A DNA stretch of 64,000 nucleotides from Scyliorhinus canicula (Eukaryota). Below the pieces are notes generated by a model. That model was not told the DNA's origin, did not search any database, and was given only the letters and a program-made list of their open reading frames with translations. Both the position numbers and the translations under genes were made by a program. Shown piece after piece: positions 1 through 64,000 of this stretch. Each line of letters starts with the position of its first letter. Position 1 is the stretch's first letter. The stretch covers positions 103,222,622 to 103,286,621 of the forward strand of contig NC_052163.1 of assembly GCF_902713615.1 (NCBI RefSeq), written 5' to 3'.

Positions 1-189
1 CACACCCCATCAGCAAAACCAACTGTTAACAGTATTGATCATGCATTATTCAGTACAGTGTGATATGAGAGATGCAGTTATAGCTTTTCATGTTTCTAAA
101 CAATGCCCTTAACTCAGAATTATCATAGAATTGTTACAGGAGAGAAGGAGGCCACTTGGCCCATCATGGGCAGGATCATAGCCACAGGA

Positions 190-655
190 TCCGTCTAGTC
201 TTACGACCAGAAAGTTGGCGCCACCCCCGCACAGATCCTCCGCGGCCGCCAGCGTGAAGCATAGCGCCGGTTGCTCGCGGACCCGACCTGCCAAAAACTG
301 CATCCCTGTAACCCCCCCCTCGCCACCTCCGGGCCATTCCCTACCAGTTCCCCCAACCCCTGCCGAAGCCTCTCCTGCCAGCGAATCGGCTCCCCCATGC
401 TGACTGTGGCGGCGCTGGACACAATCCGCAGCCACCGCATGAGGTCCCTGAAAGTTGTGAGGACACACACCCCACACTGTTGGGAACTCAGCTCATCGGG
501 GCGGAGCATCGGGGGAGGGCCTCAGGTGACTTCCTGAGACCGTCCCAACGGCGTGCGATGTACTTCTCAAGTACGCTGTTTTTGATCCCTGCGTAAAAAT
601 CGATTCTCCGGCCGATTGCCGAACGTGATTTCGGTGTCGGCAATCGGAGAACCCA
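190..655. mobile_element. GC-rich Harbinger-type MITE fragment
   Basis: gattctccggcc...ggagaaccc terminal motif shared with other MITEs in the window; boundaries approximate. Confidence 0.5.
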
Positions 656-659
656 CCTC

Positions 660-946
660 TGGTGAATGTAACATGATAATTCACACTATGTCTTCGTTAG
701 GGCAGTTGCGTTATCCGACCACTAGGGGGAGTAGCTCTGGGAATGCTCAGGAGCTTGTACAGGGCTCCATCCTTGGCTCCGCCCATGACTCCTCCCCCTA
801 GTGCTGCTGTATAAATACCCTTGTCCCAGAGTCAGCCTGCAGTTCACTGAGAGTTCATCAACGGGTAACAGGCTGGCTCTGTAGTAAGCCGATTAAAGCC
901 TAGATTCATATCGGAAACACGTGTCTGGTGAATTGATGGTTCCATC
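660..946 (+). mobile_element. Solo LTR (Gypsy-like)
   Basis: TG...CATCA ends, TATAAATA at ~810, ATTAAA at ~892; resembles the 8724-8977 LTR; no clean TSD. Confidence 0.5.
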
Positions 947-2035
947 ACCACCCAACGTCTTTCTGGCTCTCCAAATGAGCATCATGACTGAGTGCCGTTC
1001 CTCTGCCTTTTCCCCGTACCCCGCACATTGTTTCTAATCAAGTAATCATCTGACAGCTGAGAGATGGAACTCAATGCCGTGTAAAAACAATGCATTTGGA
1101 CTGATCTCCAACTAATCTCATTTTAACTTAATTTTTAAAAAAATATTCTCCTCTTATTGGAACAAGAAGACACCTTGTTGAATGTAACTGATTTCCTACT
1201 GCGATGGCTACCTTTCCTGAGTAAATGTTTGGAGCATTATTAAAGCCAAAAGGGAAACTTAAGCCAAAGGTTTTCAGCTCCTGTAAATCTTCTTATCAAG
1301 ATGGAATAGAAATAATTTCTTGGAGGAGTCTGGGAACTCCCCTCGACATAGGGTGAAATTCTACCAAAAAATGCCGTTGAGTCCCCGCTGCCAAATCCCC
1401 ATATGGCCAGTTCAGGCCCCATTCTTCTTACCCCCTTCATAAACCCCCCTTAGAACCCTCACCCTTCAGACACTACTTCAGGTCGCCCCACATTAGGCCC
1501 CTCATTTATGCTCCCTTTTCTTGCCCCACTTCACCATGCCCCCCCCCCTTAGGTAATGCCCCTCAGATCACGCCCCTTGGCAGTGCCCTTTGGCACCCTG
1601 GCGCTGTCCTTGGCACCTGGGCAGTGCCAATGTGGGCGCCGTGGGTCAGGAGCATCACGATCAGTTTGAACCCCGTGTAGGGGCTCTCCTGCTATCCATC
1701 TATCAGGGTTGACGCTGGGCACAAAGCGGCCATGTAGAAGTATGCCCATATTCTTTGTTGGTGGGAAGTGCCAGCAAATCTTCCCACAGCCCATCAATAT
1801 TGTTTCACACTTGACTGATTAAAGGATTCTAATTTTAAAATCTGAGCTATTTCCTGTACGTGACCTTCCTTTATCTACTTTTTATTTATATTTCTTTATG
1901 TCTCCCATTCCCAGGCCCAGGACGATGATATTTTTGAACTGATCGCAGTGCATTTTTGTGCAGTAGGTTACATCAATTTGACTTCTCAGTGATTTCACTC
2001 AACAATGCAATACTGACAATAAATCTTTGTCTTAC

Positions 2036-2103
2036 CTCAAACTAGTAATATGGCAAACTCTATAGCTGTCCTTTAAAGTGCTGTTTTCAAATAAACGTGA
2101 AAG
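2036..2103 (-). CDS. SEA unit 15 exon C (68 nt)
   Basis: LSRLFENSTLKDSYRVCHITSL; tgcag|...|gtaaga. Confidence 0.8.
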
Positions 2104-5100
2104 CTGCAAAAGATATATAGTAAATGCAAGTTTCATCTTTTTAAAAGATATATAATATTGAAATAAAAATTACTAAATTAGAACATGTTCCAAGGATCAT
2201 TTCCACTTTTGTTTATTTGTTACACTGGAAACATTTCAAAATGAAACAAATAACTCACTAAAGCACTTAACACATTTCCTGGGAAATGTTGTCATTGAAC
2301 GTACAGGTATTTTTAATAACTATTTTAATGTTTAAGCAATTCATGAAAACATGTCCATACCTGTCTCATGATATTGGTCGTCATGTGTTCATACTCGGGG
2401 GAGCTTGGAATTTGGAGTTCATCTGTGAAGTTATAGTTGATTATTGTGAAGTTAACTTGAAAAGTGAGATCTCCTTGTTGTTCTGAAATTATTAGATGAT
2501 CTCGTTCTGCTGGTGTAGCAGGTTCCACAGTGGATTTAAGTTCCTCACATCCTAAAATGAAAGCACATTTTTAATATTAACCATCAGTTCTTGCAGAAAT
2601 AACTGTGGTTAACTGTAATAGTTGCACCTAAAATGTACATTTAGCAGATTGGAAAGCAAAGCAATCGCAGAATCAATGGAATAACTTGGATCTAAAAGTT
2701 TGAAAGATTTTTAAAATGTTGTTCTGTGCTAGTTAGTGTATTCATAATTGTAGTATATTCATAATTTCACTTAAGTTTACATGTGAATCGTACTTATCGA
2801 GTTAAATACATCAAAGTGAAAATAGCCTGAAGGCTGACATTTGTACCCTGGGCCCACATGAAAGACTCGAGAATTGAACCTGCAATGTAAATTGATTGTG
2901 AATTCTGAGTTAGGTCATAATTTTGAAGCAAGCAAACAAGATGAAATTCTATTCTAGTACCTGTCAGTTTAGCATTTTACAAGCACAATTCTATTAATGT
3001 TGACTGAAAGGTTGTAGTTTTAGACATTATAGGCTGGATTTTCCAGTCCCCCAGCCGCATGTTTCTCAGTGGAGCGCTGTTCTTTGCCGCGGGATTCTAT
3101 CTTCCCGCTGCTTGTCAATGGGATTTCCCTTTGAAACCATCCCATGCTGCCAGGAAACACACGGAAAAGGGGTGTGTGCCAACGGGAAAAGAGAATCCCA
3201 ACAGCCGATAATTCCGGACTAGTGGCTTTAAAACTCTAGTTACCAACTAATGACTCAAAGGAGTTAAAATTCTTCTGCATCGATCTGTATTACACGTACA
3301 ATCTGTTTAGCTAAAATTGTTAGCTGTAAGAAATCGGCCTAAGGACCATATCTGCTGGCAATGGGGTCTCCCAGGAAAGAGACAAATAACAGATGGTCGA
3401 TATTAAAGATGGCAATGAACAATGTGGGATTTTTTCACCATTTTGTATTGGTGCCAGGTTGTCTGGAGGAGACACACAGGGTGCGATCGCTGGCCAGGAT
3501 GGGCCAGAAAAGCAGCTCGCCGTGGCGCAGCGTAGCCTTTGAAAGTCGAGGGACCCGGCTCCTGGCTCAAATGGCCTCGCGAGATTCACATTGTAACAAA
3601 TCTGCTAACTGCCTCACTCTAATGTGCAGATTCCCGAGGTTCTTGAGGCTATGGGATTCATCCCCTTTGCCTCAGAGACCTTGGGCGAACGCTGTTCAGC
3701 ACTGGTCTCCACAAATGGGGACCAGATAGAATGGCACTCATGGCAATCGCCCAGGGGTTTGGAAGCCCAACTGCATATGCCGTGTGCCCTGGCACTGCTG
3801 CTGCCACATAGGTATGCTGGCAATGCCCGGCATGTAGGGTCTCGGGCCCCTCCCATGTTGCATTCGGCTGGGGGTGGGGGGGGGGGGTGGTCGGGCCTTG
3901 TTTTGCGGATCTCGGAGATTGGGATGCCACGATCTCTCGCCACAATGGGGAATTCCAGCGAGCGGAACTCCCCACTGTACAAAGCGGGGCTGTGTGCAGC
4001 CTCAGTCCATGCATTCCCCATTCGGGTCCCTTATTCAATGCTAAGTTCCAGGAAACACGCGGCTAAACCCGCTCACTCGGGGCTTTGTTCCCTTTTGGGA
4101 GAATTGCACCCATAATCATACAGAATTGTACCTGCAGTGGGTATTTTTACCTTGGGAAGGTGATTATACATAGAAAGGGGGGGTGATTGATAACCACATT
4201 CTTGACAATGGGTGTCCCGTGATAAATATTCGGAGACAGTATGTACATGTTTTTGCACTAAGTGGATATTATAATATGAGTAAGCATGCACTTGTTGTAA
4301 TTGGTTAATTGTTCTCATATACTATTCATGTTGTAAACCTAATTGATGGTCATGATTGGACATAGATAACAAGTAACAAATGAATAGTATATGTTAATTT
4401 CTTGTAACTGAATCTGAAGTATATCTGTCAGTACAATTCTTGAATCAGTGCTCTTTGGCATGCCAACTTGAAATTCTATTAGTCCGTGCTATAGCATTGT
4501 AATAAAGACCTTGGACGGGATTCTCTGGCCACGCCCGTCCGGTGACCGAAGAATCCCCCCGGAGGTCAATGGACATTTCCATTCTCCGCGTCTCACCCAT
4601 GGAAGTCCAGCCCCTTTTTTGTTACTCCAAGAGGCTTTGTTTGATTTCTTGTGAGAGGGAGAGTGAAGTACACTAAAGCCAAATAGCTGTACCTCTTCTC
4701 CATAGCATTGATTAATTGACATTTCTCTTACTGGAGTTATCTGATGGCACATTGAATTTATCCAGTAATTAGCCACATCACACAGACTAGGGAGGACACC
4801 AGGGGTGGAATTCACCTTATTAGGTGAGGTGTGGGAGACTCAATGACTCCCTTATAGGTCAGTTGAGGGGTTGGGAGGCCGTGATGAGGGGGTCCAAAGA
4901 TTGGGGCATCATTTTTAAATTGTGCCCCGCTCCCTTCCTGTACTGACGAGTGGGGTTCCTCAGTGCAGGAAGTGGGATGATGTGCGGCCTCAATGGGGCA
5001 TTCCCCACTGATGCCCCAAAATAAGCCAGAGTCCCGTTTGATAGCGTGGCCTTTCTTGGCACTGCGGGCGGTGGGAAACACCCGGCTAAACGTACTAGAC

Positions 5101-8100
5101 ACAGACTCTGTTTCATTTCCGATAAATCGGGCCTTCTGTCCCCACCTCTTGCATTGGAAAGAAAAAAACTATTTTTAAAAAATGAGCAACATAACAGTAA
5201 AATGAATATAATTTTAAACAAAAAGTTATAATTATCTAAGTGATCAACAAGCCAATGGTTAACAATCATTCATGTTTAACTAGTTGATCCACTATTGCAG
5301 TGGAACTGTAATTAAATGTGTATGTGTATTTAGTTAATTACTCAAATGAATGTGGAACACCAAAAAAGGATTTATTCACTAGTTAATTTAATGGATAACT
5401 TTGAAAAGTAATTTAATATAATTAGCACAAATTGTCTCAGCTGAAATTGCACGTTGGTACGGATAATCCAATTGAGATATGGAAATACATAAAGAACATT
5501 AGACAGCAATGAAATAAAATGGTCAATAGTTCATTACCAGTTATGAGGAGACTGTTGCTGTCAAGTTTGTAAGTTGCTAAAGTAGAGGTGTTGTTAGTTC
5601 TGTCTCGGAACTCCTGCTTCAGAATAACATTATCCACTTTCTGAGGACCAGTTTTGAAAAAACAAGCAGCTTGCACTTTCACATTTACCCCATTTGGAGA
5701 ACTGCCAAATAAAGCATTAATTATCCATAAGTAATAACATTGACCTCTAGACCAACTTCCATTAGCAATTTTTTTAAAATTGATATCTTTAACCTTAAAC
5801 ATGTATTTCACTTCAGAGGATTTGAAGTATTATTGTTTTTCAGTATTAGAGTGTTAATATATTTTGATCCTGTTGATTAATAGTTGCATTATAAAAATAT
5901 ATTGTATGAATTGTACATGAAGATGCGCACGTAGAGTATTTTACTTTGGATTGTTTAAAGAATGGATGCCCAGAGGTCAACCCAGTGGTAACAGCTGTCA
6001 TGGTTGGTCCAGAGAATCCAGTGATGAGCACTCTAATTGGCCACTGCCAACTATCATTAACAGACTGCAGTGCAACAAATTAAAATGTCAAGTTACAAAA
6101 TGGCCACATTCCAGCTCCTGTTCAGGTACACGGAGGGAGAATTCAGAATGTCCAAATTACCTAACTAAAATGTCTTTCGGGACTTGTGGGAGGAAACCGG
6201 AGCACCCGGAGGAAACCCACGCAGACATAGGGAAAACATGCAGACTCTGCACAGACAGTGACCCAAACCAAGAATCGAACTTGGGACCCTGGTGCTGTGA
6301 AGCAACTGTGTTAACCACTGTGTGGCCGTGGCACCTAATAACTGGGTAGGATGGTTAAATGGATAGCGTGGGTTGGTGAATAGCTGAGTGAGGTGGGTGA
6401 GTTGGTAAGTGGATGAGATGGTAGGTGGGTGAGTGGGTTAGATGGGTTGGGACATAATTGGGTGGTCAAGTTATTAGGAGTAGTCAGGGGAAGTCGGGTC
6501 AGGATGGGGGTGTAGTTGGGATGGGCAGAGAGGTAGTCGGGAGGGATAAATGGGTATTGGGTTATGGAAGGATAGTTGGGTCGGATCGGAGTGTTAGTTG
6601 GGTTACTGGGGGTAGTTGGGTTTGGAGGGGTAGTTAGGTCAGCGATAGTCGGGTCAAGTCAGGGCATAGCCAGGATGTCAGTTGGGGTTGGTTAGGGTGT
6701 CGGTGGGCCGATTGGAGTGCCAATTGTAGTTGCCTGGGTGTTCGATTAGGTTTATTCTCTCCAAGCTTTCCTGGGAAACTATTTTGGTAAGTATTAGGGA
6801 TCTGTGCCAAGTTTCTGACACTTTTGGGTGTCCTGGGAAACAGGGGAATTGTCCATCAGGAGTTAAAACATCCTGGGCAATTGTCACGTCAGGACTTCCA
6901 CAGGATCCTGACACGCATCCTCAGTTGTATGTCCAGTCTGCGACGACATAGAGATGAGAAGATTTGCTGTTAACTCTGAGTCACTGTTATTAATCTTACT
7001 TATAGTTGCACATATCCATTTATAAACAGCTGCTGACTCCTATACAATCCTGTTGTATTGAACTGACGCAGACAGTCCCATAATTCAAGCACATTTTCTA
7101 TTTCCACTGTTCCATGTTTACTTTATAAGCTTACATTTTAAAAAGAATGTTGTTCTCTTTTTTGAAAAAAATAACTACTTCATAGAAGTTTAGTTATCTA
7201 GAAGTATTTGGCATATTTCGTTTGTAATTGGACTCTTTCTTGATGTTCCTGGTCCCAAAACAAGACACAATGAGAATGTGGAAACTCCACACGGACAGTG
7301 ACCTAGAGCCGGGATCGAATCTGGGACCTAGGCGCCATGAGGCAGCAGTGCTAACCACTGTGCGACCGAACTCTAGTCCAATTCTTAATTTAAAATAAAA
7401 GCATTGTCTGTATAAGAACCTCTCAGTCACATTAATAATTCTGAGATACAATTTAAATGTCAGCTGTATGTCAGAAAGAAACTCAAAAATCGAAAGGAGC
7501 AAAATTGTGCTTAGTTCTCAGTCTGTGACTAAATGTAGAACAGCTAAGAAAGAATTCTTACCTTAAAGAGATTACTGTACAATCTAAGAATGCTGCATTT
7601 ATATTGCTATTTCCATACAAAGCATTGAGCTGCAAAAATATAAATTGGGTTTTAATGGGACATTAATATTAATTATTAAGGAATTTTTTTCAATAATAAT
7701 TATTTTGATTTATTTGAATATACCTGATGAGTGATAGTACGCGAAGCCGACTGATATAACAGTGAAGTGGAGCTAAATAAGACTGGATTGTATGGTAGGT
7801 TTGTGATGGCAAAAGACACATTAAAGCATAAAGGTTTCTGGCCCTCAAGGGGATTTTGTTCCTCAGGCACAACTGGTAGTTCATCTAGAAATAGAGAGAA
7901 GTGTAGAATTAAATATATAAAAAGCTTCATTGCAAATCTATTGGTTTTATTCTTTTAAGTTTTACAACAGAGGGAAAAAGGAAGGTCGTTAACATTGCAG
8001 CATGTATAAACTTTGGAAAACACTTCACTCATTTCACAGTTACTTATTAGACACTTTCCACAGATTTTTAGAAGTTCGCCGTATACTAGATTCCCATCTT

Positions 8101-11100
8101 CATACTGAATCATTAGTCCTCCTTCAGAAATAAACTACTCTTAAAAATGTGCAGCCTTTCAAACAAAGAACAAAGAACAAAGAAAAGTACAGCACAGTAA
8201 CAGCCCCTTCGGCCCTCCAAGCCCGTGCAGACCATACTGCCCGTCTAAACTAAAATCTTCCACACTTCCTGGGTCTATATCCCTCTACTCCTATCCTATT
8301 CATGTATTTGTCAAGATGCCCCTTAAATGTCACTATCGTCCCTGCTTCCACCACCTTCTCCGGCAGCGAGTTCCAGGCACCCACTACCCTCTGTGTAAAA
8401 AACTTGCCTCGTACATCTCCTCTAAACTTTGCCCCTCGCACCTTAAACCTATGCCCCCTAGTAATTGACCCCTCTACACTGGGGAAAAGCCTCTGACTAT
8501 CCACTCTGTCTAAGCCCCTCATAATTTTGTAGACCTCTATCAGGTCGCCCCTCAACCTCCGTTGTTACAGTGAGAACAAACCGAGTTTATTCAACCGCTC
8601 CTCATAGCTAATGCCCTCCATACCTGGCAACATCCTGGTAAATCTCTTCTGTACTCTCTAAAGCCTCCACATCCTTCTGGTAGTGTGGCAACCAGAATTG
8701 AACACTCTACTCCAAGTGTTGCCTGTGATGATATGATCTGCATACTCGTCTGCCATTGGGCCAGAACGTCGGCTTACCATTGGCCCTGGTCGGTCATGTG
8801 CCTCTCGACCGATTGGCCGAGAGGCTGAGTTAACCACACCTCTATTAACGAGGTATAAATGCTCTGACGCCTGACGATCGTCCCTTTCCACTGTAGACGA
8901 TCGCAGAGCTGTGTTCTAGTCAATTAAAGCCAGACTTTGGTAAATCACTCGCGTCGCGTGCAATCAATGGTACATCATTGCCTAACTAAGTTTCTATACA
9001 GCTGCAACATGACTTGCCAATTCTTATACTCAATGCCCCGGCCAATAAAGACAAGTATGCCGTATGCCTTCTTGACTACCTTCTCCACCTGTATTGCCCC
9101 TTTCAGTGACCTGTGGACTTGTACACCTAGATATCTCTGATGCTTGAGGGTTCTACCATTTACTGTATGTTCTCTACTTGCATTGGACCTTCCAAAATGC
9201 ATTACCTCACATTTGTCCGGATAAAACTCCATCTGCCATCCCTCCGCCAAAGTCTCCAAATGATCTAAATCCTGCTGTATCCTCTGACAGTCCTCATTGC
9301 TATCCGCAATTCAACCTACCTTTGTGTCGTCTGCAAACGTACTAATCAGACCAGTTACATTTTCCTCCAAATCATTTATATATACTATGAACAGCAAAGG
9401 TCCCAGCACTGATCCCTGCGGAATACCACTAGTCACAGCCCTCCAATTAGAAAAGCACCCTTCCATTGGTACTCTCTGCCTTCTATGACCTAGCCAGTTC
9501 TGTATCCACGTTTCCAGCTCACCCCTGATCCCGAGTGACTTCACCTTTTGTACCAGTCTACCATGAGGAACCTTGTCAAAGGCCTTACTGAAGTCCATAT
9601 AGACAACATCCACTGCCCTACCTGCATAAATCATCTTTGTGACCTCTTAGAAAAACTCTATCAAGTTAGTGAGACATGATCTCCCTTTCACAAAACCATG
9701 CTGCCTCTCACTAATATGCCCATTTGCTTCCAAATGGGAGTAGATCCTGTCTCGAAGAATTCTCTCCAGTAATTTCCCGACCACTGACATAAGGCTCACC
9801 AGCCTGTAGTTCCCTGGATTATCCTGGCTACCCTTCTTAAACAAAGAAACAACATTGACTATTCTCCAGTCCTCTGGGACATCACCTGAAGACAGTGAGA
9901 ATCCAAATATTTCTGTCAAGGCCTCAGCAATTTCCTCTCTAGCCTCCTTCAGTATTCTGGGGTAGATCCCATCCGGCCCTGGGGACTTATCTACCTTAAT
10001 ATTTTTCAAGACGCCCAACACCTCGTCTTTTTGGATCTCAATGTGACCCAGGCTATCTACACACCCTTCTCCAGATTCAACATCCACCAATTCCTTCTCT
10101 TTGGTGAATACTGAAGCAAAGTATTAATTTAGTACCTTGCCCATTTCCTCTGGCTCCACACATAGATTCCCTTGCCTATCCTTCAATGGGCCAACTCTTT
10201 CCCTGGCTACCCTCTTGCTTTTTATGGACGTGTAAAAGCTGCCAATCCTGTCCTTCCCTCAACCAGGTCTCTGTAATGGCAACAACATCATAGTTCCAAG
10301 TACTAATCCAAGCTCTAAGTTCATCTGCCTTACCCGTAATACTTCTTGTATTAAAACATATGCACTTCAGGCCACCAGACCCGCTGTTTTCAGCACCATC
10401 TCCCTGTCTGCTCTTCCTCAGAGCCATACTGGCCCTATACCCTAGTTCTCCCTCAATTCTTTCACCTTCTGACCTATTGCTCCAGTACCCACCCCCCTGC
10501 CATACTAGTTTAAACCCTCCCGTGTGACGCTCGAAACCTCGCGGCCAGTTTGCAACACTACTGACCTCTCCAGTGATATTAGGAGGGTAGAAATTGTCCC
10601 GCATTGTGCCCATCCTATTTGTGTAAAACAAACACATCAAGAGCCAATTTTGAGAACTAACACCTCACGAAAGACGTCTCCTAATATTGCATTGGGCTAT
10701 TTTCCAGCCCATTATATTTTGTAAATGATTTGCAAATAGAAAAAAAACACTGTAAAGACTGGTTAATAAATGCTCCTAATGAGTTGTTAATCCTGCAAAT
10801 CATTGAAAGTGTACAGAAATGAAACCATCATACTCACTGGTCGGTGATGTTATTTCATGATAGCCTGAAAACAAAATAGCGTCACTTAATATTTCACAAT
10901 TTTTCCTCAAACCAGTAGAAAATATGTTATGCTTTTTGTGCAATAACCTTAGTGAAGCAGTTGAAAAGATACAAAAGTTATCATTGTAGTATGCCTTTTC
11001 CAAAGCAGGAGCTGTATTTAAGAGATATCTGTTATGTTCTGATGCTTGGCTGGTAGGAATAATGCACAATAGAACATAGTTCTTGACTAGTTAAAGTATT

Positions 11101-14100
11101 TTATTATAAAATAAATGCGTGGTAAAGATAACTAAAAAAAAAAAATTAAAAACAATTAATAATGATAAATTATCCCAGAGCTACTGAAAGTATGACTATC
11201 CACTAACACGACTATCTCCAGAGTCCTCGAAGTACAGAGTCACGTGGTGGATTTATATTGCGATCTGCTGGTTGGATGTCGTTAATATCATTATATACAT
11301 GATTGCTTATGCACATTATCACAACAGTCACACAAAGAAATTACTATATTACAGTACAAATTATCTGATGCATATTTCTTCTGAACATAGGTCCCAATGG
11401 GATTTGTGAGTGGTTTCTACAGTATAATGTAAAATGAGCAGTCTGTTCATACCATTTACGTAGAGACTGTCTCTGTCCAGAGAATATGGTCCCAAATCAG
11501 TGATGTTTTCTGTGTTGTAATTGAACTGATGGTACACAGTAACTCTATCAACTTGCTGTGCGGCAGAATTGTTGTTGAAAGAACAGTTTGCATACACTTT
11601 AGTCTTCTTACTGTCCGTTGCACTGCCAAAGCACAAAATAATAGCAATTAAAGCAACATGAAATCGAATGCTAAGGTAAACCTGGAGGTGATCTCATGTG
11701 TATTGCTTCTCACCTGAATTCATCAATTCATTCAATAAAGATCTGAACAGGTATTTTTACTGAAACAACATATGTTAAGATGAAGGAACACAATATTCAA
11801 CACTTTTATACACAACATATTGTGGTCCCCTAGGACAACTGTCTGGAAGGCTTGTGCAATGTCTGATGTAAGGCAAACTTGACAGTAACAAACAAGTTCT
11901 ATTGTCAGGTCTGAATATTAGTTTGAACGTGCTGCTGCACCAAAAGCAATGGAGTATACTCTGTACAATAGCACCAACTTCCAATTTACTTTGAAATATA
12001 CAACATTTGAGTAGATTTTAAAAGAACTTCAAATGAAAAAATAACTCTCTACAGAAATGAATAATGATTTGAATCACATCTGTGGTAGAAAATCAATATT
12101 CACATCAGAAAGAGAAAATATGGGATTTGAGATGTATTTAAAATGGCTGCCGATAAACAAACACTTTTTACTTGATGGATAGATCAATGCTTTTGCAAAC
12201 GGTGGAAGACCGAAAGTGAATAATGACACTTTTCATCGGCCAGTGAATCATTAATAGAAAGGTGCTGGGAAGTAGAGGAGTGGGGAAATTATTGGACAAT
12301 GGGAAGTAATATCACAAATGGCAAATGATGCTGAGGTAATATGGCATTTAAGAGAAAAATGAGAGCATAACTTGGAAAAATAAATCTGCTCAAATTTACT
12401 GGGAAAGTTCAGTGAACGAAACTGAGATTATCAGCTTTGGAGATAATGGAAGTATTGGTTTGAAGATCCAAGTGGAATCATTCTGTGCTGAAGTTTAGAA
12501 GATTCAATAAAATCCTGAATATTAAGGAGCATACAAAATATCACTTACCTTAAAGAGATTACTTTGCAGTCTGTAAACTCAGTGTTTATATCACTCTTTC
12601 GGTAAATTAAGTTGAGCTGCAAGAAAGTAATTCTCAGTGTAACTAAGATGAAAATATAAATCATCAGCACTTAATTTTAATAAATATTGGGCAGCACAGT
12701 GGCGTAGTGGTTAGCATTGCTGCCTCACTGCACTGAGGTCCCAGGTTCGATTCCGGCTCTGGGTCACTGTCTGTGTGCAGTTTGCAGATTCTCTGCGTGT
12801 TTGCATGGGTTTTGCTCCCAAAACCCAAAGATGTGCAGAGTAGATGAATTGGCCACGCTAAATTGCCCCGTAATTGTACAAAATGAATTGGGCACTCTGA
12901 ATTATATAAAAAAATAATAGATATTGTTCTGAAGGCCCACCTGATGAATAATAATAGTTGATGCTGATTGGTACAGGAGCGATGAGTGGTCGTGTAGTGA
13001 TTCCATGTACGGCAAACTTGTTATAGTGAAGGTCACATTAAACCCAGGTGGAGGGTGGTTCTGGATTGATATTTGTGCTGGAAATATAGGCAATTATACA
13101 GTGAAATGTAGCTGCAGTGCTGATTATTTTACAGTCCCATTTGCTGTTTACAAAATATATACAAAGTGAAAGGAACATTTGCAACAAATGATTGGAAAGT
13201 CAAAATTCATTTGAACTGAATGATTGTGCAGTGTGAAAATTTACCACTGTAATTATTTAGTTAGAAACAGTATATTGCAGAATCAATAGGTTAAATAGAA
13301 TTAAGGGAAAAATGAAAGACCTTGCTAAATGAAGCAAAGATACATGTTAAGGTTGAGTACCACAGTGTACAGAAATGATACCAGTTGAAACCATCATACT
13401 CACTGGTCGGTGATGTTGTTTCATGATAGCCTAAAAACAAAATAGTGTAACTTAATGAGTCAGAATTTTTCCTCAACCTAGCAGAAAATATGTTCTGCTT
13501 TTTGTGCAGTACCCACAGTGAAGCAATTGAAAAGAGTCATAAGTTAACATTGTAGTACACCTTTCCTAATGCAGAAGCTGCATTTAACAAATATCCACAC
13601 AAATATAATACTATATCAACGTACAAATTATCTGATGCATATTTCTCAGGAACATAGTTTGCAGTGCGATTTGTGAGTTGTTTCTACAGACTTTAGTAAA
13701 ACAAGAGTTCATACCATTCACATAAAGACTGTCTCTGTCCAGAGAATATGGTCCCAAATCAGTGATGTTTTCTGTGTTGTAATTGAACTGATGGTACACA
13801 GTAACTCGATCAACTTTCTGTGCAGCAGAATTGTTGTTGAAAGAACAGTTTGCATACGCTTTGGTCTTCTTACTGTCCGTTGCACTGCCAAACCACAAAA
13901 TAATTAAAGCAAAATGAAATAGAATGCTGAGGTAAACCTGGAGATGATCTAATGTATATTGCTTCTCACCTGAATTCATCAATTCATTGAATAAAGACCT
14001 GAACAGGTATTTTTACTGAAGCAACGTCTTTTAAAAAGAAGGAACACAATATTCAACTCTTTTATACACAGCATATTGTGGCCCCCACGGACAACTGTCT

Positions 14101-17100
14101 GGAGTTACATTGTCAGGCGTGAACATTAATGTACATGTGCTTCTGCTTCAAAGCCAATGTAGTATACTCTGTACAAAAGAGTCAACTTTTAATTTACTTT
14201 AAAATATACAATGTTTGAGTAATTTTCTGCAGAAACAAATAATGATTTGAATCACATCTGTGATATAGGAAATCAATATCCTCATTAGAAAGTGAAAATA
14301 TATGAATTGAGATGTATTGAAAATAGCTGCCCATAAACAAACCTGTTTTACTTGATGCACAGATCAATGCTTTTACAAAAGTTGGAAGAGGAAAGTGAAT
14401 AATGACACTTTTCATCAGTCAGTGAATCATTAAAAGAAAGGTGCTGGGAAGTAGGGGAGTGGGGAATCAATGAAGTGTTATCATTAAAAGCATAGAGAAT
14501 GTGGCCTGCAGAAATAATTTGAAGTGAAAAGTTATTGGACAACGGGAAGTAATGTCACAAATGGCAAATGATGTTGAGGCAATATGGCATTGAAGAGAAA
14601 AATGAGATCATAACTTGAATAGTAAAACTGTTCAAATTTACTGGGAAAGTTTAGTGAACGATACTATCAGGTTTGGAGATAAGGGAAGTATCGGTTTGAA
14701 GATTCAAGTGGAATCATTCTGTGGTGACATTTACAAGATTTAATAAAAGCCTGAAGATTAGAGACCACACAAAATGACACTTACCTTAGGGAGATTACTT
14801 TGCAGTCTGTAAACTCAGTGTTTATTTCACTCCTCCGGTAAATTAAGTTGAGCTGCGAGAAAGATATTCTCAGTGTAACTAAGGTGAAAATATAAATGAC
14901 CAGCACTTAATTTTAATAAATATTGTTCTGAAGGCCCACCTGATGAATAATAATAGTTGATGCTGATTGGTACAGGAGCGATGTGTGGTCGTGTAGTGAT
15001 TCCATGTATGGCAAACTTGTTATTGTGAAGGTCACATTAAACCCAGGTGGAGATTGATTCTGGATTGATATTTGTGCTGGACATACAGGGAATTATACAA
15101 TGAAATACGCAGTGTATCTGCAGTGCTGATTATTTTACAATTCCACTTGCTGTTTACAAAATTCATACGAAGTGAAAGGAACATTTGCAACAAATGATTG
15201 GAAAGTCAAAATTCATTTTTACCGAATGATTATGCAGTGTGAATAGTTACCACATTACTTATTTAGTTAGAACGAGTATATTGCAGAATTAATAGGGAAA
15301 ATAGATTAAGGGAAAAATGAAAGACCTTGCTAAATTAAGCAAATGTACACGTTAAGGGTGAGTACCACAGTGTACAGAAATGAAACCAGCTGAAACCATC
15401 ATACTCACTGGTCGGTGATGTTGTTTCATGATAGCCTGAAAACAAAATAAATTAATGAGTCAGAATTTTTCCTCAACCTAGTAAAAAATATGTTCTGCTT
15501 TTTGTGCAGTCCCCTTAGTGAAGCAATTGAAAAGAGTCATAAGTTAACATTGTAGTACGCCTTTCCTAATGTAGAAGCTGTATTTAAGGAATATCCACAC
15601 AAATATAATACTATATCATCGTACAAATTATCTGATGCATATTTCTCAGAACATAGTTCACAGTGCGATTTGCGAGTGGTTTCTACGGAATATAGTAAAA
15701 CAAGAATTCATACCATTCACATAGAGACTGTCTCTGTCCAGAGAATATGGTCTCAAATCAGTGATGTTTTCTGTGTTGTAATTGAACTGATGGTACACAG
15801 TAACTCGATCAACTTGCTGTGCAGCAGAATTGTTGTTGAAAGAACAGTTCGCATACACTTTGGTCTTCTTACTGTCTGTTGCACTGCCAAACCACAAAAC
15901 AATAGCAATTAAAGCAACATGAAATCGAATGCCGAGGTAAACCTGGAGATGTTCTCATGTATAATACTTTTTACTTGATGGATCGATCAACGCTTTTGCA
16001 AAAGTTGCAAGAGGGATCGTAAATAATGATGCTTTTCAATAGTCAGTGAATCATTCGTAGAAAGGAATTGGGAAGTCGGGAAGTGGCGAATCAATGTAGT
16101 GTTATCATTAAAAGCATAGAGAAAGTGGTTTGCAGAAATAAATTGAGGTGAAAAGTTATTGGACAATGGGAAGTAATGTCACAAATGGCGAATGATGCTG
16201 ATGCAATATGGAACTGAAGAGAAAAATGAGATCATAACTTGAATAGTAAAACAGCTCAAATTTACTGGGACATTTCAGTGAACCACACTATCAGGTTTGG
16301 AGATAAGGGAAGTATCGGTTTGAAGATCCAAGTGGAATAATTCTGTGCTGAAGTTTAAAAGATTTAATAAAAGCCTGAAGATTAAGGACCATCCAAAATA
16401 ACACTTACCTTAAGGAGATTACTTTGCAGTCTGTAAATTCAGTGTTTATATCACTCTTACGGTAAATTAAGTTGAGCTGCAAGAAAGTAATTCTCAGTGT
16501 AACTAAGGTGAAAATATAAATGACCAGCACTTAATTTTAATAAATATTATTCTGAAGGCCCACCTGATGAGCAATAATAGTTGATGCTGATTGGTACAGG
16601 AGTGAAGTGTGGTCGTGTAGTGATTCCATGTATGGCAAACTTGTTATTGTGAAGGTCACGTTAAACCCAGGTGGAGGTTGGTTCTGGATTGATATTTGTG
16701 CTGGAAATATAAGGAATTGTACAATGAAATACACAGTGTATCTGCAGTGCTGATTATTTTATAATTCCATTTGCTGTTTACAAAAGTCATACGAAGTGAA
16801 AGGAACATTTGCAACAAAGGATTAGAAAGTTTAAAATTCATTTTTACTGAATGATTGCGCTGTGTAAAAAGTTACCACTTTAAATATTTGGTTAGTACCA
16901 GTATATTGTAGAATTAATAGGGAAAATAGATTAAGGGAAAAATGAAAGACCTTGCTAAATGAAGCAAAGATACATGTTAAGGTTGAGTACCGCAGTGTAC
17001 AGAAATGAAACGAGCTGAAACCATCATACTCACTGGTCGGTGATGTTGTTTCATGATAGCCTGAAAACAAAATAGCGTCACTTTAATGAGTCAGAATTTT

Positions 17101-20100
17101 TCCTCAACCTAGCAGAAAATATGTTCTGCTTTTTGTGCAATAACCTCAGTGAAGCAATTGAAAAGACTCATAAGGTAACATTGTAGTACACCTTTCCCAA
17201 AGCAGAAGCTGTATTTAAGAAATATCCACACGAAGATAAGATGATATCAAAGGACAAATTATATGATGCATATTTCTCAGGAACAATAGTTCCCAATGGG
17301 ATTTGCGAGAGGTTTCTACAGAATAATGTAAAATGAGCAGTCTGTTCATACCATTCACATAGAGACTGTCTCTGTCCAGAGAATATGGTCCCAAATCAGT
17401 GATGTTTTCTGTGTTGTAATTGAACTGATGGTACACAGTAACTCTATCAACTTGCTGTGTAGCAGAATTGTTGTTGAAAGAACAGATTGCATACGCTTTG
17501 GTCTTCTTACTGTTTGTTGCACTGCCAAACCACAAAATAATAGCAATTAAAGCAACATGAAATAGAATGCTGAGGTAAACCTGGAGATGATCTAATGTGT
17601 ATTGCTTCTCACCAGAAGCCATCAGTTCATTCTCTGAGTGTCTGAACAGGTATTTTCACCGAAGCACCCTCTTTTACAAAGAAGGAACACAATATTCAAG
17701 AGTTTTGTACACAACACATTGTGGTTCCCACGGACAACTCTCTGGAAGGCTGGTGCAATGTCTGAGGTAGGAAAATCTTGGCAGTAACTAACAGGTTATA
17801 TTGTCAGGTCCAAATATCAGTTTGCCCTTGCTGCTACTGCAAAGCAAAGGTCTTATACATGGTTTGTACAATAGCACCAACTTTTCATTTGTATTCAAGT
17901 ATACAACGTTTGAGTAGATTTTAAAAGAACGTCAAATGAAAAAGTAATTCTCTGCAGAAATGAATAATGATTTGAATCACATCTGTGATAGGGAAAATCA
18001 GGATTCACACCAAAATGTGACAATATGGGAATTGAGATGTATTGAAAATGGCTGCCTAAAAACAAATCCTTTGTACTCGATGGATGGATCACTGCTTGTG
18101 AAAAAATTTAAACAAGGATAATGAATAATGACACCTTCCATTAATCAGTGAATCATTAATAGAAAGGTATTGGGAAGTAGGGGAGTGGGGAATCAATGGG
18201 CGAAATTCTCCGCCCCCCACGACGGGTGGGAGAATAGCGGGAGGGCCTTCCCGACATTTTTGCCGCCCTCCCGCTATTCTCCCCTCCCCCCGCCGAAGTC
18301 CCGACCCGAATCGCTGCCGCCGTTTTTTTACGGCCGGCAGCGATTCTCAGCTGTTAGATGGGCCGAAGTCCCAGCCCTTTCCGCCGTTTTTACGAACGGC
18401 AAACACACCTGGTCTTGCCGTTCGTAAAAACGGCGTCACAAACTCGCTATTAATAACCATGGCACCGATTGGCACGGCCGTGCCAAGGGTGCCATGGGCC
18501 CGCGATTGGTGGGCACCGATCGCGGGCAGCGGGCCCGATGCCCGCGCACTACTTGTCCTTCCGCCGCCCCGCAGTATCCATTCGCGGGGCGGCTGAGGGG
18601 CAACCCGGCCCGCGCATGCGCTGGTTTCGCGCAAAAACGCGATGACGTCTCCCGCGCATGCGCGGGTTGGAGTCTTCCAAACTGCGCATGCGCGGCTGAC
18701 GTCATATGACGCGTCAGCCGGCGCTAACTCCGGCAAGCGGGCTTAACGATTTTCGTTAAGCCCGTCTTGCCGGAGCCTACGGCGTCGGGCTGCTAGCCCC
18801 GACCGGGGACCAGAATCGGTCCCCGGTCGGGAAGGGGCGCGCTGCCGTAAAACCCGCCCAGGTTTTACGGCAGCTTTACGATTTCTCCCGTTTTGGGAGA
18901 ATCGCGCCCAATGTGTATATCATTTAAAGCATAGAGAAAGTGGCTTGCAGAAATAATTTGAACTGAAAAGTTATTGGTCAAGGGGAAGTAATGTCACAGA
19001 TGACAAATGATGTTGAGGCAATATAGTATTTCAGAGAAATGAGGTCATAACTTGAAAAAGTAAAACTGTTCAAATTTACTGGGAAAGTTCGGTGAACAAA
19101 ACTGAGATTATCTGCTTTGGAGATAATGGATGTATTGGTTTGAAGATCCAAGTAGAATCATTCTGTGCTGAAGTTTAGAAGATTCAATAAAATCCTGAAT
19201 ATTAAGGAGCATACAAAATAACACTTACCTTAAAGAGATTACTTTGCAGTCTGTAAACTCAGTGTTTATATCACTCTTACGGTAAATTAAGTTGATCTGC
19301 AAGAAAGGTATTCTCAGTGTAACTAAGGTGAAAGTATAAATGCTCAGCACTTAATTTTGATAAATATTGTTCTGAAGGCCCACCTGATGAGCAATAATAG
19401 TTGATGCTGATTGGTACAGGAGTGATGTGTGGTCGTGGAGTGATTCCATGTATGGCAAACTTGTTATAGTGAAGGTCACATTAAACCCAGGTGGAGATTG
19501 ATTCTGGATTGATATTTGTGCTGGAAATATAGGCAATTATACAGTGAAATACACAGTGTAGCTGAGGTGCTGATTATTTTACAGTTACATTTGCTGTTTA
19601 CAAAATTCATATAAAGTGAAAGGAACATTTACAACAATTGATTGTAAAGACAAAATTCATTTTAACTGAATGATTGCACAGTGTGAAAAGTTACCACTTT
19701 AATTATTTAGTTAGAACCAGTATATTGTAGAATTAATGGGGAAAATAGTATTAAGGAAAAAATGAAAGACCTTGCTAAATGAAGCAATGTACATGTTAAG
19801 GGTGAGTACCACAGTGTACAGAAATGAAACCAGCTGAAACCATCATACTCACTGGTCGGTGATGTTGTTTCATGATAGCCTGAAAACAAAATAGTGTGAC
19901 TTAATGAGTCAGAATTTTTCCTCAACCTAGTAGAAAATATGTTCTGCTTTTTGTGCAGTACCCACAGTGAAGCAATTGAAAAGACTCATAAGTTAACGTT
20001 GTAGTACGCCTTTCCTAATGTAGAAGCTGTATTTAAGGAATATCCACACAAATATACTATATCATCGTACAAATTATCTGATGCATATTTCTCAGGAAAA

Positions 20101-23100
20101 TAGGACGGGATTCTGTAATCCTGAGGCTAATTGTTAACGCCGTTGGAAACTCTGTCGTGTTTCTCGACGGCATCAACACGGCCTCAGGATCAGCAATTCT
20201 GGCCTCTACAGGGGACCAGCACGTCACTGGAGCGGTTCACGCCACTTCAGCTGCTGATCCTGGCACCGTCTGGGCCCGCGGGATCCGCGCATGCGCAGTG
20301 GCACCAGTACCAATGCGCACATGCGCAGTTGCACCGGCGTTAATGCGCGCATGCACAGTGGTTTCCTTCAACGCGCTGGCCCCGACACAACATGGTGCAG
20401 GACTACAGGTGCCGGCGCAGAAGAAAGGAGGCTCCAGCCAGAGAGGCCAGCCAATCGGTGGGCCCCGATCGTGGGCCAGGCCACATCGGAGGACCCCCCC
20501 CTCCCCGGTGTCGGAACCCCCCTCCCCACCCACAGGCCGACCCCAACCCTTCCACACTGAGCTCCCGCCGGCTGAGAACAGGTGTGGACGTCGCCGGCGG
20601 GACTCACCGTTTTTACGACAGCCGCTCGGCCCATCGCGGGCCGTGAATCTAGGGCTGGCCGTGCAGAGCAGCCCGCGACCGGTGGAGCACCAACCATGCC
20701 GGTGCCAATGGCGCTGATTCTCTTCTCTGCGGTCGGTCGCGGCGATTCTCCAGCCCGGCCCCAGGCTGAGAAAATACTGCCCATAGGTCGCAGTGCAATT
20801 TGCGAGTGCTTTCTACAGAATATAGAAACAAGAGTTCATACCGTTCACATAAAGACTGTCTCTGTCCAGAGAATATGGTCCCAAATCAGTGATGTTTTCT
20901 GTGTTGTAATTGAACTGATGGTACACAGTAACTCGATCAACTTGCTGTGCAGCAGAATTGTTGTTGAAAGAACAGATTGCATACGCTTTGGTATTCTTAC
21001 TGTCCGATGCACTGCCAAATCACAAAACAATAGCAATTAAAACAACATGAAATAGAATGCTGAGGTAAACCTGGCGATGTTGTAATGTATATTGCTTCTC
21101 TACCAGAAGCCATCAGTTCATTCTATAAAGTTCTGAATCAAGACCTTTTAAAAAGAAGGAATAGCATATTTGACTGTACCGAACAAATTGCATCAACCTG
21201 TGACAACTGCCTGGAAGGCGTGTGCAATGTTTGGGGTAAGAAAATACTGATAGTGACTTGTTAATGTGCTGCAACGGCAAGCCCAAAGTAGTAAATTCAA
21301 TTTATACAACGTGACTACAATGATGTTAAAATATATAATGGGAAGAACTCTCTGTTTAGGAGACTATTTTCTCCCGCCGGAGCTGAATTGCATGTGATTT
21401 GCGCTCCCACATGTCTCTGAGCAATTCAGTATCCCCCGTCATGCAAATTTATGTACGGCGCGGAATATGAGGGATTCATAGAATCATAGAAGCTCTAGAA
21501 TGCAGAAGGTGACAATTCAGCCCATCAAGTCTTCACCTATCCCTCGAAAGTGCTCCCTACTTAGGTCCACTCCCCCACCCTATCCTCACAACCCCACCTA
21601 ACCTGCACCTTAAAAATAAATTTTGCATTACCAATCTACCTCACCTTCACACCCAGAGGTTGGAATCGAACCTCGGTCCTTGGCGCAGTAAGGCAGCAGT
21701 GCTAATCACTGTGCCAGCGTGCAGCCCTCCTTAGGGTATCCTGTTATTGGCTACCATTTTGAGCGAGCAGGCCAGTATCGAAGTCCCTCACAGGGACCCC
21801 CTGCATAGAGGTCCACCCACGGACCCCTCCCCTTCAGAAGAAGGCCACGGTCTGGAAGCTAGAGGGTTATCCAGACAGTGGCTGGTAAAAAAATGACAGT
21901 TGTAGTACTTGCCTGGAAGCACCAGGTCCCCATTCCTGGAAAGACACCAGCTGTGACTTGTGACATCTTCTTCATGGACGAGGATGCATAAGTGCCGAAA
22001 TTGCGATGTTTACAAACCTCTACCACATCAAACAGAGTTAAGTGCCTTCAATTTACAGCACTTCAAAATTGCTCAACTGTGAAGGGCATAATTGGACTGC
22101 ACTTAACTCTCTTTGATGTGGTGGATGTTTGTAAACATTGTGGTTTTAGCAGATTGACTTACTCATCCATGAAGAAGATGAATGGAGCAAGGCTCATAAC
22201 TGCTTTGTGGAAGCTGTCAATCACAGCCCGCAACAAGCATTGTATTAATGGCTTGCAGCTAATGAATCTGAGGGATTGAAACACAGGTCACAGCTGTTCC
22301 CTTTACAGGAATGGACACATGGTGCTTCCATATAAGTTTTACAATTTGATTTTTTTCCCCAGCCACAGTCTGGACTGCTCTCTGGCTTCCAGAGGGTCTT
22401 TTTCCCTGGAGGGTTTGTTGGTGAACCCTCTAGTTTGGGGGTCCCTCTAGGGAGTCTCCCTAATCAGGGGGTCCCTGAGGGGGATGCTCCCTACTAAGGG
22501 GGTCCCAAGGGAGTCTCCCGTTTTAGGGGTAGGGGATGGGGGATGTCTGCTAGGGGTGAGGTGAGAAGGTTGTGCATTATGAGGGGGGAAGAGGGTGGCC
22601 CTCAGATGGAATTTGGGGGTAATCCCCATCAGAAGTTACCCCCTTGGTCCACTGTGAGACCCACCATGGCAGGCTCACATTTGCTGAGACCTTTTGTAAA
22701 TCCACCCATGTGATTCCTGCTGCAGAGAACTGGGGAAACACGCATAGCCACAGGATCGGCATCCTCTCACTGGTGCACCGGCGTGAACCTTGACCCCGCT
22801 GCCAGCACGGGGCAGGAGCATAGCAATTGCTTTGGCACCAGGGGCAAACCACACTTTGGCCAGTGTATGGTTTTCCATACAATCGCGATTCATGATCCTG
22901 GCGCTGAGGGGTGGAAAATTCAACTCAGTTTCTGAAATTGTGTTTAGCTTTAAAAGGACGGATGTTGCAAGTGAAAACCTTGCTATTATTAGAAGAAGTA
23001 TGCAATGAATTGAATCACATTCTGTGATATAGACCATCATTATTTGTAGTGAAGCATGAATCTTAATTTGCCATCAATGAATGACCAAAAAGAAGCAATA

Positions 23101-26100
23101 TTTATCGGAGAAATTTTTGAAAAGGTGGAGGATAAATAATATTATTTTTTCGATTAATTGTTAAATCATTGATCGGTAGTGAGAGCATCAATGTAGGAAT
23201 TTCACAAAGAGCATCAATGTGGGAATTTCACAAAGAGCACAAAAGAAGCAGCTTCATAGAATCCCTTTAGTACAGAAGGAGGCCATTCAGCCCATTAAGC
23301 CCACCCTCTGAAACAGCACCCTACCTAGGCCCAATCCCCCACCCTATCCCCCTAACTCCACCTGGGGCAATTTAGCATGGCCAATCCATCTAACCTATAT
23401 GTCTATGTTCTGCGGTAGGAAACACACAGACACGGGAAGAATGTGCAAACTCCACACCAGGTCAGAATCGAACCTGGGTCTCTGACAACGTGAGGCGGCA
23501 GTGCTAACCACTGTGCTAACGTGCCGCCCATACACCACTGTTTTTAGACAATGGGAAGGAATGTCACAAGCAGTAATTGATGCTGTGGTGACAAGGCATT
23601 TAAGAGAAATTACATTATCACTTGAAAAGAATAACTTCGAAATTGCTGGACATGTCCAGTGAAATCAATTAAATTATCAGCTTTCGAGATAACCATAGTA
23701 TTGGGTTGATGAGCCAACTGGAATCATTCTGTGCTGAAGTTTAGAAGATTCAATGAAAACTGAAAATGAAGGACCATACACTTACCTTAAGGATATTACT
23801 TTGCAGTCTGTAAACTCAGTGTTTATAGCACTCTTACGGTAAATTATGTTGAGCTGCAAGAAAGATATTCTCAGTGTAACTAAGGTGAAAATATATATGA
23901 TCAGCACTTAATTGTATTAAATATTGTTCTGAAGGTGTACCTGATGAGTAATAATAGTTGATGCTGATTGGTACAGGAGCGATGTGTGGGTGTGTAGTAA
24001 TTCATTGTATGGCAAACTTGTTATAGTGAAGGTCACGTTAAAGCCAGGTGGAGGTTGGTTCTGGGTTGATATTTCTGCTGGAACTATCGGGAATTAGAGA
24101 ATGAAATACACAATGTAGCTGCAGTGCTGATTATTTTACAGTTCCGTTTGTTACATACAGAATTCATGCAAAGTGAAATGAACATTTGCAACAAATGATT
24201 GGAAAATCAAAATTCATTTTAACTGAATGATTGCTCAGTGTGAAAAGTTAGCTTTACGATTATTCAGTTAATTCCAATATATTTTGGAATTAAAATAATA
24301 ATAAAAAGAAAGAAATAATCTTTATTGTCACAAGTAGGCTTACATTAACACTGCAATGAAGTTACTGTGAAAAGTCCCCAGTCGCCACATTCCGGCGCCT
24401 GTTCTGGTACACAGAGGGAGAATTCAGAATTCTCAGCTGGTACGGGAATTGAACCCGCGCTGCTGGCCTTGTTTTGCATCACAAACCAGCTTTCTCGCTC
24501 ACTGAGTTACACCAGTTAAATTAACCGGGGAATATAGAATTAAGCAGAAACGTCTTGCTAAATTAAGCAGATATGCACATTACGTGTGAGTACCACAGTG
24601 TACAGAAATGAAATGAAATGGAACCATCATACTCACTGGTTGGTGGTGTTGATTCATGATAACCTGAAAACAAAATAACGTAATTTACTAATTCAGAATT
24701 TTTTCTCGAGTAGAATCTATGTTACGATTTTGGCGCAAGAACCTTAGTGATGCAATTTAAAAGATACATAAGTTAACACTGATGCGCCCGTTTCCCAGCG
24801 CAGAAGCTGAATTCAAGTGATATGCACTCAAAGAAAATGGCTCGATTCTTCGGTCCCCCAGCTGCAAGTTCCTCAGCAGCCAGCCGTTTGCTGGTGGCGG
24901 GATTCTATCTTGCCACCGTTCATCAATGGTATTTGCCATTGTAACCACAGCATGCCGCCGGAAACACGTGGGTGGATTTGCACTGCCGTACAGAAAAGTG
25001 AGTTGCAACGATCGGAGATTTCCGGCCAATATTGTATTATGTTACAGGTTATCTGATGCACAGATTCTGTGAACCATTGGTCCCAATGGGATTTCCAAGT
25101 GGTTTCGACAATGCAATGTAAAGTAAGCAGTCTGTTCATACCATTCACATAGAGACTGTCTCTGTCCAGAGAATATGGTTCCAAATCAGTGATGTTTTCT
25201 GTGTTGTAATTGAACTGATGGTACACAATAACTCTATCAACTTGCTGTGCGGCAGAATTGTTGTTGAAAGAACAGATTGCATACGCTTTGGTCTTCTTAC
25301 TCTCCGTTGCACTGCCAAACCACAAAATAATAACAGTTAAAGCAACATGAAGTAGAATGCTGAGGTAAACTAGAGATGTTCAAATGTATATTGTTTTGCA
25401 CTGTAATTTATCAATATATTCTTTAAAGACTTGAACAGATGATTTTACAAAAACATTTGTCTTTAAAAACAACATGTTCAACACTTGTGAAGAACACAAT
25501 TCCATCCTCTATGACAACTTTTGAAAGGCATTTGCAATAATCAATAGAATCGGGGAGGAACTTTAGCACTTGTATCCTTTCCCCTACCACACGTAATGAG
25601 TGCGTTTTTGGAGAGTAAGTTGTTTGTGCTTCTTAATGCTCGAGAGTGTGGTCAATTTAAATAATAGCTGCAAGTTTTCGTGGGTTTAAATAAAGAGAAA
25701 TATTTATCGAGATACTCACCATGAACACGTACAAACTCATTCGTCTTGAAAACACACCCTCACCCTGAATGTCCACACACACTCACTGTGATCACACACA
25801 CGCGCACACTCACCCTGAACACACACGCACGCGCACAGACACACATGATTCAATGAAAGAGAATAGTGTCATTTGGCAAGCTGTAAACAAAAAAAATTGT
25901 TTATAGTTCACGTCTTTGGTTTGTTGTGGGCCATCAATGGTTGTGGGCCGTTGAAGGTTGCTTTTTCACTCAGAATGGCTAGTTTATTATTTTTAACAAC
26001 TGAATCATAGAATCTCTACAGTGCAGAAGGAGGCCATTTGGCCCATCGAGTCTGCACCGACTTGAAAGACCACCCTACACAGACCCAATCCCTGTAACCC

Positions 26101-29100
26101 CATCTTACCTTTAGACATGCAGGGGCAATTTATTATGGCCAATCCACCTAACCTACACATCTTTGTGGGAGGGAACTGGAGCACCCGGAGGAAACCCATG
26201 CAGACATGGGGAGAATGTGCAAACTCCTCACAGTCACCCGAGGTCGGAATCAAACCCGGGTTCCTGATACTGTGGGGCAGCAGTGCTAACCACTGTGTCA
26301 CCATGTAGTAGTAGGATTGCCTCAAAGAGATGGATGTTCATTAGGCCATGAATTTAATCACTTTTAATTTCTCTCCACTAGGAAATCAAATTCTTTACAG
26401 GTCGACTTGGAATAGAAATCAGGCGAGAAGACTTTAAGTGAAGTCTCCAGATTTTAAAAGGCATGTGAAGGGGGAAAGTTTTTATCATTGTATGAGAATT
26501 AGTTTTAAAACTCTAGTCATCCACTAAGTTCTGAAGATATTAAAAAATCTTCTGTAACAATCTGTGTCACATTATCTGCTGGCTGAATTTCCTAGCTGTA
26601 AAAAAAAACCCCAAGGACACAGCTTGCTGTTGCTGGGGCCCCAGGAAAGGGAAGCATCGATGGTCATTCTCAATGACGACAATAATAATGAGATCATTCA
26701 CCATTATACTCTGGTGCCAAATTGTCGAGAGTAGCCAGAAAGGGAGGCATAATCACAAACAAAGAACTGTTGATTGCTGTAAAGCTTTTATCTTGGAAAA
26801 AAGGCATTATAAGTTTGGGGACTCAGAGAGGAGAGGTGATTGATATGCAGAGACCCGATACCAAGAAACTGGTAATAAATATTAGAGGACAGCATGTATG
26901 TGTCCTTGTATTGAAACGAGAGGGAAAATGCTGGAAAATCTCAGCAAGTCTGGCAGCATCTGTAGGGAGAGAAAAGAGCTAACTTTTCAAGTCCGATGAC
27001 TCGTTGTCAACTCTTTGTCCTTGCATTGATTGGATATTATAATTAAGTAGATGCTAGAGCATCGGGTGTCCTTATATGCCGATGACTTGCTGTTATACGT
27101 GTCGGAACCGAGTGTGTCGACAGGGGGAATATTGGAGCTGCTTTGAGTGTTTGTGTCTTTCTCGGAGTACAAACTAAATCTAGCCAAGAGTGAGTATTTT
27201 GTGGTGTATTGGCAGGGGGTGGGTGCAAGCGTGGGGGGGCTGCCATTCCGTAGGGCAGGGACTCACTTTAGGTACCTCGGGGTGCAGGTTGTGTGAGGGA
27301 GGGGGGGGGGTGGGGAGGGGGAGCTCCGCAGGTACAACATGTCTAGTTTGGTGGAGAGAGTGAAAGCTGATCTGGCAAGGTGGGATGGTCTCTCTGTCCC
27401 TGGCCGGTCAGTGTCACCGCAATTTCTGTTTATTTTTCAATACCTGCCATTTTCCTGCCAAAGGCTTTTTTCAGAGAGATTGAGGGAAGGATTATTTCAT
27501 TCATATGGGGAGGAAAGGTGGCCAGAGTTAGTAAGGTGCTGCTACAGAGGGGAAGGCAGGCAGGGGGTTTGGGTCTTCCGAACCGGATGTATTACTATTG
27601 GGCGGCAAATGTGGAGAAGGTGCGGAGCTGGGTAAGAGGGGTTGATTTTCAGTGGGTCAGATAGGAGGAGAGCTTGTGCAGTGGGTGGAGATTGAAAGCT
27701 CTAGCAACAGCGCCGCTTCCGATAGCCCCGGTGAACTACTCAGGGAGTCCGGTGATAATAGCTTCATTGAGAATTTGGAGGCAGTTTTGCCAACACTTCT
27801 GGTTGGGGGCAGGGTCAAGGGAAATGCTGATTTGCGGGTACCACAGATTTGACACAGGGAGGTGGGATGGAAATTTTCAGAAATGGGAGAAGAGGATTAA
27901 GACACTGAAAGATTTGGGCCGTTTGCAGCCGACTTTCGCGATGGCCTCAGAGCCTGCTCCCCACACCTAATTCACCCCCACCCGGGGGGCTAGGAGCGGA
28001 GCTCCGTTCTTCTCGGCGGCGCACCGAGAATGACGCGACGGCGGCGCCTCTATGACGTCAACCGCGCATGCGCAGGTTGGCCGGCTCCAACGTGCGCATG
28101 CGCGGCTGACATCATGACGCTGACGGCACGAACCCGCGCATGCGTGGTGGCCGTCTTTCCCCTCAGCTGCCCCGCAAGGCATGGTGGCTTGATCTTGCCG
28201 GGCGGCAGATGGGAAATAGTGTGTCCGATTTGGACGCCGGTCTGGCGATCGGTGGGCACCGATCGCGGGCCTGTCCCCTCCCCAGCACAGTCGTGGTGCT
28301 CTTTTCTTCCTAGGCCCCCTACAAGCCCCAAATGTGCATCTCACGCCCGTTTCACGGCGGCAGCGACCAGGTGTGGTTGCTGCCGTTGTCAAACGGTCGC
28401 GAATGGCAGGCCACTCGGCCCATCGGGGTCGGAGAATCGCCGTGAAAAACGGCGAGCGGCGATTCATCCGAGCCGGGGGGGGGGGGGGGCGGGGGGGGGG
28501 GGGGGGGGGGGAATTGCGGGGGGCGCGAGGAGGGTGTGAAAAATGTCGGGGGGGCCCTCCCGTGATTCTCCCACGCCGCGTGGGGAGCGGAGAATCCCGC
28601 CCTTGTTTCTTAGGGGTTGGTTTGCAGGATTGAAGGGGCTGGAAGCGAAGTATGGGCTGCAGCAGGGGAAAATGTTTAGATACATGCAGGTTCGAGATTT
28701 TGCCAGAAAGGTGACACAGAACTTCCCGGTGGAGTTGGACTGCACATTGCTGGAGGAGGTGCTGACGATGAGGTGACTGGAGAAGGGGGTAGTGTCAGCG
28801 GTTTACGGAGATATTTTGGAAGAGAAGAAGGCACCACTGGAAAGGATCAAAGCAAAGTGGGAGGAAGAATTGGGAGAGGATATGGAGGAGGGGTTCTGGT
28901 GTGAGATGCTCCGGAGAGTGAATGCCTCCACCTCGTGTGTGGGGTTGGGGCTGAGACAGCTGAAGGTGGTGCACAGAGCACACCTCACGAGGGCGAGGAT
29001 GAGCCGATTCTTTGAAGAGTAGAAGCTGTGTGTGAACGTTGCGGAGGGAGGAGGGGGGGGGGGGGGGGGGCTAATCATGTTCATATGTTTTGGTCCTATC

Positions 29101-32100
29101 CAAAGCTAGTGGATTACTGGAAGGAGGTTTTTAGGGTAATTTCTAAAGTGGTGCACGTGAAACTGGACCCAGGCCCCCGGGAGGCCATATTCGGGGTGTC
29201 GGACCAGCCAGGGTTGGAAACGGGTGCGGAGGCAGATGTTGTGGCCTTCGCCTCATTGATCGCCCGAAGGTGGATCCTGATAGGTTGGAGAGCAGCCTCT
29301 CCACCCTGTGCCCTGGCGTGGCGGGGGATCTGTTGGAATTCTTGACTCTTGAGAAGGTTAAGTTTGAACTGAGGAGAAGGATAGAGGGGTTCTACAATTC
29401 ATGGGCATTATTCAGTATGCACTTTCAAGAACTCGAAACATCAAACTTTAGTTGGGAGGTGTGGGTGGGAGGGTTGGGGGGAGGGGGGTGCGGTGTATGT
29501 TAATGGTGGCTATGGGTGATTCCTGATTCCTTTTGTCATTTGTTTATGTGAACATGTGGGTGAATGTTTGGCGTTTGGTGGGAGGATGGGATCGTTGTTA
29601 TTGATATTGGGATTGACATATTTGTTACTGATTATTGTTTATTGTTGGTGGGTGTAAATTTGGGAGAAAATGAGAAAAACGAGGAGAATAAAGAAATTTT
29701 TTTTTTTTAAATTAAGTAGATGCGTCTCTGTTCCCAGAATCATACAGTACAGAAGTGGTCCTTCAGCACATCAAGCCTGCACTGACAAACAACTACTCTA
29801 AACCTATACTACTCCTTCTTCCCATTAATCCATAGCCTTGAATGTTAAGATATTTCAAGTGCTCATCCAAGTGTTTATGGGCAGCACGATAGCACAGTGG
29901 TTAGCATAGTTGCTTCACAGCACCAGGGACCCAGGTTTGAATCCCGGCTTGGTCACTTCTGTGTGGGGTCTGCACATTCTTCCTGTGTCTGCACAGGTTT
30001 CCTTCTGGGTACTCTGGTTTCCTCCCAAAAGGCCCGAAAGACGTGCTTGTTTGGTGAATTGGACATTCTGAATTCTCCCTCGGTGCACCCGAACAGGCAC
30101 CGTGGTGTGGTAACTAGGGAATTTTCACAGTAACTTCATTGTAGTGTTAATGTAAGCCTATCTGTGACACTAATAAAGATTAATAGTATTGTTATTTTTA
30201 AAGGGGGCCGGTTTAGCTCAGTTGACTGGACAGGTCGTTCATGATGCCAAGTGAGGCCAACAGCATGGGTTCAATTCCCATACCTGCTGAGGTTATTCAT
30301 ATAGGCCCCGTCTTCTCAACCTTGCTTGTGTGGTGATCCTCAGGTTAAATCACCACCATACTATGGTCATCTGGGACAATGGATCCTTTACTCACCAAGT
30401 ACTTATTAAAGATTACAAGGTTTCCTTGCTCAACTGCCCTTCCAGGCAGTGCATTCCAGATTCCCACCAGGGATGAAAAGCTTTTCTTCAAAACCCCTCT
30501 AAATCTTACACCTTAAAATTATGCCCCCTTATTATTGCTGCTTCCTAGCTTCGTTGTCCATGCCCCTCATAATCTGATACACCTCAATCAGATCCCCTCT
30601 CAGCCTCCTGCTTATCCAGCCTCTCTTCATAGCTAAAATGCTCCATCCCAGGCAACATCACGATGAAGTTCTTTTGCACCCACTCTAGTCCAATCACGCT
30701 CTTCCTGTAGTGCGGTGACCAGAACTGAACACAGGACTCCAGCTGTGCCCTAACCAGAGTCCTGTACAACTCTGGCAAATGTGGTATGCCTTTGTAACTA
30801 CCCTATTCACCTATCCTGCTGCCTTCTGGAATCTGTGGACAAGCATCCCAAGATTGCTCTGTTCATCTGAAATTCCTAGTGGCATGCCATTCATTGAGTG
30901 CTCCTTTGTCATGTTACTCCTTCCAATGTGCACCACCTCACTCTTTTCAGGGTGAAATTCCATTGGCCACTAATGTGCCTACTTGACCCTTCTGTCGATA
31001 GCCTCCTGTAAACTAAGACCTTCCAGCCAATCTTTCTGTCATCTGCAAAGTTACTCATCGTCCACCTCCACATTTTCTTCTATAGCGTTTATATATATAT
31101 CACAAACAATAAGGGACCCAGCACTAATCCCTGTAGTACAACACTGCACATCGGCTTCTAGTCACACAAACAGCCTTCTGCCACCAGCCTCTGTTTCCGA
31201 TCATGAAGCCAATTTTGGATCAAACATGACTTGTTACCCTTCATCTCATGTGCTGTTCCCTTCTTTAACAGTCGTCCATAAGGGACCTTGTGAAAGGCTT
31301 TGTTGAAATCCATATAAACTCCATAAATTGCACTATCCTCATCTTCACACCTGGTCACTTCCTTAAAAAATTCAATCTGTCCCTGATCAAAACTTGCCTC
31401 TCCAAGTGGAGATTGATTCTGCCCTCCAGAAATTTCTCCAATGGTGTCCCTACCAATGATGTGAGATTCACTGGTCTGTAATTCCCTAGATTATCGCTAT
31501 CACTCCATAAAAAGTGAATTAACATTAGCTATCCTCCAGTCCTTTGGTACCTCCCCTGTGGTCAGAGAAGAATAAAAAATTTGGATTAGAGTCCTTGTAA
31601 TCTTTTCCCTCGTCGCTCACAGCAGCCTGAGACGCATCTCATCTGCACCTGAAGATTTGAACACTTCAAAATCTACCAAAACCTCCAGCACCTCCTCACT
31701 CCCTATATCAAACTGTTCGAGACTTCATAGTCCCTTTGTCTGAATTCTACATCCTCCTTCTCCAAAGGCAAAACAGATGCGAAGTACACATTTAACACCT
31801 TCCCAATGTCCTTCACCTCGACACACCGATTACCCTCTTGGTCCCTCATGGGTCCCGCTCTTTCCCAGGTTGACCTCATCCCCTTGATATAGTTATAGAT
31901 ATCTTGGGATTTTCCCTAATCATACCCACCAGTGTTTTTTCATGCTCAACTTTGCTCTTCTAATTGCTTGTTTGAGTTCCTCCCTGCCCTGTACCCCACA
32001 TTCTATACCCCACAAGGGCCTCTGTAGATTTGCACCCCTTGAAAAAGTTAAAAGCCTCTCTTTTTCTTCCTATCCCACCCTGTATATTCCTAGACATCCA

Positions 32101-35100
32101 GGGTTCTTTGAACTTGTTGCTCCTACATTTCACCCAAACCAAGTCTATTTTGAACAACGCCCAACTGCTTTGCGGTAGATTTACTTGAAAGCCACTGTTC
32201 CCGGTAAACTTTGGCCAGATCCTGCCTTATTTTAATAAAATCCGCCTTCCCCCAAACCAAGACCCTTTTTTGCAGACCATCTTTTTCCTTTCCGATGCAA
32301 AATTGAAATGCACAGTGTTGTGGTCTTATCACTAAAATGCTCCCCTACTGCTACCTCGAACACCTGCCCAGCTTTGTTCACCAGAACTAGATCCAGCACT
32401 GCACTATTTGGGAATTCAAAATATTGATATAAAAAGGGCCGGGATTCTCCCCTACCCGGCGGGGCGGGAGGTCCTGGCGGGACGGAGTGGCGTGAACCAC
32501 TCCGGCGTTGGGCCTCCCCAAAGGTGCGGAATTCTCGCGCCGGAGTGGCTCCCGCTCCACCGGCCGGCGCGAACAGCCTTTGGCGCTCCACCAGCCGGGG
32601 CCGAAAGGCCTTCGCCGGCCAGTGGAAGTCCGCACATGCGCCGGTGCGTCAGCGGCTGCTGATGTCATACCGGCGCATGCGCAGGGGAGGGGGTCTCTTC
32701 TTCCCCCGCCATGGCCTTCACCGTGGAAGATAAAGAGTGCCCCCCACGGCACAGGCCTGCCGATCGTTGGACCCCGATCGCGGGCCAGGCCACCGTGGGG
32801 GCACCCCCCGAGGCCAGATCGCCCCTCGCCCCCCCCAGGACCCGGGCACCCGCCTGCGCCGCCAATCCCGCCGGCATCAGACTTGCTTTGATTTCCGCCG
32901 GCTGGATTCGCCTGTCAGCGGCGGGACTCCGGCCCATCGCGGGCCGGAGAATCGCCGTGGGGGCCCCGCCGACCGGCGCGATTCCCGCACCCGCCAATTC
33001 CTGGGTGGCGGAGAATTCAGGCCACGGCGGGAGCGGGATTGTCGCCGGCCCTGGATGATTCTCCGACCCCCCGGGGGGTCGGAGAATTCTGTCCAAGCTC
33101 TCTTGAATACTTTTCAAGAAATCAGCTCCATCCAAACCAATGTGAATGTGCCAATTAATGCTGGGGAGATAAAATCCTCCAATATAATTACGCTATTATT
33201 GTTTTTATAAACCTCAGTGAATTGCCTACACATCAACTTACAATTGCCCGCTGACTGTTTGGTGGTTTCTAATACACTCCCAGAAGTGTGACTGCCTCCT
33301 TTTTATTCCTAATCTCTACCCACAAAGCCTCATCAGAAGACCCTTCCGAGATATCAAGACACGCTCTTAACTCATCTGTCTAAGTTATGATACTCCTAGC
33401 ACTAAAGCAGAAACCATCTAGCTTCTCTTTACTCTCTTGAAACTAACATGCTGTGTCCCTATTGCATTAACACTCTGTGTCCACCCCCTGTTGAACTAGT
33501 TTAAATCCCTCCGAATAGCAATAGCAAACCCACTGCAGACAACAGATGCTCGTTTCAGTCACATGATGGCAAGTTTCAGTTCTTTTCCATTTCCCACATA
33601 ATCAGTTGGAATCAGGGTGATTTATGGGGGGAATGATTGGCAAACCAGCTGTGATCAGTCCAATGGAAAACCTTCTTTGATATTGCATCTCCACAGCTTC
33701 AATAACTTAAAATATATAATGTACAAATTTTGTGCAACGTTTAAAAGATGTAGCTTGCAAATGGGTATGTAGTTATCAGTAGAAATGTATAATCGATTGA
33801 ATCATATTCTGTGATACATAAATGATTATTTGTAGCAGAACATTAAAAAATAGCAATGTGGATTTATCAGCAATGTCGGCCCAAAAAGAAACTATTTCTA
33901 TTTCATGGATGTATTGAAGGTTTTGAAAAAGTTGGAAGTGTAAATAATGGGCTGGATTTCATAGATTTCGTAGAATTTATAGTGCAGAAGGAGGCTATTC
34001 GGCCCATCGAGTCTGCACCAGCCCTTGGAAAGAGCACCCTATCTAAGCCCACGCCTCCACTCTAGCCCCGTAACGCAGCTTAACCGCAGCGTTGTTCAAA
34101 ATAGACTTGGTTTGGGTGAAATGTAGGAGCAACAAGTTCAAAGAACCCTGGATGTCTAGGAATATATAGGGTGGGATAGGAAGAAAAAGAGAGGCTTTTA
34201 ACTTTTTCAAGGGGTGCAAATCTACAGAGGCCCTTGTGGGGTATAGAATGTGGGGTACAGGGCAGGGAGGAACTCAAACAAGCAATTAGAAGAGCAAAGT
34301 TGAGCACCAATTTATCATGGCCAATCTACCTAACCTGCACATCTTTGGACGGTGGGAGGAAACCCACAGGGACATGGGGAGAAAGTCCAAACTCTGCACA
34401 GTCACCCCAAAGTCAGATTCGCACCCAGGTCCCTGGCGCTGTGAGGCAGCACTGTGCCACCATGCCGCCACATTTGGCCGTGCCTGCCACAAGATCGTCA
34501 AGAACAGGGTGGGAACCATGTAAAAGTCCGTTGAGCTCGGGTGGGAATTTTTGGTCACAAGATGGGCACAGATGAAGAATCTCCCAATGTCGTTGTTTCC
34601 ATTAGTTGATGAATCATTAATTGAAGGTGGAATGTGAGTATCAATATAGGATTATCAGAAAGAATATAAACGAGGCATTTTACACAAACGTTTTGAAGTG
34701 AAAGGATTGTAATAACCTGCACAGAGCACACGGGGCTGGCTTGATTGCTTTCCCCCTGCAGCTCAAGGAGTATGAAGTCCCCCCGCTAACTCCGGGGTAA
34801 TTACCAAATGTATATAAAGTCGGCCAGACAGGAACCGATCGACAGAGAGAGAGAGAGAGAGGACCCAGTAAAGTCTGATCAGGCCCCTTTGTACTGAGAA
34901 CGTATTATAAATAAACAGATTCTTTATGTTACTCGTCTGACTCCTTGATGCACCGTTAATTACCACAAGACGAGAATGGTGGAACAATCGAGGCTTTATT
35001 GAGCAAGATGTTGTGCCTTCTGTAGCTGGAACCAGAATGGCTACAGCACCGGAGCCAGCAGAGAGGGATTTACCATTGTACCTTTAATATACGGACAGTG

Positions 35101-38100
35101 CCATAATACATATAATTTGCCACTAGTGGTGACTACCACACTCCTTTCTGCATTTATTAGACAATAGGAAGTAATGCCACAAATGGCAACTGGAGGCAAT
35201 AAGAAATTAGGTCAGCACTTGAAAAGGAAAATTGTTCAAACTCACTGGGCAAATTTGGTGAAAGAAAACGAGATTGACAGCTTTGCAGATATCAGTCGCA
35301 TAAGAATAAAGAACAAAATAGGATCTGTGATGAAGCTTTGAAGATGCAATGAAAAAAGTGATGATTGAGGGCCATATGAAATCACTCTTACCTTAAGGAG
35401 ATTACTTTACAGTCTGTAAATGCAGCATTTATATCACTCTTACGAAAAATGGAGTGGAGCTGCAAGAAAGATATGTTGAATGTTTCAAAAGATGAAAACA
35501 TAAATTATCAGTAGTTAATTTCAATAAACATTGTTCTGATGGTGTACCTGATGAGTCACAACAGTTGATGCTGATTGGTACAGGAGTGATGTGTGATCGT
35601 GTAGTGATTCTATGTATGGCAAACCTGTTATTGTGAAGGTCACATTAAACCCAGGTGCTGCTTCTGGTGGAAATATAGAGAATCATAAAAAGGAATAAGC
35701 AACGCAGCTGATTATACTGTTTTACTGTTGGAATTGTGCCATTGACAAGTCATGCAAAACAAAAACAACATCTGCAACATTTAGCTGAAAGTACCCAAGT
35801 CACTGCGCAGCATGAAAGGTTAGTCTGAGAAGACGCACAAACAGATTCAAAAACAGCTTCTTCCCTGCTGTTACCAGACCCCTAAATTACCCTCTTTTGG
35901 ACTGACCTGATTAATACTACTTTCATGTAAGATTCACCCGATGCCGGTGTCTATGTATTTACATTGTGGATCTTGTGTTGCCCTATTATGTATTTTCTTT
36001 TAATTTTATTTTATTTTCATGTACTAAATGATCTGATTGAGCTGCTCTCTGAAAAATACTTTTCACTGTACCTCGGTACACGTGACAATAAACAAATCCA
36101 ACCCAAAGATTAGCACGAGAATTGTTCAGTTGAAATGAGTAGTTTACAGGATTAACTGGGGAAATGAAAAACTTCCTTCAGTTAATCAAGTGTTCACTTT
36201 ATGTGATAGTCATGACGGTTTAACAAATATAACCAAGAGAAACCTGCACACTTACCGATCGGAGGTGTAGATTCATGATATTCTGAAAACAGAACAATCA
36301 ATTAGACTTTTTTTGTTTATAATATAAATTTGTTGTGTTTTTGGAGCAATAATCCTATTGAAGCTACAAAATGCATTTTTTTTTTATTTGTTCATGGGAC
36401 TTGGGCATCGCAGGCTGTGCCAGCAATTATTTACCATCCCTAATTGCCCTTGAGGGGGCAGTTAAGAATCAACCACATTGTTGTGGGTCTGGAGTCACGT
36501 GTAGGCCAGACCAGGTAAGGACGGCAGATTTCCTTCCCTGAAGGATATTAGTGAGCCAGATGGATTTTTACGATAATCAACAATGGTTTCATGGTCATCA
36601 TTAGACTTTTAATTCCAGATTTTTATTGAATTTAAATTTCACCATTTGAACCTGGACTCCCAGAGCATTACTCTGGCCTCTGGTTTACTAGCCCAATGGC
36701 AATACCACTACAGTATTCCACCGTCTCAAAGAAAAAAAAATGTAGTACAGGAACAGGCCCTTCAGCCCTCCAAGTGCGTACCGGTCATGATACCATCCTG
36801 GCCAAATCCCTCAGCAATCCTAGTTCCGTGTCCCTCTACACCCACCCTATTCATGTATTTGTCGAGATGCGTTTTGAACGCCGTTAATGTATCTGCTTCC
36901 ACAACCTCCCCTGGCAACACGTTCAAGGCACTCACCATCCTCTGTGTAAAAAACCTGCCTTGCACATTTCCTCAAAACATTTCCCCATAGACCTTAAACC
37001 TATGCCCCCTGGTGACTGACCCCTCCACCCTGGGAAAGAGTGCCTGTCCATCCACTCTATCCATGCCCTCATAATCTTGTAGACCTCTATCAGGTCACCC
37101 TTCAACGTCCGTCGTTCTAATGAAAACAGTCAGCCTCTCTGCATAGCTTCCACTCTCCAGACCAGGCAACATCCTGGTAAACCACGTCTGCACCCTCTAC
37201 AAAGCCTCCACATCCTTCTCGTAGTGTGGCAACCAAAATTGTGCGCAATATTCCAAGTTTGGCCTTACCAAGGTTCTACACAACTGTAGCATGACTTGCC
37301 AGTTTTTATACTCGATGTCCTGCCCAATTAAGGCAAGCATTCCGTATTCTTTCTTGGCTACCTTGTCCACTTGTGTTGCAACTTTCAAAGATCTGTGGAC
37401 CTGCACACCCAGTTCTCTGACTTTCTACATTCCTAAGAGTTTTGGCATTTATCGTATATTTCCCCTCTATGTTAGACCTACCAAAATGCATTACCTCACC
37501 TGAGAATACATGAAAATTGATAAGATACAAAAGGTATCAATGCAAAGCCACACTTCCAGGTCAAGGAAATTCTATTCAACAGCAGTGTGTCAATATTGTA
37601 GTCCAGATTACCTGACCCACATTCTCTGAGAATGAAATTCCTGTATACCAACAGCACAATGTAAAATAACCAGACGGTTCCTACCATTTACGTAGAGACT
37701 GTTTTTGTCTAGCGAGTAAGGCCCCAATGTAGTGATGTCCTTTGTGTTGTAATTGAATTGATGATACACGGTAACTCTATCAACTTGCTCTGTAACAGAA
37801 GTATTGCTGAAGGAACAGATTGCATACACTTTGGTCTTCTGCTTGCTTGTCGTACTGCCAAAGGTGAAGATAATAAAAGCAATTAATGAATCACGTAATT
37901 GCATTTTGAAATAAGACTGGGAATTAATTCAACTGAATATTGCTACACATCACAGCTCATCAATATACTTTTGAAAGGTTTGTTTTTATCTAAACCTGGT
38001 TGATAATCAATGCCAGTTTAGTACCAAGGCAACAAGTAGAAGTAGCGGCAAAATAAAGATACAACAAATTCTGTTAATCCACCATGATTGCCCATAGAAA

Positions 38101-41100
38101 AATGTTTCATGCAGGTTTTGAACGGGTTTAAGTAGTAAATAGAGATGAACTATTTCAACTGGCTAGCGAATCCGTAATAAAAGAAAGCATAAATTTAGGG
38201 ATGTTACTGATAGTATTTTGAAACCGGAAATTGAAAGTCCTTGCACAATTAGACATTAACAATGAAGAAATGATGACACTTGAGTGAGAGATAAAGATCT
38301 GTACCGGAGAAGGAAAACTGTCCAATGATGTTGTAAAAAAGCAAAGAAATAATCTGCAGGGAGACAGCACTATCATGGAGATAACAGTAGCACATGGATG
38401 AGGAGGCGTTGAAGTTTCTATGATTAAATCCAAAAATACTGGTGGAACGGAGGTTAGCATTGCTGCCGCACAGTGCCAGGGACCTCGGTTCAATTTCAAC
38501 TTTGGGTCACTGTCTGTGCAGAATCTGCACGTTCTACCCGTGTCCTCGTAGGTTTCCTCCGGGTGCTCCGGTTTACTCCCACAGTCCAAAGATGTGCAGG
38601 TTAGGTGGGTTGGCCAAGGTAAAATTCCCCTTCGTGCACAACACTTAGGTGGGTTGCTGGTATAGGGTTGGCGAGTGGGCCGAGATAGGGTGTTCCTTCA
38701 GAGGGTTGGAGCAGACATGATGGGCCGAATGCTCTCCTTCTGCGCTGTAGGGATTCTATGATTCTATAGAATGGCTCTTACCTTAACGAGATTACTCTGC
38801 AGTCCGTGAATGCTGTGCGTATGTCACTGTTTCTAAATGTTGTATTGAGCTGTGAGGAACAAAACGGTGTTTCAATATGATAAATGTATTGAATTATCAA
38901 AAAATAAGTTTAACTAATCTCACTTTGATGGTATACCTGATGAGTAATGATTGTTGATGCTGATTGGTACAAGCGTGAAGTGTTGTCATGCAGTGCTTGC
39001 AAGTATGGCAAGCTTATTATAATGAAAGTCACATTAAACCCAGATGACACTTGGTTCTCATTTGGTGCATCTGCTAGAAAGAAATAGAATTATATAATGT
39101 AACAACCAATTAAGCTATATTTCTGGAGCTATATTTAGTTTATAGTTCTATTTGTGCTATTAAAAACTAAAATGAGGGGAATAAACTGAACCTTGCAGCA
39201 TTTAACGGAAATTATTCAAGGTTTGTTCTCACTGAATAATTATTTAGTACGAAAAGTGCGCATAAGAATTATTCCATTGACTTCAATTAACTTAGGTACT
39301 TTGAGGAAAACAAAGCATTTTGTTAAAATATTAAAGTGCATGTGAAGTGGTAGAACAGAAGTTTTAACAAATGTAATCAGACACACTAGTTGGAGTTGTT
39401 GATTCATGGTCGCCTGAAAATAAAGAGCATAATGCAATCAATTTTGTTTACTTCATCGACAATGAAATGTTCCATGTGTTTTGTGCAATAATCTAATTGA
39501 AGTCACGAAAGGTTTTGAGCACTTTGTATATTATTAGGGGCTAAAGAATATGGTCTACTCTTGTTCTTGGGCATGCGAGTCAGAATTCTTGGCCTGCCAA
39601 TGCCACGTTCTGCTGAGATGGGTAGCACACAAACATTGTGCTACTTCCTCATTTTCCTAATTGTAGTGTGCAGCCATGTGGGGCCTGTTGCATTAGAGCA
39701 AATGAGCTTTGCATGTGTTCGAGCTCCCTTCTTGCTCTTCACGTCCATTTAAAAGGGGGCCTGCACTGACGGAAAGGATACTAAGTGTGAACGCAGTAAT
39801 TAGCAACAATTGGAAACAAAGAAAATGGACACCTAGGTTCACAGACATGGCATTGGAGGCCTTAGTCATGGAGATTGGCAGGCAGAGAGTGTGCTCAGAA
39901 CCAACATAAAAGGAATGGGTGTAGGTGACAAGGAATGCCAGTGCATCCAGGTGATTGATTGGCACAAAGAACCTGGCAGCAGGACTACAGAAAGTTTCAT
40001 GATCACAAGCTGGCAGTCCAGGTTAGTTTAGTAAGGGGCAATGGAAGGAGTCCAAAATGAGTTTTAGAGAAAATGAAACTTGGGTGGGATGCACCGTTCC
40101 CCGATGCCGATATCATAATCGGCGATCAGGCAGAGAATCCCTTCTGACACCCAAATCGAGGGCGGCGCTGGTTTGATGCCGGTTTTCTATCCTCCACCCC
40201 CTCCGAAATGGTGTCACCGCATCGCACGCCGCATGCCATTGGAATGGTGGAGGCCCTCCCCCGATGCTCTGCCCCCGATGGGCCAAGTTCCCCACCACAC
40301 GGGACACGTGTGGTCTCAGTGGTCGGGAACCCAGCATGGCGGCTGCGGACTGTGTCCAGGGCCGCCACAATCAGACGGGAGCCATGCTGCTGGCCGTGAG
40401 GGAGGGGCCTTCCTCGACGGCTTGGGGTCAGGTGGGGGATGGCCAGGGGGGCACTATTTAGCAGTTTGGGTCTGCGCACGGCCGGCGCCACATTTTATGG
40501 CCGCTGCTGCAGGTCGTCGCCATGCGCATGCTCGGCCACAGACCCGGGCATTCCCCAGGCGTTTATATCGTGGGAATCGGGGGTTTTACTTGACGAAGCT
40601 GCTAGCCCCTCACCGGTCGCAGAATTGGTGAGGGTTCGGTGCCGATTTTGCCTTTGTAAAACGCCACAGTTCCCAGCGTTGGCACTTAGCCTCCAAAATG
40701 ATGAATCCAGCACCTTTTCTTTATTTAACATGCTGACTATATACACAGCTCCAGTAGTCCCCAACTGTGTCTGCCTTTATCGGTGCCTGACAGGTTGGCG
40801 ATTTTTATACAAAGGTGCATTGACTTAGTTAAGGGTTCCCTTCCCCCTTATCGGGGGAGCTCGTGTTCTGCAAGCTCCATAGGGTGGTGGATCCTCCTTA
40901 CCCATGCGAGTTCTAACAGTCAGCAAATGCACCTTCAAATGATATCTCCTACTCACCACCACACCGACTTCTTACTTTGCTCATGGATCATAGCCCCTCC
41001 CCAACCCCATTATTGAACCAATCAGCTGTTCCTGGCACTCGGGATTGAGGCCTGACATTCATATATTTCACTCAACGGGAAGCACGGTAGCATGGTGGTT

Positions 41101-44100
41101 AGCATAAATGCTTCACAGCTCCAGGGTCCCAGGTTCGATTCCCGGCTGGGTCACTGTCTGTGCGGAGTCTGCACATTCTCCCCGTGTGTGCGTGGGTTTC
41201 CTCCGAGTGCTCCGGTTTCCTCCAACAGTCCAAAGATGTGCGGGTTAGGTGGATTGGCCAGGCTAAATTGCCCATAGTGTCCGAAAAAAATAAGGTTAAT
41301 GGGGGTTGTTGGGTTACTGGGATAGGTATACGTGGGCTTGAGTAGGGTGATCATTGCTCGGCACAACATCGAGGGCCGAAGGGCCTGTTCTGTGCTGTAC
41401 TGTTCTAATTCTAATTCAACCTAACATACCTCCCAACGATGCCAGCTCTACATCCACCTGTTGCTGCTTCCACATGCCTCGAGCTATTCAGCAATGGCAG
41501 GCATCTAAACCTTACACTACAATCACTAATAGTCTTCCTTCTCTCTTGCAGGGAAATGTGGCATCAAATGGAATGGAGTGGAGCAGAAATGGCAGGCAAG
41601 CCTTCATCCTCTGAGCTCTATAGATGGAATGTTACTCCACATCATGGGTTCGGCTGTGACAGTGCCCTCTGCATGAGCATTGAGGATGATACTCCATGTC
41701 TATTCTCAACGCCTACTGCACCTTCATTCTGCTAGCTGGCATGACGTGCAAGCAGCAGCTGGGTGTGACCATGAACCTCTTGTTTTCCACCTCCAGCCTT
41801 CCCTCACCCCAACCCCCTCATTCTGATTTCTCTGTTTTCAGCAACTCAAGCAACTACTGGCAATCCAAGCACAGGGGCTTCAAGAGGGAGAGGGAGATCA
41901 GCAACACATTACAGATCAAGAAACACCATCGCTTGATCTGATGCTCGCAGTCATCAGCTCATGTACTGACAATACTTGAATTTTGCAGGCTAGTACAGAG
42001 TTAGGGTCAGCACATGATGAATCACTGGGCACTACGGGGTTTCAGCCAAGTCAAGGGGAAGGTAGCTTGTTTGCCAGTTTACCGTTGACCACGGATGAGT
42101 TCTGCTACTGGAGACGCAGATGAAGACTTTGATGGAAAAGCATACAGGGGAATGCTGATGAGGTTGCACACCAAAATGCGTGGTGCATTAACAGGTATGC
42201 TTCCTTGCAGAGTCAAGGAGCTTAAGGAGTTTAGCTTCAACTTGACACAGGAAATTGTGCAGAGCTGGAGCCACCTATTCTTCCTAGTGCTGCCAGCTCC
42301 TTAACAGCATTCGTATACCCAGCATTGGGTAACGCAATACTACCATTGCATTACAGACAGAAGCCACCCAATGTCATGGCGTTGCAGTGGAAACGCAGAA
42401 CGTGAGGCCCATGCTTGCTGCAATGCAGGTTAAGAATGTATCCATCATAACTGTCGATCCCACTGCTGAATAGGGAATGCAGGTTCTCACGGCAGTCCAG
42501 CAATTTGCCCTCCAACAGACTAGGATTGTTGCGATACCACCCTGAGGGAGTGGTAGTGACTCTATGGTGCACAAACCTGTTGTCCTGTCTCAGGATGATA
42601 TTATTCATGCACCCTTTGTAGTGAGCATCCTGTCAGCCCAAACAGCTGCTGCTCATCTTGAGGTGGTGCAGTCCATAATTGGGGCTTCAAGGCCAGACTA
42701 CATGCAGTTGTCCTTCAAGACCATCTACAATCTCTTCCAGAGAAATATAGTAGCGTTTGCACCAGCCATGCATGACCTTGCCTCCTTCTCCTTCCAGGTG
42801 ACAATGCCATGCTCCGATGATAATTAGTTTGTTGAGGTTACAGCAGACCATGACAAACCTAAAGGCACATTGGTGTGCACAGAAGGGGTCCCATGCAGTG
42901 CAAACATTGCTTTGTAATGCCAATGGTCTGCTCCACAATCTTCCTGGTGACACCAAGGCTGTTGACTTTGAGTGGTCAAGTGGCAGAGTGAATTCTTCAG
43001 TTAAGTGTAAAGCTGGCTCCAAGAAGCTGCCCTGTTCAAGATCAAAGACAGTAGCAATGTCAGCATGTTTCGGAATGAAGGCTATTGTCAGGATAGCGGG
43101 CATTTAGCGACATAGCCTGCGCAAGGCTACATGTCAGCTGCACAATGCTACAATGGCTGCCCTTGTGGTTCCTGTCCTTTTCCCTGTTGGCAATGGTGAA
43201 CTACAGAGCTATGTGCATGCAGTTGATGGGTTCCTGTGCAACTAGGAATCCTGCTACTGTGGCAATGCTATGTGCCCTCTCATCCAACTTCTTTCTGCCT
43301 AGAACACAATGTAATAACTTCTCTTGACATATATGATCTCCATCACCTCTAGGATGAAGCAATGGATGATATAATGGGAGAAGTTGGATATGTCACCTGG
43401 AATGACATCGAAGTTTAATGTGACTGTGACCTTTACAGTCACAGGCAGCTCCATCCCTACTCTGGTATGATGATCCAGCTCATGTCAAAGGGAATGGCAA
43501 AGTTCAGCGGCCACAACTTGTTGAATCTTAGGTGCTTCAAGTGCTTCATGCTGCTGGATGAGGTGGATGTTTGAGAAGTGCTCTGTGAAATTTCTTGGTC
43601 TGTAGGCCTCCATGAAGTGCACCTCCTTTCTCTTTGCAGAGATCTCCCTCTTTTTAGCCTCTGCTTCATTTCATGGTTATGTTGCATACCCCGAGACACT
43701 GCTGCTACAGCCCCTACCCCTGGCAGAGTTGGGTAGCCAAGTCCTCTGCCATCCCGGATTGGATGCAGTGGCTCATCAACAGACCTCCAAATACAAACCA
43801 CAATCAAACACACCTCACCTGCACATTAGACAGCTGCCTCTTTCAATAGTGCAAGTGGGAGATTGCTCATGCAACTGGCCATATAAGCACAAGCATTCAG
43901 TGGACATGAGTAATCGAAGTTTAAAAGATTTGACTCATCCAGAATAGCTAACCTTGTGACATTGCCAGCGAGAGGCGGGAAAAATCAGGAAACACGATCA
44001 ATCTGGAGAGAACTGTGTTTCCCGATTCTCACTGGATTTTCTACCCATGTTGCCATTCTCTCTGATGGCGCTCCTCAGAATGAACATTTCCCCCAATAGG

Positions 44101-47100
44101 TCTGATAGCCCTCAAGGTAACCTGAAATCTTTTTCAATGGGTAATTATTCAAAGGGTGGGATTTTCTGGCCCGTTTCCCACCAATGGACCGCCCGGACCT
44201 GCCAAATGGTGGGTTCCCTGGTGGTGGCTGGGTGGGTGAGCCACACAAAAAACCCACCGCCTTTGGAGGGGGTGCAAGATCCTGGCAACGGCCCATGGCT
44301 CGCTACATCCGCTGTGGGAAAACCCGCCACAGGGATGCTGGGAAATCCCAGCCAAAAGTTCTCGAAATCATGATAAAATCTTTATCAAACCTATAGCACA
44401 TAACATGCTTAAATTTTCAACAATGTACTGCAGAAGTAATTTCTTCCCATCGATTCAATAAAAAGAACGTACTCACCGATCATTGGTTCTGTTTTATGGT
44501 AATCTGAAAATAAAAGATGATACTGTTAATGCAAAATAACCCAAATCAATACTTGATCAAAAAGTGCAAAAATAATGTCATCTGTGGATAGAGCATAACA
44601 TTTCCTGAGAGACATGGGGGGATTGATTTGTTTCAAATGATTAAAGATTCTCAATTATTCTAAAGTGTAAATAGTTGATAACCAGTATTTGCATCCTTTC
44701 CATATTGAACTGAAATTTATTTATGCTTCCTGATTGGGAGGCAATTGCAAACGGAATGGGGTCAGCAGGGTGATTGCAGTAGAATGCAGCATTAATATAG
44801 TGTTAAAGTTGAGAATTTGGTTAAAATGGAAATTTGATGCAGAGGAAGGAGGAAGTGTTGCTTTTTATTCTTTTTTTACATCGAGCAGTTGACAAATATT
44901 TTTTTAAAATCCTTTCCACTTATTTCTGTTAAATTAGTTCAGTCAAGTGGCATGGCAGGACACCACGCTCCTGTAGCATGTGCATCTGGTCCTATGGGGA
45001 CTCCAGGGCAAACCTACCAGACATACAGGAAGCCTCTTCATCTGGAGTAGATGAAATTCTGTGTTTTGGAGCTTCAGTATTGCTGCAGCATCGATGAGAC
45101 CAAATGCTGCATGCTTAGAAGTTTTTTTTTGGAGGTGGTCACCTCACAGCTTAAGTGTGTATGTGCAGGCAGAACGGAAATGGGTTACCACAGCCAGTCA
45201 AGGTGAGCCGCACAGGTAGGCCAGGAATCCCCTGCATGTGTCTCGCTCTCCAGCCAGCATTCAGGTCTGGATAATGGTTTATCATCATGGTTCCTCTGGA
45301 GACTGCAACCTGTGCTGTCCCCACTCAGGACAGAGGAGGGAATCTATGCGTGGAGCCAGAGGAATTGGGCGAGGTACTAAATAGTACTTTGCATAAGTAT
45401 TCACCAAACAGAAGGAGTTGATGGACGATGAGTCTAGGTAAGGGTGTGTAGATATTCTGGATCATATAGATATCAAAAAGGAGATGTTGGGCATCTTAAA
45501 AAGCATTAAGGTAGATAACCCCCAGGGCCTGATGGGATCTACCCCAGAATACTGAGGGCGGCAAGGGAGGAAATTGCTGGGGCCTTGACAGAAATCTTTC
45601 TTTCCTCATTGGTTACAGGTGAGGTTCCAGAGGACTGGAGAATAGCCAATAATGTTACTTTGTTTAAGAAGGGGAATAAAGATAATTCAGGAAATTATAG
45701 GCCAGTCAGCCTTACTTCAGTGGTGGGGACATTATTGGAAACAATTCTTAGAGTCAGGATTTAATCACATTTGGAAACAAATGGAATTATTAGTGAAAGG
45801 CAGCATGGTTTTGTGAACTGGAGGTTGTGTCTCACTAACTTGATCGAGTTTTGACAAAGATGATTGATGAAAGAAGGGCAGTGGATGTTGTCTACATGGA
45901 CTCCTGTAAAACCTTTGACAAGGTCTCTCATGGCAGACTGGTACAAATGGTGAAGTCACACAGAATCCGAGATGAGTTGACAAGATGGACACAGAACTGG
46001 CCCGATCATAGAAGACAGAGGTTAGCGGTGGAAGAGTGCTTTTCCGAATGGAAGGCTGTGACTACTGGTGTTCTGCAGGATCATTGCTGGGATTTTTGTT
46101 GCTCAAAGTATATATAAATAATTTGGAGAAAAATGTAAGTGGTCTGAATAGTAAGTTTGTGGACGACACAAAGATTGGAGGCGTTGCGGATAGTGATGAG
46201 GAATGCCAGCAGGATATAGATCGGTTGGAGACTTGGGCAGAGAAATGGTAGGTGGAGTTTAAAGTGACAAATGTGAAGTAATGCATTTTAGAAGGTCTAA
46301 TACAGGTGGGAAGTATAGAGTAAATGGCAGAACCCCGAGGATCATTGACAAGCAGAGAGATCTGGGCCACAGATCACTGAAAGTGGCAACACAGGTGGAT
46401 AAGGCTGTCAAGAAGGCATACAGCATGCTTGCCTTCATTGGTCAGGGCATTGAGTATAAAAATTGGGAAATCATGCTGCAGCTGTACAGAACATTAGTTA
46501 TGCCACATTTGGAATATTGCGTACAATTCTGGTTGCCATACTATCTGAAGGATGTGGATGCTTTAGAGAGAGTACAGAAGAGGTTTACCAGGATGTTGTC
46601 TGGTCTGAAGGGTATTAACTATGAGGAGAGGTTGGATAAACTCATATTTATTTCACTGGAACAACAGAGGTGATGGGGTGACCCGATAGAGATTTACAAA
46701 ATTATGAGTGGCATGAACAGAGTGGATAGTCAGATGTTTTTTCCAGGGTGGAAAAGTCAATTACTGGGGGACAAAGGTTAAAGGTGCAAGGGGAAAAGTT
46801 TAGAGGAGATGAGCAAGTCGGGTTTTATACACAGAGGATGGTGCTCCAGGAACTTGCTGCTGGGGGATTGATTGATTGATATTTATTGTCACATGTACCG
46901 AAGTACAGTGAAAAATATTTTTCTGCAGCCAAGGGAATGTACACAGTACGTCCATAGTAGACAAAAGAATAATCGACAGAGTACATTGACAAATTTGGTA
47001 TTCCTGACCTCGGGCAGGAATTTCCAGTCCCGGAGTAGGCGGGACTGGAAAACACCACACTAGGACTTGGAATGCACTGCCTTAAAGAATGGTGGAGTCA

Positions 47101-50100
47101 TATTCAATTGTGGCTTTCGATTGGAAATTAGTTAAATAACTGAAGGGAAAGAATTGGAAATCCTAAATCGGGGATGAGGTTGAGTTGGATTAGCTAAACT
47201 GCCCTTGCCGAAAGATGGCATGGATTTACGAAGCCAAATAGTCTATTCTGTAACCATTCCATGTTTCAGGTGCAGCATTCAAATCATGAATATAAAAATA
47301 GGAGGAACTGGTCTCGAACTCTACTTGTGGATAAAAAGCCAGCAGAACATAAGATTTAAGTAATAAAAATGGAAAATGCTGATCAAGCTCAGCTGGCCTG
47401 GGAGCATCTGTTGAGAGAGAAGCAGTTAACATTTTGGGCCTATGTGACTCTTCTTCAGACTCTTCTTCCAGAAGATTTAAGTTAGCTACCTGATTTTCCA
47501 ATTGCGCAATACAAGTGACAGAAGATCCCGTTTTATCCAGAACTGTGCTATAGTTTAAAACATTGATTATGGGCTTAGATGTACTTCTTACCTCTGACAA
47601 TAATTTAGGTGCACCATGTGAGAGTGACTCTGTTATAGGAAAATTTCAGATTGACAAACGCCTTAATTGGCTAAGAGGCATTGCAGGCCAAGGTAATCCT
47701 TTGCATTCAACATGAACAAAGTACTCTGACCAAAATCTAAACACGCAATTGACACTAGGAGTTACTCAAAATGACAATTAGATGAGTACCATTTACATAA
47801 AGACTGTTGTTGGCCAATCTGTATGGTCCCAAGTTAGAAATGTCTTTGGTTTTGTTTTCAAATACATCATACATAAATACTCTGTCGACCGCCGGAATGG
47901 TAGAATAATTTTTGAATGAACAGATTGCTGTCACTGTGTAGCTGTCACCATTTACCACACTGCAGAAAAACAAAATCAATTTTAATACTAGCAGCAAATT
48001 CTTTGACACAGCATAGTTATTATGATCACTAAAACAACAGTGATTACATTATTTCCACCTGAAAATAAAAAGTAACAATGATTACATTATTGGTGGCCAA
48101 ATTTAAGATCCCCATGCTGGAAATATTTCTATGTAAAATATTTATTTATGGGTGATCTTCTTTGAGCATTCCAGATAGGTGTGCATTTTACAGTAAGTCT
48201 CTTATTATAAGTGTCGAAAAAAGATTAGGTTGGGTTACAGAGATAGGGTGGCAGTGTGGGGATAGGGTGGAGGTATGGGCTTAGGTAGGGTGCCCTTTCC
48301 AAGGGTCGGTGCAAACTCAATGGGCCGAATGGCCTCCTTCTGCACTGTAAATTCTACAATTCCATGATTCTATGACACTCCGTTTCAAATAGATAAAGAT
48401 ATTACTACTAAAGATAATCTTTCTTACCTGAGACTCTTTACCAAACAACGTGAGAATGTTGCTTTTATGCTGCTACCTTTAAACAGGTCATTTAGCTGCA
48501 AGGAAATAACAAACATGACTTAGATGGAGAAACATGAGAAATGATCAATAACATAGTGCCTACATTTTTCCTATCCTTATCTCTCACCTCCTTTCCAATT
48601 TTCATTGTTTGGAAAAAGGAGTTTAATTGAATTTCTTGGAATCGTGGACTGGTAATAATGAATGTCACATTGTAGTCAATAGGAGTCCCTTTCCTGCGTG
48701 GAGTCGGAGTTACAGTGAGTGCTGGGATCGCAGCTGTGGAAAGAGAGAAAATTCGGATTCAGGAAGTATAAAAGGAGAACAAAATGAAATATAAATTTCC
48801 AAGTCTTGAAACATTAGTCAGCTTACTAAGTGGAAAGGGGAAATCCCAAACTGAATTAATTTTAATTGTTTTCTATGTTATTTTGGACAACGTACTCACT
48901 CATGCTCCTTTAATATTCCAGAAACATAGGTCAACCACTTACTCCCAGTGGTTGCAAGAGATGCTTCATGGTAATATATTTTTTAAAATCAAACTTCATT
49001 ACCAAGCAGCATTAAACCCATGATAACATGAAGAAACTATTAATGTAATGCAAGTTGAGCATTCCTAATGCAAAATTGCGAAAAACGAAAAATTCCGAAT
49101 TCCGCATTTTTTCTCCAAGTACCGATATGACATCACATGACCCCGGGCGATGCGCAGTTCCCAACGGGACCGTACTTGTGCAGTTCCCAACGCATGCCAC
49201 ACATTCACAGTTCCCAAGCATCGCAGAAGCGGATTACATTCCAAAATCCGAAAAAATCCACAAACCGATACACACTCGGCCCCAAGCATTTCGGATAAGG
49301 GATGCTGAATCTGTATTCAACATATGTCAACATAGCAATAACCAAAAGCTAATATAACTTCATAGGTTTGCATGAATAGGCAAATTTGCACTGACAAATT
49401 GAACAGAAACCATACTTACTGCTTACATGAGGTGATTCATGGAAATCTGGAAATATAAAAAGATTATGCTGTGACAGGAAATAATCACAATTTCGCTCTC
49501 TACCCAAATATTAAATAACAGGTTTAAATGATTAAATGAAAATATTCCAACAAATTCCAAATCTCCCAGGACAGTAATATCAGCAAATAAAAGTGCACTG
49601 TCCAATGTCGCTCTCAAAATCTCTGACAAAGTAACAACCGAGATAAGGAATTGCATAACTGAAAATATTACATGAGCTGCTCGTGCTGCTTTGTATTCTG
49701 TGTTAGAAATATTCCTATGGTAGCATGTATACCATACAAAGAGCTACACTAAATAACAATTCAATAATTACCATTTAAATAAAGGCTGTCGTTGTCCAAT
49801 GTATATGGCCCCAAGTTAGAAATGTCATTGGTATTGTTTTCAAATACATGATACACAAGAACTCGGTCAACCTGCTGAATGGTAGATTCATTTTTGAAGG
49901 AACATACTGCTGTCACTGTGCTGCTGTTAGTGTTTACCATGCTGGAAATCATCACAAGAAGTTTGATATTAAAAGCAAATTCATGATCACAATATAGTCA
50001 TCACGATCACTAAGACAAGACTGATTACATCACTGAATGACAAAACCTTTTTCTCAGAAAAAACAATGAATAGTGCAATGGTTATTTATCTCTAGCTAAA

Positions 50101-53100
50101 TTTGTTATAGAAGAGTGCAGAAGGAGGCCATTCGGCCTATCGAGTCTGCACCGACCCACTTAAGCCCTCACATCTACCCTATCACCATAACCCAATAACC
50201 CCTCCTAATCTTATTGGACACCAACGGCAATTTATCATGGCCAATCCACCTAACCCGCGCATCTTTGGACAGTGGGAGGAAACCAGAGCACCGGACAAAA
50301 CCCACGCAGACACGGGGAGAACATGCAGACACAGCACAGACAGTGACCCAGCGGGGCATCGAACCTGGGAACCTGGCACTGTGAAGCCACAGTGCTATCC
50401 ACTTGTGCTACCGTGCTGCCCAAAGTTATTGGAGATAACAATTGAACATTGAATTCAACGTTCTCAAAATATTACAAAAATACAGGAAAGATTTAAATAT
50501 TTAGAATGAACGGCTAAAATTCCGACCTGCTTGAATGAAATATGCAACTTGAGAATGTAGCATTGATGCTGCTCTTCTGAAACAGGTCATTGAGCTATTA
50601 GGAAACAACAAACATTGCATGAGATGAAGAACAATACAAATAATGAAGTAAGATTCTTCTTTTTAAAATATTTGTTTGACTAACTCACTTCATTTGCAAT
50701 CATGCGTGTATGATTGGAAGAGTTTGATACAATTTCTTGGAATGCTGGGCTGTTTATAATGAATGTCACATTATAGTCAGTAAGATTGGGTTCCTCAGTA
50801 GGTGTCGGTGTTAAAGTTACAACTGACATCGGAGCTGTTAAAAGAAAAGAAAAACAAATTATTCCACCAGAAGTATGAATCAGAGAAAATTTAGAAACAA
50901 AAATTACACCCTCCTGAAATGTTAACCAACTTAACCAGCAGCACTGGGAGATCTAAATGTAAACGGATTGTAACAATGACTGATTTTTCAAGCCCCTTCT
51001 GCACCTTGAATTGCCAACACACATGTCAATTCTTCTTGAAACATTTAATTGAACTGAAATTATCCAACTGGTGCTTAAATTATTGAAAGTTGCAACCTGG
51101 TCACTTGCATCTTGTTTTCTCATTTGTGCATTATCGGTATTAAGACAAGAATAACCTAACATAACTACCAGTGAAATGTTCTACAAATCATAACAGAAGC
51201 TTTACCAAAATCTCATCAAATCAGAATACGTTTGCTTGAGTAGAAAAACGTTTGTAGCTAATTGAAAAAAGGCTATAACTCACTGGTTGTCCTGCTTGAT
51301 TCATGGTAATCTGGAGAACAATGAATATTCAGCTGTCATTGCTTTATCAAAATGTAACACTCTCCATAAATATACAATCATTGAATTCACACATTTAAAT
51401 GAAAAAAATCTGATCGATGTCAATCTCTGAGGAAATCTTTTTGAATGATGGGGGAGCTATCAGGATCTCAGTAACATTCAGTTAAAATTACTGCAAAATA
51501 TTTTTTAAAGTAGTCAGCAAATACAGAATTGTGTCCATTACAGAGAACACATCAGTTATATTGTCAGTGTTGACATCAATGGACAGATCACAGATTGAAC
51601 TAGAGCAGATTGAGTTCACAAATCAATCACATATGTGTCCTCCTTTGTGTTGATTGATTTATTGAGTGAGACAATTCGAGTCACTTTTGACAAAGTTCAT
51701 CAAACTTCAAAAATTGGCTGAAAAATTCTGAATCTTCCCAGTTTGCAACAGATATTTTAATGCAATGCAAATACGTTTAATCTACTGCTATTGTAATGCA
51801 CAATTAACATAATTCATAGATTATTGCCACAATTGCCGTAGAAGGCTTTGGAGGCCAGGTCGCTGAGTGTCTTTAAATCACATATTGATGGGTTCATGAT
51901 TAATAAGGGGATTAGAAGTTATGGGGAGAAGGCAGGAATGGGGATCAGAAACATCATCCATGATTGAATGGTGGAGCAAACTTCCTGGGCTGAATGGCCT
52001 AATTCTGCTCCTATGTCTCATGGTCTTTGTCTTGTTATGCTCTTGGCGTAGCATAAGCTGCTTCCTTGATGTTCACTCTGACAAAGGAAGGTTCAGACGT
52101 GGAGATAACTTCAACACACTTATTAAACTATTTACAATTCTCCTACTCAGATTTGCCTCTACTGTTAATTCTTTTATAGCTACTCAGACTAATGAACCAG
52201 TCTGCTACAATCCACATGGTGGGGTGATGTTGAATCAACCCTGTGTCTGTACTCACTGAGTGTATCCACTGGAAAGAGGAAGATCATGTGTGCTGTGTCC
52301 TTTATATATGGGTTGGTGTAATGCCCCCCTGTAGTAGTGTCACCTCTGTGTGTATCGTGAATGCCCATTGGTCGTCTCCTATCTTCCTGACCTTTTGGTT
52401 GAGTGTCTGTGTGTCATGTCTCTGATGCTCCCTCTAGTGTCTAGCTAGTCTACATGTACTTACATTAGCCCATTGTGTATCTACAGTGATGCATATCACC
52501 ACAGTCATATCATCTAATTCATTGCCTGTAAGAATCTCATTGCATGCTCAGAGTAGTATGTGGTAGTCTGTGTTTCCCAGGATCTGCTATATCAGCAGAA
52601 ATTGCCCGTGTCGAGGTCTCCATTTGTCAGACAAACTTTTGAGGAGGTAAACTGCATCACTGCCTTTGTTCCCATCATTGCGAGTGGTGCCTTTTATTCT
52701 GTTAGACATGTTTCTATACACTGAGCCAATTTTAGTGTATGTAGCATACAGAGAGGTGCACAAAATGACGATTGAATAATTACCATTTACATAGAGGCTG
52801 TCATCATCTAATATATATGGACCCAAGTTCGAAATGTCCCTGGTCTTGTTTTCAAAAACATGATACACCAGAACTCTGCCAATTTCCGGAATGGTCGAAT
52901 AGTTTTTGAAGGAACATATTGCTGTCACTGTGGTGCTGTTGGTGTTTACCATACTGCAAAGGATCAGAATAAATTTATTATAAAGGCATATGCATTGACG
53001 CAATATAGTTATTAAGATCACTCAGATGAGACTGATTACATAATTGATGGACAAATCGACGAGGTGTGTTATTTGCAACAAAATAATGCTTTGTGCAATG

Positions 53101-56100
53101 AAGATTTCTCTGCAGCTTCAGGTCATTGTTGCAGATATAGGTTTAGTATCCTATATATGTTTGAATTGTATGTTGAATTCAATATTCTGAACAGAATTAA
53201 CCAAGTAGAAGAAACTGTAAATATTGAGTATGAATGGCAAAATTTCTCACCTGAACGAATGAAATATGCAACTTGAGAAGGTAACATTTATGCTGCTCTT
53301 CTTAAACAGGTCATTGAGCTATTAGGAAAAAGAAACATTGCTTCAGCTGAAGAACAAACGAAATAATGAAATAAGATTCTCCTTTTAATATATTTGTACA
53401 ACTACCTCACCTCATTTGTAATCAGGCTCGTATGATTCAAAATGATTGATTGAAATTCTGGGAATGCTGGCATGATTACAATGAATGTCACGTTATAGTT
53501 AGTAAGGTTAGGTTCCTCGGTAGGTGTCTGCGTTGTAGTTACAACTGGCATAAGAGCTGCAAAAAGAGTGAAAAGACAAGTTATTCCACTGAAAATTAAC
53601 ATTAGAGAAAGTTTTGAAACAACAATTTTGCTCTCCTGAAATGTTAACCAACTCAAACAGGAACATTGGGAGATCCAACTATAAACCCAAATGTGAACGG
53701 ATTGTAACAATTAATGATCGTTTAAACCCTTCTGCACCTTGAGCTGCCAGCAAAGAGGTCAATAGTTCTTGAAACATCTAATACAACTGAAATTATCCAA
53801 CTGTTGCTTAAATTGTTGAGAGTTGCAAACTGTTCACTTACATCAACAACAGATTTTTCCCCCTATGTATGCATTATCAGTGTCAAGACAAATATAGCCG
53901 AATATAGGTTCAGGGGCTGTTTAGCTCACTGGGCTAAATCACTGGCTTTGAATGCAGACTAAGGCAAGCCAGCAGCACGGTTCGCTTCCCATAACAGCCT
54001 CCCCGAACAGATGCCGGAATGTGGTGACTAGGGACTTTTCACAGTAACTTCATTTGAAGCCTACTCGTGACAATAAGCGATTTTCATTTCATTTCAAATC
54101 AGAATAAGTTTGCTTTGAGTAGATAACTGTTTGTAGCTAATTAGAAAAAAGCTATAACTCACTGGTTGTCCTGCTTGATTCATGGTAATCTGGAGAACAA
54201 AGAAGATTGAGCTGTCACAGATTATCACAATTAAACTCTCTCCATCAATATACAATCATTGAAGTCAACCATTGAAATGAAAAAAATCTGATCTATGTCA
54301 AATCTGCAGAGAAAGTATCCTGTATCATGGGGGAGCTATCAGGATCATAGTAACATTCAGTTAAAATTGCTGCAAATATTTTGAAAAAGTAGATAGCTAA
54401 TGAAGAATTGTGTCCATTGCAGAGAACACATTAGTTATCGTTTCAGTCTTGACATCAATGGACAGATCACAAACTGAACTAGAGCAGACTGAGAAGTTCA
54501 CAAATCAATCACATACGTGTCCTCCTTTTTGTTGATTGATTTATTGAGTGAGACAATTCGAGTCACTTTTGAGAGTTCATCAAAATTCTAAAATTGGCTA
54601 AACAATTCTGAATCTTGCCACCTTGCAACAGATTGTTCAATCCAGTGTAAATGCATTCATTCTGCTGCTATTTTAAGGAACAATTAACACAATTCAGAAT
54701 TGTTGCCAAAATTGCCGCAAGAGGCTGTGGGGACCAAGTTACTGAGTGTCTTTAGGATAAGATGGGTTCATAATTAATAAGGCGATCAGAGGTATATGAG
54801 GAGAAAGCAGGAGAATTGGGATGAGAAACATCAGCCATGATTCAATGGCAGAGCAGACTTTCTGGGCCGAATGGCGTAATTCCGCTCCTATGTCACATGG
54901 TCTGATCATCTAATTGAATGCCTGTAAGAATCTCATTGCTTGCTCCGAGACGTATGTGGTACTGTATGTTTCCAAGGACCTGCGATATCAGCAAAACCTA
55001 CGCGTGGCAAGGACTCAGTATCTTTGACACACAAACTGTTGAGCAGATGAAATGCATCATTGATATGGTCACAGCATTGCAAATGGTGTTTTTCATTCCA
55101 TTAGATATGTTTTTATCCACTGAGCAAATGTTAGTGTGTGTCGCATGAGGAGGGATGCAGTAAATGAGATTGGATAGTTACCATTTACATAGAGGCTGTC
55201 GCCGTCAAATGCATATGGCCCCAAGTTAGAAATGCCTGCAGTCCTGTTTTCAAACACTTGATACACAAGAACTCTGTCAACTTCCAGAATGGTAGAATCG
55301 TTTTGAAGGAACATACTGCTGTCACTGTGCTGCTGTTGGTGTTTACCATGCTGCAAAGGATCAGAAAAAAATGATATTAAGGTCAAATACATTGATGCAA
55401 CATTGTTATTAAGATCACTCAGACGAGACTGATAGCATCGTTGGTAGACAAACCGAAAACTTGTATGATCTGCAGCAAAACAATGCTTTGTGCAATGAAG
55501 ATTTCTCTGCAGTCTCAGTTCGTGACTGGAGAAATTTCTTGAGCACTCCAAATATTTGTGAATTTTCTGTTGAATTCAATATCCTAAACTGAATTACGCC
55601 AGTAGAAAAAGCTGTTAATATTTAGTATGTATAGCAAAATTTCTCACCTGAATGAATGAAATATGCAACTTGAGAATGTAACGTTTATGCTGCTCTTCAT
55701 AAACAGGTCATTGAGCTATGAGGCAAACAGAAACATTGCTTTAGTTGAAGAACAAAATGAATAACAAAGTAAAATTCTCCTTTTTAAAATATTTGTGTAA
55801 CTTTCTCACCTCATTTGCAATCATGCTCGAATGATTGGAAGAGTTTGATTGTATTTCTGGGAATGCTGGCCTGTTTACAATGAATGTCACATTATAGAAA
55901 GTAAGGTTTGGTTCCTCAGTAGGTGTTTGTGTTAGAGTTACAATTGGCATTGGAGCTGCGAAAAGAGTCAAACAATAAATTATTCCTCCAAAAGTATGAA
56001 TCGGAAAAAATTTTGAAACAAGAATTTCACCTCCTGAAAAGTGAATCAACATAACCAGCAGCACTGGGAGATCTAAATGTAAACAGATAGTAACAATGAC

Positions 56101-59100
56101 TGATTGTTAACGCCCCTTCTGTACCTTGAATTGCCAACACACATGTTAATCCTTCTTGAAACATTTAATTGAACTGAAATTATCCAACTGGTGCTTAATT
56201 TGTTGAGCATTGCAAACTGCTCACTTGCACCAAAAGCAACTTGTTTTCTTATGTGTGTATTATTGGTATGAAATCAAAGATAACCTGATATAACTCCTCG
56301 TGAAACATTCTGTAAATCATAACAGAAACTTTACCAAAATCAGATTAAATCAGAAAAAGTTTGCTTTGAGTGGATAAATGTTCGTAGCTAATTGAAAAAA
56401 AAGCTATAACTCACTGGTTGTCCTGCTTGATTCATGGTAATCTGGAGAACAAAGAAGATTGAGCTGTCACAGATTATCACAATTAAACTCTCTCCATAAA
56501 TATACCATCATTGAAGTCACCCATTTAAATTTTAAAAATCTGATCATTGTCAAATCTCTGAGGAAATCTTTTTGAATGATGGGGGAAGCTATCTGGATCT
56601 TTGTAGCATTCAGTTAAAATTTCTGCGACTATTTTGTAAAAGGAGATAGTAAATCCACAGTTCTGTACATTGCAGAGAACACATCAGTTATCGTTTCGGT
56701 GTTGACATCAATGGACAGATCACTGCTTGAACTAGAGCAGACTGAGAAGTTCACAAAGCAATCACATACGTGTTCTCCTTTTTGTTGATTGATTTATTGA
56801 GTTAGACAATTCGAGTCACTTTTGACAGAGTTGATCAAAATTCTAAAATTGGCTAAACAATTCTGAATCTTCCCATCTTGTAGCAGGTTGTTCAATCCTA
56901 TGTGAACGCATTTATTCTGCTGCTATTTTAATGAACAATTAACATGATTCATAGATTGTCGCCAGAATTGCTGCAGAAGGCCATGGTAGCCAAGTCAGAG
57001 TGTCTTTAAGACAGGGATAGGTTCATGATTAATAAGCGGATCAGAGGTTATTAGGAGGAGGCTGGAGAATGGGGAGTAGAGACATCAGCCATGATTGAAT
57101 GAAGGAGCAGACTCATTGGGCTGAATAGCCTAATTCTGCTCCTATGTTTAATGGTTTTTTCGTCTAACTAATTGCCTGTAAGAATCTTATTGCTTGCCCA
57201 ACGAAGTATGTGGTTATCTATGTTTCCCAGGATCAGCAGATATTACCCGTGTCAAGGACTCGATATCTTTAACAAACCGTTGAGCAGATGAGCTGCATAC
57301 TTCCATATGGTCACATTGTTGTAAGTGTTTTTTTCATTCTGTTCGATATGTTTCTATACACTGAGCAAATGTTAGCCTGTGCAGCATAAAGGGTGGTGCA
57401 GTAAATGACAATTAGATAATTACCATTTACATAGAGGCTGTCGTTGTCTAATATATATGGCCCCAAGTTAGAAATGCCTGCAGTCTTGTTTTCAAACACA
57501 TGATACAGAAGAACTCGGTCAACTTCCGGAATGGTAGAATTGTTTTTGAAGGAACATACTGCTGTCACTGTGCTGCTGTTGGTGTTTACCATGCTGCAAA
57601 GGATCAGAAGAAATATATATTAAAGTGAAATGCATTGATGCAACATAGTTATTAAGATGACGCAGACGAGACTGATAACATCATTGGTAGACAAACCAAA
57701 GACGTGTATTATCTGCAGCAAAACAATGCTTTGTGCAATGAAGATTTCTCTGCAGTCTCAGTTCGTCATGGGAGAAATTGCTTGAGCATTCCATGTATCT
57801 GTGAATTTTCTGTGGAATTCAATATTCTGAACAGAATTGTCCAAGTGGAAGAAGCTTATATTTCGTATGAATGGCCACATTTCTCACCTGATTGAATGAA
57901 ATATGCAGCTTGAGAATGTAACTTTTATGCTGCTCTTCATAAACAGGTCATTGAGCTATAAGGGAAACAGAAACATTGCATCAGTTGAAGAACAAAATGA
58001 ATAACGAAGTAAGATTCTCCTTTTTTTTAAATGTTGTTATTCTCCATTTTCACATTTTCCTCCAAAATTCACACCCCACCCCCAAACAGTAAACGGTAAC
58101 AAATACAAAGTCAATCCCCTTAACAATAACAACGATCCCATCCTCCCACCACCCCAACCACCTGCCAAGATATGCATCCAATAAAACAAACCCTCCCACG
58201 GTGGAAACAAAAACAAAGGAGAAAAAGAGAAAAGAGTTCGGCACCGCCCATGGTCACCATAGAATCCACTCCCACCCCCCCCCCCCCCCCCCCACACTCA
58301 ATGCTGTCCAACCTCTGAAAGAGTACCGTATTTGATACCCAAGAGTTGTAAACACCCCCCCCCCGACCCGCCCGCCCCTCCCCTCCAACTCCTCTCGCCC
58401 ACTGCCTCTTATAAAACTCCTCCCCCCAACCTCGGTTCCTTCCCACCAACTTTCCACCCCGGCTAGACCGCTCAGACCCTGTTCTGCCAGGCTCAGATGG
58501 CCGCAGCCCCTGCCCCCACCTCACTCTAATTCACTGGCCGGTTTAAACCGGCCAGCGCGGAGGCCCCCTCCCGGGTCCCTTTCCCCGTTATCCCATCCCT
58601 AGGAAAGCCCAGAAATCCCCTTTTAGCACACACACCCCACATATCCAGCTACACCACAAATAGCTCTCACTTCGAGTGCAAGTCCCATCACTTCCCTTGT
58701 CCAACTATATACACCATTGGCTCCTTTAGCCCATACACCCGGACGCAGTGAAACAGAAAAGAAGAGACAAAAAAGAAGAAAATACAGTCCTGAGGTTACA
58801 TCGGCACATGGACATTTCTCAATTTCTCAGTTCTGCCACAGTCCTTCTGCCTTCGCAAACTCCTCCGCTGCTTCCGTGGTTCCAGAATAAAAGTCCTTGA
58901 GCTTATAAGTCACCCTCAGCTTCGCTGGATATACAATGCCGCACTGCACCTTGCTGATGTACAGTGCCCTCTTCACCCAGTTGAAAGAAGCCCTCCTCCT
59001 CGCCAGCTCCACCGTAAAGTCCTGGTATACACGTATACCAGCTCCAGCCCACTGCACCACCTGCTTCTGCTTGGCCCAGCACAGGACCTTCTCCTTCACA

Positions 59101-62100
59101 CAGTACCTACGGAAGCACAAAGTCACTACTCTTGGCAGCTCACCCACCTTTGGTACAGGCCTCCCCAACCGATAAGCCCGATCCAATTCATATCGGGAGG
59201 GATCCTCCCCCATGCCCCAATAGCTTCGCCAGCATAGCGGCAAAATACTCCGTCGGCCTCGGCTCTTCAACTCCTTCAGGAAGCCCCACAATCCTCAAAT
59301 TCTGTCGCCTGGACCTGTTTTCCAGGTCTTCCAATTTTCCTCGCAGATTCTTGTTCACCTCCATCACCTTCCGCATCTCCTTCCCCATCGAGGTAAGTTG
59401 ATCACCGTGCTGCGCCACCGTCTACTCCACTACCTTCAGCGCCTCCCCTTGCATCCGCACCTCCACCACTGCACTTCCCACCGCCGTCATCACCGGGGAA
59501 ATTGCCTCCTCCACCAGCAGACTCAAAACCTCCCTCATCTCCTCCCCTCATCGCCTCCAGGTGTTTTGTAAATTGCCTTTCTAATTCTGCAGCCATCACC
59601 TTGGTTACTTCGTCAGCCTTCAGCGATGCGGCCTACCCTAGTGCTCCAGCCTCCTTTTTCCCTAGTGACCCCGTGGTGACCTCTCCTCTCCCCGACGGGC
59701 CCCTCAGCTGCTTTTTAACGACCGTTTTCTTACCGACCCTTGACATCTTTTTCCGCTGTGCCTCCTCTGCACCTTCTCCATGACTTGACGCCTCCGTGGA
59801 CCCTGGGACCGGGCTTAAAGCCCCAAAAATGCCGTTCCCGATTGGGAGCCCTCCGTTGTGCGGCCGCCCTCCCGCACGCCATCACGGAAGTCAGATTCTC
59901 CTTTTAAATGTATTTATATAACTTTCTCACCTCAGTTGCAATCATGCTCGAATGATTGGAGAAGTTTGATTGTATTTCTGGGAATGCTGGCCTGTTTACA
60001 ATGAATGTCACATTATAGACAGTAAGGTTTGGTTCCTCAGTTGGTGTCAGTGTTCGAGTCACAATTGGCATTGGAGCTGCGAAAAGAGAGAAAAAATAAT
60101 TTATTCCACCAAAAGTCTGAATCAGAGAAAATTTTGAAACACAATTTTGCCCTCCAGAAATATTAAGCAACATAACCAGCAGCACTGGGAGATGGAACCG
60201 TAAAGGAATTATAACAATGACTGATTGTTCAAGCCCCTTCTGCACCTTGAATTGTTAGCAAACATGTCAATTGTTCTGGAAACATATAATTGAACTGAAA
60301 ATATCCAACTGGAGCTTAAATTGTTGAGAGTTGCAACCTGTTCACTTTCACCAAAAGCAACAGTTTACTTTTGCATGTATTATCAGTATTAAGACAAAGA
60401 TAGCCTGACAGAACTACAAGTGAATTATTCAATAAATCAGAACAGAAGCTTTCACAAAATCTCATTAAATCTGAATAAGTTTGCTTTGAGTAGATAATGT
60501 TCGTAACTAATTGAAAAAAAAGCTATAACTCACTGGTTGTCCTGCTTGATTCATGGTAATCTGGAGAATAAAGAAGATTGAGCTGTCACAGATTATCACA
60601 ATTAAACTCTCTCCATCAATATACAAACATTGAAGTCACCCATTGAAATGAAAAAAATCTGATCAATATCAAATCTGTGGAGAAATGATTTTGTATCATG
60701 CCGGCACTATCAGGATCTTAGTAATATTCGGTTTAAATTGCTGCAAATATTTTGAAAAAGTAGATACCGAATGAAGAATTGGGGCTGGTTTAGCACAGGG
60801 CCAAATAGCCGGCTTTTAACCAGACCAAGGGAGGCCAGCAGCACAGTTCAATTCCGTACCAGCCTTCCCGAAAAAGCGCCGGGATGAGGCGACTAGGGGC
60901 TTTTCACAGTAACTTCATTTGATGCCTACTTGTGACAACAAGCGATTTCATTTCATGTTAATTGTGTCCATTACAGAGAACACATCATTTATCACATCAA
61001 GGGACAGATCACTGATTGAACAAGAGCAGACTGAGATGTTCACAAATCAATCATATTCGTGTCCTCCTTTTTGTTGATAGATTTATTTAGTGAGACAATT
61101 CGAGTCACTTTTGACAGAGTTCATCAAAATTCTAAAATTTTCTCAACAATTCTGATTCTTGCTACCTTGCAACACATTGTTCAATCCAGTGTAAATGCAT
61201 TCATTCTGCTGCTATTTTAAGGAACAATTAACACGATTCAGAATTGTTACCAAAATTGCCGCAATTCACTTGCCAGGCCAAGTCACTGAGTATCTTTAAG
61301 ACAGAGATAGATAGGTTCATGATTAATAAGGCAATCAGAGGTGTATGAGGAGAAGGGAGGAGAATGGGGATGAGAAATATCAGCCATGATTGAATGGCGA
61401 AGCAGACTTTCTGGGCCGAATGGCGTAACTCCGCTCCTATGTCTCATGGTCTAGAACGTCTAATTGAATGCCTGTAAGAATCTCATTGCTGCTCAGAGAC
61501 GTAAATGGATAGTTTGTTTCCCAGGATCTGTGATATCAACAAAAGCGGGGCGTGGCAAGGACTCAGTGTCTTCAACATGTGATACACAAGAACTCTGTCA
61601 ACTTCCGGAATGGTAGAATCGTTTTTGAAGGAACATACTACTGTCACTGTGCTGCTGTTGGTGTTTACAATTTAGTGTTGAGCAGATGAAATGCATCATT
61701 GCACATGGTCACATCGTTGCATGTGGTGTTGTTCATTCTGTTAGATATGTTTCAATATACTGAGCAAATTTTAGCATGTGGAGCATAAGGAGAGGTGCAG
61801 TAAATGATGATTGGATAATTACCATTTGAATAGAGGCTGTCGCCATCTAATGTATATGGCCCCAAGTTAGAAATGCCTGTAGTCTTGATTTCAAACACAT
61901 GATACACAAGAACTCTGTCAACTTCCGGAATGGTAGAATCGTTTCTGAAGGAACATACCTGCTGTCCTACTGTGCTGCTGTTGGTGTTTACCATGCTGCA
62001 AAGGATCAGAAGAAATTTATATTAAGGCCAATGCATTAATGCAACATAGTTATTAAGATCACTCAGCCGAAACTGATAACACCATTGATTACAAACAGAA

Positions 62101-63055
62101 AACGTGGATGATCTGCAGCAAACAATGCTTTGTGCAATGAAGATTTCTCTGCAGTCTCAGTTGTTCATGGCAGAAATTATCTGTGAATTTTCTGTTGAAT
62201 TCAAGATTCTGAACTGAATTACCAGTAGAAGAAGCTGTTAATATTTGTATGAATGGTCACATTTCTCACCTGAATGAATGAAATATGCAACTTGAGAATG
62301 TAACATTATGCTGCTCTTCATAAACAGGTCATTGAGCTATGAGGCAAACAGAAACATTGCTTTAGGTGAAGGACAAAATGAATACCAATGTATGATTCTC
62401 CTTTTTAAAATATTTATACAACTTTCTCACCTCATTTGCAATCATGCTCGAAATATTGGAAGAGTTTGATTCTATTTCTGGGAATGCTGGCCTGTTTACA
62501 ATGATGTCAATTATAGACAGTAAGATTTGGTTCCTCATTTGGTTTCTGTGTTCGAGCTACAACTGGCATTGGAGCTGTAAAAGAGAGATAAAATAATATT
62601 TTCCATCCAAAGTCTGAATCAGAAAAAATTTGAAACAACAATTATGTACTCCTAAAATATTAGGCAACTTAATCAGCAGCACTGGGAGATCTAAATGCAA
62701 AGGAATTGTAACAATGACTGATTGTTCAAGCCGCTTCTGGACCTTGAATTGTTCGCAAACATGTCATTGTTCTGGAAACATAATTGAAGTGAACATATCT
62801 AACTGGTGCTTAAATTGTTGAGAGTTGCAACCTGCTCACTTACACCAAAGCAACAGTTTACTTTTGCATGTATATCAGTATTACGACAAAGATAGAATAA
62901 CAGAACTACCGATGAATCATTCTATAAATCAGAACAGAAGCTTTACCAAAATTCATCAAATCAAGATAAGTTTGCTTTGAGTGGATAAATGTTTGGTAAC
63001 TAATGAAAAAAAAAAGGCCATACCTCCTGGTTTATCCTGCTTGATTCATGGTAAT
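2036..63055 (-). CDS. MUC16: Mucin-16 (CA125)-like tandem SEA-domain protein, internal part of a multi-exon gene; 14 complete + 1 partial SEA units; gene extends past both window ends
   Basis: Repeated spliced unit FNVTFTITSLPY...LNLIYRKSDINTEFTDCKVISLS-ATDSKKTKVYANCSF...VYHQFNYNTENITDLGPYSLDRDSLYVNGYHE matches the MUC16 SEA signature (two-Cys loop; LGPYxLDxxSLYVNG end). Exons are GT-AG bounded with consistent phases. The symbol rests on recognised similarity; orthology is untested. Confidence 0.8.
2361..2551 (-). CDS. SEA unit 15 linker+B exon (191 nt)
   Basis: GCEELKSTVEPATPAERDHLIISEQQGDLTFQVNFTIINYNFTDELQIPSSPEYEHMTTNIMRQ; ttttag|...|gtatgg. Confidence 0.8.
3032..3219. mobile_element. 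Short (~190 bp) Harbinger-type MITE
   Basis: GGCTGGATTTTCC...AATTCCGGAC imperfect TIRs; internally similar to 24839-25027. Confidence 0.55.
3682..4111. mobile_element. GC-rich MITE-like element
   Basis: Ends GGAGAATTGCACCC; similar to 4802-5133; left boundary approximate. Confidence 0.45.
4802..5133. mobile_element. GC-rich MITE-like element
   Basis: GGGTGGAATTCACC...GATAAATCGGGCC; shares cggctaaac internal motif with 3682-4111. Confidence 0.45.
5538..5701 (-). CDS. SEA unit 14 exon D (164 nt, divergent)
   Basis: SPNGVNVKVQAACFFKTGPQKVDNVILKQEFRDRTNNTSTLATYKLDSNSLLIT; phase 2-1 preserved. Confidence 0.8.
6100..6335 (-). mobile_element. tRNA-derived SINE
   Basis: Reverse complement of head ACAGTGGTTAACACAGTTGCTTCACAGCACCAGGGTCCCAAGTTCGATT. 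Confidence 0.75.
7562..7629 (-). CDS. SEA unit 14 exon C (68 nt)
   Basis: LNALYGNSNINAAFLDCTVISL. Confidence 0.85.
7724..7884 (-). CDS. SEA unit 14 exon B (161 nt, divergent)
   Basis: ELPVVPEEQNPLEGQKPLCFNVSFAITNLPYNPVLFSSTSLLYQSASRTITHQ. Confidence 0.85.
8161..10545 (-). mobile_element. CR1 LINE, degenerate ORF2 (endonuclease fragment + RT) with 3' (TTCTTTG)n tail; internal deletion and nested solo LTR
   Basis: ORFs with KSPGPDGIYPRILKE, YMDFSKAFDKVPHGRL, GIPQGSVLGPLLF, FADDTKVG, DVVAITETWL. Confidence 0.92.
8724..8977 (+). mobile_element. Solo LTR inserted in CR1, 5-bp TSD TTGCC
   Basis: TTGCC|TGTGATG...TACATCA|TTGCC; TATAAA and ATTAAA inside. Confidence 0.85.
10838..10864 (-). CDS. SEA unit 14 exon A (27 nt, GYHEITSPT)
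   Basis: AG/GT. Confidence 0.8.
11453..11622 (-). CDS. SEA unit 13 exon D (170 nt)
   Basis: ATDSKKTKVYANCSFNNNSAAQQVDRV...LGPYSLDRDSLYVN. Confidence 0.85.
12549..12616 (-). CDS. SEA unit 13 exon C (68 nt)
   Basis: LNLIYRKSDINTEFTDCKVISL. Confidence 0.85.
12689..12915 (+). mobile_element. tRNA-derived SINE in B-C intron of unit 13
   Basis: GGGCAGCACAGTGGCGTAGTGGTTAGC...GGTTCGATTCC; absent from paralogous introns. Confidence 0.85.
12941..13077 (-). CDS. SEA unit 13 exon B (137 nt)
   Basis: QISIQNHPPPGFNVTFTITSLPYMESLHDHSSLLYQSASTIIIHQ. Confidence 0.85.
13404..13430 (-). CDS. SEA unit 13 exon A (27 nt)
   Basis: GYHETTSPT; AG/GT. Confidence 0.8.
13715..13884 (-). CDS. SEA unit 12 exon D (170 nt)
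   Basis: ATDSKKTKAYANCSFNNNSAAQKVDRV...LGPYSLDRDSLYVN. Confidence 0.85.
14785..14852 (-). CDS. SEA unit 12 exon C (68 nt)
   Basis: LNLIYRRSEINTEFTDCKVISL. Confidence 0.85.
14940..15076 (-). CDS. SEA unit 12 exon B (137 nt)
   Basis: QISIQNQSPPGFNVTFTITSLPYMESLHDHTSLLYQSASTIIIHQ. Confidence 0.85.
15409..15435 (-). CDS. SEA unit 12 exon A (27 nt)
   Basis: GYHETTSPT; AG/GT. Confidence 0.8.
15714..15883 (-). CDS. SEA unit 11 exon D (170 nt)
   Basis: ATDSKKTKVYANCSFNNNSAAQQVDRV...LRPYSLDRDSLYVN. Confidence 0.85.
16409..16476 (-). CDS. SEA unit 11 exon C (68 nt)
   Basis: LNLIYRKSDINTEFTDCKVISL. Confidence 0.85.
16564..16700 (-). CDS. SEA unit 11 exon B (137 nt)
   Basis: QISIQNQPPPGFNVTFTITSLPYMESLHDHTSLLYQSASTIIAHQ. 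Confidence 0.85.
17034..17060 (-). CDS. SEA unit 11 exon A (27 nt)
   Basis: GYHETTSPT; AG/GT. Confidence 0.8.
17352..17521 (-). CDS. SEA unit 10 exon D (170 nt)
   Basis: ATNSKKTKAYAICSFNNNSATQQVDRV...LGPYSLDRDSLYVN. Confidence 0.85.
18198..18909. mobile_element. Harbinger-type MITE, 712 bp, TSD AAT
   Basis: AAT|GGGCGAAATTCTCC...GGAGAATCGCGCCC|AAT; empty site gaatcaatg at ~14464 and ~16088. Confidence 0.85.
19229..19296 (-). CDS. SEA unit 10 exon C (68 nt)
   Basis: INLIYRKSDINTEFTDCKVISL. Confidence 0.85.
19384..19520 (-). CDS. SEA unit 10 exon B (137 nt)
   Basis: QISIQNQSPPGFNVTFTITSLPYMESLHDHTSLLYQSASTIIAHQ. Confidence 0.85.
19853..19879 (-). CDS. SEA unit 10 exon A (27 nt, GYHETTSPT)
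   Basis: AG/GT. Confidence 0.8.
20103..20782. mobile_element. Harbinger-type MITE, 680 bp, TSD ATA
   Basis: ATA|GGACGGGATTCT...AAAATACTGCCC|ATA; empty site near 13650. Confidence 0.8.
20842..21011 (-). CDS. SEA unit 9 exon D (170 nt)
   Basis: ASDSKNTKAYAICSFNNNSAAQQVDRVTVYHQFNYNTENITDLGPYSLDRDSLYVN. Confidence 0.85.
21476..21730 (-). mobile_element. tRNA-derived SINE with CR1-like tail
   Basis: catagaatcatagaa tail; reverse-strand head with GGTTCGATTCC. Confidence 0.7.
23182..23238. repeat. 26-bp tandem duplication (x2.2)
   Basis: agagcatcaatgtRggaatttcacaa repeated. Confidence 0.8.
23255..23530 (-). mobile_element. tRNA-derived SINE
   Basis: Head GGGCGGCACGTTAGCACAGTGGTTAGCACTGC on minus strand. 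Confidence 0.75.
23786..23853 (-). CDS. SEA unit 9 exon C (68 nt)
   Basis: LNIIYRKSAINTEFTDCKVISL. Confidence 0.85.
23941..24077 (-). CDS. SEA unit 9 exon B (137 nt)
   Basis: EISTQNQPPPGFNVTFTITSLPYNELLHTHTSLLYQSASTIITHQ. Confidence 0.85.
24300..24515 (-). mobile_element. SINE with L2-like tail
   Basis: ttgtcacaagtaggcttacattaacactgcaatgaagttactgtgaaaag tail; GGTTCAATTCCCG B-box on minus strand. Confidence 0.65.
24637..24663 (-). CDS. SEA unit 9 exon A (27 nt, GYHESTPPT)
   Basis: AG/GT, phase 1-1. Confidence 0.8.
24839..25027. mobile_element. Short Harbinger-type MITE, TSD AAT
   Basis: AAT|GGCTCGATTCTTCGG...CGGAGATTTCCGGCC|AAT. Confidence 0.75.
25142..25311 (-). CDS. SEA unit 8 exon D (170 nt)
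   Basis: ATESKKTKAYAICSFNNNSAAQQVDRVIVYHQFNYNTENITDLEPYSLDRDSLYVN. Confidence 0.85.
26003..26305 (-). mobile_element. tRNA-derived SINE
   Basis: Same family as the other SINEs; atcatagaatc tail. Confidence 0.75.
27055..29709 (+). mobile_element. 5'-truncated L1/Tx1-like LINE (RT C-terminal part, zinc knuckle, 3'UTR), 14-bp TSD AATTAAGTAGATGC
   Basis: Starts at HRVSLYADDLLLY; GGLGLPNRMYYYWAAN; CERC..ANHVHMFW; TSD at 27041-27054 and 29710-29723; frameshifted. Confidence 0.9.
27917..28602. mobile_element. Harbinger-type MITE nested in the L1, TSD TTG
   Basis: Splits L1 codons gat ttg ttt cta; right end GGAGAATCCCGCCC; left TIR degenerate. Confidence 0.8.
29879..30190 (+). mobile_element. tRNA-derived SINE with L2-like tail
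   Basis: GGGCAGCACGATAGCACAGTGGTTAGC...gtgacactaataaagatt. Confidence 0.8.
30204..30392 (+). mobile_element. tRNA-derived SINE (second family)
   Basis: GGGGCCGGTTTAGCTCAGTTG...GGTTCAATTCCC. Confidence 0.6.
30400..33540 (-). mobile_element. Degenerate CR1 LINE ORF2 with nested MITE
   Basis: VYMDFNKAFHKVPYGRL, LYRTLVRAQLESCVQFWSPHY, VLDLVLVN motifs. Confidence 0.85.
32437..33094. mobile_element. Harbinger-type MITE in CR1, TSD AAG
   Basis: AAG|GGCCGGGATTCTCC...GGAGAATTCTGTCC|AAG. Confidence 0.8.
33960..34470 (-). mobile_element. tRNA-derived SINE interrupted by a 218-bp inverted CR1 copy
   Basis: SINE tail 33960-34088 and head 34307-34470 flank the insert. Confidence 0.75.
34708..35140. mobile_element. 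Composite LTR-like fragments (plus-strand solo LTR ~34708-34967 and a minus-strand LTR remnant)
   Basis: TGTAAT...TACCACA with TATATAAA and AATAAA; second piece has tttatt and ends ACCACA. Confidence 0.45.
35392..35459 (-). CDS. SEA unit 8 exon C (68 nt)
   Basis: LHSIFRKSDINAAFTDCKVISL. Confidence 0.85.
35548..35663 (-). CDS. SEA unit 8 exon B (116 nt, shortened linker)
   Basis: AAPGFNVTFTITGLPYIESLHDHTSLLYQSASTVVTHQ. Confidence 0.8.
36256..36282 (-). CDS. SEA unit 8 exon A (27 nt, EYHESTPPI)
   Basis: ttcag|AATATC...ATCG|gtaagt. Confidence 0.8.
36735..37500 (-). mobile_element. CR1 LINE 3' fragment
   Basis: VHRSLKVATQVDKV...LEYCAQFW; FFTQRMVSALNVLPGEVVEA. Confidence 0.85.
37685..37854 (-). 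CDS. SEA unit 7 exon D (170 nt)
   Basis: TTSKQKTKVYAICSFSNTSVTEQVDRVTVYHQFNYNTKDITTLGPYSLDKNSLYVN. Confidence 0.85.
38440..38770 (+). mobile_element. tRNA-derived SINE with (ATTCT)n-like tail
   Basis: Family-typical body; gggattctatgattctat tail. Confidence 0.75.
38782..38849 (-). CDS. SEA unit 7 exon C (68 nt)
   Basis: LNTTFRNSDIRTAFTDCRVISL. Confidence 0.85.
38937..39073 (-). CDS. SEA unit 7 exon B (137 nt)
   Basis: DAPNENQVSSGFNVTFIIISLPYLQALHDNTSRLYQSASTIITHQ; NAGNAG acceptor. Confidence 0.85.
39387..39413 (-). CDS. SEA unit 7 exon A (27 nt, GDHESTTPT)
   Basis: ttttcag|GCGACC...ACTA|gtgtgt. Confidence 0.7.
40082..40712. mobile_element. GC-rich MITE nested in the Harbinger element
   Basis: GGGTGGGATGCACC...GATGAATCCAGCAC ends. 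Confidence 0.55.
41078..41420 (+). mobile_element. Near full-length tRNA-derived SINE
   Basis: A box/B box head (GGTTCGATTCCC), CR1-like tail gggccgaagggcctgttctgtgctgtactgttctaattcta. Confidence 0.85.
44154..44353. mobile_element. Short Harbinger-type MITE
   Basis: AAA|GGGTGGGATTTTC...GGAAATCCCAGCC|AAA. Confidence 0.65.
44477..44503 (-). CDS. Extra linker micro-exon A' (27 nt, DYHKTEPMI)
   Basis: ttttcag|ATTACCATAAAACAGAACCAATGATCG|gtgagt; same length and phase as the A exons. Confidence 0.7.
45100..46862 (+). mobile_element. Degenerate CR1 LINE ORF2
   Basis: AVDVVYMDSCKTFDKVSHGRL, KFVDDTKIGG, LEYCVQFWLPYY. Confidence 0.88.
47790..47959 (-). CDS. SEA unit 6 exon D (170 nt)
   Basis: VVNGDSYTVTAICSFKNYSTIPAVDRVFMYDVFENKTKDISNLGPYRLANNSLYVN. 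Confidence 0.85.
48428..48495 (-). CDS. SEA unit 6 exon C (68 nt)
   Basis: LNDLFKGSSIKATFSRCLVKSL. Confidence 0.85.
48588..48733 (-). CDS. SEA unit 6 exon B (146 nt)
   Basis: AIPALTVTPTPRRKGTPIDYNVTFIITSPRFQEIQLNSFFQTMKIGKE. Confidence 0.85.
49051..49313. mobile_element. pogo/Tigger-type MITE (Tc1-mariner superfamily)
   Basis: TIRs CAAGTTGAGCATTCCTAAT / CAGATTCAGCATCCCTTATCCG; TA on the right flank. Confidence 0.65.
49420..49446 (-). CDS. SEA unit 6 exon A (27 nt, DFHESPHVS)
   Basis: tccag|ATTTCC...AGCA|gtaagt. Confidence 0.75.
49772..49941 (-). CDS. SEA unit 5 exon D (170 nt)
   Basis: MVNTNSSTVTAVCSFKNESTIQQVDRVLVYHVFENNTNDISNLGPYTLDNDSLYLN. Confidence 0.85.
50105..50421 (-). mobile_element. 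tRNA-derived SINE
   Basis: Head GGGCAGCACGGTAGCACAAGTGGATAGC on minus strand. Confidence 0.85.
50527..50594 (-). CDS. SEA unit 5 exon C (68 nt)
   Basis: LNDLFQKSSINATFSSCIFHSS; donor GTCGGA. Confidence 0.8.
50689..50834 (-). CDS. SEA unit 5 exon B (146 nt)
   Basis: PMSVVTLTPTPTEEPNLTDYNVTFIINSPAFQEIVSNSSNHTRMIANE. Confidence 0.85.
51284..51310 (-). CDS. SEA unit 5 exon A (27 nt)
   Basis: DYHESSRTT; AG/GT. Confidence 0.8.
52028..52503 (-). mobile_element. Solo LTR, imperfect TSD GTCTT/GTCAT
   Basis: TGT...ACA ends; absent at the paralogous sites ~54900 and ~61450. Confidence 0.75.
52784..52953 (-). CDS. SEA unit 4 exon D (170 nt)
   Basis: MVNTNSTTVTAICSFKNYSTIPEIGRVLVYHVFENKTRDISNLGPYILDDDSLYVN. 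Confidence 0.85.
53251..53318 (-). CDS. SEA unit 4 exon C (68 nt)
   Basis: LNDLFKKSSINVTFSSCIFHSF. Confidence 0.85.
53411..53556 (-). CDS. SEA unit 4 exon B (146 nt)
   Basis: LMPVVTTTQTPTEEPNLTNYNVTFIVIMPAFPEFQSIILNHTSLITNE. Confidence 0.85.
53913..54095 (+). mobile_element. SINE (GGGGCTGTTTAGCTCAC family)
   Basis: tRNA-like head, (TTTCA)n tail; absent from paralogous introns. Confidence 0.75.
54163..54189 (-). CDS. SEA unit 4 exon A (27 nt)
   Basis: DYHESSRTT; AG/GT. Confidence 0.8.
55182..55350 (-). CDS. SEA unit 3 exon D (169 nt; 1-nt homopolymer deletion gives a frameshift)
   Basis: Paralogs are 170 nt; T4 at 55301-55304 versus T5 elsewhere. Confidence 0.7.
55648..55715 (-). CDS. SEA unit 3 exon C (68 nt)
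   Basis: LNDLFMKSSINVTFSSCIFHSF. Confidence 0.85.
55810..55955 (-). CDS. SEA unit 3 exon B (146 nt)
   Basis: PMPIVTLTQTPTEEPNLTFYNVTFIVNRPAFPEIQSNSSNHSSMIANE. Confidence 0.85.
56415..56441 (-). CDS. SEA unit 3 exon A (27 nt)
   Basis: DYHESSRTT; AG/GT. Confidence 0.8.
57424..57593 (-). CDS. SEA unit 2 exon D (170 nt)
   Basis: MVNTNSSTVTAVCSFKNNSTIPEVDRVLLYHVFENKTAGISNLGPYILDNDSLYVN. Confidence 0.85.
57888..57955 (-). CDS. SEA unit 2 exon C (68 nt)
   Basis: LNDLFMKSSIKVTFSSCIFHSI; AG/GT. Confidence 0.85.
58025..59892 (-). mobile_element. ORF1-only L1-like non-autonomous retrotransposon with intact 5' end, 3'UTR and polyA; 13-bp TSD AGATTCTCCTTTT
   Basis: 5' GACTTCCGTGATGGCG; ORF1 LEDLENRSRRQNLRIVGLPEGVE, IRVYQDFTVELARRRASF, GIVYPAKLRVTY (frameshifted); no ORF2; TSD at 58012-58024 and 59893-59905. 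Confidence 0.88.
59931..60076 (-). CDS. SEA unit 2 exon B (146 nt)
   Basis: PMPIVTRTLTPTEEPNLTVYNVTFIVNRPAFPEIQSNFSNHSSMIATE; AG/GT. Confidence 0.85.
60534..60560 (-). CDS. SEA unit 2 exon A (27 nt, DYHESSRTT)
   Basis: tccag|ATTACC...ACCA|gtgagt. Confidence 0.8.
60781..60956 (+). mobile_element. SINE (same family as 53913-54095)
   Basis: GGGGCTGGTTTAGCACAG head; gatttcatttcat tail; absent from paralogous introns. Confidence 0.75.
61823..61995 (-). CDS. SEA unit 1 exon D (173 nt)
   Basis: MVNTNSSTV...VCSFRNDSTIPEVDRVLVYHVFEIKTTGISNLGPYTLDGDSLY. Confidence 0.7.
62270..62336 (-). CDS. SEA unit 1 exon C (67 nt, 1-nt deletion)
   Basis: LNDLFMKSSI...SCIFHSF; AG/GT ends. Confidence 0.6.
62431..62574 (-). 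CDS. SEA unit 1 exon B (144 nt, two 1-nt deletions versus 146-nt paralogs)
   Basis: TPMPVVARTQKPNEEPNLTVY...MIANE; AG/GT ends. Confidence 0.6.
63024..63055 (-). CDS. SEA unit 1 exon A (degenerate 32-nt copy of the 27-nt linker micro-exon)
   Basis: ATTACCATGAATCAAGCAGG after tccag; donor region has indels relative to paralogs. Confidence 0.45.
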
Positions 63056-64000
63056 CTGGAGAACAAAGAAGACTGAGCTGTCACAGATTAATCACAATTA
63101 AACTCTTCCATCATATTCAATCATTGAAGTCACCCATTGAAATGAAAAAAACATCTGATCAATGTCAAATCTATGGAGAAAATATTTTATATCCATGGGG
63201 GAGCTATCAGATTATAGTAACATCAGTTACAATTGCTGCAACTATTTGAAAAAAGTCGATAGCTAATGCAGCAAGTGTGTCCAATGCAGAAACACATTAG
63301 TTATCGTTTCAGTCTTGACATCAATGGACAGATCACAGATTGAACCAGAGCAGACTGAGAATTCATAAATCAATCAAATACGTGTCCTCCTTTTGTTGAT
63401 ATGAGTTATTGAGTGAGACAATTCAAGTCACTTTGACAGAGTTCATTAAAATTCTAAAATTGGCTAACAATTCTGAATCTTGCACCGTGCCAAAGATTGT
63501 TCCTCCAATGAAAATGCATTAATTCGCTGCTATTTTATGAAACATTAACCAATTCAGAATTGTTGCCAAAAGATTGCCGGAAAAAGGCTGTGGGACCAAG
63601 TCACTGAGTGTCTTTTAAGGCAGAGATAGATTGGTTCATGAGTTAATAAGGCCGATCAAAAGGTATACGAGGAGAAGGCAGGAGGAATGGGGATGAGAAA
63701 CAACAGCCCTGATTGACTGGCAGAGCAGACTTTCTAGGTCGAATGGCATAATACCCGCACCTATGTTTCATGCTCTGATCGTCTAATTGAATGCCTGTAA
63801 GAATCTCTTTGCTTGCTCAGACACGTTATGATACAGTTTTCTTCCGAGGATCTGCGATATCAGCAAAACTGTGCATGCCAAGGACCCAGCATCTTTGACA
63901 CTTGAGTGTTGAGCAGATGAAATGCATCAGTGCACATGATCACATCGTTCCACTGATGTTGTTCTTCTGTTAGATTGTTTGTATACAGTAGCAAATTTTG

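What the first reader, a model, noticed from the sequence alone, without database searches (positions are those of the whole stretch)
2036..63055. MUC16/CA125-type SEA array in a probable cartilaginous fish, built from a 4-exon module
Seen: at least 15 SEA units with the two-Cys loop (C-x18-C), a 68-nt exon C and the LGPYSLDRDSLYVNG end, and no GSVVV autoproteolysis motif. Recalled knowledge: mammalian MUC16 repeats are ~156 aa on five exons with a C-x19-C loop and a longer S/T/P linker. Here the repeat units are 134-137 aa on four exons, so one linker exon appears to be absent. Inference: a MUC16-type gene predates the split of jawed vertebrates and was amplified independently in this lineage.
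Basis: partly seen in the sequence, partly recalled or inferred. Interest (0 to 1): 0.7.

Follow-up and report, generated by a model that had tools for sequence, protein, structure and literature searches.

The report
Catshark MUC16 (CA125) gene repeat array
This stretch of small-spotted catshark DNA carries most of the repeat region of a shark version of MUC16, the cell-surface mucin that gives the human CA125 cancer marker; the gene is real, spliced and already auto-annotated, so it is an ordinary though evolutionarily informative gene.

Summary
On the minus strand, window 63055-2036 carries 14 MUC16-type SEA units plus the first two exons of a 15th, atypical membrane-proximal SEA. Each unit is built from four exons of 27, 137 or 146, 68 and 170 nt (134 or 137 aa) with a C-x18-C loop. 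Public transcript contigs join the exons exactly at the predicted GT..AG sites.

The window is Scyliorhinus canicula. RefSeq already calls part of it 'mucin-16-like' (XP_038632498.1), but that model starts inside an intron, skips one intact unit and leaves out the upstream units. Two units carry frame-breaking indels.

- The four-exon module is ancestral: sturgeon and turtle have it too, and mammals added a PTS exon.
- C-x18-C is shared by cartilaginous and basal ray-finned fishes; C-x19-C belongs to lobe-finned fishes and amniotes.
- The family is older than jawed vertebrates, because a hagfish homologue has a near-identical tail.
- Elasmobranchs have two paralogues.
- The repeat units lack GSVVV, but the terminal SEA carries a conserved G-S (GSIKV) at the MUC1-type self-cleavage hairpin, where human has DSVLV.

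This is a new member of a known kind, of modest interest.

The parts
61823..63055 (-). Unit 1 (upstream subfamily), defective. Exons: A from 63055 (donor lost), B 62574-62431 (144 nt, two 1-nt deletions, in-frame TGA), C 62336-62270 (67 nt), D 61995-61823 (173 nt, open).
61576..61668 (-). Truncated copy of the 5' part of a D exon, lying inside the intron between unit 1 and unit 2.
57424..60560 (-). Unit 2. Exons: A 60560-60534, B 60076-59931 (146 nt), C 57955-57888 (68 nt), D 57593-57424 (170 nt). 137 aa, C-x18-C.
55182..56441 (-). Unit 3. Exons: A 56441-56415, B 55955-55810, C 55715-55648, D 55350-55182. The D exon is 169 nt because of a 1-nt deletion, which shifts the frame.
52784..54189 (-). 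Unit 4. Exons: A 54189-54163, B 53556-53411, C 53318-53251, D 52953-52784. 137 aa.
49772..51310 (-). Unit 5. Exons: A 51310-51284, B 50834-50689, C 50594-50527, D 49941-49772. 137 aa.
47790..49446 (-). Unit 6, a divergent member of the upstream subfamily. Exons: A 49446-49420, B 48733-48588, C 48495-48428, D 47959-47790.
44477..44503 (-). Lone 27-nt A-type micro-exon (x-YHKTEPMI) in the 8.4-kb gap between unit 6 and unit 8. No B, C or D exon accompanies it. It is in frame whether included or skipped.
37685..39413 (-). Unit 8, the first of the downstream subfamily. Exons: A 39413-39387, B 39073-38937 (137 nt), C 38849-38782, D 37854-37685. 134 aa.
25142..36282 (-). Unit 9. Exons: A 36282-36256, B 35663-35548 (116 nt), C 35459-35392, D 25311-25142. 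The C-D intron is 10 kb. 127 aa. XP_038632498.1 uses this splicing.
20842..24663 (-). Unit 10. Exons: A 24663-24637, B 24077-23941, C 23853-23786, D 21011-20842. The 134-aa frame is intact, but the RefSeq model omits this unit.
17352..19879 (-). Unit 11. Exons: A 19879-19853, B 19520-19384, C 19296-19229, D 17521-17352. 134 aa.
15714..17060 (-). Unit 12. Exons: A 17060-17034, B 16700-16564, C 16476-16409, D 15883-15714. The D(unit 11)-A, B-C and C-D junctions are seen in transcript contigs.
13715..15435 (-). Unit 13. Exons: A 15435-15409, B 15076-14940, C 14852-14785, D 13884-13715. The A-B junction is seen as a loose end at 15076.
11453..13430 (-). Unit 14. Exons: A 13430-13404, B 13077-12941, C 12616-12549, D 11622-11453. 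The C-D junction and the A-B loose end are seen in transcript contigs.
5538..10864 (-). Unit 15, the divergent last canonical unit. Exons: A 10864-10838, B 7884-7724 (161 nt), C 7629-7562, D 5701-5538 (164 nt). 140 aa. It groups with the last units of other sharks.
2036..2551 (-). First two exons of the terminal, membrane-proximal SEA: 2551-2361 (191 nt) and 2103-2036 (68 nt). Its third exon (PGSIKV...), the TM exon and the tail exon lie beyond the window's low end.

Best explanation
The window holds most of the SEA-repeat region and the start of the membrane-proximal region of a Scyliorhinus canicula MUC16 (CA125) homologue. It is transcribed from the minus strand. It is one of two elasmobranch co-orthologues of mammalian MUC16. 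The product is a type I membrane glycoprotein, probably made up as follows.

- A long string of rigid SEA domains, each pinned by a disulfide across its beta2-beta3 hairpin (the C-x18-C loop) and each carrying 3-9 N-glycosylation sequons.
- Short Ser/Thr/Pro linkers of about 20 aa between the domains.
- One atypical SEA next to the membrane.
- A single TM helix.
- A cytoplasmic tail of about 25 aa with the conserved Y..Q...G.Y..HL motif.

Shown here: the exon structure, the splicing, the SEA fold class, and the homology of units, TM and tail to MUC16. Inferred from the mammalian protein: it forms part of the glycocalyx barrier of wet epithelia. Also inferred: the ectodomain can be released at the membrane-proximal SEA. 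That SEA keeps G-S at the position where MUC1-type SEA modules cleave themselves.

The array grew by tandem duplication of the whole four-exon module, introns included. Old subfamilies are shared with other sharks. Units 11-14 are about 90% identical over exons plus introns and belong to the catshark-specific unit 9-14 clade, so they are the most recent copies. A few copies (units 1 and 3) are decaying.
For: Identity: every exon from 36282 down to 2036 that the RefSeq model uses (it omits unit 10) is 100% identical to XP_038632498.1, 'mucin-16-like', of S. canicula.

SEA domains: Pfam SEA scores 413.9 bits over 7 stretches on that protein, and single exons match the two halves of the profile.

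MUC16 type: the D-exon profile hits only MUC16 SEA chains in the PDB, with E 1.5e-12 to 1.3e-7. It finds 226 proteins in 1.84 billion. Of the 30 top-150 hits whose names were looked up, 25 are called mucin-16 or mucin-16-like; the other five are unnamed or hypothetical entries.

Fold: the AlphaFold models have pLDDT 86-87. Their best PDB matches are MUC16 SEA structures (1ivz, 7sa9, 8vm1, 8gkl), with TM 0.80-0.89 for a repeat unit. The two cysteines sit on beta2 and beta3.

TM and tail: nine residues are invariant from sharks to mammals.

Gene structure: the 68-nt exon is invariant in shark, sturgeon, turtle and mink, and the module lengths fit the unit periods.

Splicing: contigs of three runs from two studies join D|C, C|B and A|D exactly at the predicted boundaries with GT..AG ends. 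Loose ends give the A|B junction and the A-to-unit-15 B junction.

Duplication history.

G-S conservation: at least 90% in 38 sequences, and the pair sits at the beta2-beta3 turn in the model.
Against: No N-terminal signal peptide or long PTS (mucin) domain was seen. The window and all shark gene models are 5'-incomplete, so 'mucin' rests on homology of the C-terminal two thirds.

Units 1 and 3 have frame-breaking indels, so part of the upstream array may be skipped or dead.

RNA word shares differ by run. Runs X1-X3 hold the downstream units but not the upstream ones, and X8 shows the reverse. One mRNA covering both arrays is therefore not shown.

The runs with spliced contigs are only guessed to be RNA. 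An oligo-dT run (X5) gave no exon reads.

Self-cleavage at GSIKV is untested. The human homologous site (DSVLV) is not cleaved (PMC4456727).

Function and tissue are inferred, not shown.
Confidence: 0.9

Rival explanations
1. The window holds two transcription units, not one. The upstream array (units 1-6, 63055-47790) would be a separate or partly dead gene. The downstream array (units 8-15 plus the terminal SEA) would be the functional TM-anchored gene.
For: RefSeq splits the region: a 542-aa SEA model ends near window 38910 and XP_038632498.1 starts at 37687. RNA word shares are reciprocal: X1-X3 give 0.07 downstream and 0.01 upstream, while X8 gives 0.10 upstream and 0.00 downstream. Units 1 and 3 carry frameshifts. 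An 8.4-kb gap with only a lone micro-exon separates the two arrays.
Against: No TM, tail or terminal-SEA exon and no signal-peptide exon was found between the arrays. A bamboo-shark model (chiPu_0015812) joins both unit subfamilies and the C-terminus in one protein. All exon phases are compatible. The RefSeq start is plainly artificial, because it is intronic.
Confidence: 0.2
2. The array is a lineage-specific multi-SEA gene that only resembles MUC16 by convergence or by sharing generic SEA features. On this view it is not a MUC16 homologue.
For: SEA domains occur in many proteins. No N-terminal mucin domain was seen. No tree against other SEA families was built here.
Against: The D-exon profile finds no non-MUC16 SEA chain in the PDB at E up to 10. 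The hallmark C-loop, the LGPY.LD..SLYVNG end and the 68-nt exon are shared with mammalian MUC16. The terminal SEA, TM and tail align with mammalian MUC16 right up to the C-terminus.
Confidence: 0.03
3. The gene is a decaying pseudogene array. The transcript contigs would then be noise or would come from a paralogue.
For: Two of the 14 units have frame-breaking indels. The RefSeq models are fragmentary. There are no exon reads in the one raw RNA run that was laid.
Against: Twelve units, the terminal SEA, the TM and the tail have open frames and canonical splice sites. The contigs match this locus at 95-100% and splice precisely. The orthologues in five other elasmobranchs keep the same C-terminus.
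Confidence: 0.05

Closest known systems
Human and mammalian MUC16 (CA125)
   Same: Both have a tandem array of SEA units, each with a two-Cys loop and the LGPY(T/S)LD(R/K)(D/N)SLYVNG end. Both have a 68-nt middle exon and a D exon of about 170 nt. Both have an atypical SEA with the MUC1-like hairpin near the membrane, a single TM beginning (L)P(F/Y)WAII, and a short tail with Y..Q...G.Y..HL.
   Different: The shark units are 134-137 aa on four exons, against 156 aa on five exons in mammals, which have an extra 57-72-nt PTS exon. The loop is C-x18-C against C-x19-C, and the D exon is 170 against 173 nt. The G-S-type SEA is the last one before the membrane in shark, whereas amniotes have one more SEA after it. 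Shark has GSIKV where human has DSVLV. Sharks have two paralogues. The N-terminal PTS domain was not found here.
MUC1-type self-cleaving SEA module (G|SVVV)
   Same: The terminal SEA has G-S at the beta2-beta3 turn, followed by an alternating hydrophobic strand (GSIKV). This G-S is conserved in the homologous SEA of rays, bichir, sturgeon, lungfish, frogs, reptiles (GSVVV) and many mammals.
   Different: Cleavage was not tested. Lys at +3 is unusual. The 14 repeat units have an 18-residue disulfide loop in place of the tight hairpin and no G-S.
Chicken Muc16 (Duraisamy 2006; Lang 2006, PMC1552070)
   Same: It is a non-mammalian MUC16 recognised by its multiple SEA domains.
   Different: That work found none in Fugu and did not cover cartilaginous fishes. 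Here the family is traced to sharks, rays, bichir, sturgeon, lungfish and hagfish.
Hagfish (Myxine glutinosa) 'mucin-16-like' (UniRef UPI0035901235)
   Same: The terminal G-S SEA (GLRIGSVKT), the TM and the tail (..YGTYFPHLDMRKVY) are clearly homologous.
   Different: The hagfish repeat SEAs have a short C-x15-C hairpin (SGPLVVV) and longer proline-rich linkers. They have no 18- or 19-residue loop.

Membership tests
MUC16 / CA125 family | Tandem array of SEA domains (Pfam PF01390) | tested here: met
   Pfam SEA scores 413.9 bits over 7 stretches on XP_038632498.1. Single exons match profile positions 3-35 and 62-106. There are 14 units plus a terminal SEA in the window.
MUC16 / CA125 family | Two conserved cysteines forming a C-loop in every repeat | tested here: met
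   All 11 spliced units have C-x18-C. Human has C-x19-C (PMC10829539). The loop is 18 residues in all cartilaginous and basal ray-finned fishes examined, and 19 in lungfish, reptiles and mammals. In the model the cysteines sit on beta2 and beta3.
MUC16 / CA125 family | Repeat units closest to MUC16 SEA rather than to other SEA families, by sequence and by fold | tested here: met
   The PDB profile search hits only MUC16 chains. The top five Foldseek matches are MUC16 SEA, with TM 0.80-0.89. No joint tree with MUC1, IMPG, agrin or TMPRSS was built.
MUC16 / CA125 family | Repeat module gene structure, including the 68-nt exon | tested here: met
   Exon lengths are 27/137-146/68/170 in shark, 33/101/68/170 in sturgeon, 27/143/68/173 in turtle and 36/57-72/122-131/68/173 in mink.
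MUC16 / CA125 family | Single TM and short conserved cytoplasmic tail | tested here: met
   These lie in XP_038632498.1 residues 985-1036, whose exons are just outside the window. Nine residues are invariant from sharks to mammals.
MUC16 / CA125 family | Very large N-terminal Ser/Thr/Pro-rich O-glycosylated domain | not testable with these tools
   It is not in the window. No shark model reaches a true N-terminus, and the locus DNA outside the window could not be fetched.
MUC16 / CA125 family | One-to-one orthology with mammalian MUC16 | tested here: not met
   In the tree of the terminal SEA rooted on hagfish, the chondrichthyan clade has support 99/98. It contains two groups that each hold both sharks and rays. 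Group I, which includes this gene, has support 100/100. The gene is therefore a co-orthologue.
MUC16 / CA125 family | Transcribed and spliced as predicted | tested here: met
   GT..AG joints are seen at 11622|12549, 15883|16409, 16476|16564 and 17060|17352. The A|B junction appears as loose ends. The tissue is unknown.
Self-cleaving SEA modules (MUC1 type) | G-S-hydrophobic motif at the beta2-beta3 turn | tested here: met
   This applies to the terminal SEA only: PGSIKV, with G73/S74 between strands 62-71 and 74-83 of the model. The G-S is at least 90% conserved in 38 homologues. It is not met in the 14 repeat units.
Self-cleaving SEA modules (MUC1 type) | Actual autoproteolysis between G and S | not testable with these tools
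   This needs expression of the domain. The human DSVLV site is not cleaved (PMC4456727).

The most novel reading that the evidence does not exclude
The membrane-proximal SEA of MUC16 was ancestrally a MUC1-type self-cleaving module and still is in sharks (GSIKV) and most other vertebrates. On this reading the human DSVLV site is a derived loss. That would explain why human MUC16 is released by a different, juxtamembrane cleavage. Together with the stepwise hairpin history (C-x15-C in hagfish, x18 in cartilaginous and ray-finned fishes, x19 in lobe-finned fishes and amniotes) and the mammalian gain of a PTS exon, the shark gene would give a compact, tractable model of how CA125 is built and shed.
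Probability: 0.4. Interest if true: 0.5.

Novelty: new member of a known kind. Interest (0 to 1): 0.33.

Why it matters
MUC16/CA125 is clinically important, yet it is hard to study because it is huge and repetitive, and how it is shed is still debated. The shark gene shows which features are old. These are the 68-nt exon, the four-exon unit, the disulfide loop, the tail motif and a G-S hairpin in the SEA next to the membrane. It also shows which features are mammalian additions: the extra PTS exon, the 19-residue loop and the extra last SEA.

It also shows that the RefSeq models of this locus are fragmented and partly wrong. None of this overturns current views. It is an orthologue with useful comparative value. 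I found no paper on MUC16 in cartilaginous fishes in the searchable library.

Tried and rejected
- Tandem Repeats Finder found nothing, because the units of 1.6-4.4 kb exceed its period limit.
- Rfam found nothing in the window.
- An HMM search for extra B, C or D exons in the two large gaps (47790-39413 and 35392-25311) found none. There is no ORF of 190 aa or more anywhere in the window.
- Word-indexed protein searches with the C-terminal region returned only 6-7 proteins each, so the taxon sampling is patchy. No teleost or lamprey hit was named, but absence was not tested.
- Locus DNA for the catshark gene beyond the window and for the bichir gene could not be fetched. Synteny and the last three exons were therefore not read directly.
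- Literature searches for MUC16 in sharks found only unrelated papers. Lang et al. 2016 covers gel-forming mucins only.
- The joints that appear to skip one unit (12616|14940, 13884|16409, 13430|15714) were not taken as exon skipping. The flanking exon ends are near-identical between units and the contigs are short.
- I considered the GC-rich intron inserts and the intronic SINE as possible exons. I rejected this: there are no other copies in the window, no frame continuity and no splice support.
- I did not hand the spliced multi-exon protein to the tools as typed letters. The database protein XP_038632498.1 (P0013) served instead.

Full report
**What is in the sequence**

The motif ...LGPY.LD..SLYVNG is found only in minus-strand frames, 14 times. 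tblastn and exon alignments define a repeated module of four exons. All of them are flanked by AG and GT.

- **Exon A** is a 27-nt micro-exon. It enters and leaves in phase 1 and encodes G/D-YHE followed by Ser/Thr/Pro.
- **Exon B** is 146 nt in units 1-6 and 137 nt in units 8, 10-14. It holds the rest of the linker and the first strand and helix (..YNVTF.. or ..GFNVTFTITSL..).
- **Exon C** is exactly 68 nt in 13 of the 14 units. It holds the first Cys.
- **Exon D** is 170 nt. It holds the second Cys and the LYVNG end.

These results come. Spliced units come to 411 nt (137 aa) or 402 nt (134 aa). Unit 9 is 127 aa and unit 15 is 140 aa. All 11 units that I spliced have C-x18-C, 3-9 N-x-S/T sequons and no G-S-x-x-x motif.

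After unit 15 come two exons of a different SEA, at 2551-2361 and 2103-2036. The second is again 68 nt.

Some parts are defective or odd.

- Unit 1 has lost its micro-exon donor. Its B exon is 144 nt with an in-frame TGA, and its C exon is 67 nt.
- Unit 3's D exon has a 1-nt deletion.
- A truncated D copy lies at 61668-61576.
- A lone micro-exon lies at 44503-44477, in an 8.4-kb gap without other exons.

**What it is**

Single exons already match the two halves of Pfam SEA. A profile of the 13 open D exons hits only MUC16 SEA chains in the PDB. These are human 8vm1, 8gkl and 7sa9 at E 1.5e-12 to 4e-11, and mouse 1ivz at 1.3e-7. No other SEA family appears at E up to 10.

The same profile finds 226 proteins among 1.84 billion. 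One of them, P0013, is 100% identical to the window's exons from 36282 to 2036. It is XP_038632498.1, 'mucin-16-like', of Scyliorhinus canicula, assembly GCA_902713615.2. This agrees with earlier notes of this scan that call the genome a catshark.

Of the 30 top-150 hits whose names were looked up, 25 are called mucin-16 or mucin-16-like. The other five are unnamed or hypothetical entries. The named ones come from sharks, rays, bichir, reedfish, sturgeon, paddlefish, lungfish, a frog, turtles, squamates and mammals.

P0013 continues beyond the window with several further parts:

- the third exon of the terminal SEA;
- a TM helix beginning LPYWAII;
- a tail of about 25 aa.

The TM and tail align with mammalian MUC16 to the last residues, with nine invariant positions. 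AlphaFold models of a repeat unit and of the terminal SEA have pLDDT 86.7 and 86.3. Both match MUC16 SEA structures best, ahead of TMPRSS SEA domains.

**Expression and splicing**

Contigs of three public runs from two studies, laid on 11400-17400, show these joints:

- 11622|12549 (C-D);
- 15883|16409 (C-D);
- 16476|16564 (B-C);
- 17060|17352 (D-A).

All have GT..AG on the minus strand and fall exactly at my predicted boundaries. Loose ends at the B starts 13077 and 15076 read the end of the micro-exon. This confirms the 27-nt exon and its GTGAGT donor. A loose end beside a micro-exon reads the start of unit 15's B exon.

There are caveats. The runs are only guessed to be RNA. The tissues are coded. 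One oligo-dT run showed reads only on an intronic SINE.

**State of the annotation**

XP_038632498.1 starts with 25 residues read from intron sequence (37687-37613) and skips the intact unit 10. A separate 542-aa model ends near 38910. Another 'mucin-16-like' fragment, XP_038632669.1, has upstream-type units that are not identical to those in the window. The array therefore continues beyond 64000.

A bamboo-shark model joins both unit subfamilies to the same C-terminus, which favours one gene. However, the word shares of RNA runs are reciprocal for the two arrays, so one mRNA is not shown.

**Comparison with other vertebrates**

I mapped three annotated proteins back onto their loci.

| Species | Exon lengths of one unit (nt) |
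|---|---|
| Catshark | 27 / 137 or 146 / 68 / 170 |
| Sturgeon | 33 / 101 / 68 / 170 |
| Turtle | 27 / 143 / 68 / 173 |
| Mink | 36 / 57-72 / 122-131 / 68 / 173 |

The four-exon module with its micro-exon is therefore the ancestral jawed-vertebrate state. Mammals inserted a second, PTS-rich linker exon, which gives the 156-aa unit.

The Cys loop is 18 residues in every cartilaginous fish and in bichir, reedfish, sturgeon and paddlefish. It is 19 in lungfish, reptiles and mammals, and 17 in one frog. The extra codon sits in exon D (170 versus 173 nt). Human values of 156 aa and 19 intervening residues are confirmed in PMC10829539.

**Amplification history**

In a tree of 101 units, cartilaginous-fish units separate from bony-vertebrate units (SH-aLRT 94). 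Units cluster by lineage:

| Lineage or group | Support |
|---|---|
| Paddlefish | 98 |
| Bichir | 99 |
| Frog | 100 |
| Worm lizard | 100 |
| Mink | 96 |
| Catshark units 9-14 | 97 |
| Unit 15 with the last units of bamboo shark and sawshark | 100 |
| Downstream subfamily, shared with other sharks | 98 |

Whole-unit DNA identity, introns included, is about 0.90 for units 11-14, 0.76-0.86 for units 2-5 and about 0.57 for unit 6.

Expansion was therefore independent, or homogenised, within major lineages. In the catshark it was layered in time. Concerted evolution cannot be told apart from independent duplication with these data.

A hagfish protein called 'mucin-16-like' (P0167) has a G-S-type last SEA, a TM beginning LPFWVI and a tail ending YGTYFPHLDMRKVY. 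That tail is nearly the tetrapod sequence. Its repeat SEAs have only a C-x15-C hairpin.

In a tree of the terminal SEA rooted on hagfish, all cartilaginous-fish sequences form one clade (99/98). It contains two groups that each hold both sharks and rays. Group I, with support 100/100, includes this gene. The catshark gene is thus one of two elasmobranch co-orthologues.

**The cleavage hairpin**

The terminal SEA, however, reads ..SLSPGSIKVSTFCYF... G and S are at least 90% conserved across 38 homologous domains:

- sharks, rays, bichir and sturgeon: GS(I/V)KV;
- turtles: GSVVV;
- mink: GSMLV.

In the model the G-S sits at the turn between strands 62-71 and 74-83. This domain corresponds to the human penultimate SEA. 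Its DSVLV site was proposed as analogous to MUC1's GSVVV, but it is not cleaved in human cells (PMC4456727).

In fishes and frogs this SEA is the last one before the membrane. Amniotes have one more after it. Whether the shark domain cleaves itself is an inference that needs an expression test.

**Verdict**

The finding is real and well read. It is a shark member of a known gene family that automatic annotation has already named. The added value is comparative: the ancestral module, the loop-length character, the conserved G-S hairpin, the hagfish homologue and the elasmobranch duplication. It also corrects the gene model.

Noticed in passing
window 12606-13007 (intron between the B and C exons of unit 14): An insert of about 240 nt makes this intron 324 nt instead of 87. 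It has transcript-contig depth of 10^4-10^5 in every run laid. Loose ends carry a tRNA-like box (GGTTCGATCC), so it is probably a tRNA-derived SINE that is abundant in catshark RNA. Rfam gave no hit.
   Followed up: partly
window 20240-20840 and 18350-18920: These are GC-rich inserts in the introns of units 11 and 12, with long stop-free frames on both strands. There is no second copy in the window and no splice support. Their nature is unknown.
   Followed up: partly
window 37613-37687 and 20842-24663: RefSeq XP_038632498.1 begins with 25 residues translated from intron sequence and omits the intact unit 10. The array is split over at least two or three gene models.
   Followed up: yes
window 47700-57700 versus 11400-17400: RNA runs that hold the downstream units (X1-X3, share 0.07) hold almost none of the upstream units (0.01). 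Run X8 holds the upstream units (0.10) but not the downstream ones (0.00). This is a hint of separate transcripts, isoforms or tissues.
   Followed up: partly
P0167 (Myxine glutinosa, not in the window): The hagfish 'mucin-16-like' protein has two alternating SEA unit types, each with a C-x15-C hairpin reading SGPLVVV, and a tail almost identical to that of tetrapods. MUC16 therefore predates the split between cyclostomes and jawed vertebrates.
   Followed up: partly
P0018, P0008, P0002, P0003, P0168 (other elasmobranchs): A second MUC16-like paralogue group exists in sharks and rays. In S. torazame both paralogues lie on one 249-kb contig. I did not look for the catshark's own copy of the second paralogue.
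   Followed up: partly
L002 (turtle) and L003 (mink) loci: Amniotes carry an additional canonical-type SEA between the G-S-type SEA and the TM. Fishes and frogs do not. The turtle's G-S-type SEA has a perfect GSVVV.
   Followed up: partly
window 44477-44503: A lone 27-nt micro-exon lies between the two arrays. If it is spliced in together with the micro-exon at 39413, it would give two consecutive linker exons, reminiscent of the mammalian two-linker-exon arrangement.
   Followed up: no
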